Source: Eledone cirrhosa (lineage: Eukaryota). Taken from it: a DNA stretch of 64,000 nucleotides. Made by a program: the position numbers and the translations under genes. This document shows positions 1 through 64,000 of the stretch, one piece after another. Location: the NCBI GenBank assembly GCA_964016885.1, contig OZ024743.1, positions 113,956,001-114,020,000 on the forward strand, in the 5' to 3' direction. A model generated the notes under the pieces. That model was not told the DNA's origin. It searched no databases and saw only the letters and a list, made by a program, of their open reading frames with translations. Numbering within the stretch: the stretch's first letter is position 1; every line of letters begins with the position of its first letter.

Positions 1-23
1 AGGCAACTCCTGCTACATAATCA

Positions 24-179
24 ACAACATAAGATAATTATTTCATTTACCAGTGGTTTCTTGAAGACAGATGTTGTGTCTGTCTTCAGTCGTCAGAATG
101 AATAAAAAACATGGTGTTTTTATTAAATATGGATTTGAAATTCACGAAACCACTGGTAAATGAAATAATTATCTTATGT

Positions 180-182
<3 letters not shown>
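24..182. repeat. Inverted repeat (37-bp perfect arms, 24-60 and 146-182) carrying HHR-A and ending in (TA)n
   Basis: ACAACATAAGATAATTATTTCATTTACCAGTGGTTTC and its reverse complement. Confidence 0.9.
42..102 (-). ncRNA. Type I hammerhead ribozyme motif (HHR-A)
   Basis: Minus strand reads TTCATT-CTGACGA-cTGAAGACAGA[CACAACA]TCTGTCTTCAa-GAAAC-CACTG-GTA-AATGAA. Core intact; stem I 6 bp, stem II 10 bp, short stem III, GUA cleavage triplet. Confidence 0.8.
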
Positions 183-222
<40 letters not shown>

Positions 223-226
<4 letters not shown>

Positions 227-527
227 AGAACAAAGTGGGGGTGTTACATAGGAGATTTATTGCTTAATCCTGGTTACAAATGTTTCTCACGCAGCCAGCT
301 CGTGATCTGGGTTGGCACCCCAGACCATACTCCAAGTCTGCCTGATCCTCAGACCAGTATTAACACAACAAAAATCACATCAAATCTGTGGACAAACCAG
401 CCAGGCACAAACACTCCTATAAAATGACCAATCACAGGCCTAGAATTCAAGCCAGCTGCTTGAGAAACATTTGTAACCAGGATTGAGGAATAAATCTCCT
501 ATGTACCACCTCCACTTTGGTCTTATT
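223..527. repeat. Diverged inverted repeat (about 78-bp arms, 223-300 and 450-527) carrying HHR-B
   Basis: AATAAGAACAAAGTGGGG...TGTTTCTCACGCAGC versus GCTGCTTGAGAAACA...CCACTTTGGTCTTATT; TA tracts at both outer ends. Confidence 0.85.
264..363 (-). ncRNA. Type I hammerhead ribozyme motif (HHR-B)
   Basis: Minus strand reads TTAATACTGGT-CTGAGGA-TCAGGCAG...CTGCGTGA-GAAAC-ATTT-GTA-ACCAGGATTAA. Stem I 10/11 bp, stem II 7/8 bp, GUA triplet. Confidence 0.8.
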
Positions 528-878
528 ATATATACTCTGTTCTGCATTAAGTGCTGACCTTCGTATTCTCACCAGGTTAATCAAAATGCTACATGTCGTC
601 ACTATTAGAACCACAGCTCCACCAAAATAATTTTTTAAAAAATTCATTAGGAGCAGTAACATAAAAATTCAAGGGTAAGATATTGTCTAAACAAATGTAT
701 CCACCACATTATATGTTTGTGTATGTATATATATATATATATATATGTAGAAGTTATATTTAAATTGTTGGGATACAACAAGCAAATATTTTATAACCGA
801 TATAAAGCACTCAACAAATTATTGGAGTAAAAATACGATATATTAACAAATGGAAACTATATTTATAAAACCATATTT

Positions 879-941
879 ATTTCATTATACATATTTCAAG
901 GACACCAAGTCAAAATATGGTGCACTTTCATCAGATAAAAT
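879..941 (-). ncRNA. Type I hammerhead ribozyme motif (HHR-C, left inverted copy)
   Basis: Minus strand reads ATTTTAT-CTGATGA-AAGTGCACCA...TGGTGTCCTT-GAAA-TATGTAT-A-ATGAAAT. Stem III is minimal. Confidence 0.65.
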
Positions 942-1432
942 ATAATATAGATCAGTTTTATAAATAAATATTGACATACCCTTAAAGAATGCGACCACTT
1001 AATCAAATTTAAACATTAGATAAAATTCTCCGGTTATTATTATTTATTTATTTCTATTCACGCTTATTTACTCTGCGTAACTCATCCAATAAATATTTTT
1101 TTTTTCGCGACATCTTAAAATTTACGTTAATACAACAACCTATCACTTAGGGCTTTCTCTTTCTTTTTCTCTTTTTTCTCTTTTTTCTCTTTCTCTTGTT
1201 TTCTTCTTTTCCTCTTAGAATTTACTCTTTCTTTTCTCTTTTTCTTTCTCTTTTCCTTTTTCCATACTCCAACGGCTTATTTTAAATCTACTGTGATTCA
1301 AACATATCCGACACTAATTTGCATAATAGACTAAATAAATTTAATAACCCCACTATCCGGGAGCTTCCAGCAGAAATGGTCGCATTCTTTAAGGGTATGT
1401 CAATATTTATTTATAAAACTGATCTATATTAT

Positions 1433-1495
1433 ATTTTATCTGATGAAAGCGCACCATAATTTGACTTGGTGTCCTTGAAATATGTATAATGAAAT
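1433..1495 (+). ncRNA. Type I hammerhead ribozyme motif (HHR-C, right copy)
   Basis: ATTTTAT-CTGATGA-AAGCGCACCA...TGGTGTCCTT-GAAA-TATGTAT-A-ATGAAAT. Stem I has one G-U pair; stem II 9/10 pairs. Confidence 0.65.
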
Positions 1496-2049
1496 AAATA
1501 TAGTTTTATAAATATAGTTTCCATTTGTTAATATATCGTATATATATATACAGAGAGAGGAAAGCTGAGGGGAAAATACATTAACATATTAGCTACCAAG
1601 CCACATTTCCCATTTTATCCCCTGGTTGTAATATGATTTCATTTGGATTGGCAGTATTGGTAGAGGGTCGGACGCTATGCTTTGCAGCAAAGACTTACGT
1701 CCCTTTATGGTCTGAGTTCAAATCCCGCCGAGGTTAACTTTGCCTTTCATCCTTACAGGGTCGATAAAATAAAGCACCAGTAATACACTGGGATAATTGC
1801 TGGCCGTGTGCCAAATGTAGAAACAATTATTTTAATATAAGCACCATAATATGTGTTTGCACTATATGTGAATGAAGGATGACATAGATATTTACCCACG
1901 TCTTACCGGATGAGTCGTTTGGTACATATGTTCATATTACAAACAAAAGTCTCACGTCATCATAACAAAATAAAACAAAAACAAAAAACATGGAATAACC
2001 TACAGGATGGTTGTGCAGGTCTTGCACATATACCAATGCATTCTTTGTG

Positions 2050-2400
2050 CTGGTGGTGGTGGTGGTAGTAATAATGGTGAGAGGAGGGACTTTGTGGTGG
2101 TGGTGGCGGTGGTAATGATGGTAGTAATAATGGTGAGAGGAGGGACTTTGTGGTGGTGGTGGTGGTAATGATGGTAATAATAATGGTGAGAGGAGGGACT
2201 TTGTGGTGGTGGTGGTGGTGGTGGTAATGATGGTAGTAATAATTGTGAGAGGAGGGACTTTGTGGTGGTGGTGGTGGTGGTAATGATGGTAGTAATAATG
2301 GTGAGAGGAGGGACTTTGTGGTGGTGGTAACAGTGGTGGTGGGGATTTGTGTTGGTGGTGATGATAGTGGTGGTAATAATGGTGGGTGTAATGATACTGA
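2050..2400. repeat. (GGT)-rich minisatellite, unit about 45-55 bp
   Basis: GTGAGAGGAGGGACTTTGTGGTGGT...AATAAT repeated 5 times. Confidence 0.9.
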
Positions 2401-3431
2401 GAGGGGAAATTTGTGGTGGTGAGTGGTAGGAAGGGGATCTTTTATTGGTGGTGGCAGTGTTGAGAAGGGGTGGGGTTTTAGTGGTGGTGTTAATGATGCT
2501 GGTGATAATAATTGTTTTTACTTTAGGCACAAGGCCAGCAATTCCTCGGATGGGGAAAGTCGATTAAATCGACCCCAGTGCATTACTGGTGCTTTATTTT
2601 ATCGACCCCATAAGGATGAAAGGCAAAGCTAACCTCAGTGGGATTTGAACTCAAAGTAAAGGGACGGAACTCTATGCTGCCAACCCAACGCCCTGGTGTT
2701 GGTGATGATAATAATGGTGAGAAGAGGATTGGTGTTCCATAAGTCAGTCAGGAATGTATGGATTGCATGGGAGCTAACATGCTATCTATACCAACTGCAA
2801 GGTCACCCTGCTATCTTTACACTTGTCTACAAAAAGCTCTCCCCTATCATTAGCAGTCTGAACTTTTCTACACTATCCATCCTAGTAATCTCAGCAGGTT
2901 ATGAATCTAATTTCTCTTCCTTCTAAATTACGTTAACCCTTTACCATTTTAAATTGGCCGTATCCGACTAGAATTCTCTCATCTGTTCAAACCAACACTA
3001 ACTGGCCACTCATACCGATGTTAAGGCATTGTTCTCAAAGTAAAAAACATCAAAATGTTGTAGATTCCATATTATGTGAGGTAAAGCCTTCACTGCAAAA
3101 ATACAATAGTAAATATAGAGTAATGTAAATGCTAAAGAGTTAATAACATTGAAAAGAGTGAAGTGGTAAAGATCTTCAGGAGACAGCAAACATAGCACAG
3201 GATGGACCTCATAAATCTGTTGATCTTGGGACCAGGTCATTACCTAACCCCAGTAATTGTAAGAAAACGGAAACCAACCCTGACCCTTATGGAGGGCAGC
3301 TATAAAAACATAGATTAGACATCTCATACCACATATATATTAATATCTTATTTGATTTAGAACAAAACTTAAATAATAAATAATATAACACATGCACGCA
3401 CACATGTATATGTATATATATGTGTGTATAT

Positions 3432-3616
3432 ATCATCATCATCATCATCGTTTAACATCCATCTTCCACGCTTGCATGGGTTTGGACGGGAGTTTTCCCA
3501 CTTGAGGCAAGAGTGGTTGTCTTGCTCGCATAGGACTGTCTGGCGGGTTTTCTATGGCTGGATGCCCTTCCTAACACCAACCACATTTACAGTGTGGACT
3601 GGGAGGTTTTTACCGT
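3432..3616 (-). mobile_element. Short 3'-end fragment of RTE-like LINE family 2
   Basis: Reverse complement of about 16005-16187. Confidence 0.8.
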
Positions 3617-4090
3617 GTTCATCATCATTCATCATTTCATTTTACGTCCGCTTTTTCCCTGCTTGCAAGGGTGGGATGGGAACTGATTCTGGCTTGATTT
3701 CTACAGCTGGATGCCCTTCCTAACACCAACCTCATTTACAGTGAGTGCTGGGTGCTTTTTTGCCGTGGCACCTGCACGACCACTTTGCAGTGGAATGATA
3801 GGGACCCCAGTCCTATCATCTCATTTCTACAGCTGAGTAAACTGGAGCAATCTGAAATAAAGTGTCTTGCTCAAGGAAACAACACATCACCCGGTCTGAG
3901 AATTGAACTCACAACCTTTCGATTGCAAAGCCAATGCTCTAACCACTAAGCCATGTGCCTCCATATATATATATATATATATATACGTGTGCGTGTATAT
4001 ATGCTATGTAAAAGATTATTGTGTGTGTATATATATATATATATATGCATGTGCGTGTATATATGCTATGTAGAAGATTATTGTGTGTGC

Positions 4091-4125
<35 letters not shown>

Positions 4126-4949
4126 GTGTACATATGTGTTTATGTAAAAGTAAATTTTCACCCCTTAGTTTTTCTTTTTTGGGGGCCTTTATTCTATCTC
4201 ATTACTTTTTTTATACCTATTTTTTTTTTTATTATATTTAATTATTTTTTTATGACTTATTTCCCACTATTTCTGTCCCTTCAAATTATATCCTTTCTAC
4301 CTCTCTTCTTAGTCCAGTTGCCTTTTATTCAGAGCGGATATCAGTAGAAATATCTTCACTGAGAGATGGGACAAACTTATCTCGTACTTTGAAATTCAAT
4401 ATTTAATGTATTGCTAATGAATGGGCATAATAATTGTTTCTACTTTAGGCACAAGGCCAGCAATTACCCAGTACATTACTGGTACTTTATTTTATCGACC
4501 CCGTAAGGATGAAAGGCAAAGTTAACCTCGGCGGGATTTGAACTCATGAATGGGCATAATAATAATATTATTATACAACCAGTATTATGTAGACTTATAT
4601 TGTATTGAAACATATGTAAAAGAACGAACTTTTGATAAAATTCTTCACTTCTTTTCTATACTTCACGCCTAGTGTTTGTTTTCCCTGTACATTTAAAAAT
4701 ATATTACTCCATGATCTTCCACCTGGATACTATAATCTGACCCCTCTTAATCGACTATTACTATAACCTACAAGGACTATGTTGAGAAAAATACTTTCGT
4801 AAGCAACCTTACTTGTTTTATTTTTGTTTGTACACTTATCTACACAAACAAACTTTACTTGTACATTTATTCATATTATATGTATATATATATATAATCT
4901 TCTAGAGTTCAAAAGCTAGCTAAACTGAAGAGGTACCAGCCTGCCCAGC

Positions 4950-7740
4950 CAGTGGAATGGCGTCATCTTATGGTTAAAACAGCACAAAGAAAAAGGCCTC
5001 AGTACCCTGCGCGTCAATTGGGCCACTCCATGACGGTGGAGTGCAACCCAAGCCTCTCGGGCTGCTAAGAATCACAGGTTGCCGAAGGCCGCCAAGGAAC
5101 AGGACTAACCTTGCAGTTCTTAAGGCAGGGGGGCAAGGACTGAACCACCTAATGGAGGAGAAGAAGAAGATCAGGTGCGACGTGTTAGGGTTGTGCGAGA
5201 CCCGCCAGAAGAAGGAGGCGAGTTCGCGATGGCAAGATGGGTGCGCCTTGAGACTCGGGAAAGCAGAGGGTGCCAGATCGGTCGGAGGTATAGGGTTCAT
5301 CGTAAGCAAGGAATGGGCTTCGAAGGTCGCTTCTTGCCAGTTCATATCGTCACAGATTGGTGTACTGAACGTGAACCTCTCAGGGAAAGCCACCCTCAAG
5401 ATCATCCAGACCTACGCTCCCACAAGTACCAGCGACGACGATGAGGTGGAAGAATTCTATCGCCAGCTAGACAAAGTGCTAGCTGTGAAGTCCACTTACA
5501 CCATCGTGATGGGAGACTTCAACGCAAAGGTCGGACAGGGACGGCAAGGGGAAGAGTATGTCGGAAGATTTGGCCTAGGAGAGCTAAATGAGAGAGGAGA
5601 GCGTCTGGTCACCATGGCGGAGGCGAGACGGCTTTACATCGGAAACAGCCTATTCAGGAAGAAGAAGGAGAAGAGATGGACCTGGGTATCGCCAAATTCT
5701 GAGCACCGAAACGAGATTGACTACATCTTGGTCGACAAGCGACGCATACTGCAGGACGTCTCCGTCATAACGCCATTCAACACTGGCAGTGATCATCGTC
5801 TGGTGAGGGCAAGGATCGTCATCGACAGGACGAGGGAGAAGAAGGCGCTGCATTTGGCGTGGAAGGGAGAACACGTCCGGGTCCTCAACAAGGCGCAGCT
5901 GCAGAAAGCCATTATGCAGGAAAAGTGGCATCAAGGAAACGGCATAGACGCTGACTACGACTCACTGATAAAGAAACTGAAGGAGTGCTTGAGGAAGGTT
6001 AAGGGTGTGTGCCCGACGAAGCGGAAGGGAAGAATCTCGGAGGAAACTATGAAATTGCTTGAGAAAAGGAAGAATATGAAGAGGATACCTGAAGATCACC
6101 TCGAATATTCCCTTCTCAGCAGAGTGATACGTCAACAACTGAAGAGAGACTTCGAGGCATACGGGATGGAGAAGCTCCTGAAGGTCGCAAAGGAAAAGAA
6201 GAGCTTCAAGAAATGCGAGAAGGACATGACAATGTACAGATCGGAGGTGACGACTCTGAAAAACACAGATGGAGTACCGGTCAGCAACAAGAGTGAGGTG
6301 GAAAAGGTTTGCGAAGACTTCTACACCAAGCTCTTCAAGTCTGCCGGGAATGTGCAGCCGTCACCATCACTCCAACAGGAAGAAAATGTGCCACCCATCC
6401 TTGTCGGTGAGGTCGAAAGAGCCGTCGGCTTGATGAAAAGCGGAAAGGCACCAGGGAAAGACGGCATAACATCAGAGGTGTTGAAGTCAGGCGGAGAGCA
6501 GCTCTGGAAAATCCTCACCGAGTGATTCACACGCTATCTGGACGAGGGAAGAATACCCTCGCAGTGGAAAGAGTCGAATACCATCCTGCTATACAAGAAG
6601 GGCGATAGAGGAGATCTGAAGAACTACCGACCCATATGCCTGCTGTCTCACATGTACAAGCTGTTCACGAAGATAATCCTGAACAGGTTATCACGTCATC
6701 TGGACGAACAGCAACCGAGAGAGCAAGCCGGCTTCCGGAAAAACTACAGCATGATGGACTGCATATTTACTCTGACACAACTGCTTGAGCGAGCAAAAGA
6801 GTACAAGATGCCTCTTTGCGTCGCGTTCGTAGACTACGAGAAGGCCTTCGACAGCGTCGAAATCAACGCAGTGCTGAACTCACTGCAGAGGCAAGGAGTC
6901 AAGGCGCAATACGTTCAACTGCTCAGGGGGGTGGGTTCCTGATGCACCACCGACATAGCTCTGCTGTCATCACACGTACGAGTGCCGGTCGAGAAGGGAG
7001 TGAAGCAACGAGATACGATCTCTCCAAAACTTTTCACCACGTGTCTCGAGCAGATCATCAGAGGCATTGACTGGCAAGGCGGTGTCAACATCAATGGCAA
7101 GATACTTACCCACCTCCGTTTTGCTGATGACATCGTACTCATCACTGAGACCACAGAGCAGCTTCAGACCATGCTGACGGAGCTCGATATCAAAAGCTCT
7201 GCAGTAGGCCTCAAGATGAACCGCATGAAAACGAAGTTCATGCGGTCCGACAACGTACCAACAGGTCGAATGGTGGTTGGCGGTGATGAAATAGAGGAGG
7301 TGGAGGAATACGTCTACCTGGGACAAGAAGTGAACATGCGCCGAGACATTGAGAGGGAGATCTTGCGGAGAGTAAAGGCCGGATGGAAAGCGTTCAACGG
7401 CATAAGGGATGTGTTCAAGGGAAGGTTGGACAAGACCACCCGCGCCAACCTCTTCAATAGCACAGTTTTCCCTACAATGTTATATGGCAGTGAAACTTGA
7501 GCTACAACGAAGAGAGAAGAGCAGAGGCTGGTAACGACTCAAAGAGCCATGGAGAGATCAATGCTAGGAATCTCGTTGAGAGAGCACATCAGGAGCGAAG
7601 TCATCAGACAGAAGTCCGGCGTGAGGGACGTCATCACGGAATATAAGCGCAGCAAGTTCAGATGGGCTGGACACGTCGCCCAGTTCACCGATAATCGGTG
7701 GACCCGCGCAGTTGTCGAGTGGTACCTGCGCGAGCGGAAA
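4950..7740 (+). mobile_element. RTE-clade LINE, near full-length ORF (APE endonuclease + reverse transcriptase), inactivated and 3'-truncated
   Basis: APE motifs LCETR, YAPT, GDFNAKVG, EIDYIL, SDHRLV; RT motifs KAPGKDG, QAGFR, FVDYEKAFDSV, LRFADD, YVYLG. Stops at 6523-6525 and 7498-7500; frameshift near 6930. The 5' boundary is approximate. Confidence 0.95.
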
Positions 7741-7760
7741 GGAAAAATCCATAATAAATT

Positions 7761-7833
7761 TTCCTTTCTGATGAACGACTTTGGACACCCCTGTTGAGGT
7801 CACCTGTCTCCGTGAAACCCTTAGTAAATGGAA
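7761..7833 (+). ncRNA. Type I hammerhead ribozyme motif (HHR-D)
   Basis: TTCCTTT-CTGATGA-ACG...CGT-GAAAC-CCTTA-GTA-AATGGAA. Stem I 6/7 bp, GUA triplet. Confidence 0.7.
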
Positions 7834-7923
7834 TAATTGTATTGTGTTGTTTATTACATAATTAAATAGCTCTGTACTATACATAGAGCACTCTGCCTTC
7901 CTTTACCTTTTCTACAGAAATAC

Positions 7924-7963
<40 letters not shown>

Positions 7964-8078
7964 ATTTCTGTAGAAAAGGTAAGGGAAAGCAGAGTGCTCT
8001 ATGTATAGTACAGAGCTATTTAATTATGTAATAAACAACACAATACAATTATTCCATTTACTAAGGGTTTCACGGAGA
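7807..8078. repeat. Inverted repeat (119-bp arms, 7807-7925 and 7960-8078) separated by (TA)n
   Basis: TCTCCGTGAAACCCTTAGT...AGAAATACTT and its reverse complement. Confidence 0.92.
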
Positions 8079-8814
8079 TATATATATATATATATTAGTA
8101 TTGGTGCTCTGAAATAGCAATGTATACATGAATGTATGTATAGTATATTTGGCAATATACTGTATGTTTTATTAAAAACATTTTGAAGCCCCTTCGCTAT
8201 GAGTATTAAAATAGTGACTATGTCAATTATTTTCGGCAAAAACAAAGGGAGAGTAATCGATGATCTGTTTCTCACTTGTTAGCTTTTATCAAGACCACGG
8301 AATCGCCTGCCTTTGCCGAAAATTATAGAAGTTGGATTCTTATAAAATTTCAGTAATATTTAAGAGCTGATTAAACAGAGTGATTGCAGGCCCAGCAAAA
8401 ATTAGGTATATCATCATCATCATCATTTTATGTCAATTTTTCCACACTAGCATGGGTTAAACAGGTTGTGCTGTTGTGGGCAATGCTAGGTCAGGTGACC
8501 ATGTTTTGCACATACAGAACTGATATTTGCTTGGTTTCTACAGCTGAATGCCCTTCCTAACACCAACCTCATTTACAGTGAGTACTGGGTGCTTTTTGTC
8601 ATGACACCTACACGACCACTTTACAGTGTGGGTTGGGCACTTTTTGTTGTATCACCATCACAACCCCTTTACAAGGGCTTCACTGGATGTATAGTTAGTA
8701 CTGCCCACGTGGGGATATATGGGAGGGTGGGTTGGGTGGTGCATACTGCAGATATGCTTCAGTTTCTGCCTGTGCCTGCGGGGAGTCATGTCATATATAT
8801 ATATATATATATAT

Positions 8815-8990
8815 ATAGGAACGAGTAGGACCCCGACGGCTGAGCTCAAGCCGCTTCGACGTAGCCGTCGAAACGGCTTGAGCTCAGCCGTCGGGGTCCT
8901 ACTCGTTCCTATTACCCACTCTACTACCCTAAGTATTAAGTACTTTGGTACGTTATGGCCCATCTGGTTCCTTACCACATTTCCTTTGTT
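8815..8990 (+). mobile_element. Fold-back element: GC-rich hairpin 8815-8912 plus a unique tail, inserted in (TA)n; contains the 3' half of a hammerhead
   Basis: 47-bp arms (1 mismatch) with loop TAGC. GAAACGGCT-TGAGCTC-AGCCGT-C-GGGGTC is stem III plus a GUC site. Homologous copy at 47797-47977. Confidence 0.8.
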
Positions 8991-9461
8991 ATATATATAT
9001 ATATGGTGTGTGGGGTTGAGTGTAGATTTGCTTCACTTTGTGGATAGTCTCAGTTTGGCACAGACTTGTTTGCATTCAGGTTAAGGCAATTGATGGTCAT
9101 GTGAGTGTGTGTGTGTTGTGTGTGTATCTGGTGGTGGTTGTGGTGTAGGGGGAGGTGTACTGTTGCTGGTGTTAGTAATGATGGTGAGGAGGACTTTAGG
9201 TGCTGGTGGTAATAGTGGTAGGAAGGTTGATAATGGTGGAGAGATTTTAGTAGTGGTGGTGGTGGTGGTGGTGGTGGTAGTATTGGTGATAATGGTGCTG
9301 GTGATAGTAATGGCAATGAGAAGGGAGATATTAGTGTCCCATAAGTATGTCAGGTATGTATGATTGGAATATATAAGTTTAATTGATGTTCTAACTTGTG
9401 GCACACCTCTCTACATCACACATAAATACACAACACATAGTAACACATTCTGTACATCACT

Positions 9462-9500
<39 letters not shown>

Positions 9501-9722
9501 ACACCAGTAAGTAGACATACAAAAAAATGTCCTCAAGGTGCAAATAAAATGACAAAATAATGTAGAAATAAAAATTATTTAAAAGAAAAAAATACTCAGC
9601 CATTCCTCTCTGTAACCAGTCAGAAATATGTCACGACAACAAAATATAGCTGTGTCATTTCTTTTTAACCACTACTATCATTCGTTATCCCTCATTCTCT
9701 TCTTCCCTCTCTCTTGCCATCT

Positions 9723-9753
<31 letters not shown>

Positions 9754-10516
9754 CTTTATTGTATTCTGGTGTTTGTTTTGTTATTTTCATTTACTTTTTG
9801 CATAAAAATTTATATTTATTTATATATATATTCTTCTATATATTCTTATATGTGAACAGATTCTCATTCCACTTTGAAAATTTGTTGTAACTACATATTA
9901 TTATTTAAGTAGTTGGATTGGCAGTATCAGTAGAGTATCAGACACCATGCTTTGCAGCACAGAGTTACGGCCCTTTACGTTCTGAGTTCAAATCCCACCA
10001 AGGTAAGCTTTGACTTTTATCCTTACGGGGTCGATAAAATAAAGCACCAGCAATGCACTGGGGGTAATTGCTGGCCTTGTGCCAAAAGTAGAAACAATTA
10101 TTTAAGTAGTTCGATACGAGTTAATTTGATTAAAATTATCAAATGTTAACAATCCAAGATTTATATATAATGCATACGATGAAACACATGTTATGCAATA
10201 AACATTATTCCCATTCATCTGGATTATGGTGTTTTTAATATTTTTGTATGTGTATGTGTATATATATATATATATATATGCACACACACATACATACATA
10301 CACACACACACACACATACATACACACACACATATATAAATATAACACATATAAAACATATAGTGTTGCCTTAATATGAGTAGGGGAAAATCTTCAATCA
10401 AACGAGACTATCTTCATTAAGAAGTTTACTTTACAATTCATTGTTCTAAGTTCAATCTCTCTAACAGTACATTGAGCAAGTATTTCCTACAATTAACTTA
10501 TCAATCTCAGTAATAG

Positions 10517-10927
10517 AGAAGACCCGCCTTACCTAAATACAAAGTAAAACCTACTACAGTCAGTAGGCATCTCTAACAAAATACACCCCCATCCCACTAC
10601 CCCCACCCCATCCACACCGCCCCTTTCAATGTAAAGTTATGTTGGTGCCACAACATCCAGGCCGAAACAAATGAGATCGTGTAGGTGTCACGACAAAAAA
10701 ACACACAGTCCACGCTGTAATGTGGCCGTGTAGGCAACACGGTAAAAACCTCCCAGCCCCACACTGTAAATGTGGTTGGTGTTAGGAAGGGCATCCAGCT
10801 GTAGAAAACCCGCCAGACAGTCCTATGCGAGCAAGACAATCACTCTTGCCTCAAGTGGAAAAACCCCCCGTCCAAACCCATGCAAGTGTGGAACATGGAC
10901 GTTAAACGTTGATGATGATGATGATGA
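10517..10927 (+). mobile_element. 3' UTR fragment of RTE-like LINE family 2
   Basis: Matches 15785-16187, including the (GAT)n tail. Confidence 0.9.
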
Positions 10928-11842
10928 ACTTATGTAGACCAAAGCCTCTGGAAACTGTTTGGCTATTTGAAATACATGGCATTGTAGTAGTTTATGATAG
11001 CTTTTGCTATCATCATCATCATCATCATACATCTACACTGGCATAAGTTAACACTTGTTGTCAAAGTCCAAGACCTGAAGCATCAGAGCAATCAATCTTG
11101 ATCAGTATGTTCTCTATTTGGCATGGTTTCTATGGATCACCTTCATAATGCAAACCACTTTACAGTGTATACTGTGAGTGTTTTTCATGACATCAGCACT
11201 ACAATTTTACAGAGAAGAATGAATGCATTTTGTCATAGTACCAACACTAACACTTTACAGGGTACACTTGGTTCATTTTATTACAAAACCAGCAATAGAG
11301 AGGCTGTCAAATGCTAGTCCAGACAAAAGAGTCCTCTCAAACCCTGCAATGTCCCCATTTGATTGTCAACCGCTAGAAACTGTGGTCATATTGCCTACAT
11401 CGGTTGGTGGTCCTTTTAAATTATGGCACATCACCACTCAGCTTGGTCCTGTGTCATCATCATAATTGTTTCTACTTTTGGCACAAGGCCAGCAATTATC
11501 CCAGTGCATTACTGGTACTTTATTTGATCGACCCCGTAAGGATGAAAGGCAAAGTTAACCTTGGCGGGATAATGTGGTTCAGTTTGTAGAGGCCATTTTT
11601 CACAACTTTGTTCTCTGCTATTTATACTTAGATTTGCCTTATGCTAAAGGCACTGCATAGTTACAAAATTATTATATCAGCAAGAAATTGTTAGAAACAT
11701 ACTTCTATTTCCAACTGAATATATATACAAGGTGTCCCCAAAAATGTATACATATTTTGATTTATATATATATGTATGTATACACACTTTGATTTATATA
11801 TATATATATATAAATCAAAGTGTGTATACATACATATATATA

Positions 11843-12730
11843 CCCCCACTTAACAACCGGGCTGAGAGAAATGAGCTGACATGGCTAACTTAACCATAGT
11901 GACCATTCACAGCCTACGGCCTGCTATCTTCACACACACGCACGTATATGCATACCCATACGCATACACACACACATCTATATTTATACACGCACACATG
12001 TTTTTACAACCTACCACCTTTCACACCCTTTGATTTCCAGCTTCTACAGCCCACTATCTTTCACACACAAACGCACTCACACATATACACACACAGTTAC
12101 ACACACATGTATACCCATACGCTTACACACACACATCTATATTTATACACGCACACATGTTTTACAACCTACCACCTTTCACACCCTTTGATTTCCAGCT
12201 TCTACAGCCCACTATCTTTCACACACACACACACTCACACATATACACACTTACACTTATACACACACAGTTACACACACATATATATTTACACACACAT
12301 ATCTTACGGCTTTCACATGCTAGCGCACCCTCTTGATTTAACCCATTTGGTCAGTAGCTTTTGCCACAGCCTATCACGCGCACGCGCATTCTTTCCCTCG
12401 TTTAAATTTTAAATAATTTTCTCCCCATAACGGCATTCCTGTCTTAACGACATCACAACTTTCTCCGCTTGGCCTGTTCCCCCCCTTTTGGAACTTTCCC
12501 CCGTTGATGGGCGTGAGCCCGAAATATTGGGATTAAATCTCTACTACGGTAACCCTTCTACCTTTGTTTTGTTTTCATCTTTGTCTCTCTCAATTTTCAC
12601 TTTCACCTGTTTTTCCTGTCTATCTTTCACTTCCTACCTCGAGATTTCCCTCTGCATTGTTGTGGCTTTCTTAAATACGTATTTTACACATTTCACAATG
12701 CTTCAAGCAAACTTTAACACCCTCTTAACA
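11843..12730 (+). mobile_element. Possible Penelope-like element 3' fragment / pseudo-LTR
   Basis: Inserted in (TA)n. Starts with PPLNNRAERNELTWLT* (like a GIY-YIG ORF end), has an internal tandem duplication, a hammerhead-like motif at 12497-12532 and a pyrimidine-rich tail. Confidence 0.4.
12497..12532 (+). ncRNA. Degenerate minimal hammerhead-like motif
   Basis: TCCC-CCGTTGA-T-GGGC[GTGA]GCCC-GAAA-TATT-GGGA. Stem I and the GNRA-capped stem II are perfect, but the core has two substitutions. Confidence 0.4.
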
Positions 12731-12799
12731 TACATATATATATATATATAAATCAAAGTGTGTATACATACATATATATATGTATATATATATATATAT

Positions 12800-15700
12800 A
12801 TGTAGGCACCTTAAAAGGTCGCTCTAACGAGGTTGTAGAAATGCTTGAACGTAAGGAGGTCGATGTTTGCTGTATTCAAGAGACCAGGTGGAGGGGTCGG
12901 TCTGCTAGATTCATTGTGGGTAAAAAACGATGCTATAAGCTTTTCTGGGTGGGAAATGACAATGGGTTGGGTGGAGTAGAAATCATGGTAGCAGAAAAGT
13001 GGGCAGATAAGATAATAGACGTAAATAGAGTGAACGACAGAATAATTGAAATAAGACTTGTCCTCAATAGAACTACTGTGACAATAATATCTGTATATGC
13101 ACCCCAATCCGGACTGCCTGGCGTTATAAAAGACAGGTTCTATGAGTCGTTAATGCTCACTACCTCCCAAATAACCGACAGTGACTACATAATTATCGCT
13201 GGCGACCTAAATGGTCACGTTGGACAACATTGTGACAGCTATGACGGAATCCATGGAGGCTATGGGTTTGGTACTGGAAATGAGGAAGGCTCCAGAATCC
13301 TGGAATTCTGTGACGCAAATAACCTAACTATCTGTAACACTAACTTCAAAAAAACGAGACAATCACTTGATCACCTATAGATCAGGGGAACACACCAGCC
13401 AGATAGATTATATCCTTACCAGAAGATGTAACAGAGTGTCTGTTGTAAACACTAAATCCCTCCCCCATGAAGAATGCACCTCTCAACATAGACTCATAAT
13501 TAGCGACCTCATAGTCAGGACGAGACGTACTCGACGACAGAGGAGGACTATCCTCAGGAGAAAAATATGGAAGCAAAAGGACCCCACAGCCAGTAATAAA
13601 TTTAAAAGCATATTACTTGATGCTTTTGATAGTAAGGAAGAACAATTAGAGTCGTACAATATAGAGGAACAGTGGGATTCCTGAAAGCAAACCTGCTGAA
13701 GGCGACAGATGAAATCTGTGGCTGGAGCAAACCTATAGGCAGGAGGAGAGTAACTTGGTGGTGGAACAGTAAGGTGGAGGAGTCAATCAAGGCCAAAAAG
13801 CAGGCTTGGAAAGTATGGCTGGATGGGGGAAGTAGAGAAAACTATCAAGCGGCCAGGAGGGAAGCTAGGAGACAAGTGTACTCCGCAAGAAGGGAAGCAG
13901 AAGAAAGAAAGTTCAAGCATGTTCTACAACGCGAGGACCAAAAACATGAGGTGTTCAGGATTGCTAGGCAATGTGTCAAGGAAAACCGTGATATTGTCGG
14001 GGAGAAGTGTGTCCTTAATGATGATGGTGTACTTGCCATCACTGATGCTGATAAGAAGGTAGCTTGGAAGTGTCACTATGAAAGACTACTAAATGAGGAG
14101 AATAAATGGGAGAAAGACAGTCTCCCCCACATCGATCCAATAGAGGGACCAGCAGTGCAAGTTGAAGGTAGTATAATAAGTAAGGCGATCAAAGATATGA
14201 AGACAGGCAAGGCAGCTGGGCCTTCGGAAATAGTTGCTGAAATGCTGAAAGCATCTGGAACAGTGGGACACACTATGGTCACCCGGATAATAAACCAAGT
14301 CATACAGAATGGGGTCGTTCCGAAGGACTGGCGTAGCAGCATCATCATTAACTGCTACAAGGGTAAAGGAGATGCCCTAGATAGGGGAAACTATAGAGGC
14401 ATTAAATTAATTGACCAGGTCATAAAGGTCACAGAAAAAGTAATAGCGCAACTAATCAGAGAGCGAATTGATCTAGATGAAATGCAGTTCGGGTTTGTGT
14501 CAGGTTAAAGTACCACAGACGCTCTTTTCATTGTATGACAACTACAGGAGAAGTACCTAGCTAAAAGTAAACCCCTATACTTAGCTTTTGTTGACTTGGA
14601 GAAAACCTTTGACAGAGTCCCACGCCCTATTATCTGGTGGACTCTCAGAAAACTAGGTGTTGACGAATGGCTTGTGAGAGCTATACAAGCCATGTATAAA
14701 GAAACAGTCAGCAAGGTTAGAATTAACAACGAATATAGTGAAAACTTTAGCGTAAAAGTTGGTGTTCATCAGAGCTCCGTCCTTATCCCCCTCCTATTTA
14801 TTATTGCCCTTCAGGCTACAACAGAGGAGTTCAAGACCGGCTGCCCATGGGAACTCCTATACGCAGATGATCTAACGCTCATAGCTGAATCAATGACTGA
14901 ACTAGAGAAGAAATTCCAAACATGGAAGCATGGCCTAGAATCAAAAGGCCTTAAAATTAACCTGTCTAAGACTAAAGTTCTAGTTTGTAGGAAGGAAAAT
15001 AGGGCACTGGTCCCATCTGGGAAATGGTCATGCTCAGTGTGTAGGAAAGGAGTAGGCAGAAACTCCATTTTATGTCCCAAATGCAAAGTATGGGTGCATA
15101 AAAGATGTAGTGGGATCACAGGTAAGCTAACTCAGAATATAGATTTTATAAGTGGCCAGTGCTCAGGTGCAATAAGTAGCAGCCCACAGAATACTAGCTC
15201 ATTCCATTGCGCAGATGGTTCTATACAAATAGTGGACACCTCCTGCGTGACAAAATCAGCAGTGGTGGAGGGTGCTCTGAAAGTACAGTAGCTAGAGTCA
15301 GAACTGGATGGAAAAAGTTCAGAGAGCTTATACCACTATTGGCCGCTAAAGGTTTCTCTCTAAAAATGAAAGGCAGGCTGTATGATGCCTGCATACAAAC
15401 AGCAATTTTACATGGCAGTGAGACTTGGGCATTGTGTGCAGAGGATATACGCAGACTGGAGAGGAATGAAGCTTGCATGCTCTGTTGGATGTGTAATAGT
15501 AATATACGTGAACGGCAAAGCATAAATGAACTAAGAGAGAAATTAGGAATAAGAGGATTCAGGTGTTGTTTACTCAAGAGAAGACTACGTTGGTATGGTC
15601 ATGTGATGCGCATGAAAGACGACAGCTGTATAAAAAAGTGCAGGGCGATCAAAATAGACGGTAGCCACGGAGTAGGCAGACCCAGAAAAACCTGGGACGA

Positions 15701-16187
15701 CTTGATAAATTACGACCTCACACGCTTACACCTCTCCAAGACAATGTCACTGGACCGAGATCTTTGGTGCTACACAGTAATACAGAAGACCTGCCTTGCC
15801 TAAGTACAAAGTGAAACCTACAGTCAGTAGGCACCTCTTAACAAAAATACACCCCGTCCCACTACCCCCACCCCATTCACACTACCCCTTTCGATGTAAA
15901 GTCATGTTGGTACCACAACATCCAGTCTAAAATAAATGAGGTCGTGTAGGTGTCACAACAAAAAAACACACAGTCCACGCTGTAATGTGGCCGTGTAGGT
16001 AACATGGTAAAAACCTCCAATTCCACACCGTATATGTGGTTGGTGTTAGGAAGGGCATCCAGCCGTAGAAAACCCGCCAGACAGTCCTATACGAGCAAGA
16101 CAACCAATCTTGCCTCAAGTGGGAAAATTCCCGTCCAAACCCATGCAAGCGTGGAAGATGGACGTTAAACGATGATGATGATGATGA
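12800..16187 (+). mobile_element. RTE-like LINE family 2 (APE + RT with PHD-like finger), multiple frameshifts/stops, long 3' UTR and (GAT)n tail
   Basis: CIQETRW, YAPQSG, GDLNGHVG, IDYIL, QHRL, MQFGF, LLYADDL, LHGSETW, RLRWYGHV in consecutive ORFs; tail GGACGTTAAAC(GAT)n. Confidence 0.95.
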
Positions 16188-16432
16188 TATATATATATAT
16201 ATATATATCAAAGTGTGTATACATACATATCTATCTATCTATATATATATATACATATCTATATATATCTATCTCTATATATATATATATATATACATAT
16301 CTATATATATATATCTATCTCTATATATATATATATATATACATATCTATATATATATATCTATCTCTATATATATATATATATACATATCTATATATAT
16401 ATATCTATCTATATATATATATATATATATAT

Positions 16433-16770
16433 GGAGGCACATGGCTTAGTGGTTAGAGCATTGGCCTTGCAATCGAAAGGTTGTGAGTTCAATTCTCAGA
16501 CCGGGTGATGTGTTGTTTCCTTGAGCAAGACACTTTATTTCACATTGCTCCAGTTTACTCAGCTGTAGAAATGAGATGATAGGGACTGGTGTGCCTATCA
16601 TTCCACTGTAAAGTGGTCGTGGAGGTGCCACTGCAAAAAAAAAGCACCCAGCACTCACTGTAAATGAGGTTGGTGTTAGGAAGGGCATCCAGCTGTAGAA
16701 ATCAAGCCAGAATCAGTTACCGTCCCACCCTTGCAAGCAGGGAAAAGTGGACGTAAAATGATGATGATGA
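16433..16770 (+). mobile_element. tRNA-derived SINE family B with RTE-derived tail (representative copy). Others at about 3620-3963-, 17535-17826+, 24395-24732-, 27280-27616+, 45195-45538-
   Basis: A box TGGCTTAGTGGTTAGAGC, B box GAGTTCAATTCTC, CORE/V-like TCCTTGAGCAAGACACTT, 3' GTTAGGAAGGGCATCCAGC...GGACGTAAAATGATGATG shared with LINE family 2. Confidence 0.9.
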
Positions 16771-17081
16771 TACATATCTATATATATCTATATATATATA
16801 GATATATACATATTTATATATATCTATATATATATAAATATACATATCTATATATACATATCTATATATATCTATATATATGTAGATAAATCTACCAAGA
16901 GTTTACGGTAGTGTCCAATCCGTATGAAGAACTCAATGTAGTCCGGATATCATGGAAAGAAGAGATGCAATGAAAAATCACTTTCGGTGAAAGATAAACG
17001 GAATACAGAGTCAAGATAAAATATTAAAAGAATAATGAATAAAACAATGAAACAGTTCCTTATATTAAACAAAAAAAGTTC

Positions 17082-17218
17082 ATTATTTAACGATCGTTTC
17101 TAGGATATATATGTTAGAATTGGCATGCATATTCAACAGATCTATGTACAAAATTATACAAACTATCAAGATTAAATATACATACCAAACACACATATAT
17201 GCCGTCTTCAGAAATAAT
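17082..17218 (-). ncRNA. Type I hammerhead ribozyme motif (HHR-E, left mirror copy)
   Basis: Reverse complement of the 17217-17365 motif, lacking a 10-bp internal duplication. Confidence 0.7.
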
Positions 17219-17365
17219 TATTTCTGAAGACGGCATATATGTGTGTTTGGTATGTATATTTAATCTTGATAGTTTGTATAATTTTGTATAATTTTGTACA
17301 TAGATCTGTTGAATATGCATGCCAATTCTAACACATATATATCCTAGAAACGATCGTTAAATAAT
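17217..17365 (+). ncRNA. Type I hammerhead ribozyme motif with long stem II (HHR-E, right copy)
   Basis: ATTATTT-CTGAAGA-cGGCATATATGTGT...ACACATATATATCCta-GAAAC-GATC-GTT-AAATAAT. Perfect 7-bp stem I; palindromic stem III region AACGATCGTT. Confidence 0.7.
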
Positions 17366-17453
17366 GAACTTTTTTTGTTTAATATAAGGAACTGTTTCAT
17401 TGTTTTATTCATTATTCTTTTAATATATTATATCTATATATATAGATATATAT

Positions 17454-17497
<44 letters not shown>

Positions 17498-17829
17498 CTA
17501 TATATATATATATATACATATCTATATATATATAGGCACATGGCTTAGTGGTTAGAGCATTGGCCTTGCAATCGAAAGGTTGTGAGTTCAATTCTCAGAC
17601 CGGGTGGTGTGTTGTTTCCTTGAGCAAGACACTTTATTTCACATTGCTCCAGTTTACTCAGCTGTAGAAATGAGATGATAGGGACTGAGGCAAAAAAGCA
17701 CCCAGCACTCACTGTAAATGAGGTTGGTGTTAGGAAGGGCATCCAGCTGTAGAAATCAAGCCAGAATCAGTTCCCGTCCCACCCTTGCAAGCAGGGAAAA
17801 GTGGACGTGAAATGAAATGATGATGAAAC

Positions 17830-18384
17830 ATATCTATATATATCTATATATATATATACATATCTATATATATAGATATATACATATCTATATATATATA
17901 TATATACATATCTATATATATCTATATATATATATATATATATACATATCTATATATATCTATATATATATATATATACATATCTATATATATCTATATA
18001 TATATATATACATATCTATATATATCTATATATATCTATATATATATATCTATATATATCTATATATATATATATATATACATATCTATATATATATATA
18101 TATATACATATCTATATATATATATATATACATATCTATATATATATACATATCTATATATATATATATATACATATCTATATATATATATATATACATA
18201 TCTATATATATATATATATACATATCTATATATATATATATATACATATCTATATATATATATACATATCTATATATATATATATATACATATCTATATA
18301 TATATATATATACATATCTATATATATATATATACATATCTATATATATATATATACATATCTATATATATATATATACATATC

Positions 18385-18424
<40 letters not shown>

Positions 18425-18456
18425 CATATCTATATCTATATATCTATATATACATA

Positions 18457-18526
<70 letters not shown>

Positions 18527-18536
18527 TATATACATA

Positions 18537-18579
<43 letters not shown>

Positions 18580-18664
18580 CTATACATATCTATATATATA
18601 TATACATATCTATACATATACATATCTATACATATCTATATATATATATACATATCTATACATA

Positions 18665-18709
<45 letters not shown>

Positions 18710-18711
18710 CT

Positions 18712-18755
<44 letters not shown>

Positions 18756-18792
18756 ACAGACTGATATTTTTATATATATATATATATATATA
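17830..18792. repeat. Compound (TA)n / TACATATC microsatellite (also 16230-16431)
   Basis: Direct inspection. Confidence 0.95.
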
Positions 18793-18939
18793 AAAATCAA
18801 AGTCTGTATACATACATATTATATGAGAGAGGGAATAGTTTCATATAAGCATTCAATTTATTTTCATTTGCCATTTCATCTATTTTGTTTGATATATTAT
18901 TATAGATATCATAGTTTTGAAGTCCATTTTTCTATACTG

Positions 18940-19951
18940 GCATACACACACATACATATTTATATATATGCATACATGCACACACTACACACACATATAT
19001 ATATTTATATATATACATACACATACTACACACACAAACACAAAGTGCTTGAATTTACAAGCTGGAGAAAAGTAGAAGAAAAAAGTTTGTAACAGAATAT
19101 ATTTGAATAAATATAAAATAACATATATACACACACACACATACATATATTTATATATACATACATGCACACATGCTAAACTACAGACACACACACACAA
19201 ACACATATTTATATATATGCATACATGCACACACTACAGACACATATATATTTATATATATACATACACATACTACACACACACAAACATATTTATATAT
19301 ATACATACACATACTACAGACACACACACAAACATATTTATATATATACATACATATACTACAGACACACACACAAACATATATTTATATATATGCATAC
19401 ATGCAGACACTAGACACACATATATATTTATATATATACATACACATACTACAGACACACACAAACATATTTATATATATGCATACATGCACACACTACA
19501 CACAGACACACATATATTTATATATATACATACACATACTACAAACACACACACACACACATATTTATATATATGCATACATGCACACACTACAGACACA
19601 TATATATTTATATATATACATACACATACTACAGACACACACACAAACACATATTTATATATATACATACATGCACACACTACACACACACATATATATT
19701 TATATATATACATACACATACTACAGACACAAACACACACATATATTTATATATATACATACACATACTACAGACACACGCAAACACATATTTATATATA
19801 TGCATACATGCACACACTACAGACACATATATATTTATATATATACATACACATACTACAGACACAAACATATTTATATATATACATACACATACTACAG
19901 ACACACACACAAACATATATATATGCATACATGCACACACTACACACACAC

Positions 19952-19982
<31 letters not shown>

Positions 19983-19999
19983 TACATGTTACACTACAG

Positions 20000-20034
<35 letters not shown>

Positions 20035-20217
20035 AACACACATACATGTTACATTACAGACACACACACACACACACATATACATGTTACACTACACACA
20101 CACACACACACACATGTTACACTACACACACACACACACGTTACACTACACACACACACACACACACTACACACACACACGTTACACTACACACACACAG
20201 ACACACATATATATATA
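18940..20217. repeat. CA/TA compound minisatellite (CATATTTATATATATACATACACATACTACAGACAC-like unit)
   Basis: Direct inspection; source of the overlapping H/T/Y/I ORFs. Confidence 0.92.
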
Positions 20218-20850
20218 GTGTTTGTTCCATTCCCAACCTTCCACCAATGCAAATCAGTTTACTGTTGTAAACTCCATTTATACTTATTGAAATTTAAAAA
20301 TTCAAAACAGCCATAGAGTTTGCTTTATGAACACTTATGTGTGATTTTTCTCTAGGAGACCAACTTCTGTCAGTCTGAATTGCTGTTTACTGCTCTCAGT
20401 TAATTTGGCTGTCACTGAATGTGTGCATGTGCATGTGTGAGTGTGTGCACGTGTATGTGTGAGTGTGTGCACGTGCGCGAGGAAGAGAGAGAGAGAATGC
20501 ACATAAAACCTCATGCATGTGTACTGATATAAGTACATATAATATGCATATGTATATGTTCATCTAAGTGTATATGTGTATATTTCTGTGCATGTCCATC
20601 TATGTATAATATATATGTATATATATATATATATATATGCCAGTTTTATCTATGTATATGTATATGTGTGAGTATGTTTATGTATATGCATGTATATGTA
20701 TCTGTTCATCTGAGTGCACGTGTGTGTTTTATGAATGTATATATATATATATATGCCTGTTTTATCAATGTATATGTATATGTGTGAGTATGTTTATGTA
20801 TATGCATGTATATGTATCTGTTAATCTGAGTGCATGTGTGTGTTTTATGA

Positions 20851-20891
<41 letters not shown>

Positions 20892-22801
20892 GTGTGTGCG
20901 TGTGCTTGAGTATTTGAATATACCAATACGTACACACATCTATGTATATACCCAGTGTGTAGTATGTGTTAATACTTTCCACAGTTATATTTTAAAATAT
21001 GGCTACATCTTCTTAAGATGATTTACTTTGTAAAAACCACAGACTATTGATTTTAGAAAACACAGACGTTAGATGATAATGATGATGATTATAGTGATGG
21101 TGGTGGTGATGGTGGTGGTGATGGTGGTGATAGACATGAACGAGAAATGGAAAATATAACTATGCTTTGGCTTTGTAGTTACGTTTTGTTACTTGTCTTT
21201 ATATTTTGGATTATTTAATCACATTTAGGGTCTATATCAGAGGGGTCACAGAGCCCTTCAAATATTTGATGACATGTATCTCAAACAGAATAAAAGGGTA
21301 CTTAGTGTCCAACCCACTTAACACCGAATTTTGAAATACACACTCTCTCCTGAGGACCCCAAAGCAATTTTGTTCCACCTAGCATAAATAGTTTTTTGAA
21401 GATCCTGCCTGCAGTATTTGAGTGTGTAGGGTACACACATTGTGTATGCAAGCGCACAATTTTTACAATGCCAGCTTCCATTAGAAATGGGGTGATCTAC
21501 ACAATATATGCACCCAGTACACTCTGTAAAGAGGTTTGTGTGATAGGACGAGTATCCAGCTACTGGAAACCTATCAAACAAAGGATACAGCTGTGCCAAA
21601 GATATGACAACTTCCCTAGTGTTGATACCATGAGAAAATGCTCTTGGTAAAGTGCAGGATAATATGTTCATCCCCCAGCTCAACTGGAGCACAGAGTTTC
21701 CTCGTGGTACCAACCAGTTTGTGACATGTCCAAGAAGACCTGCTAGCAAGGAAAATGGGTGGTAAATGATGATGATGATGTCATAATTTGTACAATTTAG
21801 TAGATTATATTTACATAGAGCAATGTTATATGCTGTGACACAATAGAAAAAAAAAGGTGTGTGTGTGTGCATATATCATCATCATCATCATCATCACCGT
21901 TTTACGTCCGTTCTTCCACGCTAGCATGGGTTAGACGGGTTGTCCTGTTGTGGGCAGTGTCTGGTCGGCTGACCATGCCTTGCTTATACAGGAACTGATA
22001 ATAATATATATATATATAAAGGCATGTTAGATAATTTGATTCACAATTATGAGGTTGTGATTTCAATTCCCGGACCGGGCAATGCATTATGTCCTTGAGC
22101 AAAACACTTTATTTCCCGTTCCTCCTCCTGCCTGGATTTGCGACCAGCAGATAGCATTAGCAATTGGAAAGACCAATGGAAACATTGTTTCCTTGGTCTG
22201 ATTTGACGAGCTCCACCCCACTCGTTAAGTGAATGAGGTCTGGGATCTTGTTGATCAACTGTCTATATAAAAATAAAATCTTTACTGGAGTGGGCCATGT
22301 TGTCCAAAACATGACTGAGGTGTGAATCATGATCTGAAAGGTATTGCTATTACGTTAGATATAGCCTGTGTCAATACTAATCAAAATCTTAGAAGAATTG
22401 TTGCTTATATATATCATCATCACATCATCATCATCACCGTTTTACGTCCGTTCTTCCACGCTAGCATGGGTTAGACGGGTTGTCCTGTTGTGGGCAGTGT
22501 CTGGTCAGGTGATTGGGTCTTGCTCATACAGAACCAATTTTGGCTCAGTTTCTACAGCTGGATGCCCTTCCTAACACCAACCTCATTTACAGTGAGTGCT
22601 GGGTGCTTTTTCGTGGCGCCTACACGTCCACTTTACAGTGTGGGCTGGGTGCTTTTTTGCCGTGGCACCTCCACGACCACCTTGCGGTGGGTGGGTGGGG
22701 GGGGGCATATTGTCTATATGCTTCAGCTTGTACCCATGGGAGGTCGAGTACTCTGTATTACTGCGTGACGCCAGAGGTCACGGTCGTGTGTCATTGCCTT
22801 T

Positions 22802-22839
<38 letters not shown>

Positions 22840-22849
22840 CAACAATTCT

Positions 22850-23228
22850 TCGTTAGATGTGCAATATATGTATGAGAGAAAGGCAGAACTTGGATGAGCT
22901 GAGGAAGGAGCTGAGGAAGGAGAAGCTGGGTTTAAGATGAATCTGAGGTGGTGTGCAGGAGAGAAGACTACGTTGGTAGAGAGGTGGTGCACATGGACAA
23001 TGATTGCTGGGTGAAGAAGTGTCAGGAAATGCCAGTGGAAGGAAGTCGCAGTAGAGGATGACCAAGAAAGACCTGGGCAGAGGTTGTGAGAGCTGACCTC
23101 AAATAGCTTAGACTGACAGAGGCGATGACAAAGGAATGTGGCAAGTGGAGTGGTGCCGTGCTGAGATGGACCCATCCAACCCATGCAAGCATGGAACAAC
23201 GGCTGTAAAAGTGATGATGATGATGATA
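22850..23228 (+). mobile_element. Degraded 3' end of a related RTE LINE
   Basis: Remnants of RRLRW and GRPRKTW coding; tail CCATGCAAGCATGGAA...(GAT)n. Confidence 0.7.
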
Positions 23229-23368
23229 TATACACACATACATGCATATACATACATATACGATGATGATGTACATACACATATATATATGTATGTACAG
23301 ATATATATATATATGTACTTGTGTGTGTATGTGCATATGTATGTACATGTGTGTATATATGTGTATAT

Positions 23369-23401
<33 letters not shown>

Positions 23402-23471
23402 CATACATACACATATATATGTATGTATATATATATATATATATATATTTATATACATACATATATATGTG

Positions 23472-23532
<61 letters not shown>

Positions 23533-24091
23533 ATATATATACACATATATACTTCTATATATCTACACACATGTACATATGTACATACACACACAAAAGT
23601 GGCAATTTTAGTTGATATCTTATTTCAAATGGGTGGCTCAGAAAATTTAAGTAAATTGCTCTAAATATTACATTTTGTTGTCAGGGCTTTCGTGAGAAGG
23701 GTGTGTCACAAGTTTATCAACTTTTTAAGTTGGTGGTGGCCCAGTTACTCAAAGGTCATCCCACCTTCTGAAAGGTCAACAATGCTTCGTATACCCTTAT
23801 GATTTGCACTGATCTGTTTCTATGGCTACAGCAGGCATTTAAGTAACTCTGGCTAAGTCCACCTGGGAGTAAATACAATTTACAACTATGGGAAGAGTTT
23901 CAATAATCTTCTCAGTGTTGTTTGTATCTCTAATAAAATACACTACCTATATGTTTCACTGAATTTATCATTAACCCTTTTGTTACCATATTTTATAATA
24001 ACAAAAATATGACCTAAGTCTTTCAATTAATTTTGAAAATCAGAGAAAATTTAGAGGAAATTAATAAAATAATTTACCTTTTCATTATTAA

Positions 24092-24313
24092 CCCTTTAGC
24101 ATTTACATTACTCTATATATACTATTGTATTTTCATGGTAAAGGCTTTACCTCACATAGTTATCTTACATAATATGAAATCCTATAAGATTTTGATATTA
24201 TTTGTTTTGAGAACAATACCATAACATCAGTATGAGCAGCCAGTTGCAGCCGGTTTGAGTAGGAGGAGGTGAGAGAATTCTGGCCAAATACAGTGGGTTT
24301 AAATGCTAAAGGG
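24092..24313. mobile_element. piggyBac-like MITE (TIR CCCTTTAGCATTT, TTAA TSD). Other copies at 2937-3139, 28888-29280 (with SINE A inserted), 50583-50800, partial about 32290-32470
   Basis: TTAA|CCCTTTAGCATTT ... AAATGCTAAAGGG|TTAA with a conserved interior of about 220 bp. Confidence 0.88.
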
Positions 24314-25039
24314 TTAAGCTGATGTTTGAAACATTACTTTATAAATTTTCTTTAAAAACATCTTGATGAAAGGTTTTAATATATATATATATAATCATCA
24401 TCATCATCTTTTTACGTCCACTTTTCCCTGCTTGCAAGGGTGGGACGGGAACTGATTCTGGCTTAATTTCTACAGCTGGATGCCCTTCCTAACACCAACC
24501 TCATTTACAGTGAGTGCTGGGTGCTTTTTTTCTGTGATACCTCCACGACCATTTTGCAGTGGAATGATAGGGACCCCAGTCCCTATCATCTCATTTCTAC
24601 AGCTGAGTAAACTGGAGCAATGTGAAATAAAGTGTCTTGCTCAAGGAAACAATACATCACCCGGTCTGAGAATTGAAATTACAACCTTTCGATTGCAAGG
24701 CCAATGCTCTAACCACTAAGCCATGTGCCTCCATATATATATATATATTTTAAAATGGGAATTTTGTATACTAAAATCAGAGCAGTTTCATGCAGTTTAG
24801 TATCAAAAAGATTAAATTACAGGACCTGAATATGATCAGAACACAAATTTATATGAAAGTCCCCAGAAAGTCAATTAGTGCCAATGCTAAGAGCTCAAGG
24901 TTTCAAGGTATCAGAAGTATTGTGTATAAGAACCTTTGATTACAAGTCATATGTAGAGGCCAATTAATGTCAGAATAGACAAAAAATAACCATCTGATCA
25001 ACAGAAGCTAAGTGCATTCCATCAAAGATTATGAAGTTT

Positions 25040-25400
25040 GTGTAGGTGTCACGACAAAAAGTACCTAGTCCACACTGTAGAGTGGTCATGTAGGTGTCAG
25101 AACAAAAATCCCTGTCCACACTGTAAGGTGGTCATGTACGTGTCAGAACAAAAAGCCCTGTCCACACTGTAAGGTGGTCATGTAGGTGTCACGACAAAAA
25201 GCACCCAGTCCACACTGTAAAGTGGTCGTGTAGGTGTCACGATAAAAAGCACCCAGTCCACACTGTAACTGAGGTTGGCGCTAGGAAAGGCATCCAGTCG
25301 TTGAAACCAAGCCAAAATTGGATCTGTATGAGTATGACATGGTCACCTGATAACTCAGGATAACTCGTCTCACCCATGCCAGTGTGGAAAAGTGGACGTT
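25040..25400 (+). repeat. RTE 3'-UTR-derived element with five tandem units of about 45 bp
   Basis: TGTAGGTGTCACGACAAAAAGCACCCAGTCCACACTGTAAAGTGGTC x5, then GTTGGCGCTAGGAAAGGCATCC...GGACGTTAAA tail. Related elements at about 8410-8790, 22415-22740, 42585-42980 and 57605-57915. Confidence 0.75.
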
Positions 25401-26923
25401 AAATGGTGATGATGTTGATGACTTGATGAGACAGGATTACAAATGAAGAGCTCCTGAGGAGGGCAAAAATCACAACCACTGAAAAAAAAAATTATGGAGC
25501 AACAACTCCACCTGGCCAGGCATATTCTTCATCTACCCAATCACAGGCAATGGAAAATAGTGATAGCTTGGACTCTTCCAGAATGCAAATGGCAAAGGTG
25601 CAATCTGAAGATCACTTGGCAGTGGACATTATCTTTCATGTCATAAGAAGTGACTAATAGTGTTGGTGACAGAAATTCCATCCATCCCATGCTACAGTGT
25701 GGAAAAGTTGACATATAAATGATGATGGTGAAAGTCATCTTATTGTCCAGCCTATTACTGCTCATTACCTCCCAGCCATCCTCTCACACAGTGTTAAAAA
25801 CTATATAATGTTTCTACTTTTGGCACAAGGCCAGCAATTACCCCAGTGCATTACTGGTGCTTTACAGAACACAAAGAGCCATAACTCTATGCTGCAAAGA
25901 TAAGTGCCTTGCGCTTTGCCGATACTGCCAAACCACCGCCCTTAAAATACAATGTATTTTGTATTATAGAACAAGGGGTAATTTCAGGTAGTTTGGTATC
26001 AAAAAAGTTAAAGACTATAATACAAATTAAGGTTTTGTTTGAAGTAACCATCAAACAAAACCTTAATTTGTATTACAGTTACTCTCCAAATCACAGAGTT
26101 AAAGATAATCCTGAAATATAAATAACTGCAAGTTAGCATCCCAACATCTTTGTTATTTTTTTTAACATTTACTGTCTAATTCACACTGTGGTAGCCAGCA
26201 AACAAAACCTTATTTTCTACAAAGAAAGCACATATGAAAATTGAATTAAATGATCTTGCCATAACTTTGACTAAATAAAACACTCTAATAATTGTTTCTA
26301 CTTTTGACACAAAGCCAGCAATTATCCCAGTGCATTACTGGTACTTTATTTGATCGACCTTGTAAGGATGAAAGACAAAGTTAACCTCGGCGGAATTTGA
26401 ACTCAGACCGTAAAGGGCCGTAACTCTATGCTGCAAAGCATGGAGTCCAGCCCTCTACCGATACTGCCAATAACAGGGCATATAAGGCCACTTAACTGAA
26501 AAAGATGCCCATTATTTTCCACTCAGTGGACTTGGCAGTATCGGTAGAGGGTCGGACGCCATGCTTTCCAGCATAGTTATGTCCCTTTACAATCTGAGTT
26601 CAAATCCCGTCGAGGTTGACTTTGCCTTTCATCCTTACGGGGGTCGATAAAATAAAGTACCAGTAATGCACTGGATAATTGCTGGCCTTGTGCCTAAAGT
26701 AGAAACAATTATTAGACTATCATCCTTACGGGTTCGATAAAATAAAATACCAGTAATGCACTGAGATATTTGCTGGCCTTGTGCCAATAGTGGAAATTTC
26801 ATGAAAAATATGGTGCGATCTTCTAATTCAATTTTCCTATTTTCTACATTTTACACAATGCTTTAAGAAAACTACAACATTCTCTTAACTATAACAGAAT
26901 ATAGATGATAAATATAAATTTAC

Positions 26924-27053
26924 CTTATTGTCCAACCTAATGTGATATTCATATCGTCCATGTGCAAATATCTCATTCCCAGGTCCCAAGTACACATCAT
27001 TTTCTCCCAGTTGTAAACTCGACAGTCAATGTCTTCCACTCGTTGAACCATGT
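26924..27053 (-). CDS. Cytokine-receptor-like gene, exon encoding the start of a cytokine-binding FN3 domain (YMVQRVEDIDCRVYNWEKMMCTWDLGMRYLHMDDMNITLGWTI)
   Basis: Acceptor atttcag and donor AG|gtaaat; 130 bp, phase 1-2, open frame. C-x9-C-x-W signature of type I cytokine receptors (gp130/domeless class). Not in the ORF track; found by reading the minus strand. Confidence 0.88.
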
Positions 27054-27615
27054 CTGAAATTCAATAATAAGAAATTATATATATATATATATATTTATAC
27101 AAAATGTGGTTGGTGTTAGGAAAGGCATCCAACTGTAAAAACCCCGGTGGAATTTACAGTCCTGTCAGAGCAAGGTACGATGTGAGCAATTCTGACCAGA
27201 CTTTTCTCTCGACACAGATGACCCATGCAAGCATGGAAAATGGACGCTAAACAGTGATGATGATGAATATATATATATATGGCTTAGTGGTTAGAGCATT
27301 GGCCTTGTAATCGAAAGGTTGTGAGTTCAATTCTCAGACCGGGTGATGTGTTGTTTCCTTGAGCAAGACACTTTATTTCACATTGCTCCAGTTTACTCAG
27401 CTGTAGAAATGAGATGATAGGGACTGGGGTCCATATCATTCCACTGCAAAGTGGACGTTTAGGTGTCACAGCAAAAAAGCACCCAGCACTCACTGTAAAT
27501 GAGGTTGGTGTTAGGAAGGGCATCCAGCTGTAGAAATCAAGCCAAAAATCAGTTCCCGTCCCACCCTTGCAAGCAGGGAAAAAGCGGACGTAAAATGAAA
27601 TGAAATGAAATGATG

Positions 27616-27646
<31 letters not shown>

Positions 27647-30600
27647 TGCATACATATATCATCATCCATATACATGCACGTGTGTGTGTGAGAGAGAGAG
27701 AGTTTTTATATAGTATAATGCAATATATAGAAAGAGAAGAAAAACAAATCTCAGTAAAGTAGATTGAAATCATGATAATATTATTTAGCCCATGGTGAAT
27801 ATCAATTGGGCAGATTTATGATATGAGCAAAGGTTTTTCACTCTTGATAACCCATCTATCTGGTTATTTTCAAAATAGAGTGTCTTGGACTACTTTCTAT
27901 CAATGTGTCCTTCCTTTTTTAAGACAATAGTGAGTGATTTGAGGGATATTTGGCTGCTATTTATAGTAGATTGAATTACCATATTTAGGGAGTGTGTATG
28001 TGTGTGCTGACCGAGAAGGAAATCTAGTTTTAGATTCTTTCACTGACTTTGCTAAATGCACTGAGGGGAAGGGCATGAATGCCACAACATGCTATCTTAT
28101 TTCTTCACATCAGTAAAGTTTGATCTCTTGATGGATGCAGCAGGTCAAGATTAACACACTGACGTTAATTTAACAGTTTCTGTGCATATGTGTGTGTGTG
28201 AGTGTTTCGTTGCATGTCTGTATGTATGTGTTACTGTTTATGTGTGAGTGTGAGTATGCATATAAAAGCATGCATGTTTCCATGCATGTGTGTGCATCTT
28301 TTGTTTTGTGTGTGTGTGTGTGTGCATATGTGTATGTATATAAATGTGCATAATAGATATATGCATGTGTATGTTTCAAAATTTATGCAAATCCACAAAA
28401 AAGAAACATAATTATCGTGTCTACTTTAAACACAAGGCCAGCAATTTGGGGGAGGGCAAAGTCGATTAAATCGACCCCAGTGTATTACCGGTGCTTTATT
28501 TTATCGACCCCCGTAAGGATGAAAAGCAAAGCTAACCTCAGCAGGATTTGAACTCAGAAACAGATAATAATGATAAAAGAAGCCATGTGAGGGTCAATGA
28601 AATATCCCACGTCTAATTATTGAGTTTCTGGCTTTTTATCAATTTTCAACATCATTTATCAGCTAATAGGTTTATTGTAATCATTTCTACAGACATTCTT
28701 ATATAGCCCAGCTATGTTAGATAAAGTCTGCAGGCAAGTATTTAGCTAGCGATAATTGTATATATAACCATGTTTGTGCATATATTCAGTGCAAGAAATG
28801 GTGAGTAATGCTGGGCCAGGAAGCAAATCTATGACCTTATAATCAGGAACCAAACACCGCAATCACTAAACCATACACCTTCATTAACCCTTTAGCATTT
28901 AAACCGGCCATATCTGACCAGAATTCCCTCACCTCCTTCTGTTCAAACGGGCTGTAACCGGCCACTCATAGTGATGTTAACCCATCGTTCTCAAAATAAA
29001 CAACTTTTTGGCACAAGGCCAGTAATTACCCCAATGAATTACTGGTGCTTTATTTTATTGACCCCGTAAAGATGAAAGGCAAAGTTAATCTCGGCGGGAT
29101 TTGAACTCAGATCGTAAAGGGCCGTAACTCTGTGCTGCAAAGCATGGTGCCCAACCCTCGATCGATACTGCCAATCCACCGGATCTCATAGATTCAATAT
29201 TATGTGAGATAATTACATGAGATAAAGTCTTTACTGCAAAAATACAGTAATAAATATAGAGTAATGTAAATGCTAAAGGGTTAAGTATCTAATGTATATA
29301 ACGATTTATGTCCTGTATCACATGGAACTTCATTAGCAAGACATTCTTGAAAAGTACAAAACAGCACTGACTAAATCACATTAAAAATTAAACCATCCAT
29401 TAGCAAAGATATAAACATTTGAATTAACAAATCCATTTTTCTACATTTTTCTGCTAAATCATTAAAGAATATTAAGAGTCTAAAATACTTTTATTTATAG
29501 TTTTTATGTAGATCTTTTATGGTTTTATTGGTTTCATTTGGCTGTGCCCATACTGGGGCAGTAGGCTCCAGTCAATCATATCAACTCCCTGCATTTATTC
29601 TATTGTTCGAGAATTGGCAGCATTGTAAGAGCATCAGCTAGAATGCTTTTTGGTATTCATTCCAGCTCCCTGTACTCTGATTTCCAAATTTGCCAAGATC
29701 AACTTTACTTTTCATCCTTTTGAAGAAGAAGAAACCAGTTGTGTTCAGAACTGAAGAGAGATGAGCTCCCCAGGTTTAAAATACCCAAGAAACTGTATGT
29801 CACTATGACGCCCCAACAAATCCATCAGGAGTTAGAGGCCAATACATAAATACATACTTCTTCTATCATCATCTAAATCAGAGGGTCTCAAAGAGCCCCC
29901 CACCCCCATCGGGTGTGGGGTGGGGCGGTGAGCAGGTCCAGGGGATGCTGGGGTCTAAGGCGGCGGTAGAGAAGATATAACAGTATATTAAATACCAATA
30001 CATATGATACATATATATTAAAATAGTAAAATAAAAAATATATATTTATTTGTACATAGCATATATCATATTATTTATTATATATAAATTAACGATTTTA
30101 TTTATTATAAATTATTTACAATTTGTGTGTTGGCAGATCTCTCTGGAAATAGTGAGCAGGGCGCTGAGGGTATTATGTGGCTGTGAGGGGGGGGCGGTGG
30201 CCCAAAAAGTTTGAGAACTTTTATTTCATAGTGGAAACATGGCAAGTAAGTCAACTGTTTTAACTAACTAATGAATTTAGTGATTAGCTGAATAATTAAC
30301 TTCTCGTTTATATTGATTACACCTGTCTAACTAAAGTCGGCATCACCGACCCATCCTCATATGAATTTTTAATATTTTTTATTGCTATCATACTGAAGAT
30401 TTATTTACACCTGTTCATTACAGTCGCTAATTGACAAACTTCAGCTTTTTAGCAATAGCTTTAACCCTTCAAAATATTCATTAAAAACATCATACGGACA
30501 ATTGTAATAATAAAACAGATTTGGTTAGAGATATGTGTGCAGTTGTGTGTGTGTGTGCATCTGTACACGTGTGTGTGATCATATAGGTGTGAGTATAGGA

Positions 30601-32074
30601 GAGGAGGTAAGAACTGATGTATAGCATCTCTAATTATTAGAATTTTGCTTTTTGCACAAAATAAACTGATAAATAAATTTTAAAAAGTAATTATTTTTAC
30701 TTTGCAAAGCAAAATTCTTCATTAGCATTAAATTAAATTATATTTTCTAGATTAGTTTTCCATTTAGATTTTTCAAAATAATCCTGTTTTCATTGCTTGC
30801 TTTTGCAAAACATTTTAAAGTTGGCACTTGTTGGTTTCCATGGAAAAGCAAAAAGTGTTTAATACTATTATCATCTAAAATACATGCTATTTGAAATTTT
30901 ACAGTGATGATGATGATAAATATAGTGTTGATGGCAGTGTTGTTGTTGTTTTTGCTGAAGCTGCAAGTGTTATGTTTCAAATGAAGGAGTTTAACACTAT
31001 GTACATGTATGGTGGTGGCTGTTAATTTATCATTATCCTTCACTCTGCCATCCTCTTTCCATTTAACCCTTTCGTTAACATATTTCTAAACTTCCGACAC
31101 GTTTCAGTTTTGAAAATTATCAAGAATTTGCAAGGATATTTGTAAGATTATGGAGTTTGAACTGTGCCTCAAGCAAATATACTGTTTAACTTGTATGATT
31201 CAGTACACCAGGCTGCATGTTAGGTCATTCTTGAGCACTACTGGTAACATGTAAGTCAGCTAAGCTTATTCCATGGTTAGGTCGGCAGTGAATAGATTAG
31301 CTTGTATTATAATAATAATGAAATTATTGTGTACAGTGCTGAGGTGCACTACAACTCATCAAACGTGCATGTATAGTACATAGAATAATGTACAAATGTC
31401 AGGAAAGTGAACATTGTACGAGTCATGGTATACATGTGTGCGCGTGTATGGAGTGGGGATATCAGGTGTAGTGTTGGCGAATTTTATCGACTGAACACTA
31501 AATACATATAAATATATTTATCATCCAATCAAATATCCTAGCTCTAATTTAAACCTTTCAATATCATCTCTAATGAAAGACACTATCTTCCATTTTCAAA
31601 TATTTAGGAAAATGATCCAGAATTTGGAGGGATCTAGTAATATAACTAACTTTATTAAGCTGATGTTTGGAACATAGCTTAAAGGTTCTTACATGAAATT
31701 GTGATGGAAGGATTTTAGTTAAATATAAACACTTTAAAACATACATTATTTAGTTAGTCTGAGTTCAAATCCCGCCGAGGTTAACTTTGCCTTTCATCCT
31801 TACGGGGTCGATAAAATAAAGTACCAGTAATGTACTGGGTAATTGCTGGCCTTGTGCCTAAAGTAGAAACAATTATTTAGTTATTGAACAAGGGGTGATT
31901 TCAAATGTTTTAGCATCAAAAGAGTTAATATGTACTGCCTCTGCCATGGGCTGTCTTGAAGATGAAAACATGCACAAGTATAGTGGACACCACATGACTG
32001 AGGGTTAAGAGGGTCACTTCACAATCATTAGGTACCAGGTTTGATTTTACTTAATGGCTTTTGGGCAAGTGTTG

Positions 32075-32260
32075 GTGGGTTGGCAGTATCGGTAGAGGGT
32101 CGGACGCCATGCTTTCCAGCATAGTTACGTCCCTTTACGATCTGAGTTCAAATCCCGCCGAGGTTGACTTTGCCTTTCATCCTTATGGGGTCGATAAAAT
32201 AAAGTACCAGTAATGCACTGGGTAATTGCTGGCCTTGTGCCTAAAGTAGAAACAATTATT
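32075..32260 (+). mobile_element. tRNA-derived SINE family A (representative copy). Others at about 1645-1831+, 2506-2692-, 4435-4545-, 9914-10101+, 11462-11570-, 25807-25940-, 26287-26470-, 26532-26712+, 28410-28557-, 29007-29181-, 31757-31876+, 35048-35210-, 59805-60023+, 62850-62925+, 63847-63999+
   Basis: A box TGGCAGTATCGGTAGAG, B box GAGTTCAAATCCC, core GCCTTTCATCCTTACGGGGTCGATAAAATAAAGTACCAG (resembles the Meta/MESC SINE core), 3' end GTAGAAACAATTATT. Confidence 0.9.
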
Positions 32261-33029
32261 TACTATAGTTACAAGTCAACCAATGCTTTCTGTTCAAACT
32301 GGCCGTAACTGGCTGCTCATACTGATGTTAAGGTATTGTTTTCAAAATAAATAACATCATCAAAATCTCATAGCTTGGCTTTGATATTATGTGAGATAAT
32401 TATATGAGGTAAAGCCTTTACTGTGAAAATACAATAGTAGATATAGAGTAATGTAAATGCTAAAGTATTAAGGGGAAATGTATTTGCAGAATGATTAGCC
32501 ACTTACAAATTTATTGATTAAGCAACAGGAACTCTCATTGTCAAAAACCATCAGAAGTCCATTCCACACAAGACCAACAACACTCCACTTTCCAGATACC
32601 ACTGACACATCAATGAAGGATGTAGTCATATGGGCAAACAAAAGAATCATTACTAATTTTATGCACGACCCTTGTTAAATTAAGTTTCAAATATCAGCTT
32701 AATAATGTTATGTCAATTACTAAATCCCTCTAAAGTTTTGATTTTTTCCAAAATGTTTGAAAATCATAGGCAGTGTCTTTCAATAGAAATATGCATCTTG
32801 GCATCAAACTGTGTGGATGTGTTTTCTTGGGGCTCTGCACGAGTCAGAAGCAACACACAACCACTTGTTGCCACCACCAAGAATAAAAAAAATGAGTCCA
32901 ACGAGGGAAATTATATTATAGTTATGGTGTTTCACATGGAACCTTATAGATATAACACAGAGAAGCATAGAATCCAAGTGAAAAAAAAATTTATTAGAAA
33001 TTCACCAAATTTCAAAATGGAACCCACTG

Positions 33030-33900
33030 TGGTCGAGGAATGCGAGGCAGTCTGTAAGACGTGGAGTCTGCTTGGACTTAGTCCAGTAGACGTCCCTCCT
33101 CCTCCTCCCCTGCTGATGTCAAGTTCCCCCAGTATACTTGGGATGCCATCCAGTGCAGCCTGGCCTCAAATAGGCTAGCACGCCAGCTTGACCAGCACCA
33201 CCTTGCATGTTTTTGCACGGCCTCACAACCCCACAGCGGTGCCTGGCTTCATGCCTTACCTCCTTCTCCACTGGCACACAGCTAGACAACGATAGCCTGC
33301 ACATCGGGGTTTCACTGAGGTTTGGCCTCCGGATCTGCGAGCTACACAAATGTCGCTGAGGATCCACCGTGGACTCTTTCGGTCTCCACCCGCTTTCCTG
33401 TCACTACAGTGCTGGCCGCCTTCCATGCTATGCTGCTCTCAACGAGGCCATAAAGCATGGCTTGGATGCTACAGGCTTCCCCTCCAAGCTCGAGCTGGTG
33501 AGGCTGGACCAAGGGGATGGCACAAGGCCAGACAGTATGACCATCTTCCTGTCTGGGATGCCATTGCTGCGACACATTCCCCAGCAGCAACCTGGTGCAG
33601 TCTACGACAAACCCAGGTTCTGCTGCACTTTGGGCTAAGGAGGGTAAACTCTCCAAGTATTGGTCGCTCTCCGACAGGTTTGCAGTCGAGCTCCTAGCAG
33701 TGGAGACTTCTGGTGTCCTCGGCCCTAGGGCTACCACCCTACTCACCACCATAGGCGCTGAGCTGGCTAGCCGCAGGTATGAGCCTCATGAGATGGAATG
33801 GCTCTTCCAGCGCATCTCCCTTACCATCCTCCAGGGAACACCTTCTCCATTCTGTCCGCCGGGGCTGTGGGGAGGTCAGCACATGGGACCCCATTTGCTC
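33030..33900 (+). mobile_element. CRE-like (RLE-type) non-LTR retrotransposon 3' relic
   Basis: [31 protein letters not shown], zinc-knuckle remnant HKCR..GLHPLSC, endonuclease motif DGTRPDSMT, KLSKY, LAVETSGVLG, WLFQRISLTILQG. GC-rich island in AT-rich DNA. Confidence 0.8.
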
Positions 33901-34013
33901 ATAATACAGAGAGATGAGGAGGGTCAGAGAGATGGAGGCGAAGACAGCGGGAGTTTGGCTCTTCTGTGTTTGGACCTGGTGTGCAGCATCAGTTGTCTGT
34001 AAGGAGGTAGAGA

Positions 34014-34058
<45 letters not shown>

Positions 34059-34212
34059 ATTATTACTACTGTCACAGCTCTCTCCTCCTCTCTATAACTA
34101 CTACGTGGTTCATATAGATGACTTGTCTGGCTGACCAGGCTATAAACTTTTAACTTCCTTATTAACCAGAATGTAGCTCCCTTTCTATTGCTCTCTCTCT
34201 CTATCAATCATC

Positions 34213-34881
34213 AATCATCATCATCATTTAACGTTTATCTTCCACACTAGCATGGGTTAGACGGGAATTGTCCCACTTGAGGCAAGATTGGTCGGGTGAC
34301 TGTATCTTGCTCGTATAGGACTATCTGGCAGGTTCTCTACAGCTGAACGCCCTTCCTAACACCAACCACATTTACAGTGTGGACTGGGAGCTTTTTACCG
34401 TGTTATCTACATGACCACATTACAGCGAGGACTGTGTGTTTTTTTGTCATGACACCTACACAACCTCATTAGTTTGAACTGGATGTTATGGTACCAACAT
34501 GACTTTATAGAGAAAGGTGTGGTGTTGGCTGGAGTGGAAGGATGGAGTAGGCGTAGTGGGTTGGGTGTATGTTCGGTTTGGAGGGGCCTACTGACTGTAG
34601 GTTAACTTTGCACGTAGGGAAGGCGGGTCTTCTGTATTACTGCGTGGCGCCAGAGATCTCGATCCAGTGACATTGTCTTAGAGAGGTACAAGTGTGCAAG
34701 GTTAGAATTTATCATGTCATCCCAGGTTTTTCTGGGTCTATCTACTCCGTAACTTCCATCAATTTTGATCGCCCTACACTTTTTTATACAGCTGTCGTCT
34801 TTCATGCGCATCGCGTGATCATACCAATGTAATCTTCTCTCAAGTAAACAGCATCTGATCCCTCTTATTCCTAATTTCTCA
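34213..34881 (-). mobile_element. 3' fragment of RTE-like LINE family 2
   Basis: Encodes MRMKDDSCIKKCRAIKIDGS...RPRKTW, followed by the 3' UTR and (GAT)n. Confidence 0.9.
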
Positions 34882-35819
34882 ATTTTTGCCCTTCATATAT
34901 ATATATATATATTTCATTTCATTTCATTTTCATTTTTACGTCCGCTTTTTCCCTGCTTGCAAGGGTGGGACGGGAACTGATTCTGGCTTGATTTCTATAT
35001 ATATATATAAGAGGAGTCACTATAAGTGTATTAATGATTTATAGTATTGGCACAAGGCCAGTAATTTGGGGGATGGGTAAGTCGATTAAATCGACCCCAG
35101 TACATTACTGGTGCTTTATTTTATCGACCCTGTAAGGATGAAAGGCAAAGTTAACCTTGGTAGGATTTGAACTCAGACCGTAAATGGACGTAACTCTATG
35201 CTGCAAAGTGTATTAATAATAATATGAAAGTTAATCGCAAAGAGTTAAATTAGAGTTAGACTATTTAATTGGCTGATAGATATATTTATATGTATAGGGA
35301 GTTCATTCACTTAATGTCTGCCAGTTTCTTCAATGCCAACCCAATCATGGAATAAGATTTACTGGCTTACAAGTTACCAGTAGGCTTCAAGAATGACCTA
35401 ACATACAACATGGTGTACTGAGTTTTACAAGTTAAACAGTAGATTGGCTAGAGACACAACATACAACCTCCACGGTCACATTTTGGTTTGTAATTTTGAA
35501 TTTGATAATGCATGTACTACACAAGACAGTCATAGTCATCATTGTCACCATCATACTCATCATCATCATAGTCACCGTCATCATCATCATCACCCTCAAC
35601 ATCATCATCATTGTCACCCTCAACATCACGGACACAGCATCTTCAGCTATGCTTTGTGAGTGAAATTGGATAGATGGAAACTGCACCTGTAATTCAAAGA
35701 GCCAGGCCTTATCATGCACTGCCATGCTGAATCTCCCTGAGATGCTCAGTTACATAGACATAACATTCATGAGCTGGCTGTTCTGTTGATTGAACAACTG
35801 GAACACATTGCTGAAATTG

Positions 35820-36598
35820 ACATCATCATCATCATCATCATCACCATCTTCACCATTACCATCATCGTTATCATTATCACCATCATTACTATCACCTTGA
35901 TATCATCATTATCACCATCATCATTGCTATCATCATCATCATCACTATCATCGTCATCATCACCATCATCATCATCACTATCATCGGTTTCACTATCGCC
36001 ATCATCACTATCTTCATGATGTCATCACCATCATTGTTATCATCATCACCACCACCATTGCTATCATCACCATCACCGTCATCGTTATCACTATCATCAT
36101 CATCACTATCATCATCATCATGTCAACATCATCATCATTATCACCATCATCATTGCTATCATCACTATCACCACCATCATTGCTATCACTATCATCATCA
36201 TCATCATGTCAACATCATCATCATTATCACCATCATCATTGCTATCATCATCACCATCATCATTGCTATCACTATCATCATCGCCATCACTATCATCATC
36301 ATCACCATCACCATCATCGTTATCACTATCATCATCATGTCAACATCATCATCATTATCACCATCATCATTGCTATCATCACCACCATCATTGCTATCAC
36401 TATCATCATCATCATTATCACCATTGCTATCATCATCACCATCACCACCATCATTGCTATCACTATCATCATCGCCATCACTATCATCATCATCATCATC
36501 ACCATCACCATTGCTATCATCACCATCACCATTGCTATCACCACCATCACCATCATCGTTACCATCATCACTATCATCATTCTCGTTCTTATCATCCA
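35820..36598. repeat. Degenerate (ATC)n / (ACC)n compound repeat with higher-order duplications
   Basis: Direct inspection; CATCATGTCAACATCATCATCATTATCACC recurs three times. Confidence 0.92.
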
Positions 36599-37384
36599 TT
36601 TGACATTTATGTTTCTATGGTGGTGTGGGTGAGGTGGAATATATACAAAACTATCCTAACTAGAAACTTGAAATTAAAAGTTAGCTTCGTTTGTTTTGTT
36701 TTCATTGCAAAATTCTTATTAAGTATACATTCTTTTTTGTTTTATTTAATTTCAATTCATTCTGCATAGACAAGTATTATAAAGTACATTATTGATTAAT
36801 TCTGCAGATATAATTGGAAAATAATGGCTATATTTATTCTTGATTAAAATCTATAGCATATGCTAATGCCTAATATTGATGGAGCATGTTGGATGATTAA
36901 AAAAAAAGTGTTGTACTGAGCGCAAAGTAATCATTATTATAATCATCATCATCATCAATATTTTAATATTTGTATTTGTGTGTTTTTTCTATGTTGACAT
37001 GAGTTGAATGAGTTTGCAATTACAGCTTCTTTGCATATATTTAGATCCTGTGTTATCTAATCTTTAAAGCTCCAATGTTGATTTCTAGCACATCTACAAA
37101 GACAGGAATTTTGCAGGAGGTAATAGCTGATTATGACAACCCCAGTATTCCACTGGTACTTTATGTTATTGACTCATCTGGAAGCTAAATGAAAAGTAAA
37201 GTTGGCCTCAGTGGGATTTGAATTCAGAATATAAAGGTATACATCTAAGTACCACATAGTAATTTCTCCATTTCTTTAATAAGTCTACCAACCCACTCCC
37301 TTTACTACATCTAATAACAAATATGAGGGTCCTTCTCTAATAAGTCTACCAACCCACTCCCTTTACCACATCTAATAACAAGTA

Positions 37385-37580
37385 TAAGGGTCCGCTAAAA
37401 AGTTCATAGACTGACTTCAGAAAGAGTGATGCTAGAACTGTGAAATCTTGCAAGCATTAATTTCAATTCTTATTAATAACTGTGTTGTTTCTTTCCTGGG
37501 AATATGTTGGAAAATAAACCCCATTTAGTCATTCCATGAGAGTATCTTGATCAGCCTATGAATTTTTCAGCCAACCCTTG
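37385..37580. mobile_element. Mariner-like MITE
   Basis: Imperfect TIRs AAGGGTCCGCTAAAAAGTTCATAGACTGA / TCAGCCTATGAATTTTTCAGCCAACCCTT. Confidence 0.6.
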
Positions 37581-37599
37581 CAAAATAGCACAGAGTAAA

Positions 37600-40500
37600 T
37601 AAACAACAACATCAACAACAATGACAGCAACAGCAACATCATTAACAACAATGACACCAACAGCAAATCAATGACAACATCATTAACAACAATGTCAGCA
37701 ACAACAGCAACAACAACATCAATGACAACAACAACAACAGTAACATCAATGACAGCAACAACAGCAGCAACATCAATGACAACAGCAGCAACATCAATGA
37801 CAACAACAGCAGCAATATCAATGACAACAACAACAGCAACATCAATGACAACAACAACAGCAATATCAATGACAACGACAGCAACAACAGCAGCAACATC
37901 AATGACAACAACAACAACAGCAACATCAATGACAACAACAGCAGCAACATCAATGACAACAACAACAACAGCAACAACAACAGCAACATCAATGACAACA
38001 ACAACAGCAACATCAATGACAACAACAACAGCAATATCAATGACAACAACAACAGCAACATCAATGACAACAACAACAGCAACATCAATGACAACAACAA
38101 CAGCAACATCAATGACAACAACAACAGCAACATCAATGACAACAACAGCAATATCAATGACAACAACAGCAATATCAATGACAACAACAACAGCAACATC
38201 AATGACAACAACAACAGCAACATCAATGACAACAACAGCAGCAATATCAATGACAACAACAGCAATATCAATGACAACAACAGCAACATCAATGACAACA
38301 ACAACAGCAACATCAATGACAACAACAACAGCAATATCAATGACAACAACAGCAGCAATATCAATGACAACAGCAACATCAATGACAACAACAGCAATAT
38401 CAATGGCAACAACAACAGCAACATCAATGACAACAACAACAGCAACATCAATGACAACAACAGCAACATCAATGACAACAACATCAATGACAACAACAAC
38501 AGCAACATCAATGACAACAACAGCAATATCAATGACAACAACAGCACCATCAATGACAACAACAACAGCAACATCAATGACAACAACAGCAACATCAATG
38601 ACAACAACAACAGCAATATCAATGACAACAACAACAGCAATATCAATGACAACAACAGCAATATCAATGACAACAACAACAGCAACATCAATGACAACAA
38701 CAGCAATATCAATGACAACAACAGCAATATCAATGACAACAACAACAGCAATATCAATGACAACAACAACAGCAACATCAATGACAACAACAGCAATATC
38801 AATGACAACAACAACAGCAACATCAATGACAACAACAGCAATATCAATGACAACAACAACAGCAATATCAATGACAACAACAGCAGCAATATCAATGACA
38901 ACAACAGCAACATCAATGACAACAACAACAGCAATATCAATGACAACAACAGCAACATCAATGACAACAACAACAGCAATATCAATGACAACAACAACAG
39001 CAACATCAATGACAACAACAGCAATATCAATGACAACAACAGCAACATCAATGACAACAACAGCAATATCAATGACAACAACAACAGCAATATCAATGAC
39101 AACAACAGCAATATCAATGACAACAACAGGAACATCAATGACAACAACAGCAATATCAATGACAACAACAACAGCAACATCAATGACAACAACAGCAACA
39201 TCAATGACAACAACAACAGCAATATCAATGACAACAACAACAGCAACATCAATGACAACAACAGCAATATCAATGACAACAACAGCAACATCAATGACAA
39301 CAACAGCAACATCAATGACAACAACAGCAATATCAATGACAACAACAACAGCAACATCAATGACAACAACAACAACAGCAACATCAATGACAACAACAAC
39401 AACAGCAACATCAATGACAACAACAACAGCAACATCAATGACAACAACAGCAATATCAATGACAACAACAGCAACATCAATGACAACAACAGCAATATCA
39501 ATGACAACAACAACAGCAATATCAATGACAACAACAGCAATATCAATGACAACAACAGGAACATCAATGACAACAACAGGAACATCAATGACAACAACAG
39601 CAATATCAATGACAACAACAACAGCAACATCAATGACAACAACAGCAACATCAATGACAACAACAACAGCAATATCAATGACAACAACAACAGCAACATC
39701 AATGACAACAACAGCAATATCAATGACAACAACAGCAACATCAATGACAACAACAGCAACATCAATGACAACAACAGCAATATCAATGACAACAACAACA
39801 GCAACATCAATGACAACAACAACAACAGCAACATCAATGACAACAACAACAACAGCAACATCAATGACAACAACAACAACAGCAACATCAATGACAACAA
39901 CAACAGCAATATCAATGACAACAACAGCAACATCAATGACAACAACAACAGCAATATCAATGACAACAACAACAGCAACATCAATGACAACAACAGCAAT
40001 ATCAATGACAACAACAGCAACATCAATGACAACAACAGCAATATCAATGACAACAACAACAGCAATATCAATGACAACAACAGCAATATCAATGACAACA
40101 ACAGGAACATCAATGACAACAACAGCAATATCAATGACAACAACAACAGCAACATCAATGACAACAACAGCAGCAATATCAATGACAACAACAGCAGCAA
40201 CATCAATGACAACAACAGCAGCAACATCAATGACAACAACAGCAGCAACATCAATGACAACAACAGCAGCAATATCAATGACAACAACAGCAACATCTTC
40301 AACGATAACAGCAACAACAATATCAATGACAACATCAAGTTCAATGACAACAACAACAACATCAAGTTCAATGACAATAACAACAACAAGAACATCAAGT
40401 TCAGTGACAACAACAACAACACAACAAGTTCAATGACAACAACAACAACAACATCAAGTCCAGTGACAACAACAACAACATCAAGTCCAGTGACAACAAC

Positions 40501-40755
40501 AACAACAACAAGTTCAATGACAACAAAAACAACAACAACATCAAGTTCAATGACAACAACAACATCAAGTCCAGTGACAACAACAACATCAAGTTCAGTG
40601 ACAACAACAACATCAAGTTCAATGACAACAAAAACAATAACATCAAGTTCAATGACAACAACAGAAACTTCAACGACAACAAAAACAACATCAAGTTCAG
40701 TGACAACAACAACAACAACCTCAAAGATAACATCAATGTTAATAACAACAAAACA
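37600..40755. repeat. 3.1-kb (ACA)-based satellite, unit GCAAYATCAATG(ACA)n of 18-27 bp
   Basis: Direct inspection; the unit shifts to ATCAAGT(T/C)CA(A/G)TG(ACA)n after about 40330. Confidence 0.95.
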
Positions 40756-41234
40756 AACTACTTGTTTATCAACACAATTGCGATGGAGTAAAATTTGATC
40801 ATAGATCTGTGTGATCAGGGTTGACCTGCCCTGGGCTTAATAACAACAACAATAACAAGAAAAACTACAAAGAGTAAATAATTATTAGAAAACGAGTTAA
40901 CAGGGGGATATTTATAGTCACTCAACCTGCTAGAAATAGCAGCTAAATATCCATCCAAATACACTCTTTACAGTTTTCAAAGGGAGCAACACATTGTATG
41001 GTATATTTCAAGGGTGTACCATGCATAATAAAAATATGGGGTGGTCGTAGTTGGAATATCTTTTATCATAGGGTCAGCCTAGTTAAGGCTGACCTGTGGT
41101 TCAACAACAACAGCAGTAACATTTGCAAACAGTGAGAACAGTAATATGAAAAATGAGTAAAATGAGCAGCTATCCCATCTCTGAAAGGGAAATAATCATT
41201 GTATTTTGTTTGGACTGGTGTATATAGCGAAGTG

Positions 41235-41915
41235 GTGGTGTGGTTTTGTAGTGTTGGTAGGTGGATACAACCATGTGTTGGTGTGGGTTACATGTGGTGT
41301 GGTTATGTAGTGTTGGTAGGTGGATATAGCCATGTGTTGGTGTGGGCTACATGTGGTGTGGTTATGTAGTGTTGGTAGGTGGATATAGCCATGTGTTGGC
41401 GTGGGCTACATGTGGTGTGGTTATGTAGTGTTGGTAGGTGTATATAACCATGTGTTGGTGTGGGCTACATGTGGTGTGGTTATGTAGTGTTGGTAGGTGT
41501 ATATAACCATGTGTTGGTGTGGGCTACATGTAGTGTGGTTATGTAGAGTTGGTAGGTGGATATAGCCATGCGTTGGTGTGGGCTGACTACATGTTGGTGT
41601 GGGCTACATGTGGTGTGGTTATGTAGTGTTGGTAGGTGTATATAGCCATGTGTTGATGTGAGCTACATGTGGTGTGGTTATGTAGAGTTGGTAGGTGTAT
41701 ATAGCCATGTGTTGGTGTGGGCTACATGTGGTGTGGTTATGTAGTGTTGGTAGGTGTATATAGCCATGTGTTGGTGTGGGCTACATGTGGTGTGGTTATG
41801 TAGTGTTGGTAGGTGTATATAGCCATGTGTTGGTGTGGGCTACATGTGGTGTGGTTATGTAGTGTTGGTAGGTGTATATAGCCATGTGTTGGCGTGGGCT
41901 ACATGTGGTGTGTAG
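41235..41915. repeat. 59-bp tandem repeat, about 11 copies
   Basis: TGTGGTGTGGTTATGTAGTGTTGGTAGGTGTATATAGCCATGTGTTGGTGTGGGCTACA. Confidence 0.93.
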
Positions 41916-42210
41916 ACATGGTAGGTGTAGATAGGCATGTGTTTGTATGGGCTGACTACATGTTGGTGTGGCCTAGATGTGGTTGTGTAGTCAGCCATTG
42001 AAGGCCACATGTAATGAGAAAGGTAGATAAGTAGGTAGACATGTAGGTATGTAGACAAGGTCATAGATATGTAGGTAGGTAGATAGATAGGTAGGTAGAC
42101 AGGTAAGTAGGTTGGTAGGTGGGTAGGTAGGTAGGTAGGTAGGTAGGTAGGTAGGTAGGTAGGTAGGAAAGTAAGGAATTTCTTCAGATTAGATAATAAG
42201 TATAACTTAC

Positions 42211-42507
42211 ACTCCACCTCCACCAATTGTGATCCAATAACATGAGGAGGTGATATATGAGTTCTAACCAACGGTGGCGTTGCTGATGACATCAGACAAG
42301 TGTATTTACCAGCATCACTGGCTGAGGTAATATTCATCTTTAACTGAAGTGTGCTTACATCAATTGCATGAGTGAATTGTTTGGGGATAGTTCTGCTGGT
42401 GTTGTGAGTGAAATACATCTGTGACACTTTGCCCAGACTCAGGCCAGAAATGGTACAGTTTAGAACCAGTGGTCTTCCAATAAACAAATAAGGGTTTTCT
42501 GGAGTAA
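42211..42507 (-). CDS. Cytokine-receptor-like gene, exon encoding an Ig-like domain (VTPENPYLFIGRPLVLNCTI...DAGKYTC...SQLVEVE)
   Basis: Acceptor ttttttccag and donor T|gtaag; 297 bp, phase 1-1. Ig motifs L-x-L-x-C and D-x-G-x-Y-x-C. N-glycosylation sequons NCT, NTS, NIT. Lies inside ORF 41855..42559. Confidence 0.9.
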
Positions 42508-45500
42508 CTGGAAAAAAAGAGAGAAACTTCAATAAATAATAAATAAATAATAACAACATAAATTGAAATATAGAATCATATCCTCATCAGCATTTTTAAC
42601 ATTGACTTTTCCATGCCAGCATGTATTGAACAAGTCTTTTTAAGGTAACAACCCAACTTCTCATGGGTATAAGCTGAAGTTGAAGCATATAGAAAATATG
42701 CCCCCACCCCCTCCCATTGCAAAGTGGTCGTAGAGGTGTTACAACAAAAAAGCACCCAGTCCACACTGTAAAGTGGCCGTGTAGACGCCACATGAAAAAA
42801 GCACCCAGTACTCACTATAAATGAGGTTGATGTTAGGAAGGGCATCCAGCCATAGACATCAAGCCAAAATCAGTCCCCGCATGAGCAAGACATGATCACC
42901 CGACCTGGCATTGCCCACAACAGGACAAGCTGTCTAACCCATGCTAGCATGAAAGAAAGGACGTAAAACGGTGATGAGGATTTACAGCTGGAGGGCCTTC
43001 CAGGCACTAATCCTTTTAATCACTTCTTGCAGGAATATGGTGCATGTATTCTAAACTGGGAAACAAAACCAAACAGTACCAAGAACCTTTGTTATGCCAC
43101 TGCTCATATTACATACCATTCTCTTAACCCTTATGAATACTGAAGAGCCTGAAACTGCCCTTGTTTCTGTGATAGAAAATTGTTTGTTTTTAAGTTTTTA
43201 TCCTCATTTTTATGTAGACTTTTCCATACTGACATGGTTTGGACAGGATTTTTGAGGCAATGTTTTACAGCCAGATGCCTTTCCAGACACCAACACATTC
43301 AGTCACTTTTAACAACATCCAGGATACAGTGCACCCTATTCTAAACCAGCCAATTATCTTTATATTTATCTAAGAACCTGTCATCGTAATTTTATCTAAG
43401 AATCTTTATAAAGTCAGATTACAAATGCCAGATTCAAATTGAGAAATTTCTTCTTCTTCTCACCCACTTAACCCTGAGAGGGTCGTGGGGGCAGAGTCCT
43501 CAACCTCAAACACTCCTTCCAAGGGGTCCTGTCAGAAGCAACCATCTCCAACTGATCCAGCTGGATCCCCAAGCGAGACCAGCCAAGCTCATGAGAAAGT
43601 TGGTTAGAATAATTTTGAAAATAATCAAGAATTTTGAGAGGACTTAGCGATTGATATAACTAACAATCTCATTATTGAGCTGATGTTTGGAACATAACTT
43701 AAAGGTTCGTACATAAAATTATGATGGGTTTTTAAATAAAGATAAATATCTTAAAACAAACATCTTCATATAGAATCCAAGAGCTGTTACAGGAGGTTAA
43801 GCACCAAAAGAAAAGAAATCACTAACATGCACATGCTCACACACACACAGGTATGACTGCAGTTAAGAAGTTCACTTCACAGCCACTCTTAGTTTAAGGT
43901 CTTGTCTCACTTTACAGCACATTAAACAAGAGCTTTCTACTATAGCATTGGATCAACTAATGCATTTTAGCAGATAAGTGTTGGTTGTTTGTTAAGGTGG
44001 TAAAGTTGTGTATTGGTGATTGTGTTGTAAAATATGGTTGCAAAATGATCAGGACAAACAATGAATTGAGACTAACAAGCTAACAAAAATGCTAATTTTA
44101 ATATTTTTATTTGTTTCATGGTATACAATGACACCATATATCAAAATATAACGTCTAAACCCATGCTAGAGTGGAAGATAGATGTTAAACGATGATGATG
44201 AACACAACCAGAATACAGAAAAAGTTTGATATAACAGAGGCCGGTTTCTCAACAAGTTGCTAAATGTAGTGTTTACCAATAAGAATATTTTGTGATGATG
44301 ATGTTGGAATTTGTGAGTAAATGTGTGAATGCAAAGATATTGGTAGATGTTGGTGAGTGGTTGGCTGTGACAGAGACTGTTACAACCAAAGTCACTTGTC
44401 CAGTGTCTGAGAGTGCACAGAAAACACACAACCAAACAGGACAGAGAAGGGGGTTTATAGTTATTTTAGCCTACATTTTGTAGATGCAACAATTTTGCTA
44501 CACATTGCGAGAGAATTCTGTAGATGCTAAAGAGGGTATCACTTGTTTGTGTCCTCTATAAATAATACATCCCACAACATAGTAGTTTGATGAAGATGAG
44601 CAGTATATACCGTACATAAACTAAAGGTTGGCTTAGCTGGTCACGCTTGGGGATCCAGTTGGCGATAGTTGCTTCTGATAGGACCTGCTGGAGGGAGTGT
44701 TTGACGACTCTGTCCCCACGACCCACTCAGGAATAAGTCGGCGAAGAAGAAGATCAGGAAAGGCATCAAACCATAGAAAAGCTACCTCAAAAATTTTGTT
44801 CAAACCATGTTAGCATGGAAAAACAGACATTGTATGTCTGTTTTCTATGCCTGCATGAGTTGGATGGGTTGTTATGGTCCACAACAAGACACAGCAGGAG
44901 ACTATTTCTTGCTTATTTCTACATTCTACCTTTGATATGGTTTCTACAGAGCTGGATGCTTTGCCTGACACCAACCAGTTTATACCACGCGAGTTGGAGT
45001 GGCTTTTCCAGTGCATCTCCCTTGCCGTCGTCCATTCTGTCTGCCGGGGCTGTGGGTGGGCCCCATCGCGTACCATTGTAGTTGTTGTAGAAGAAACACA
45101 GGAAGACAACAACTGGAAAGTTTGATTTTCTACTTTATCATTTACTTCTGCACTGAATAAGATATTGTCAATTTACTTTTCAATTTACATATCATTTTCA
45201 TTCATTTCATTTCATTTTACGTCTGCTTTTCCCTGCTTGCAAGGGTGGGACGGGAACTGATGCTGGCTTGATTTCTACAGCTGGATGCCCTTCCTAACAC
45301 CAACCTCATTTACAGTGAGTGCTGGGTGCTTTTTTGCCGTGGCACCTCCACGACCACTTTACAGTGGAATGATAGGGACCCCAGTCCCTATCATCTCATT
45401 TCTACAGCTGAGTAAACTGGAGCAATGTGAAAAAAAGTGTCTTGCTCAAGGAAACAACACATCACCCAGTCTAAGAATTGAACTCACAACCTTTCAATTG

Positions 45501-45829
45501 CAAGGCCAATGCTCTAACCACTAAGCCATGTGCCTCCATATCTATATTATTCCCTAGATTTCATAAATTTTCTCAATTTAAGTAGACTAATTCCATTTTA
45601 TTGTGGCACAAGCACTAATACTCTTCAGAGTGTACTTGTGGCATTTTATGGTTGTACCAGTACTACCACATTACAGAGTATATTAGGTGCATTTAACATG
45701 GCATTAGTACCACCACTTTATAGAGTGTACTTGGTTTATTATATAAGTTCAACATGTACTTCACTAGAAAGAACTTTACAACAGTGTAGCAGGCACAAGC
45801 TGGAAGTTGAGGATTGCAACTAAGTGCAC

Positions 45830-46305
45830 AATATCAGTTATATGGTTTGAGCATGGAATGGAAGACATCCTGTGAGATACAACCTTTCATGACAGTGAAA
45901 TGAAGATTCGCTTCCCAAAGAAAGCCACCATAAATGATATAGTATTGTTGACAAAAGACAAGAATGAAATGGTGAAAATCCTGTGCAGACCAAAAGAAGG
46001 CAAAAAGAAGTGAAGTATGAGATTGCAGGAGAGAGCATGCCAATGATTGCGGAGAAGTCTGTGAAGAGTCTAGGAATGTTGTACTATGGGTCGCTCTATG
46101 ATACAAGTGAGAGACCAAGAATCTAGAAGATGACCAATGATGGACTTTCAGTGATAGATAAAACATTACTACCAGACAATTTCAAGTTCTGGTGCATGCA
46201 GTTTGCTCTATACCCCAAACTGTAGTGGTCACTGATGTTGTATGAAGTCGCACTGACTATTGTCAAAACCATTGAGCAGATATGCAACATCCATATTCAC
46301 AAGTT
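45830..46305 (+). mobile_element. HERO-like (R2 superfamily) RT fragment, degraded
   Basis: Plus-strand translation EIAGESMPMIAEKSVKSLG and LPDNFKFWCMQFALYPKL*WSLMLYEVALTIVKTIE resembles HERO thumb-region motifs (recalled, not searched). Confidence 0.65.
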
Positions 46306-47257
46306 GCATGTACACTCGTGCAACACTGTAAGCATAAGCTTGCTCATTTTTATATTTTCATGTTATATTATTATAATACACATGTACACAAACAATTTAT
46401 AACTTAAATGTTTGGTAAACACACTTCTATGCTGAGTGTACTGCTGTACTCCATCTCTGAATGCAGGAGTCGATGTCTCCTCAATTGGTGAAGTAACTCT
46501 GTAGTTATTTCAGCCCCTTCCACCATGACACCAGAGCTACTTTTCAAGTCAGGTCTCTGCCTGCTACTGGTACCATGTGGCACAGGTTGCAATCTGTTCT
46601 GTGGTCAGGTGGTCGGCAACTAAACCAGTTCCCCTACCAGACCCTTGATTGGGAAGGTGGGTAAGTGGAAACCCAGCAGTACAAAAACAAGAGCAGTCAA
46701 AGGCATATGACCTCCAGAGTCAACAGCCATCCAACTCAACGAAGGGTTAAACAGCCTCACCAACCTGCAATTGGCCAAGCATGGTGAATACGGCTACATC
46801 CCCTGGAGAGGTTAAACTATATGACAATAACACGCGACTCTTGTTAGCTTGCTTTGGCTTGTCACTGGACACATAGCTGCGAGGATGGAGTGGGTGCCAT
46901 GTGTGTAGCACAAGCATGTATCATTGCCATCCTTATGTGCAGATATTTCTTCATAAGTTCCACAGAGGTGGAGGGGGAAGTTGCAAGGTGTTCAGATTTG
47001 ACCAGTTAGAAGCACATGGTCACAAATCTACTCAAGTCTTATCCTAATGTAGCTGCACTGTTAACCTGAAAAGCTATTTGATTTGGTGGAGTCTTGAGCA
47101 TTTGAACAGCATTTTATGGGGATGCACTGTTCACCCATACCACATGGGAAGGGTCTAGAAAAGGTGACATAAAGAAAGCCTGTTTAGTCATCAAACTGGT
47201 CAGCAGCCTGCAGTTGATGGTGGTTCATAATAGCAGAGAATTCATTGAAGAGGGATC

Positions 47258-47791
47258 AGATGCCGTTTACTTGAGAGGAGATTACATTGGTATGGTCATG
47301 TGATGCACATAAAAGACGACAGCTGTATAAAAAGGTGCACAGCAATCAAAATTGATGGAAGCTATGGAGTAGGTAGACCCAGAAAAACCTGGGATGACAT
47401 GTTAAAAACTGACCTTGCACATTTACATCTCTCTGGCATTACACAATAATACAGAAGACCCGCCTTCCATTACGTACAAAGTTAAGCCTACAGTCAGTAG
47501 GCACCTCTTAACCAAATATACACCCCAACCCACTATCCCTACTACATCCTCCCACTTCCACCCACACCACCCTTTCTCTGTAAAGTGATCGTGTAGGAGA
47601 CATAGTAAAAAGGCTCCCAGTCTACACTGTTAAATGTGGTTGGTGTTAGGAAGAGCATCCAGCTGTAGAAAACCTGCCAGATATAGTTCTATACGAGCGA
47701 GACACACTCACCCGACCAATCTTTCCTCGAGTGGGACAATCCCATCTAACCCATGCTAGCATGGAAGGTGGACGTTAAATGATGATGATGA
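47258..47791 (+). mobile_element. 3' fragment of RTE-like LINE family 2
   Basis: TGGTATGGTCATGTGATG...AAAGACGACAGCTGTATAAAAA...GGACGTTAAATGATGATG. Confidence 0.85.
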
Positions 47792-47796
47792 TATAT

Positions 47797-47977
47797 ATAA
47801 CGAAGGAGTTGTGGTAAGGAACCAGATTGACCATAACGCACCACTAGAGTAGTAGAGTGGGTTATAGGAAAAAGTATGACCCCAACGGCAGAGCTCAAGC
47901 CGTTTCGATGGCTATTTCTGGACTGAAGTAGCCGTCGAAACGGCTTGAGCTCTGCCGTCGGGATCATACTTTTTCCT
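47797..47977 (-). mobile_element. Second copy of the fold-back element (hairpin 47866-47977)
   Basis: Shares GAGCTCAAGCCGTTTCG / CGAAACGGCTTGAGCTC arms and the tail ACCCACTCTACTAC...ATCTGGTTCCTTACCACA with 8815-8990; longer loop TTTCTGGACTGAAG. Confidence 0.8.
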
Positions 47978-48206
47978 CTCTCTCTCTCTGTGCGTGTGTC
48001 TGTGTGTGTGCGTGTGCGTGTGTATGTGTCTGTGTATATATATATATATAACAATTCATGTATAAAAAAAGAACCTAACATATTTTGATATCATATTTTG
48101 CAGAAAAAAAAAATCCCTTTAAGGTTTACAACTCCTATTATCATCCTTATATCACCATGGTTATAAACCTTAAACTAATATAAAGAAAATAAAGTGAATA
48201 ACTTAC

Positions 48207-48288
48207 CACGACTGAAGGAGATACAATTGATCCATGGTAGTAGAAGTAAGAGCAAGCAACTAATGTGTTGTCTGCTAAAGTTATCCAT
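48207..48288 (-). CDS. Cytokine-receptor-like gene, first coding exon (signal peptide MDNFSRQHISCLLLLLLPWINCISFSR); the exon including 5' UTR spans 48207-48330
   Basis: Polypyrimidine tract plus acceptor tctctcttctttacag before 48330. In-frame TAA upstream of the ATG. Strong start context GCAATCATGG. Hydrophobic L6 core. Donor G|gtaagt, phase 1, matching the next exon. Confidence 0.85.
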
Positions 48289-48384
48289 GATTGCTAACAC
48301 TGTCTCCTCTGTTTAGAGAAACTTGCATGTCTGTAAAGAAGAGAGAGAGAAAGATTAGCCATTAATATTGATTTCTTATACTGG

Positions 48385-48720
48385 CATGTTAGACAGCCCC
48401 ACAAGTCCCTTAGTGTTAGACACCCCCACCAACCCTCCATAATGTCAGACACCTCCACCAACTCTTATGTTAGACAGCCCCACAAGTCCCATACTGTCAG
48501 ACATCCCCACCAACCCTTATAATGTTAGAAACCCCCACCAAGCCCCATAATTTTAGACAACCACACCAACCCTCATAATTTTAGACAACCCCACCAACCC
48601 TCATAATTTTAGACAACCACACCAACCCCACAATGTTAGACAGCCCCACCAACCCTCATAATGCTAGACAGCCCCACTAACCCCACAATGTTAGACAACC
48701 CCACCAACCCCCATAATTTT
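48385..48720. repeat. 28-30-bp tandem repeat just upstream of the first coding exon's acceptor
   Basis: AATGTTAGACAGCCCCACCAACCCTCAT-like unit, about 11 copies. Confidence 0.88.
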
Positions 48721-50139
48721 GTAAGAGACAGACATAAATCACTTGAAATAAACCTTAATATAAATGGGTCAACCCACATATTGTGAGTGAAATTGGGTTG
48801 ACAGAAACTGATTGGAAGCCTGCAAGATTGACTGTACTTGTAATTTAAAGGGCCAGCTTTATCACACACCCTGTCATACTGAATCTCTCAAAGAATTGTG
48901 TTAAAATTACACATGCCTGTGGAATGCTCAGTCACTTGCATGTCAATTTATAGAGAAGGCTATTCCATAGGTCAAACAACTAGAGTACTTATCTTCAAAA
49001 CTGATCCATTCTGTTTACACAAACAGACACTTCTATAGAACCCAACATAACACATTAACACAGACACACCTTCACAGAAGCCAACACTTTACATTAACAG
49101 ACAGATACCTTCACTACACACAAACTGATACACCCACACAGGCTTACTCTATACACAAACAAACACACTTATATTGGCCTCCACTAGACACAAACAAAGA
49201 CACATATTCACAACAATCAGGTGATAAAGATGATAATACTGACAAATCCCAATATATATTATTGCATAGAAAATATTATGTGAATATTATATAAATAATA
49301 TTCCATATAATAATATATAGAATACATTATCTATAATACTCTTTATACTGTATTATTATATATAATAGATTATATATAATCATCTATATATTGTTATATA
49401 CAATATATATATTAATATACATATATATATATATATATATATAAATAATACTCTTTATAATATTATATAGAATATATTATATATATACTACTCTATATAT
49501 TATATACAATACTCTAGATATAAGCATGTTTTAAGAAAAGAAAAAAAAAAAAAAAAAAAATCAATCCTCTGCACATTTTCTTCATAAATGGATTCTACTT
49601 TGAATATTTTTAATAAAGAATTGACTATAGATTATATATAAATATACATACGCTCGCACATATTTACATATATACACATCTGTGCACATACACACATATA
49701 CAAACATATGTATATGCATGCACATACAACACACATAAAAAGGCTTATTTGATGTTGTAAAAAGTAGCATAATGCATGCACATAGATAAATGAATCATAT
49801 AGGTGTGAATGTGTGCATATGTATGTGAAGGTGTATGGCTTAGTGGTTAGAGCGTCAGGAATACACTCATGAGGTTGAGAGTTTGATTCTCGGTCTGGGC
49901 TTTGTGTTGTGTTGTTGTGTTCTTGAGTTCACTCAGCTGTAGAAATGAGTTGCGACATCACCAGTGCCAAGCTGTATCGGCCATTGCCTTTCCCTTGGAG
50001 AGGGGGAGACTGGTATGCATGGGCGACTGCTGATCTTTCACAAACAACCTTGCCCGGACTTGTGCCTCGAAGGGGAACTTTCTAGGTTCAAATCCCATGG
50101 TCATTGATGACCGAAGGGGGTCTTATATACATGCATACA

Positions 50140-50412
50140 TAGAAAAGTCAGCTCAAAAGTGACACAGAGGAGACTGAGGTTAGCTGGACATGCTCACCGA
50201 CATCCAGAGTTGACATTGCACTCAGTGCTCCTGTGGGAGCCCCTACATGGACACACTAGAAGAGGAAGACCAAGGTTAACGTATGTTGATGCCCTAAGGA
50301 CAGACACTGGTCTGTTGGAGACGCAGGACATGGCAGCGATAATAAGGGACAGAGACTGCTGGAGAGAACTCGTCCATGGATCTCGGGAATTTTACCCGCC
50401 TTAGATAGATAC
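50140..50412 (+). mobile_element. 3' end of a third RTE-like LINE
   Basis: RRLRLAGHAHRHPE...LLWEPLHG..RRGRPRLTYVDAL is a typical RTE C-terminus. Confidence 0.8.
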
Positions 50413-50929
50413 ATACAATACATATAAATACTTCATTTTTGCATTCGTTCTACAAGATTTTTTAATGTGAAAACGTGTGTTGAAATAGATGGTGTATAAT
50501 AGAACAATGAGGAGATACAAAGTAACAACAGTAGTCATTGAACAGGCCACAATCTGTGACGAAAGAACCATCCATTTATTAACCCTTTAGCATTTACATT
50601 ACTCTATATTTACTATTATATTTTTATGGCAAAGGCTTTACCTCCCATGATTATCTCACATAATATCGAATCTATGAGATTTTGATATTTATTTTGAGAA
50701 CAATACCTTCACATAAATATGAGAAGTCGGTTACAGCTGGTTTGAACAGGAAGAGGCGAGAGAATTCTGGCCGGATACAACCAGTTTAAATGTTAAAGGG
50801 TTAAACTAACTGACAGAAAAATTAATTAACTATTTGACTAATAATAATAAATTGAAGTGAAATTCAACTAGTGCATGTGTTTTTATTGGCAGCATGACCC
50901 TCCCAAAGTATATATATATATATATATAT

Positions 50930-51627
50930 ATATTCATTAGTTAAGAAAAACAAGACCACAAATTTCACAAGGAAGACATTATTAAAAGATTGTCAACATA
51001 TTTAGTTTGATGTAAGGAATGTAGAGAATAATAATAATAATAATACCCGTTTACAATTGTTTCGCTACTCCGTATAATATTTCTGGATCAGATGACTATG
51101 TATCATAATTGATCTGGTTCAGTTGAAAATAATTAACATATTTAAAAAAACAGAGTGGCTCATCGGAACTCAAAGGAATATAAATTAAAATAATGTTACA
51201 TAATATAATGTTCCATATATTAGTTGTTACCCATAGGCAGATCTCACACAATGCAGCCTCAACAGATGAGTACTGCTTGATTATGGCTGACAGCTGATGA
51301 AACAAAGGCAGCATAGTAAAAACTAATATATGGAACATTATATTATGTAACATTATTTTAATTTATATTCCTTTGAGTTCCGATGAGCCACTCTGTTTTT
51401 TTAAATATGTTAATTATTTTCAACTGAACCAGATCAATTATGATACATAGTCATCTGATCCAGAAATATTATACGGAGTAGCGAAACAATTGTAAACGGG
51501 CATTATTATTATTAATATTATTATTATTATTATTCTCTACATTCCTTACATCAAACTAAATATGTTGACAATCTTTTAATAATGTCTTGTGAAATTTGTG
51601 GTCTTGTTTTGCTTAACTAATGAATAT
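50930..51627. repeat. Inverted repeat (about 300-bp arms, 50930-51225 and 51321-51627) carrying HHR-F in both arms
   Basis: Near-identical reverse-complement arms around a 95-bp spacer; the left end abuts (TA)n. Confidence 0.93.
51377..51497 (+). ncRNA. Hammerhead-like motif with variant core CCGATGA (HHR-F, right copy; mirror copy at 51049-51169 on minus)
   Basis: GTT-CCGATGA-GCCACTCTGT...ACGGAGTAGC-GAAAC-AATT-GTA-AAC. Stem II 9/10 pairs, palindromic ACAATTGT; stem I only 3 bp. Confidence 0.55.
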
Positions 51628-51807
51628 TTCCAGCTCTGCACACCTAACCTCTGCATGAACCCAGCCACCTAGCTGCTTTCTACTGCATATTGCACATTGA
51701 GCACATACCTTTACGCTTTGGCTTCTAACTAACTCACCAATCTTTCCTCTCATATCTCCTCTACTATCTCAATCTCTCTCTTTAAGATTGGTTACTCTTG
51801 AACTGTG

Positions 51808-51844
<37 letters not shown>

Positions 51845-52209
51845 ACACATATAAATACATTTATACATGTGTGTGTTTAAATATATGTATATATATATGC
51901 ATATAGATAGATATAAATAAATACATACACATGTGTGTGTGTATTGGTGTTAAGGAGGGCATCCAGCTATAGAAACTTAGCCAGAAACAGTTCTGTATGA
52001 GCAAGACACGATCACCTGACCCAACTTGCCTCTAATGCGACAACCCTTCTAACCCATGCTAGCATGGAAAATGGACACACACATGATATTTGTTTACTAA
52101 GGTCTATTGTACAAAGTAAAGAAAGAATCAATAATTGTGAAGTGTATCAACTCCTCTGGCCTAAAGTAACAGTAAAAAAATGAGGTTAAACTTTATATAC
52201 ATACACATA

Positions 52210-52309
52210 CAGGGTGTCTTAAAAAATGTATACACACTTCAACTGAATTCTGATAAAAATTACCTGCATAGGTAATCAAAGTGTGTATACATTTTTTAGG
52301 GATACCTTG
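52210..52309. mobile_element. Tc1/mariner-like MITE (about 30-bp TIR, TA TSD); a lone related TIR lies at 11728-11762
   Basis: TA|CAGGGTGTCTTAAAAAATGTATACACACTT ... AAGTGTGTATACATTTTTTAGGGATACCTTG|TA. Confidence 0.75.
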
Positions 52310-52319
52310 TAGGTATATA

Positions 52320-52922
52320 TCTATATATATAAAGTTGTATTCCTGTCTGTTTGTTTGTTTGTTCACGAACTCCTCCTATGGTTTTGGAGGTAGACCCCCA
52401 TAACCATATATATTCTGAAACTACATTGCCCAGGGTACTTGGATAAGTATATTTCATTTTAATCAAAGGATTCCCCGGGAGCACAAACCCGTGCTGAAAA
52501 CCTCCGCTGAAAGTTTTTTCCCTTCGATTTATATGAAATTTAAACCATACTTAAATGGCAAGATATGATGCATATTCACAAAATTTCAGCAAATTTCAAT
52601 AATATTAAGACACTCTAATGGGGGTTGAACCCCCTATTAGGGTTCCCCGGAGGCACAAACCCCCGCTGAAAATGTTTTCCCTTCGATTTATATGAAATTT
52701 AAACCATAGGTAAATGACAAGATATGATGACTATTCACAAAAGTTTTGAATTAATATTTTGAAAAAAATTATTTACAAGAAACAAAATAAGAATAAGATT
52801 TAATAATGTAATTTTGATTTGATATATTACAAAAAATAATGTTTTCCAATTTTTCATGCATTACATTTTACATTGAGTAATATTGAAATGCAGAGTTTTC
52901 CTCCATAAATTATATCACTGAT

Positions 52923-52956
<34 letters not shown>

Positions 52957-52970
52957 GGGTTACACATAAG
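52320..52970 (+). mobile_element. Possible non-autonomous Helitron
   Basis: A|TCTATATATATAAAG 5' end followed by (TGTT)n, an internal tandem duplication, and 3' end ACGGGTTACACATAAG|T (degenerate CTAG). Confidence 0.5.
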
Positions 52971-53005
52971 TATATATATATATACGTGAGTGTATGTATA
53001 TAGTG

Positions 53006-53245
53006 AGGGTGCATGGCTGATTGGTTAGACAATTGGATTCACAATCGTGAGGTTGTGATTTTGATTCCCAGATCGAACGATGCATTATGTCCTTGAGCAA
53101 GACACTTTATTTCATTTCTGCCTGGAATTGCGACCAACAGATAGTATTAGCAATTGGAAAGACCAATGGAAAAATTGTTTCCTCAGTCTGATTTGACAAG
53201 CTTCACCCTACTTGTTAACCGAATGAGGTCTGGTATCTTGTTGAT
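53006..53245 (+). mobile_element. SINE variant with family-B head and a different tail (also about 22020-22255+ and 59205-59457-; another variant at 49835-50123+)
   Basis: Same tRNA head and TCCTTGAGCAAGACACTTTATTTC core, then ATTAGCAATTGGAAAGACCAAT...GAATGAGGTCTGG. Confidence 0.75.
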
Positions 53246-53327
53246 ATATATATATATAACAGCGATGTATTAGTTTTGCGAGGTTTTTGATATGAAATCG
53301 TGTGTCGAAACAAATATTGTTATACTT

Positions 53328-53419
53328 GGGGAGGGTCATATTTGTGTAATAATATTGCCAGAACACACTCAGTGAGTGTTCTGTTATTAATATCACAAAT
53401 ATGACCCTCCCCAAGTATA

Positions 53420-53420
<1 letters not shown>
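53328..53420. repeat. 93-bp hairpin element
   Basis: TTATACTTGGGGAGGGTCATATTTGTG ... CACAAATATGACCCTCCCCAAGTATAA (27-bp perfect outer arms) with inner CAGAACAC/GTGTTCTG. Confidence 0.8.
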
Positions 53421-53477
<57 letters not shown>

Positions 53478-53530
53478 TAATAAAGAAATTTATCTATGTA
53501 TATATGTGTGTGTGTATATGTATGTGTGTG

Positions 53531-53582
<52 letters not shown>

Positions 53583-54470
53583 ATAAACAAACTGGTGAAT
53601 AACAAAAGACCAATGGAAAACAATATAGCTTTTTTGTTTGTTTATATCCTGCATATTCATTCATTTCTCACTCCTACTCCCCACAAAATCTGCATAGGAA
53701 TGCACTAACAGAAGACAATGAACATTTCTGTACAGCAACAGCACCACCACCAGCATCAGCTATTATTATACACTAATTTTGAATAGCATAAAGCAAGGAG
53801 TGGGGTAAGAGCTTAATTTTTTCTTGTCCCAACTCCCATTCCCATCTTTTAAACTTTAACATCTAAATCTCAGATTCAGACAATAGTCACCTTTTAATAG
53901 TATATATGTATATATATATATATATATATATAATAGTGGTGGTGGTGTTATTGATTGTTGTGGTAGTGGCATAGGTGATGATGATGATAAATAACAATGG
54001 TAATAAGAAGATGAAAAACGTATGAATTATTAACACTTGGGGATGCTTTAATTTGTTCTGTTGAAGCAGTGTTAAGGTTTTTTCCCTTAACCCCAAAAGA
54101 TAAAGAAAATATCTAACACCAATTCTCACATATATGAATATAAATTGATTAATAAAATTCCCTGAAGACATATAATAAATAGAGGATTCATCATTCTCCC
54201 TTACATAAACACAAACACAGAGAAATGCAAACATACATTCTTATACATTGCACACATCAGAAACAATACACACATATACAGAAACAATTCACATACACAC
54301 AATGTACCACAAGGCACACTTAATGCACATACACACACACACGATACACACAGATAAACACAATGCCCCCATCACTTCACCTATTTATGTTAAAAGATGG
54401 AGGTTTGTTTATGTTCTCCCACTTTACAACTTTACCAAGATTAAATTAAAATGAAAGTGTTTTTTCATAA

Positions 54471-54513
<43 letters not shown>

Positions 54514-54899
54514 TACATACATACAACAAACACACATTTACACACACAATATATATATATATACAAGTGGAGAGATGCTGTGCTGAATAAGACCCATCCC
54601 ACCCTTGCAAGCAGGGAAGAGCGGACGTAAAATGATGATGATGATATATATATATTACAAGCTATCTGAAGATTGGTAATATGAAACTCAATGTAATACT
54701 TAATGAAGTTTTCAACTCAGAATACGATAAAGACCTGCAATATATATTGGTTTCACTTCTCCCCTCTTGCTCATTGTAAATTTCCTTGTGCTATAATATA
54801 CATAGATGTACACACTAAGTGACTCCAAACCAATGCTATCCACAAACTCAAGCAAATATTACCCATTTACCTGAACCCAGCTTAACCTACCAAACACAC

Positions 54900-55420
54900 T
54901 GTCATTTATTCTTCTGAGCTAAAGACAACCACGATTTCTATGTTGGAAGGTGCATCATTGGCTGTGGGTATGGAGTTGACTGATGCAGCCCACCGGGGCC
55001 CAGAAACCATGCCCACATGTGCTGCAGTGGAAGTGGATGAAGCTTGTACTTTGCATGCAGAGCTTTTCTTCTGTGATGCATCTGGTTTCTACTGCACATG
55101 CCCCCTCAAAGATTTTGCTATGCCAGGTTAAGCAATCCAGGGCAAGTGATTCCAGCTACTGGAAGTTTTTAAGGAACACTTTTATATTGTCTTTAAAACA
55201 CCTCTTCTGTCCACTTACAGTGTACATGCTTTGCTCAGCACTCCATACAGTAGCTGTTTCTGTAGTCAGCTGTCGGACATCTTAACAACATGACCTGTCC
55301 ATCGGACTTGGGTCTTCTGTACGATGGTGTAGATAATGTGGGTGCTAGCCCATTTCAGGACCAATGAGTCTGGAAATTTGTCCTGTTACCATATGTGGAG
55401 AAATCTACAGAGGGGACTCA
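54900..55420 (-). mobile_element. Degraded RTE-BovB-like 3' fragment
   Basis: Minus-strand remnants SGQKRCFKDNIK and CSTCGHGFWAPVGCISQLHTH (decayed C2H2 tail typical of BovB-like ORF ends). Confidence 0.6.
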
Positions 55421-55967
55421 AATGGAAATGGTTGGGTAAAACTTAAAACATCCTTAAGAACAGTATCCAAAACACTCCCATGTATACATATATACAAATA
55501 TAAGTGTAATTTTATTCATATATATACATGTTCCTATGTAACCATTGATATATGTGTAAGTAAAAATATCATCATCATCATCATCACTGTTTAACATCTA
55601 TTGTTTTGTGCTTACAAGGGTTGTCACATTCCGTGTCCAGAGAACTCAAGTGACCATGACCAGCTCATAGCATTTTGGCTCCATGCCTATTACTCAATGT
55701 CCTTCCTAATTCCAAAGACTTTACAGGGTGGTCTGGAAGTACTTTTTGTGGCTCCAGCACTACCATCTCACAGGGTGGACTAGGTGCATTTTTGTCGTGG
55801 CACCAACACTAACACCATTCAGGCTGGATTGAGTGCTTTTGTCATGGGACCAGCACTACCACCCCTTAAAAATTGGTTTATTTCACCCATACATACATAC
55901 TGGTGGTATATAAATTTTAGTATGTTGCTGGTATATATATATATATATATATATATTTGAGTATATA

Positions 55968-57583
55968 TCATCATCATCATCATCGTTTAACGTCCATATT
56001 CCACGCTTGCATGGGTTTGGACGAGAGTTTTCCCACTTGAGGCAAGAGTGGTTGTCTTGCTCGCATAGGACTGTCTGGCAGGTTTTCTACGGCTGGATGC
56101 CCTTCCTAACACCAACCACGCTTACAGTGTGGGACTGGGAGGTTTTTACCGTGTTGCCTACACGGCCACATTACAGTGTGGACTGTGTGTTTTTTTGTCA
56201 TGATACCTACACGACCTCATTTGTTTCAGACTGGATGTTGTAGTACCAACATAACTTTACATTGAAAGGGGTGGTGTGGATGGGGTGGGGGTAGTGGGAT
56301 GGTGGTGTATTTTTGTTAGAGGTGCCTACTGACTGTAGTAGGTTTCACTTTGTACTTAGGTAAGGCGGGTCTTCTGTATTACTGTGTAGCGCCAAAGATC
56401 TCGGTCCAGTGACATTGTCTTGGAGAGGTGTAAGTATGTGAGGTCGGAATTTATCAGGTCTTCCCAGGTTTTTCTGGGTCTGCCTACTCCGTGGCTACCG
56501 TCTATTTTTATTGCCCTGCACTTTTTTATACAGCTGTCGTCTCATGCGCATCACGTGACCATACCAACGTTGTCTTCTCTCAAGTAAACAACATCTGATC
56601 CCTCTTATTTCTAATTTTTCCCTTAGTTCGTTTATGCTTTGCCGTTCACGTATATTACTATTACACATCCAGCGGAGCATGCAAGCTTCGTTCCTCTCCA
56701 GTCTGCGTATATCCTCTGCACACAATACCCAGGTCTCACTGCCATGTAACATTGCTGTTCGTATGCAGGCATCATACAGCCTGCCTTTCATTTTTAGAGA
56801 GAACCCTTTAGCGGCTAATAGTGGTATAATCTCTCTGAACTTTTTCCATCCAGTTCTGACTCTAGCTACTGTACTTTCAGAGCACCCTCCCCCACTGCTG
56901 ATTTTGTCACCCAGGTAACGGAAGCTGTCCACTATTTCTATAGAACCATCTGTGCAATGGAATGAGCTAGTATTCTGTGGGCACTTGCTGCTACTTATTG
57001 CACCAGCGCACCGGCCACATATAAAATATATGTTCTTAGTTAGCTTACCTGTGATCCCACTACATCTTTTATGCACCCATACTTTGCATTTGGGACATAA
57101 AATGGAGTTTCTACCTACTCCTTTCCTACACACTGAGCATGGCCATTTCCCGGATGGGACCGGTGCCCTATTTTCCTTCCTATAAACTAGAACTTTAGTC
57201 TTAGACAGGTTAATTTTAAGGCCTTTTGATTCTAGGCCATGCTTCCATGTTTGGAATTTCTTCTCTAGTTCGGCCATTGATTCAGCTATGAGCGTTAGAT
57301 CATCTGCGTATAAGAGTTCCCATGGGCAGCCGGTCTTGAACTCCACTGTTATAGCCTGAAGAGCAATAATAAATAGTAGGGGGCTAAGAACGGAGCCCTG
57401 ATGAACAACTTTTACGCTAAACTCTTCACTATATTCGTTGATAATTCTAACCTTGCTGACTGTTTTTTTATACATAGCTTGTATAGCTCTCACAAGCCAT
57501 TCATCTTAGTTTTCTAAGAGCCCACCAGATAATGGAACGGGGGACTCTGTCAAAGGCTTTCTCCAAGTTGACAAAAGCTAAGT
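55968..57583 (-). mobile_element. 5'-truncated copy of RTE-like LINE family 2
   Basis: ORF 56495..57493 is nearly identical to the 14596-15803 translation; same 3' UTR and (GAT)n tail. Confidence 0.95.
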
Positions 57584-58036
57584 ATATATTTATATATATA
57601 TATATCATCATACTTTTACATCCATTCTTCCACACTAGCATGGATTAGATGGGTTGTCCTGTTGTCAGCAATGCCAGATCGAGTGACCTTGTCTTGCTCA
57701 TATGGGAACTGATTTTGGCATGATTTCTCAAGCTGGATGGACTTCCTAACACCAGCTTCATTTACAGTGAGGTGCTCGGTGTTTTTTTTTACCGTGGCGC
57801 CTACATGGCCATTTTACAGTGTGGACTGGGTGCTTTTTTGTCGTGACGCCTCCACGACCACTTTGCAGTGGGAGGGGATGGTGACATATTGTCTATATGC
57901 TTCAGTTTCGGCTTATGTATATACATATATATATAAGTACATGTATGTACAAGTACAAATAGAGGTATATCATTCGTGAGTGTGTAAATATATACACATG
58001 TTGGTATCTCTCTCTCTCATATATATATATATATGT

Positions 58037-58296
58037 CAGTGGCGAAGGGTAACCTGGAAAGCAGGGCATGCAGTCCAATCACCATAGAGGAAAGTGGGGC
58101 TGTGCAGACCCCCCCCCCTCCTCCAATTCCCTCAAATGACACTCCCGGTCAAAGTCACATGTAGTGTGCGTGTGTGTGTGTGTGTTATTTTTTTATCTGT
58201 CTACGAATTAGTAAGCAGCCAAAATTCTGCTTGCTTCAACCGTCGCAATTGATCAGCTCAAGATTCTATAACGCATTCCCAGACCCTTCGCTCCTG
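58037..58296. mobile_element. Possible hAT-like MITE
   Basis: TIR CAGTGGCGAAGGGT / ACCCTTCGCTCCTG (12/14); no clean 8-bp TSD because the flanks are microsatellite. Confidence 0.45.
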
Positions 58297-61200
58297 GTGT
58301 GTGTGTGTGTTGAGATTAAACCAGTATTAAATTAGTAAGACCGTTATTCAGCTGAGCACTCAATACTTGGAATTAGCGTGTAGCTATATATATATCATCT
58401 GTGTATGTTCTTTGCTCAAGTTACTGTTGCTAACATCAAACTATTTCTTATTCCAATTTACAAGATTAGCAATCTGGGATTTCTTTATTATATATTTCCC
58501 AGGTGTAGTGATGTGGAGGGACAGTGCCCATAACTTCTACAGGTTCTCCTGCCGAGAGAATGGTAAGAGAGGCAGAAATATATAGCAATAGAAAGATTGT
58601 TGGTAGTGGTACTAAGAATGGTTGTTGGGGGTGCTGCTTACTATATCAACATACCACTGTTGACTTAATATGCAATGTGTAAGATAGCCAATATGGTTTC
58701 TAAATTTTGCTCTTGCCATATATATAGATGAATGTGTGTGTGTGTGCATGTCTATTGATATGTGTGTCTGTGTGCACATGTGTTAGTGTGTTTAGAAGAT
58801 GAAAAAAACATGAAATAAATTTAACTCCATTATATTTCTAGTGACTAGTGAAAGATAGACAGCCTGTTATTTTCAAATGATTTGGAAAATACTCAAGAAT
58901 TTGAAGCTATTTATTAATATAACTTTCTATTTATCAAATGATTGTTTGGAACATAACATAGGTTTACCATCATCATCATCACTTTTACATCAAGTTTCCC
59001 ATGCTGGTATGGACTGGACAGGATGTTTCAAAACAAAGTTTTACAGCCAGAGGTACTTCCAGACACCAACCTTTTTAGTTACCTCTTCTGACATGCAGGT
59101 TTGTGATGTACCTATTCTAAAAACTGGCATCTAAAAACTATGATGGAGGGTTTCTTGATAAATATGTACTTGATCAACAAGATCAATACATTGATAAATA
59201 TGTACATGGTCAACAAGATCCCAGACCTCATTCGCTTAATGAGTTGGGTGGAGTTTGTCAAATCGGACCAAGGAAACAATGTTTTAATTGGTCTTTCCAA
59301 TTGCTAATACCATCTACCAGTTGCAAATCCAAGCAGAAGGAGCAACATGAAATAAAGTGTCTAGCTCTAGGACATAACGCATCGCTTGGTCTGGGAATCG
59401 AACTCACAACCTCATGATTTCGAATCCAATTCTCTAACCACTCGACCATGTGCCTTCACAAATATAAACACTTTAAAATAAACAATTTAGTATCATAAAA
59501 GCATGGACAGTTTCAGATGGTTTAGTATGAAGAAGATTAACTGAGTGTTGTTGGAAACTTCTTGTGTTGCACAAGATTAGTTATCCAAAGAATACTCCCC
59601 TTGAAACAATCTCAAAACACTCAACAACAATCTACAAGTGAAAATAAATGCTTGTTCAACTTGCTAGAAATAGTAGCCAACCTCCTTAGGATCACATTTT
59701 GCCAAATTGGAAAAAGGAATAGAGACCTATCCTACCATTTTATGTTTTTGTAGGACTATATTCTATCCTGCCAAAAGTAGAAACAATTATTTCTAATAAC
59801 TAGGGTGGTGGGTTAGCAGAATCGGTAGAGCATTGGACAATATGGTCCGCAGCATTGAGTTATGGCCCATTATGTTCTAAGTTCAAATCCTGCCGGGGTT
59901 AACTTTGCTTTTCATCCTTAAAGGGGCGTTAAATTAAAGCACCAGTAATGGACTGGGATCGATTTAATCGACTTACCCCTCCCCCAAAATTGCTGACCTT
60001 GTGCCTAAAGTAGAAACAATTATTTCTAATAATAGAAATACCGCATAAAGTATTACTTGGTAATACCTGTCTTGTAGACAAAGATCATTCCCATCCTGCA
60101 GCTAAGGTTTTTCTATTAGATAATTAGTTATTTTCTATTTAAAGCCTGTGACTCAATATCACACTCCCAAATTTCAAATGTTTATGATGAAAATATAGTA
60201 GCATTTTAACCATTTCAATACCATATTTCAAATGAAATATGTATTGCAATTAATATCATCATCATCTTCAATATGTATTGTAATTTTGAAAATAAGCAAC
60301 AATTTGAAAGAATTTAGTAAAATAACTAACCATGTTGGCTTTAGTCCATATTTTCTTCCATAAAATTGTTTTTTATTCAAATAGGAATACTTGAGACAAG
60401 AGATTTGCCATCATAGAATTGGGGCAGTTTGGGGCAGATTGATATAAAAAAGATTACACATTTGCAGGTGTGTGCTAAATGTGTAATAAACTGGATGTTA
60501 GTAACACTAAACTGATTGTCTACCGCAAGGAATAGTAGCTTCAATTACACATGAACATCTCTTCAGCTGCAGATAAATAGTATAATACCTCCCCCACACA
60601 ACCACCACACCCACACCAGCATAATATAAAGACTAAAGCAAACTCTCACTTGACTAGGAGATTCTAGAACAAGGCATAGTGACATTCTGCAAACTGAAGA
60701 TCATTTGAATGTTGGCCAGATGTTGAGGTATAACTGTACTGAGAGTTTTTCAGTATGTATGTATGGACCCATAACTCCTGATGGAGTCATAAGGACACCA
60801 TTATGACAAACAGTGTTTCTAAAACTCTTGAAACCTGACAGACCCCATCCCCTCTCCAGGTCTGAACACAGCTGATTTCTTCCAAAGAAGGTGAGAAAGA
60901 TGAGGAAGAATCAATCCCAGTACTGGACTGCTACTTTTTTTTTATTGACATTGGAAAAGAGAGCTCAAACGAAAACTGCAATAGAGTTCTTCAGTGGAAC
61001 AGCTAAAACCATTATATATTTTAATTGTTGCTATAATCATATTTGAAATATTCTTTATATTCAATCATTATAAGCACAAAACTTGCTGTCTGGCAAGCCA
61101 TTGTACATAATATAATAACTGTTATATGAAGCAGAATACAGAACAACATACATCTATCATGTTATTGTAGTTTCAATAGCATATTCTATGAAAGTTTCTA

Positions 61201-62580
61201 ACTATTCCTCACAGGAAACTATCTACCTTTATTGATCAATTACATAGTAACTCAACCTACTAGAAACAGCAGTTAAATCTACTTCAAACCGCACCTTACA
61301 GTCTTGATAAAAGGATATATTGAGTAATGCAGTTTGATAAAATAAGACATGATCATGACAGGAGTGCCTTCAATGAAAAGTCTTTTCAATGAAGGTTGAT
61401 CTAAGGTTAAATGAGAACAGGAAAAGTCAGAAAATTTTAAGTGGAGAATGCTATTAAGAAATGAAAAAAAAAAAAAATTTACAGCTCACACCTTATGCAG
61501 GCTTAGTTGACCTCCTATGATGCAGTTTCTTAATGATAGGAATCAATGTCCTATCATGTCCATTGTTGTAACAAGTTTAATTTAGCTGGCTCCTCCTACA
61601 AGTTTAGCTGGCTCCTCCTACAAAGGTAACTCACATAGGTTTCCTGGGCATTTTAATGATAGGGACACCAGTCCTATCATGAAATGTGTCATGCTCAAGA
61701 AAACAACACACCACCAAATTCAGGAATCAAACCCACAACCCTATGATTGTGAGTACAACACCTTAACTACCCAGTCATGATGATAGCAAAAATGGGCTGC
61801 CCATTTCATAAAAATGTAATTTAAAGATTTCAAAACAATTTTTTTTTAGCATGAAAATGATTGAAGGGAAATGGCTAAACAAAATTTAAGGACTTTCAAA
61901 TGTAGTGAAGGTTGCCTTTCTAACCATTGTGTTGTGAAGACTCCCCTTATGACTAAAGTGTAGTGAGAACCCTGCATTTGTAACCAAAGTGTAGTGAGAG
62001 GTAGATGATGGTTGTGATGGTGGTGTTGGTGGTCATATTGAATCTGTCCACCATGAAAGGCTTTGTCATATGAAAAGAAGTAAGCTCATCTGTCTAACAC
62101 ATCTGGAGTATGGCAGAAATCCATACATGCCATACACAACAAATATCTGGGAGATCACACATGCTTCAATGTAAACAACTTGCCACCTTGTTTCAAATTT
62201 ATTTAAACTAATAGCACAAAGTGGGGAATTCTGATGTATATGTGTAGGAGTCGGTGTGTCTGTGTGTATGTATGCATTAGTGTGTGTTGTGTATGCGTGT
62301 AGATCTGTGTACATATATGTCTGTGTGTATGTCTATATAAGTCCCTGTGTCTATGCGTGCATATATCTATATGTGTGTATGTGCTTGTGCATGTGTGTAT
62401 GTGTATGTGTGTCTCTATATATATGTCTGTGTGCAAGTGCCGTGTGTGTGTGTGTTTTCAATTCAATTATTTCAGATTATATTCATTGTCTCCAAACAAT
62501 AACTTATTACAAAGAACAACCAGGAGATGTAACAATTAAATTAACAAAACATAATTAATATGTTACAATAACAAGATTAA

Positions 62581-62796
62581 TTAACCCTTTCAGTGCCATA
62601 TTTCTAATGAAAGGCATTGTCTATTATGTTCTAATATCCAAGATTTCAGAGGGATTTAGTATTATTTAGCTGCCATTTGGAACATAACTTTAACAAATTA
62701 TGATAGGTTTTTCAATAGATATAAACATTTTAAAACAAACAGTTTTGTACATAGAACCAGGGGCAGTTTCAGGAAATTTGATATCAAAAGGCTTAA
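62581..62796. mobile_element. Older piggyBac-like MITE family (related copies at about 23971-24795, 31063/31550-31928, 60207-60435)
   Basis: TTAACCCTTT...ATCAAAAG(G/A)nTTAA ends and shared interior TTTGGAACATAACTT. Confidence 0.6.
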
Positions 62797-63165
62797 CACA
62801 CTAAACTTTAGAGTGGTTGGTGCTAAACAAAATTATTTGTTTTGCCTCTTTACACATTCTGAGTTCAAATCCTACCAAATTCAACTTTGCCTTTCATCCT
62901 TTTGGAATTGATAAAATAAAGTACTAATCCAGAAAGTTAGATTAGCAGACCTTGAGTTAGCATTCTTGAGTTCATCTGCAACACATGGGAGGAGAAAATT
63001 CCATGCATGTCTAACTGTTGGTGTTCCACAAAAACCTTACCTGAATTTGTGCTGTAGATGAATCAATGAAATATAGTACCTAGTGTGGTGGATTACCATA
63101 ATAATCTAACTAAATTAGGTATTGACAAGTAAATACATGCCAACGCATTTGTTATAAAGCCATAT

Positions 63166-63778
63166 AAGATATACAACATGAATCCGTTCTGAATGTAGGA
63201 TACACAACATGTATCCTCTCTGAATGTAGGATACACAACATGTATCCTTTCTGAATGTAGGATACACAACATGTATCCTCTCTGAATGTAGGATACACAA
63301 CATGTATCCTCTCTGAATGTAGGATACACAACATGTATCCTTTCTGAATGTAGGATACACAACATGTATCCTCTCTGAATGTAGGATACACATGTATCCT
63401 TTCTGAATGTCGGATATACAACATGTATCCTTTCTGAATGTCGGATACACAACATGTATCCTTTCTGAATGTAGGATACACAACATGTATCCTCTCTGAA
63501 TGTAGGATACACAACATGTATCCTTTCTGAATGTCGGATATACAACATGTATCCTTTCTGAATGTAGGATATACAATATGTTTCCTTTCTGAATGTCGGA
63601 TATACAACATGTATCCTCTCTGAATGTAGGATACACAACATATATCCTTTCTGAATGTAGGATATACATGTATCCTCTCTGAATGTAGGATACACAACAT
63701 ATATCCTTTCTGAATGTAGGATATACAACACGTTTCCTTTCTGAATGTAGGATACACAACATATATCCTCTCTGAATG
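63166..63778. repeat. 31-bp tandem repeat with internal hairpin, about 20 copies
   Basis: CTGAATGT-AGGATACA-CAACA-TGTATCCT-YT. Confidence 0.95.
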
Positions 63779-64000
63779 ACAGTGCTTTGAAGGTTTGGGA
63801 CTTCTTGATAATTCTCCATGACATTAACATTATCATATTTCTAATGGCGGTAGATTGGCTGTATCAGTAGAACATCAGACACCTCTTCTTTGCAGTCTAG
63901 AGTTCAAATCCCACCGAAGTTAGCTTTGCCTTTTATCCTTACAGAGTCGATAAAATAAAGCACCAGTAACGCACTGGGGTTAATCTAATCGACTTTTCCC

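Follow-up and report, generated by a model that had tools for sequence, protein, structure and literature searches.

Six loci in the window, the 64,000-nucleotide stretch of Eledone cirrhosa contig OZ024743.1 that we analysed, contain the type I hammerhead order of core CUGANGA, stem II, GAAA, stem III, NUH and stem I, each at the position where a first-pass annotation had placed it. The cores start at 96(-) in L1, 352(-) in L2, 934(-) and 1440(+) in L3, 7768(+) in L4, 17211(-) and 17224(+) in L5, and 51166(-) and 51380(+) in L6, the last being the CCGAUGA variant which that annotation had reported. A medium descriptor recovered five cores (L1, L2, both of L3, and L4) against a mean of 0.07 and a maximum of 1 per shuffle, and none of 100 shuffles reached five. 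The loose descriptor found eight (the same five, two of L5 and a stray core at 54666) against 1.02 per shuffle; the strict descriptor found none in the window and none in shuffles. Nine cores (every locus but L4, plus a stray at 7061) were found with a descriptor tuned once the loci were already known, against 0.10 per shuffle and with 0 of 200 shuffles reaching that number. Motif frequency is far above that of shuffled sequence, the control which the annotation had proposed. The Rfam search proposed with it gave no hammerhead match among the 150 of 268 matches listed for the window, nor in three short scans (L1-L3; L4; one L6 copy).

The L1 hammerhead (42-102, minus strand) has its core at 96-90, stem II at 89-61, GAAA at 60-57, a 9-nt palindrome as stem III and a predicted cut after 48 (GUA). 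Its head-to-head arms (24-65 and 141-182) span 24-182; of these, the right one abuts TA and contains no more than the ribozyme 3' half, and the left one exits the window. A (TA)20 run (182-221) is common to L1 and L2. The L2 hammerhead (264-363, minus strand; core 352-346) has a 59-nt stem II, an 8-nt stem III with one mismatch and a predicted cut after 275. Its long arm (455-554, plus strand) continues from the ribozyme 3' half into a tail hairpin at 534-554 with one mismatch in the outer stem. L3 comprises an inverted long arm (746-1000, minus strand), with a hammerhead at 879-941 and a tail of about 87 nt (746-832) that contains a hairpin (807-828) and ends at TA 726-745, and a sense arm (1001-1541, plus strand), with a multi-copy non-coding body (1001-1373), a hammerhead at 1433-1495 and a short end on TA 1539-1550.

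The sense arm of L4 (7745-7926, plus strand) carries a hammerhead at 7761-7833 and a tail hairpin at 7869-7891, and its left neighbour is a LINE without its 3' end. The mirror arm (7959-8078, minus strand) holds the ribozyme 3' half and a hairpin at 7994-8016; the two arms lie tail-to-tail round TA 7927-7958, with TA 8078-8095 outside. The L5 long arm (16886-17223, minus strand; core 17211) has a 104-nt stem II, a perfect 8-nt palindromic stem III and a tail of about 130 nt with a long hairpin (16929-17011). The L5 short arm (17224-17431, plus strand; core 17224) has a 116-nt stem II and adjoins a TA-rich run. In L6, the short arm (50933-51236, minus strand; U4C core at 51166, 3-bp stem I) adjoins TA 50909-50932, and the long arm (51311-51704, plus strand; core 51380) has a 96-nt stem II, a perfect 8-nt palindromic stem III and a tail with a long hairpin (51633-51704). 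A further locus absent from the annotation (8817-8989) is a head-to-head pair flanked by TA at both ends. It carries the 3' half of a motif resembling a hammerhead, with a 6-bp stem III and GUC, and its 79-nt tail includes a hairpin at 8918-8943. A second copy of this extra family (47800-47977) is also head-to-head; one arm has a homologous 66-nt tail ending at TA, the short arm stops at (CT)n, and the hairpin is decayed. The window also contains TA-centred palindromes without a hammerhead (11768-11839).

All three stems, of which stem I has the open ends, are good in L1, L2, L3 and L5, and L1 adopts the hammerhead fold without constraint. Compared with its own shuffles, stem II folds with z of -4.8 in L1, -2.6 in L2, -2.9 in L3 and -7.0 and -6.9 in L5; it is weak in L6 (z -1.6) and no better than its shuffles in L4 (z +0.8), where stem III is weak as well. 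With a stem II length of 29-116 nt and 8-9 nt spanned by A15.1-U16.1, these hammerheads are not of the minimal type. Stem III is self-complementary in L1, L3, L5 and L6 and nearly so in L2. It belongs to a 9-10-nt class in L1 and, decayed, in L4, and is 8 nt in the other four loci. Its predicted self-dimer energy is -6.4 to -10.0 kcal/mol in L1, L5 and L6, and weak in L2 (-2.9), L3 (-2.2) and L4 (-0.4). The L4 and L6 hammerheads look decayed, L4 by this last value and L6 by its 3-bp stem I and its U4C change, which is reported to reduce hammerhead activity in vitro (PMC3088659).

An inverted-repeat end lies within 4 nt of a run of at least five TA in all six loci. Random placement meets this criterion 6-7% of the time, and the joint chance for six of six is about 1e-7; the TA adjacency noted in the annotation is thus confirmed. 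Its claim of inverted duplications was correct in that all loci contain inverted repeats, but the whole ribozyme is present twice only in L3, L5 and L6, the second arm of L1, L2 and L4 being the 3' half only. L1, L2, L3, L5, L6 and both extra loci are head-to-head pairs, and tail-to-tail L4 is the sole exception among the six. A tail is found on one arm only in L2, L3, L5, L6 and both extra loci; in L4 each arm carries one, and in L1 the long arm is the one that exits the window. The one-sided tails measure about 66-130 nt in L3, L5 and both extra loci, and L2 and L6 have a tail as well. The two extra loci have homologous tails, so the tail is part of the element. The predicted cut site is about 25-130 nt ahead of the short end, so that the hammerhead lies near the 3' end as in a pseudo-LTR. 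Three of the six loci fall inside the first 1.6 kb, so that the density of about one locus per 10 kb given earlier comes from a single window with clumped loci.

The loci had been called unrelated, and this no longer holds. Over 56 nt, L1 and L4 agree at 78.6% of positions (E 4e-8; 0 of 1000 shuffles), and one bulged hairpin on the long arm is common to five of the six loci. A hairpin descriptor derived from these same loci found seven sites in the window, all on the long arm and the ribozyme strand, against 0.53 per shuffle and 0 of 7 in short-arm controls. The folds themselves are weak compared with shuffles (z -0.3 to -2.7). The hairpin begins a few bases beyond the short insertion end, about 40-80 nt past the cut site (139 nt in L6). 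Compared by eye with the published Hydra consensi, it fits exactly in three of six and loosely in a fourth, and was not seen in the other two, the octopus one among them. The 11-nt hairpin stretch of L4 occurs twice in the 584,131 characters of the Craig et al. 2021 supplement, both times in Hydra elements. Our literature search found no description of this tail hairpin.

The only frames of at least 500 aa in the window are one LINE endonuclease-RT frame and simple-repeat frames, in agreement with the earlier statement that no intact Penelope ORF is present. Among 136 frames scanned of 1173 stop-to-stop frames (at least 30 aa), there was no GIY-YIG Pfam match and the RT matches were LINE-type. 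No RT or GIY-YIG remnant is joined to any locus, as expected for short 5'-truncated copies, and the loci hold no coding sequence in which to read the protein characters of the Hydra clade (RWK and DKT motifs, a CxCX5C linker, no CCHH). A Penelope-like origin is favoured by the inverted 5'-truncated copy beside the 5' end in five of six loci and two extra ones, with varied joins in other copies. The 9-nt stem III of L1 is that of Hydra-1_oBim except for the centre base. None of six exact stem III motifs of 12-13 nt taken from the loci was found in the published consensi. The preference for (TA)n is common to Hydra, Naiad and Neptune and is therefore not diagnostic. Palindromes of 9-10 nt are the rule for stem III in the published Hydra table (PMC8557442); to take this as a Hydra trait is our reading of that table, not the authors' definition.

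We compared public sequencing runs (X1, X5 and X15) with window positions 1-1640. Many further copies of the L1 and L3 families in these reads end in TA; loose ends were found before 845 in 1308 reads of X15 and 2 contigs of X5, and before 18 in 50 contigs of X1. Among 15 of 55 joints listed, nine linked the L3 left arm to the right arm at differing points. The eight of these nine that came from X1 had depths of 12-45, compared with 13.6 for a contig matching the unique flank exactly. The joints in general are mostly single contigs with a short side of 20-54 nt and are flagged unreliable in repeats. Covariation, another check proposed earlier, was found in the L3 family only, where two stem II pairs change together, C-G to U-A (1452/1471) and A-U to G-C (1448/1475), as read jointly from the variant table (40 of 275 rows listed) and the loose-end table.

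We conclude, with a probability of about 0.85, that the loci are the 3' ends of 5'-truncated Penelope-like insertions, probably of Hydra type and likely written into (TA)n by a Penelope RT-endonuclease encoded elsewhere in the genome. The hammerhead layout, the TA junctions, the head-to-head arms, the one-arm tail, the common hairpin and the further copies with varied joins all support this reading. By analogy with an enzyme of another clade (PMC11167929), the enzyme, a predicted dimer, would nick both strands of AT-rich DNA, and copying would begin at two neighbouring internal RNA sites downstream of the ribozyme. One cDNA, from the near site, would give the short arm and the other, from the far site, the long arm with its tail; both would stop early and then be joined head-to-head. 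Each arm extends across the cut site in both directions, and we therefore propose that the template was uncut or re-joined RNA. In the RNA of the parent element the ribozymes are predicted to cleave in dimeric form, joined by the palindromic stem III; in read-through RNA of L3, L5 and L6 the core is predicted to pair with the opposite arm and be inactive. The tail hairpin may help to define the copying start. Several observations do not fit easily. L4 departs from the head-to-head model, and a fold-back at the TA run, or two insertions into one run, explains it better. In published Hydra consensi (PMC8557442; by eye) the endonuclease end is found no farther than roughly 250 nt from the core, and it is missing from the approximately 440 nt preceding the L3 core. 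Four loci have an 8-nt stem III instead of 9-10 nt, and the tails exceed the 30-40 bp of Craig et al. (PMC8557442).

The L3 observation raises the question of whether this family, at least, represents a short element in its own right, non-coding and about 280-540 nt long, which keeps the hammerhead and tail hairpin and borrows the Penelope enzyme, inserting by the same mechanism. This is the earlier reading narrowed, and we regard it as possible but well below even odds. In its favour, the 440 nt contain no endonuclease or other coding remnant, and X1 depth falls steeply near 1320-1375, in a step and not a smooth slope, from 3.7e5 (1376-1430) to 6.6e4 (1321-1375), 7.2e3 (1266-1320) and then 1.7e3 by 1046-1100, with several joints at 1352-1397. 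Non-autonomous Penelope-like derivatives have also been published (PMC8557442, Chlamys; bioRxiv 10.64898/2026.07.22.740005). However, summed contig depth is not copy number, upstream subfamilies less than 80% alike would give the same step, and the join points also spread from 1354 to 1505, as random truncation would produce. L3 alone leans towards a non-coding family; the other five loci retain less than 150 nt upstream of the core, which is too short to tell whether the element was coding and truncated or non-coding. The annotation was right on the Penelope link, TA targeting and palindromic stem III; the data here do not establish its many small non-coding families. Type I hammerheads, low GC, the non-coding sequence and the survival of sequence to either side of the cut site, as from a circular template, would also suit non-LTR retrozymes, whose tandem monomers are cut by the ribozyme, circularised and copied via rolling circle. 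We consider this improbable, because retrozymes are head-to-tail tandems (PMC7229834; bioRxiv 10.64898/2026.07.22.740005) and the search for tandem monomers suggested by the annotation found no example among the six loci; no tandem and no joint from the 3' end back to the unit start occurs among the 15 of 55 joints listed, and a hallmark of Penelope is the presence of inverted arms with a tail on one of them.

The inverted duplication might arise instead from ribozyme dimerisation, if two RNAs paired through stem III were brought to one TA site and each copied from one strand. The palindromic stem III with its dimer energies in L1, L5 and L6, and the fact that both arms are 3' ends, are compatible with this, but we find it hardly less improbable than the retrozyme origin. 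Dimer energy is weak in the other three loci, Naiad elements without canonical hammerheads still make inverted insertions (PMC8557442), and ribozyme-dead mutants insert normally in vitro with a protein that is itself a predicted dimer (PMC11167929). A chance origin of the motifs within AT-rich palindromes, or an origin as MITE-type DNA transposons, could be suggested by the hammerhead-free palindromes and the Rfam result. This explanation is largely refuted by the shuffle counts, by the paired stem II changes, and by unequal arms with varying inner joins, unlike fixed terminal inverted repeats.

Opposite-strand pairs, one-sided tails and TA targeting have already been published for truncated Penelope-like elements; thus the loci described here are new families, not a new kind. 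The tail hairpin is a candidate RNA signal for the start of reverse transcription in TA-targeting Penelope-like elements, and could help to class remnants without ORFs. To our knowledge, only one Penelope-like element of that sort has been studied in vitro. We tentatively propose, at clearly less than even odds for the claim as a whole, that the conserved bulged hairpin (RCUC-stem-loop-stem-UW-RAGY-DC), found in at least six families of the window and in coral and sea cucumber Hydra-clade elements, is the signal setting the copying start for these enzymes; that only tail-bearing arms retain it, as it lies just past the short end; and that short non-coding families like L3 reached very high copy number by retaining just this hairpin plus a hammerhead whose stem II is enlarged. 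Since stem II reaches 116 nt and Rfam missed these loci, ribozyme counts in such genomes are probably underestimates.

Cervera and De la Pena 2014 (PMC4209133) described opposite-strand pairs of minimal hammerheads 100-700 bp apart and ascribed them to truncated elements. Our loci are similar in having many families in one genome, most of them present as truncated copies, such paired copies, a palindromic stem III predicted to act as a dimer, and a base at the foot of stem II that is unpaired or mismatched. They differ in their longer stems II and III, and most do not have the G10.1-C11.1 pair that typically follows a single bulged base in that set. Non-LTR retrozymes (PMC7229834; bioRxiv 10.64898/2026.07.22.740005) are likewise non-coding, bear type I hammerheads and are thought to be Penelope-derived and Penelope-dependent; they are head-to-tail tandems with circular RNA, whereas the loci here are inverted pairs. 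The Poseidon element PAc of the green anole (Frangieh et al. 2024, PMC11167929) belongs to another clade, and its ORF contains the AC-rich stem-loop that holds the start sites; our hairpin has a different sequence and is located in the tail. In PAc, too, two 3' ends downstream of the ribozyme define the tail, the target is AT-rich, both strands are extended and copying starts at a stem-loop. Craig et al. 2021 (PMC8557442) described an inverted 5'-truncated copy, a tail on one side and (TA)n targeting, and an octopus Hydra-clade element bearing a hammerhead. Compared with that clade (Hydra-1_Obim, Hydra-2_Amil, Hydra-1/2_Ajap), our loci are without an ORF, have stems II of 29-116 nt, compared with roughly 10-30 nt in the table of that paper, include four with an 8-nt stem III, and equal no published consensus at the stem III motif. 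They share with it the (TA)n targets, the type I hammerhead near the 3' end, the long palindromic stem III, the same bulged hairpin past the cut site, and the inverted 5'-truncated copy noted for Penelope-13_HM.

Patterns combining core, stem II, GAAA, stem III, NUH and stem I were searched for at strict, medium and loose settings in the window and in 100 shuffles. The window contained 0, 5 and 8 cores, respectively, compared to shuffle means of 0.00, 0.07 and 1.02. A second descriptor, tuned post hoc on the loci, returned 9 cores against a shuffle mean of 0.10. Neither the medium nor the loose count was attained in any of the 100 shuffles, and none of 200 equalled the second. The six loci with the hammerhead layout claimed in the first-pass annotation are here named L1 (24-182), L2 (216-554), L3 (746-1541), L4 (7745-8078), L5 (16886-17431) and L6 (50933-51704). 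Eight of the nine cores lie at five loci and one is a stray; L4 was not picked up. Stray descriptor matches at 54666 and 7061 were discarded, having neither a stable stem II nor an inverted arm.

By folding prediction, L1 adopts the hammerhead fold unaided, while freeing the core would cost 1.4-1.6 kcal/mol in L2 and L3 and about 3 kcal/mol in L5. From L1 to L6, stem II measures 29, 59, 30, 39, 104/116 and 96 nt, and it folds clearly better than its own shuffles in L1, L2, L3 and L5, weakly so in L6, and no better in L4. The layout seen at first reading holds, with corrections: the loci are not unrelated, and with a stem II of 29-116 nt they are not minimal. The stem II of L2, L3 and L5 opens with three base positions and one mismatch followed by a long extension, which may be a shared structural feature. 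The A15.1-U16.1 stretch is self-complementary: L5 and L6 each have a perfect 8-mer, L3 an 8-mer that includes G-U pairs, and L1 a 9-mer; L2 shows a single mismatch, and the 9-mer of L4 is decayed. The L6 ribozyme combines U4C with a stem I of 3 bp; according to the available part of PMC3088659, U4C lowers in vitro activity, yet is tolerated in a viroid. For all loci, ribozyme cleavage is an activity predicted from sequence. No hammerhead family was present among the Rfam matches listed for the window (150 of 268) or in short scans of L1-L3, L4 and one L6 copy. The sub-threshold Rfam matches were hairpin-type microRNA look-alikes only and were judged to be chance.

A repeat end lies within 4 nt of a TA run at all six loci (joint chance about 1e-7), which bears out the claim that nearly all of them abut (TA)n; L1 and L2 have a single TA run in common. 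Read in the ribozyme sense, L1, L2, L3, L5 and L6 each consist of two 3' ends placed head-to-head. With boundaries drawn by eye, the short arm ends about 25-130 nt past the cut site, at TA, and the long arm extends through a tail, of about 87 nt in L3 and about 130 nt in L5, before reaching a second TA run. The long arm of L1 runs beyond the window edge, and neither L2 nor L6 has a defined boundary at its far end. Between the two arms of a locus there are 1-7 mismatches, consistent with a single event at each. At L4 the arms lie tail-to-tail about the TA run, both carry the tail, and a LINE is cut off at the left. This LINE (4978-7740), which we take to be RTE-like, has endonuclease and RT frames and ends at L4; its 3' remainder was not seen to the right of L4. 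Within L3, a candidate endonuclease remnant at 1013-1147 was rejected, as no frame contains CxLC, LN-x-R-x-E or CxH.

Two extra loci (8817-8989 and 47800-47977) belong to a single family that has head-to-head arms and a one-sided tail. Their tails are homologous, which indicates that the tail is part of the element. What they keep of a hammerhead-like motif is its 3' half, with GUC and a stem III of 6 bp; both copies have lost the 5' core, and one of their short arms ends at (CT)n, not (TA)n.

The window as a whole is repeat-rich animal DNA with LINE fragments, many dispersed short repeats and 122 TA runs; the short repeats resemble those of octopus genomes. Pfam matches to LINE endonuclease and RT fall at 4978-7497, 12718-15288 and 56498-57505. 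The LINE copies at 12718-16208 and 55941-57586 are about 92% alike and carry a PHD-finger-like stretch after the RT frame (Pfam PHD, above cut-off). At 37556-40836 lies a 3.3-kb array of 9-15-nt units with several open frames (a + frame rich in Thr/Ser/Met, another rich in Asn), which is either a mucin-like exon or a plain minisatellite. A minus-strand frame at 41858-42583 is possibly a host-gene exon; it weakly matches an Ig domain (Pfam Ig_3, below cut-off at E 1.4e-4). The 100-nt palindrome at 53320-53420 lacks a hammerhead core, and its ends resemble a short stretch (50883-50908) on the other side of the TA run of L6; it is probably the end of another TA-targeting element. Another palindrome (11768-11839), with arms of about 25 nt and no ribozyme, is centred on a TA run and suggests that fold-back at TA runs occurs in the window.

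Four public sequencing runs (X1, X5, X8 and X15; 4 of the 17 listed) were matched to positions 1-1640 at 80% likeness. No RNA run was among those listed, a result that carries no information on expression. X8 was excluded because nearly all of its matches fell in a tract rich in CT at about 1153-1216. In X15, a reduced-representation library, reads appear to begin at a restriction site within stem II; its depth and read ends were left out of boundary calls. In X1, summed depth was 3.7e5 to 1.9e6 over the L3 arms and up to 3.2e5 over L1, and 13.6 for a contig identical to unique flank; the summed depth shows high repetition, not copy number. The centre of L3 (1001-1373) is repeated too; its depth ranges from 1.7e3 to 6.6e4, stepping steeply around 1320-1375. 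Other copies also end in TA, with loose ends before 845 in 1308 reads of X15 and 2 contigs of X5 (a different organism label) and before 18 in 50 contigs of X1. Among the 15 of 55 joints listed, at least nine cross from the left to the right arm of L3 at differing points and at least three more change strand within L3, most resting on single contigs with short sides. Head-to-head joining at varied places thus appears to be a trait of the L3 family. Covariation among family members, whose absence the first-pass annotation counted among its refuting conditions, was found in L3 stem II. In common copies U-A replaces C-G at 1452/1471 and G-C replaces A-U at 1448/1475 (variant and loose-end tables combined), and at least two one-sided changes also preserve pairing among the 40 of 275 variant rows listed. 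Exact-pattern matches in public collections (2 metagenome loci of AT-rich bacterial type, 2 viral and 13 prokaryotic) were judged to be chance; none of these 17 is preceded by a hammerhead core or lies near a TA run.

A few bases past the position of the short end, the long arms carry the motif RCUC-stem-loop-stem-UW-RAGY-DC. Its descriptor finds seven sites in the window (L2, L3, L4 twice, L5, L6 and extra locus 8817-8989), every one of them on the ribozyme strand; shuffles average 0.53 sites, and none of 200 equals this number. A sequence-only search gave 20 matches, and the 7 able to pair are the same seven sites; at 8817-8989 it also matches an unpaired start upstream of the paired site. 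The sequence was found in 0/7 short arms, nor was it present in 48 nt of the L1 long arm or in the decayed locus 47800-47977. Four families have an A-U outer pair and two have G-C, the inner stem sequences differ, and MAFFT gave no in-register alignment of the hairpins. The descriptor was derived from the loci themselves and its folds score weakly (z -0.3 to -2.7), so an outside check matters. Published Hydra consensi, in their available part, were inspected visually and with brief text searches. In Hydra-2_Amil and Hydra-2_Ajap the motif fits about 40 nt past the cut site; it also matches the opening bases of Hydra-1_Ajap and loosely fits Hydra-1_Crog; by eye it was not seen in Hydra-1_Amil or Hydra-1_Obim. 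By text search, the 11-nt hairpin stretch of L4 occurs twice in the entire PMC8557442 supplement, both times in Hydra elements, and "hairpin" and "stem-loop" are absent from the main text as available. The tail hairpin was not found in the literature searched, which excludes subscription journals and Repbase entries.

The available part of PMC11167929 describes an anole Poseidon protein, a predicted dimer, that nicks AT-rich DNA on both strands and extends the two. It initiates at two sites within the RNA, and the distance between them equals the genomic tail; insertion is normal with a dead ribozyme. By analogy, two cDNAs may begin from both strands of the self-complementary TA run, one per start site, and would both halt early before being joined. 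Two start sites, early stop and joining would give unequal head-to-head arms. As sequence is kept on both sides of the cut site, the template would have been uncut or re-joined. The hairpin is a putative binding signal, since it sits immediately beyond the near start, the place where one would be expected. In read-through RNA, the core is predicted to be buried in the arm-arm duplex in L3, L5 and L6 and partly in L2, but not in L1 or L4.

Retrozymes, as covered in the available parts of PMC7229834 and bioRxiv 10.64898/2026.07.22.740005, are tandem, unlike these loci. The loci likely behave like 3' ends of Penelope-like elements, a class assigned by end layout and not by protein. The parent ORF was not seen in the window, in agreement with the first-pass claim that no intact Penelope ORF is present there. 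Against the Penelope reading stand this missing ORF, the non-coding 440 nt upstream of the L3 core and the departure of L4 from the head-to-head pattern. A text search also counts against it, as 0/6 stem III motifs match the published consensi in their available part. In its accessible portion, PMC4209133 describes numerous hammerhead families in each genome, most of them truncated, along with opposite-strand pairs 100-700 bp apart, a palindromic stem III and low activity as dimers. PMC8557442, in the part available, describes inverted truncated copies, one-sided tails and the TA-targeting, hammerhead-bearing Hydra clade; the stem III of its octopus member differs from that of L1 at the centre base only. 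Support for the Hydra label is strongest at L1 and L4. According to the accessible text of PMC13282606, one octopus genome holds 31 recently active Penelope-like families, which is relevant here if the host is an octopus. The motifs are real, the kind of element is known and the families are new; beyond the known pattern, a little is added by the tail hairpin, which is unreported, and by the variants with a long stem II.
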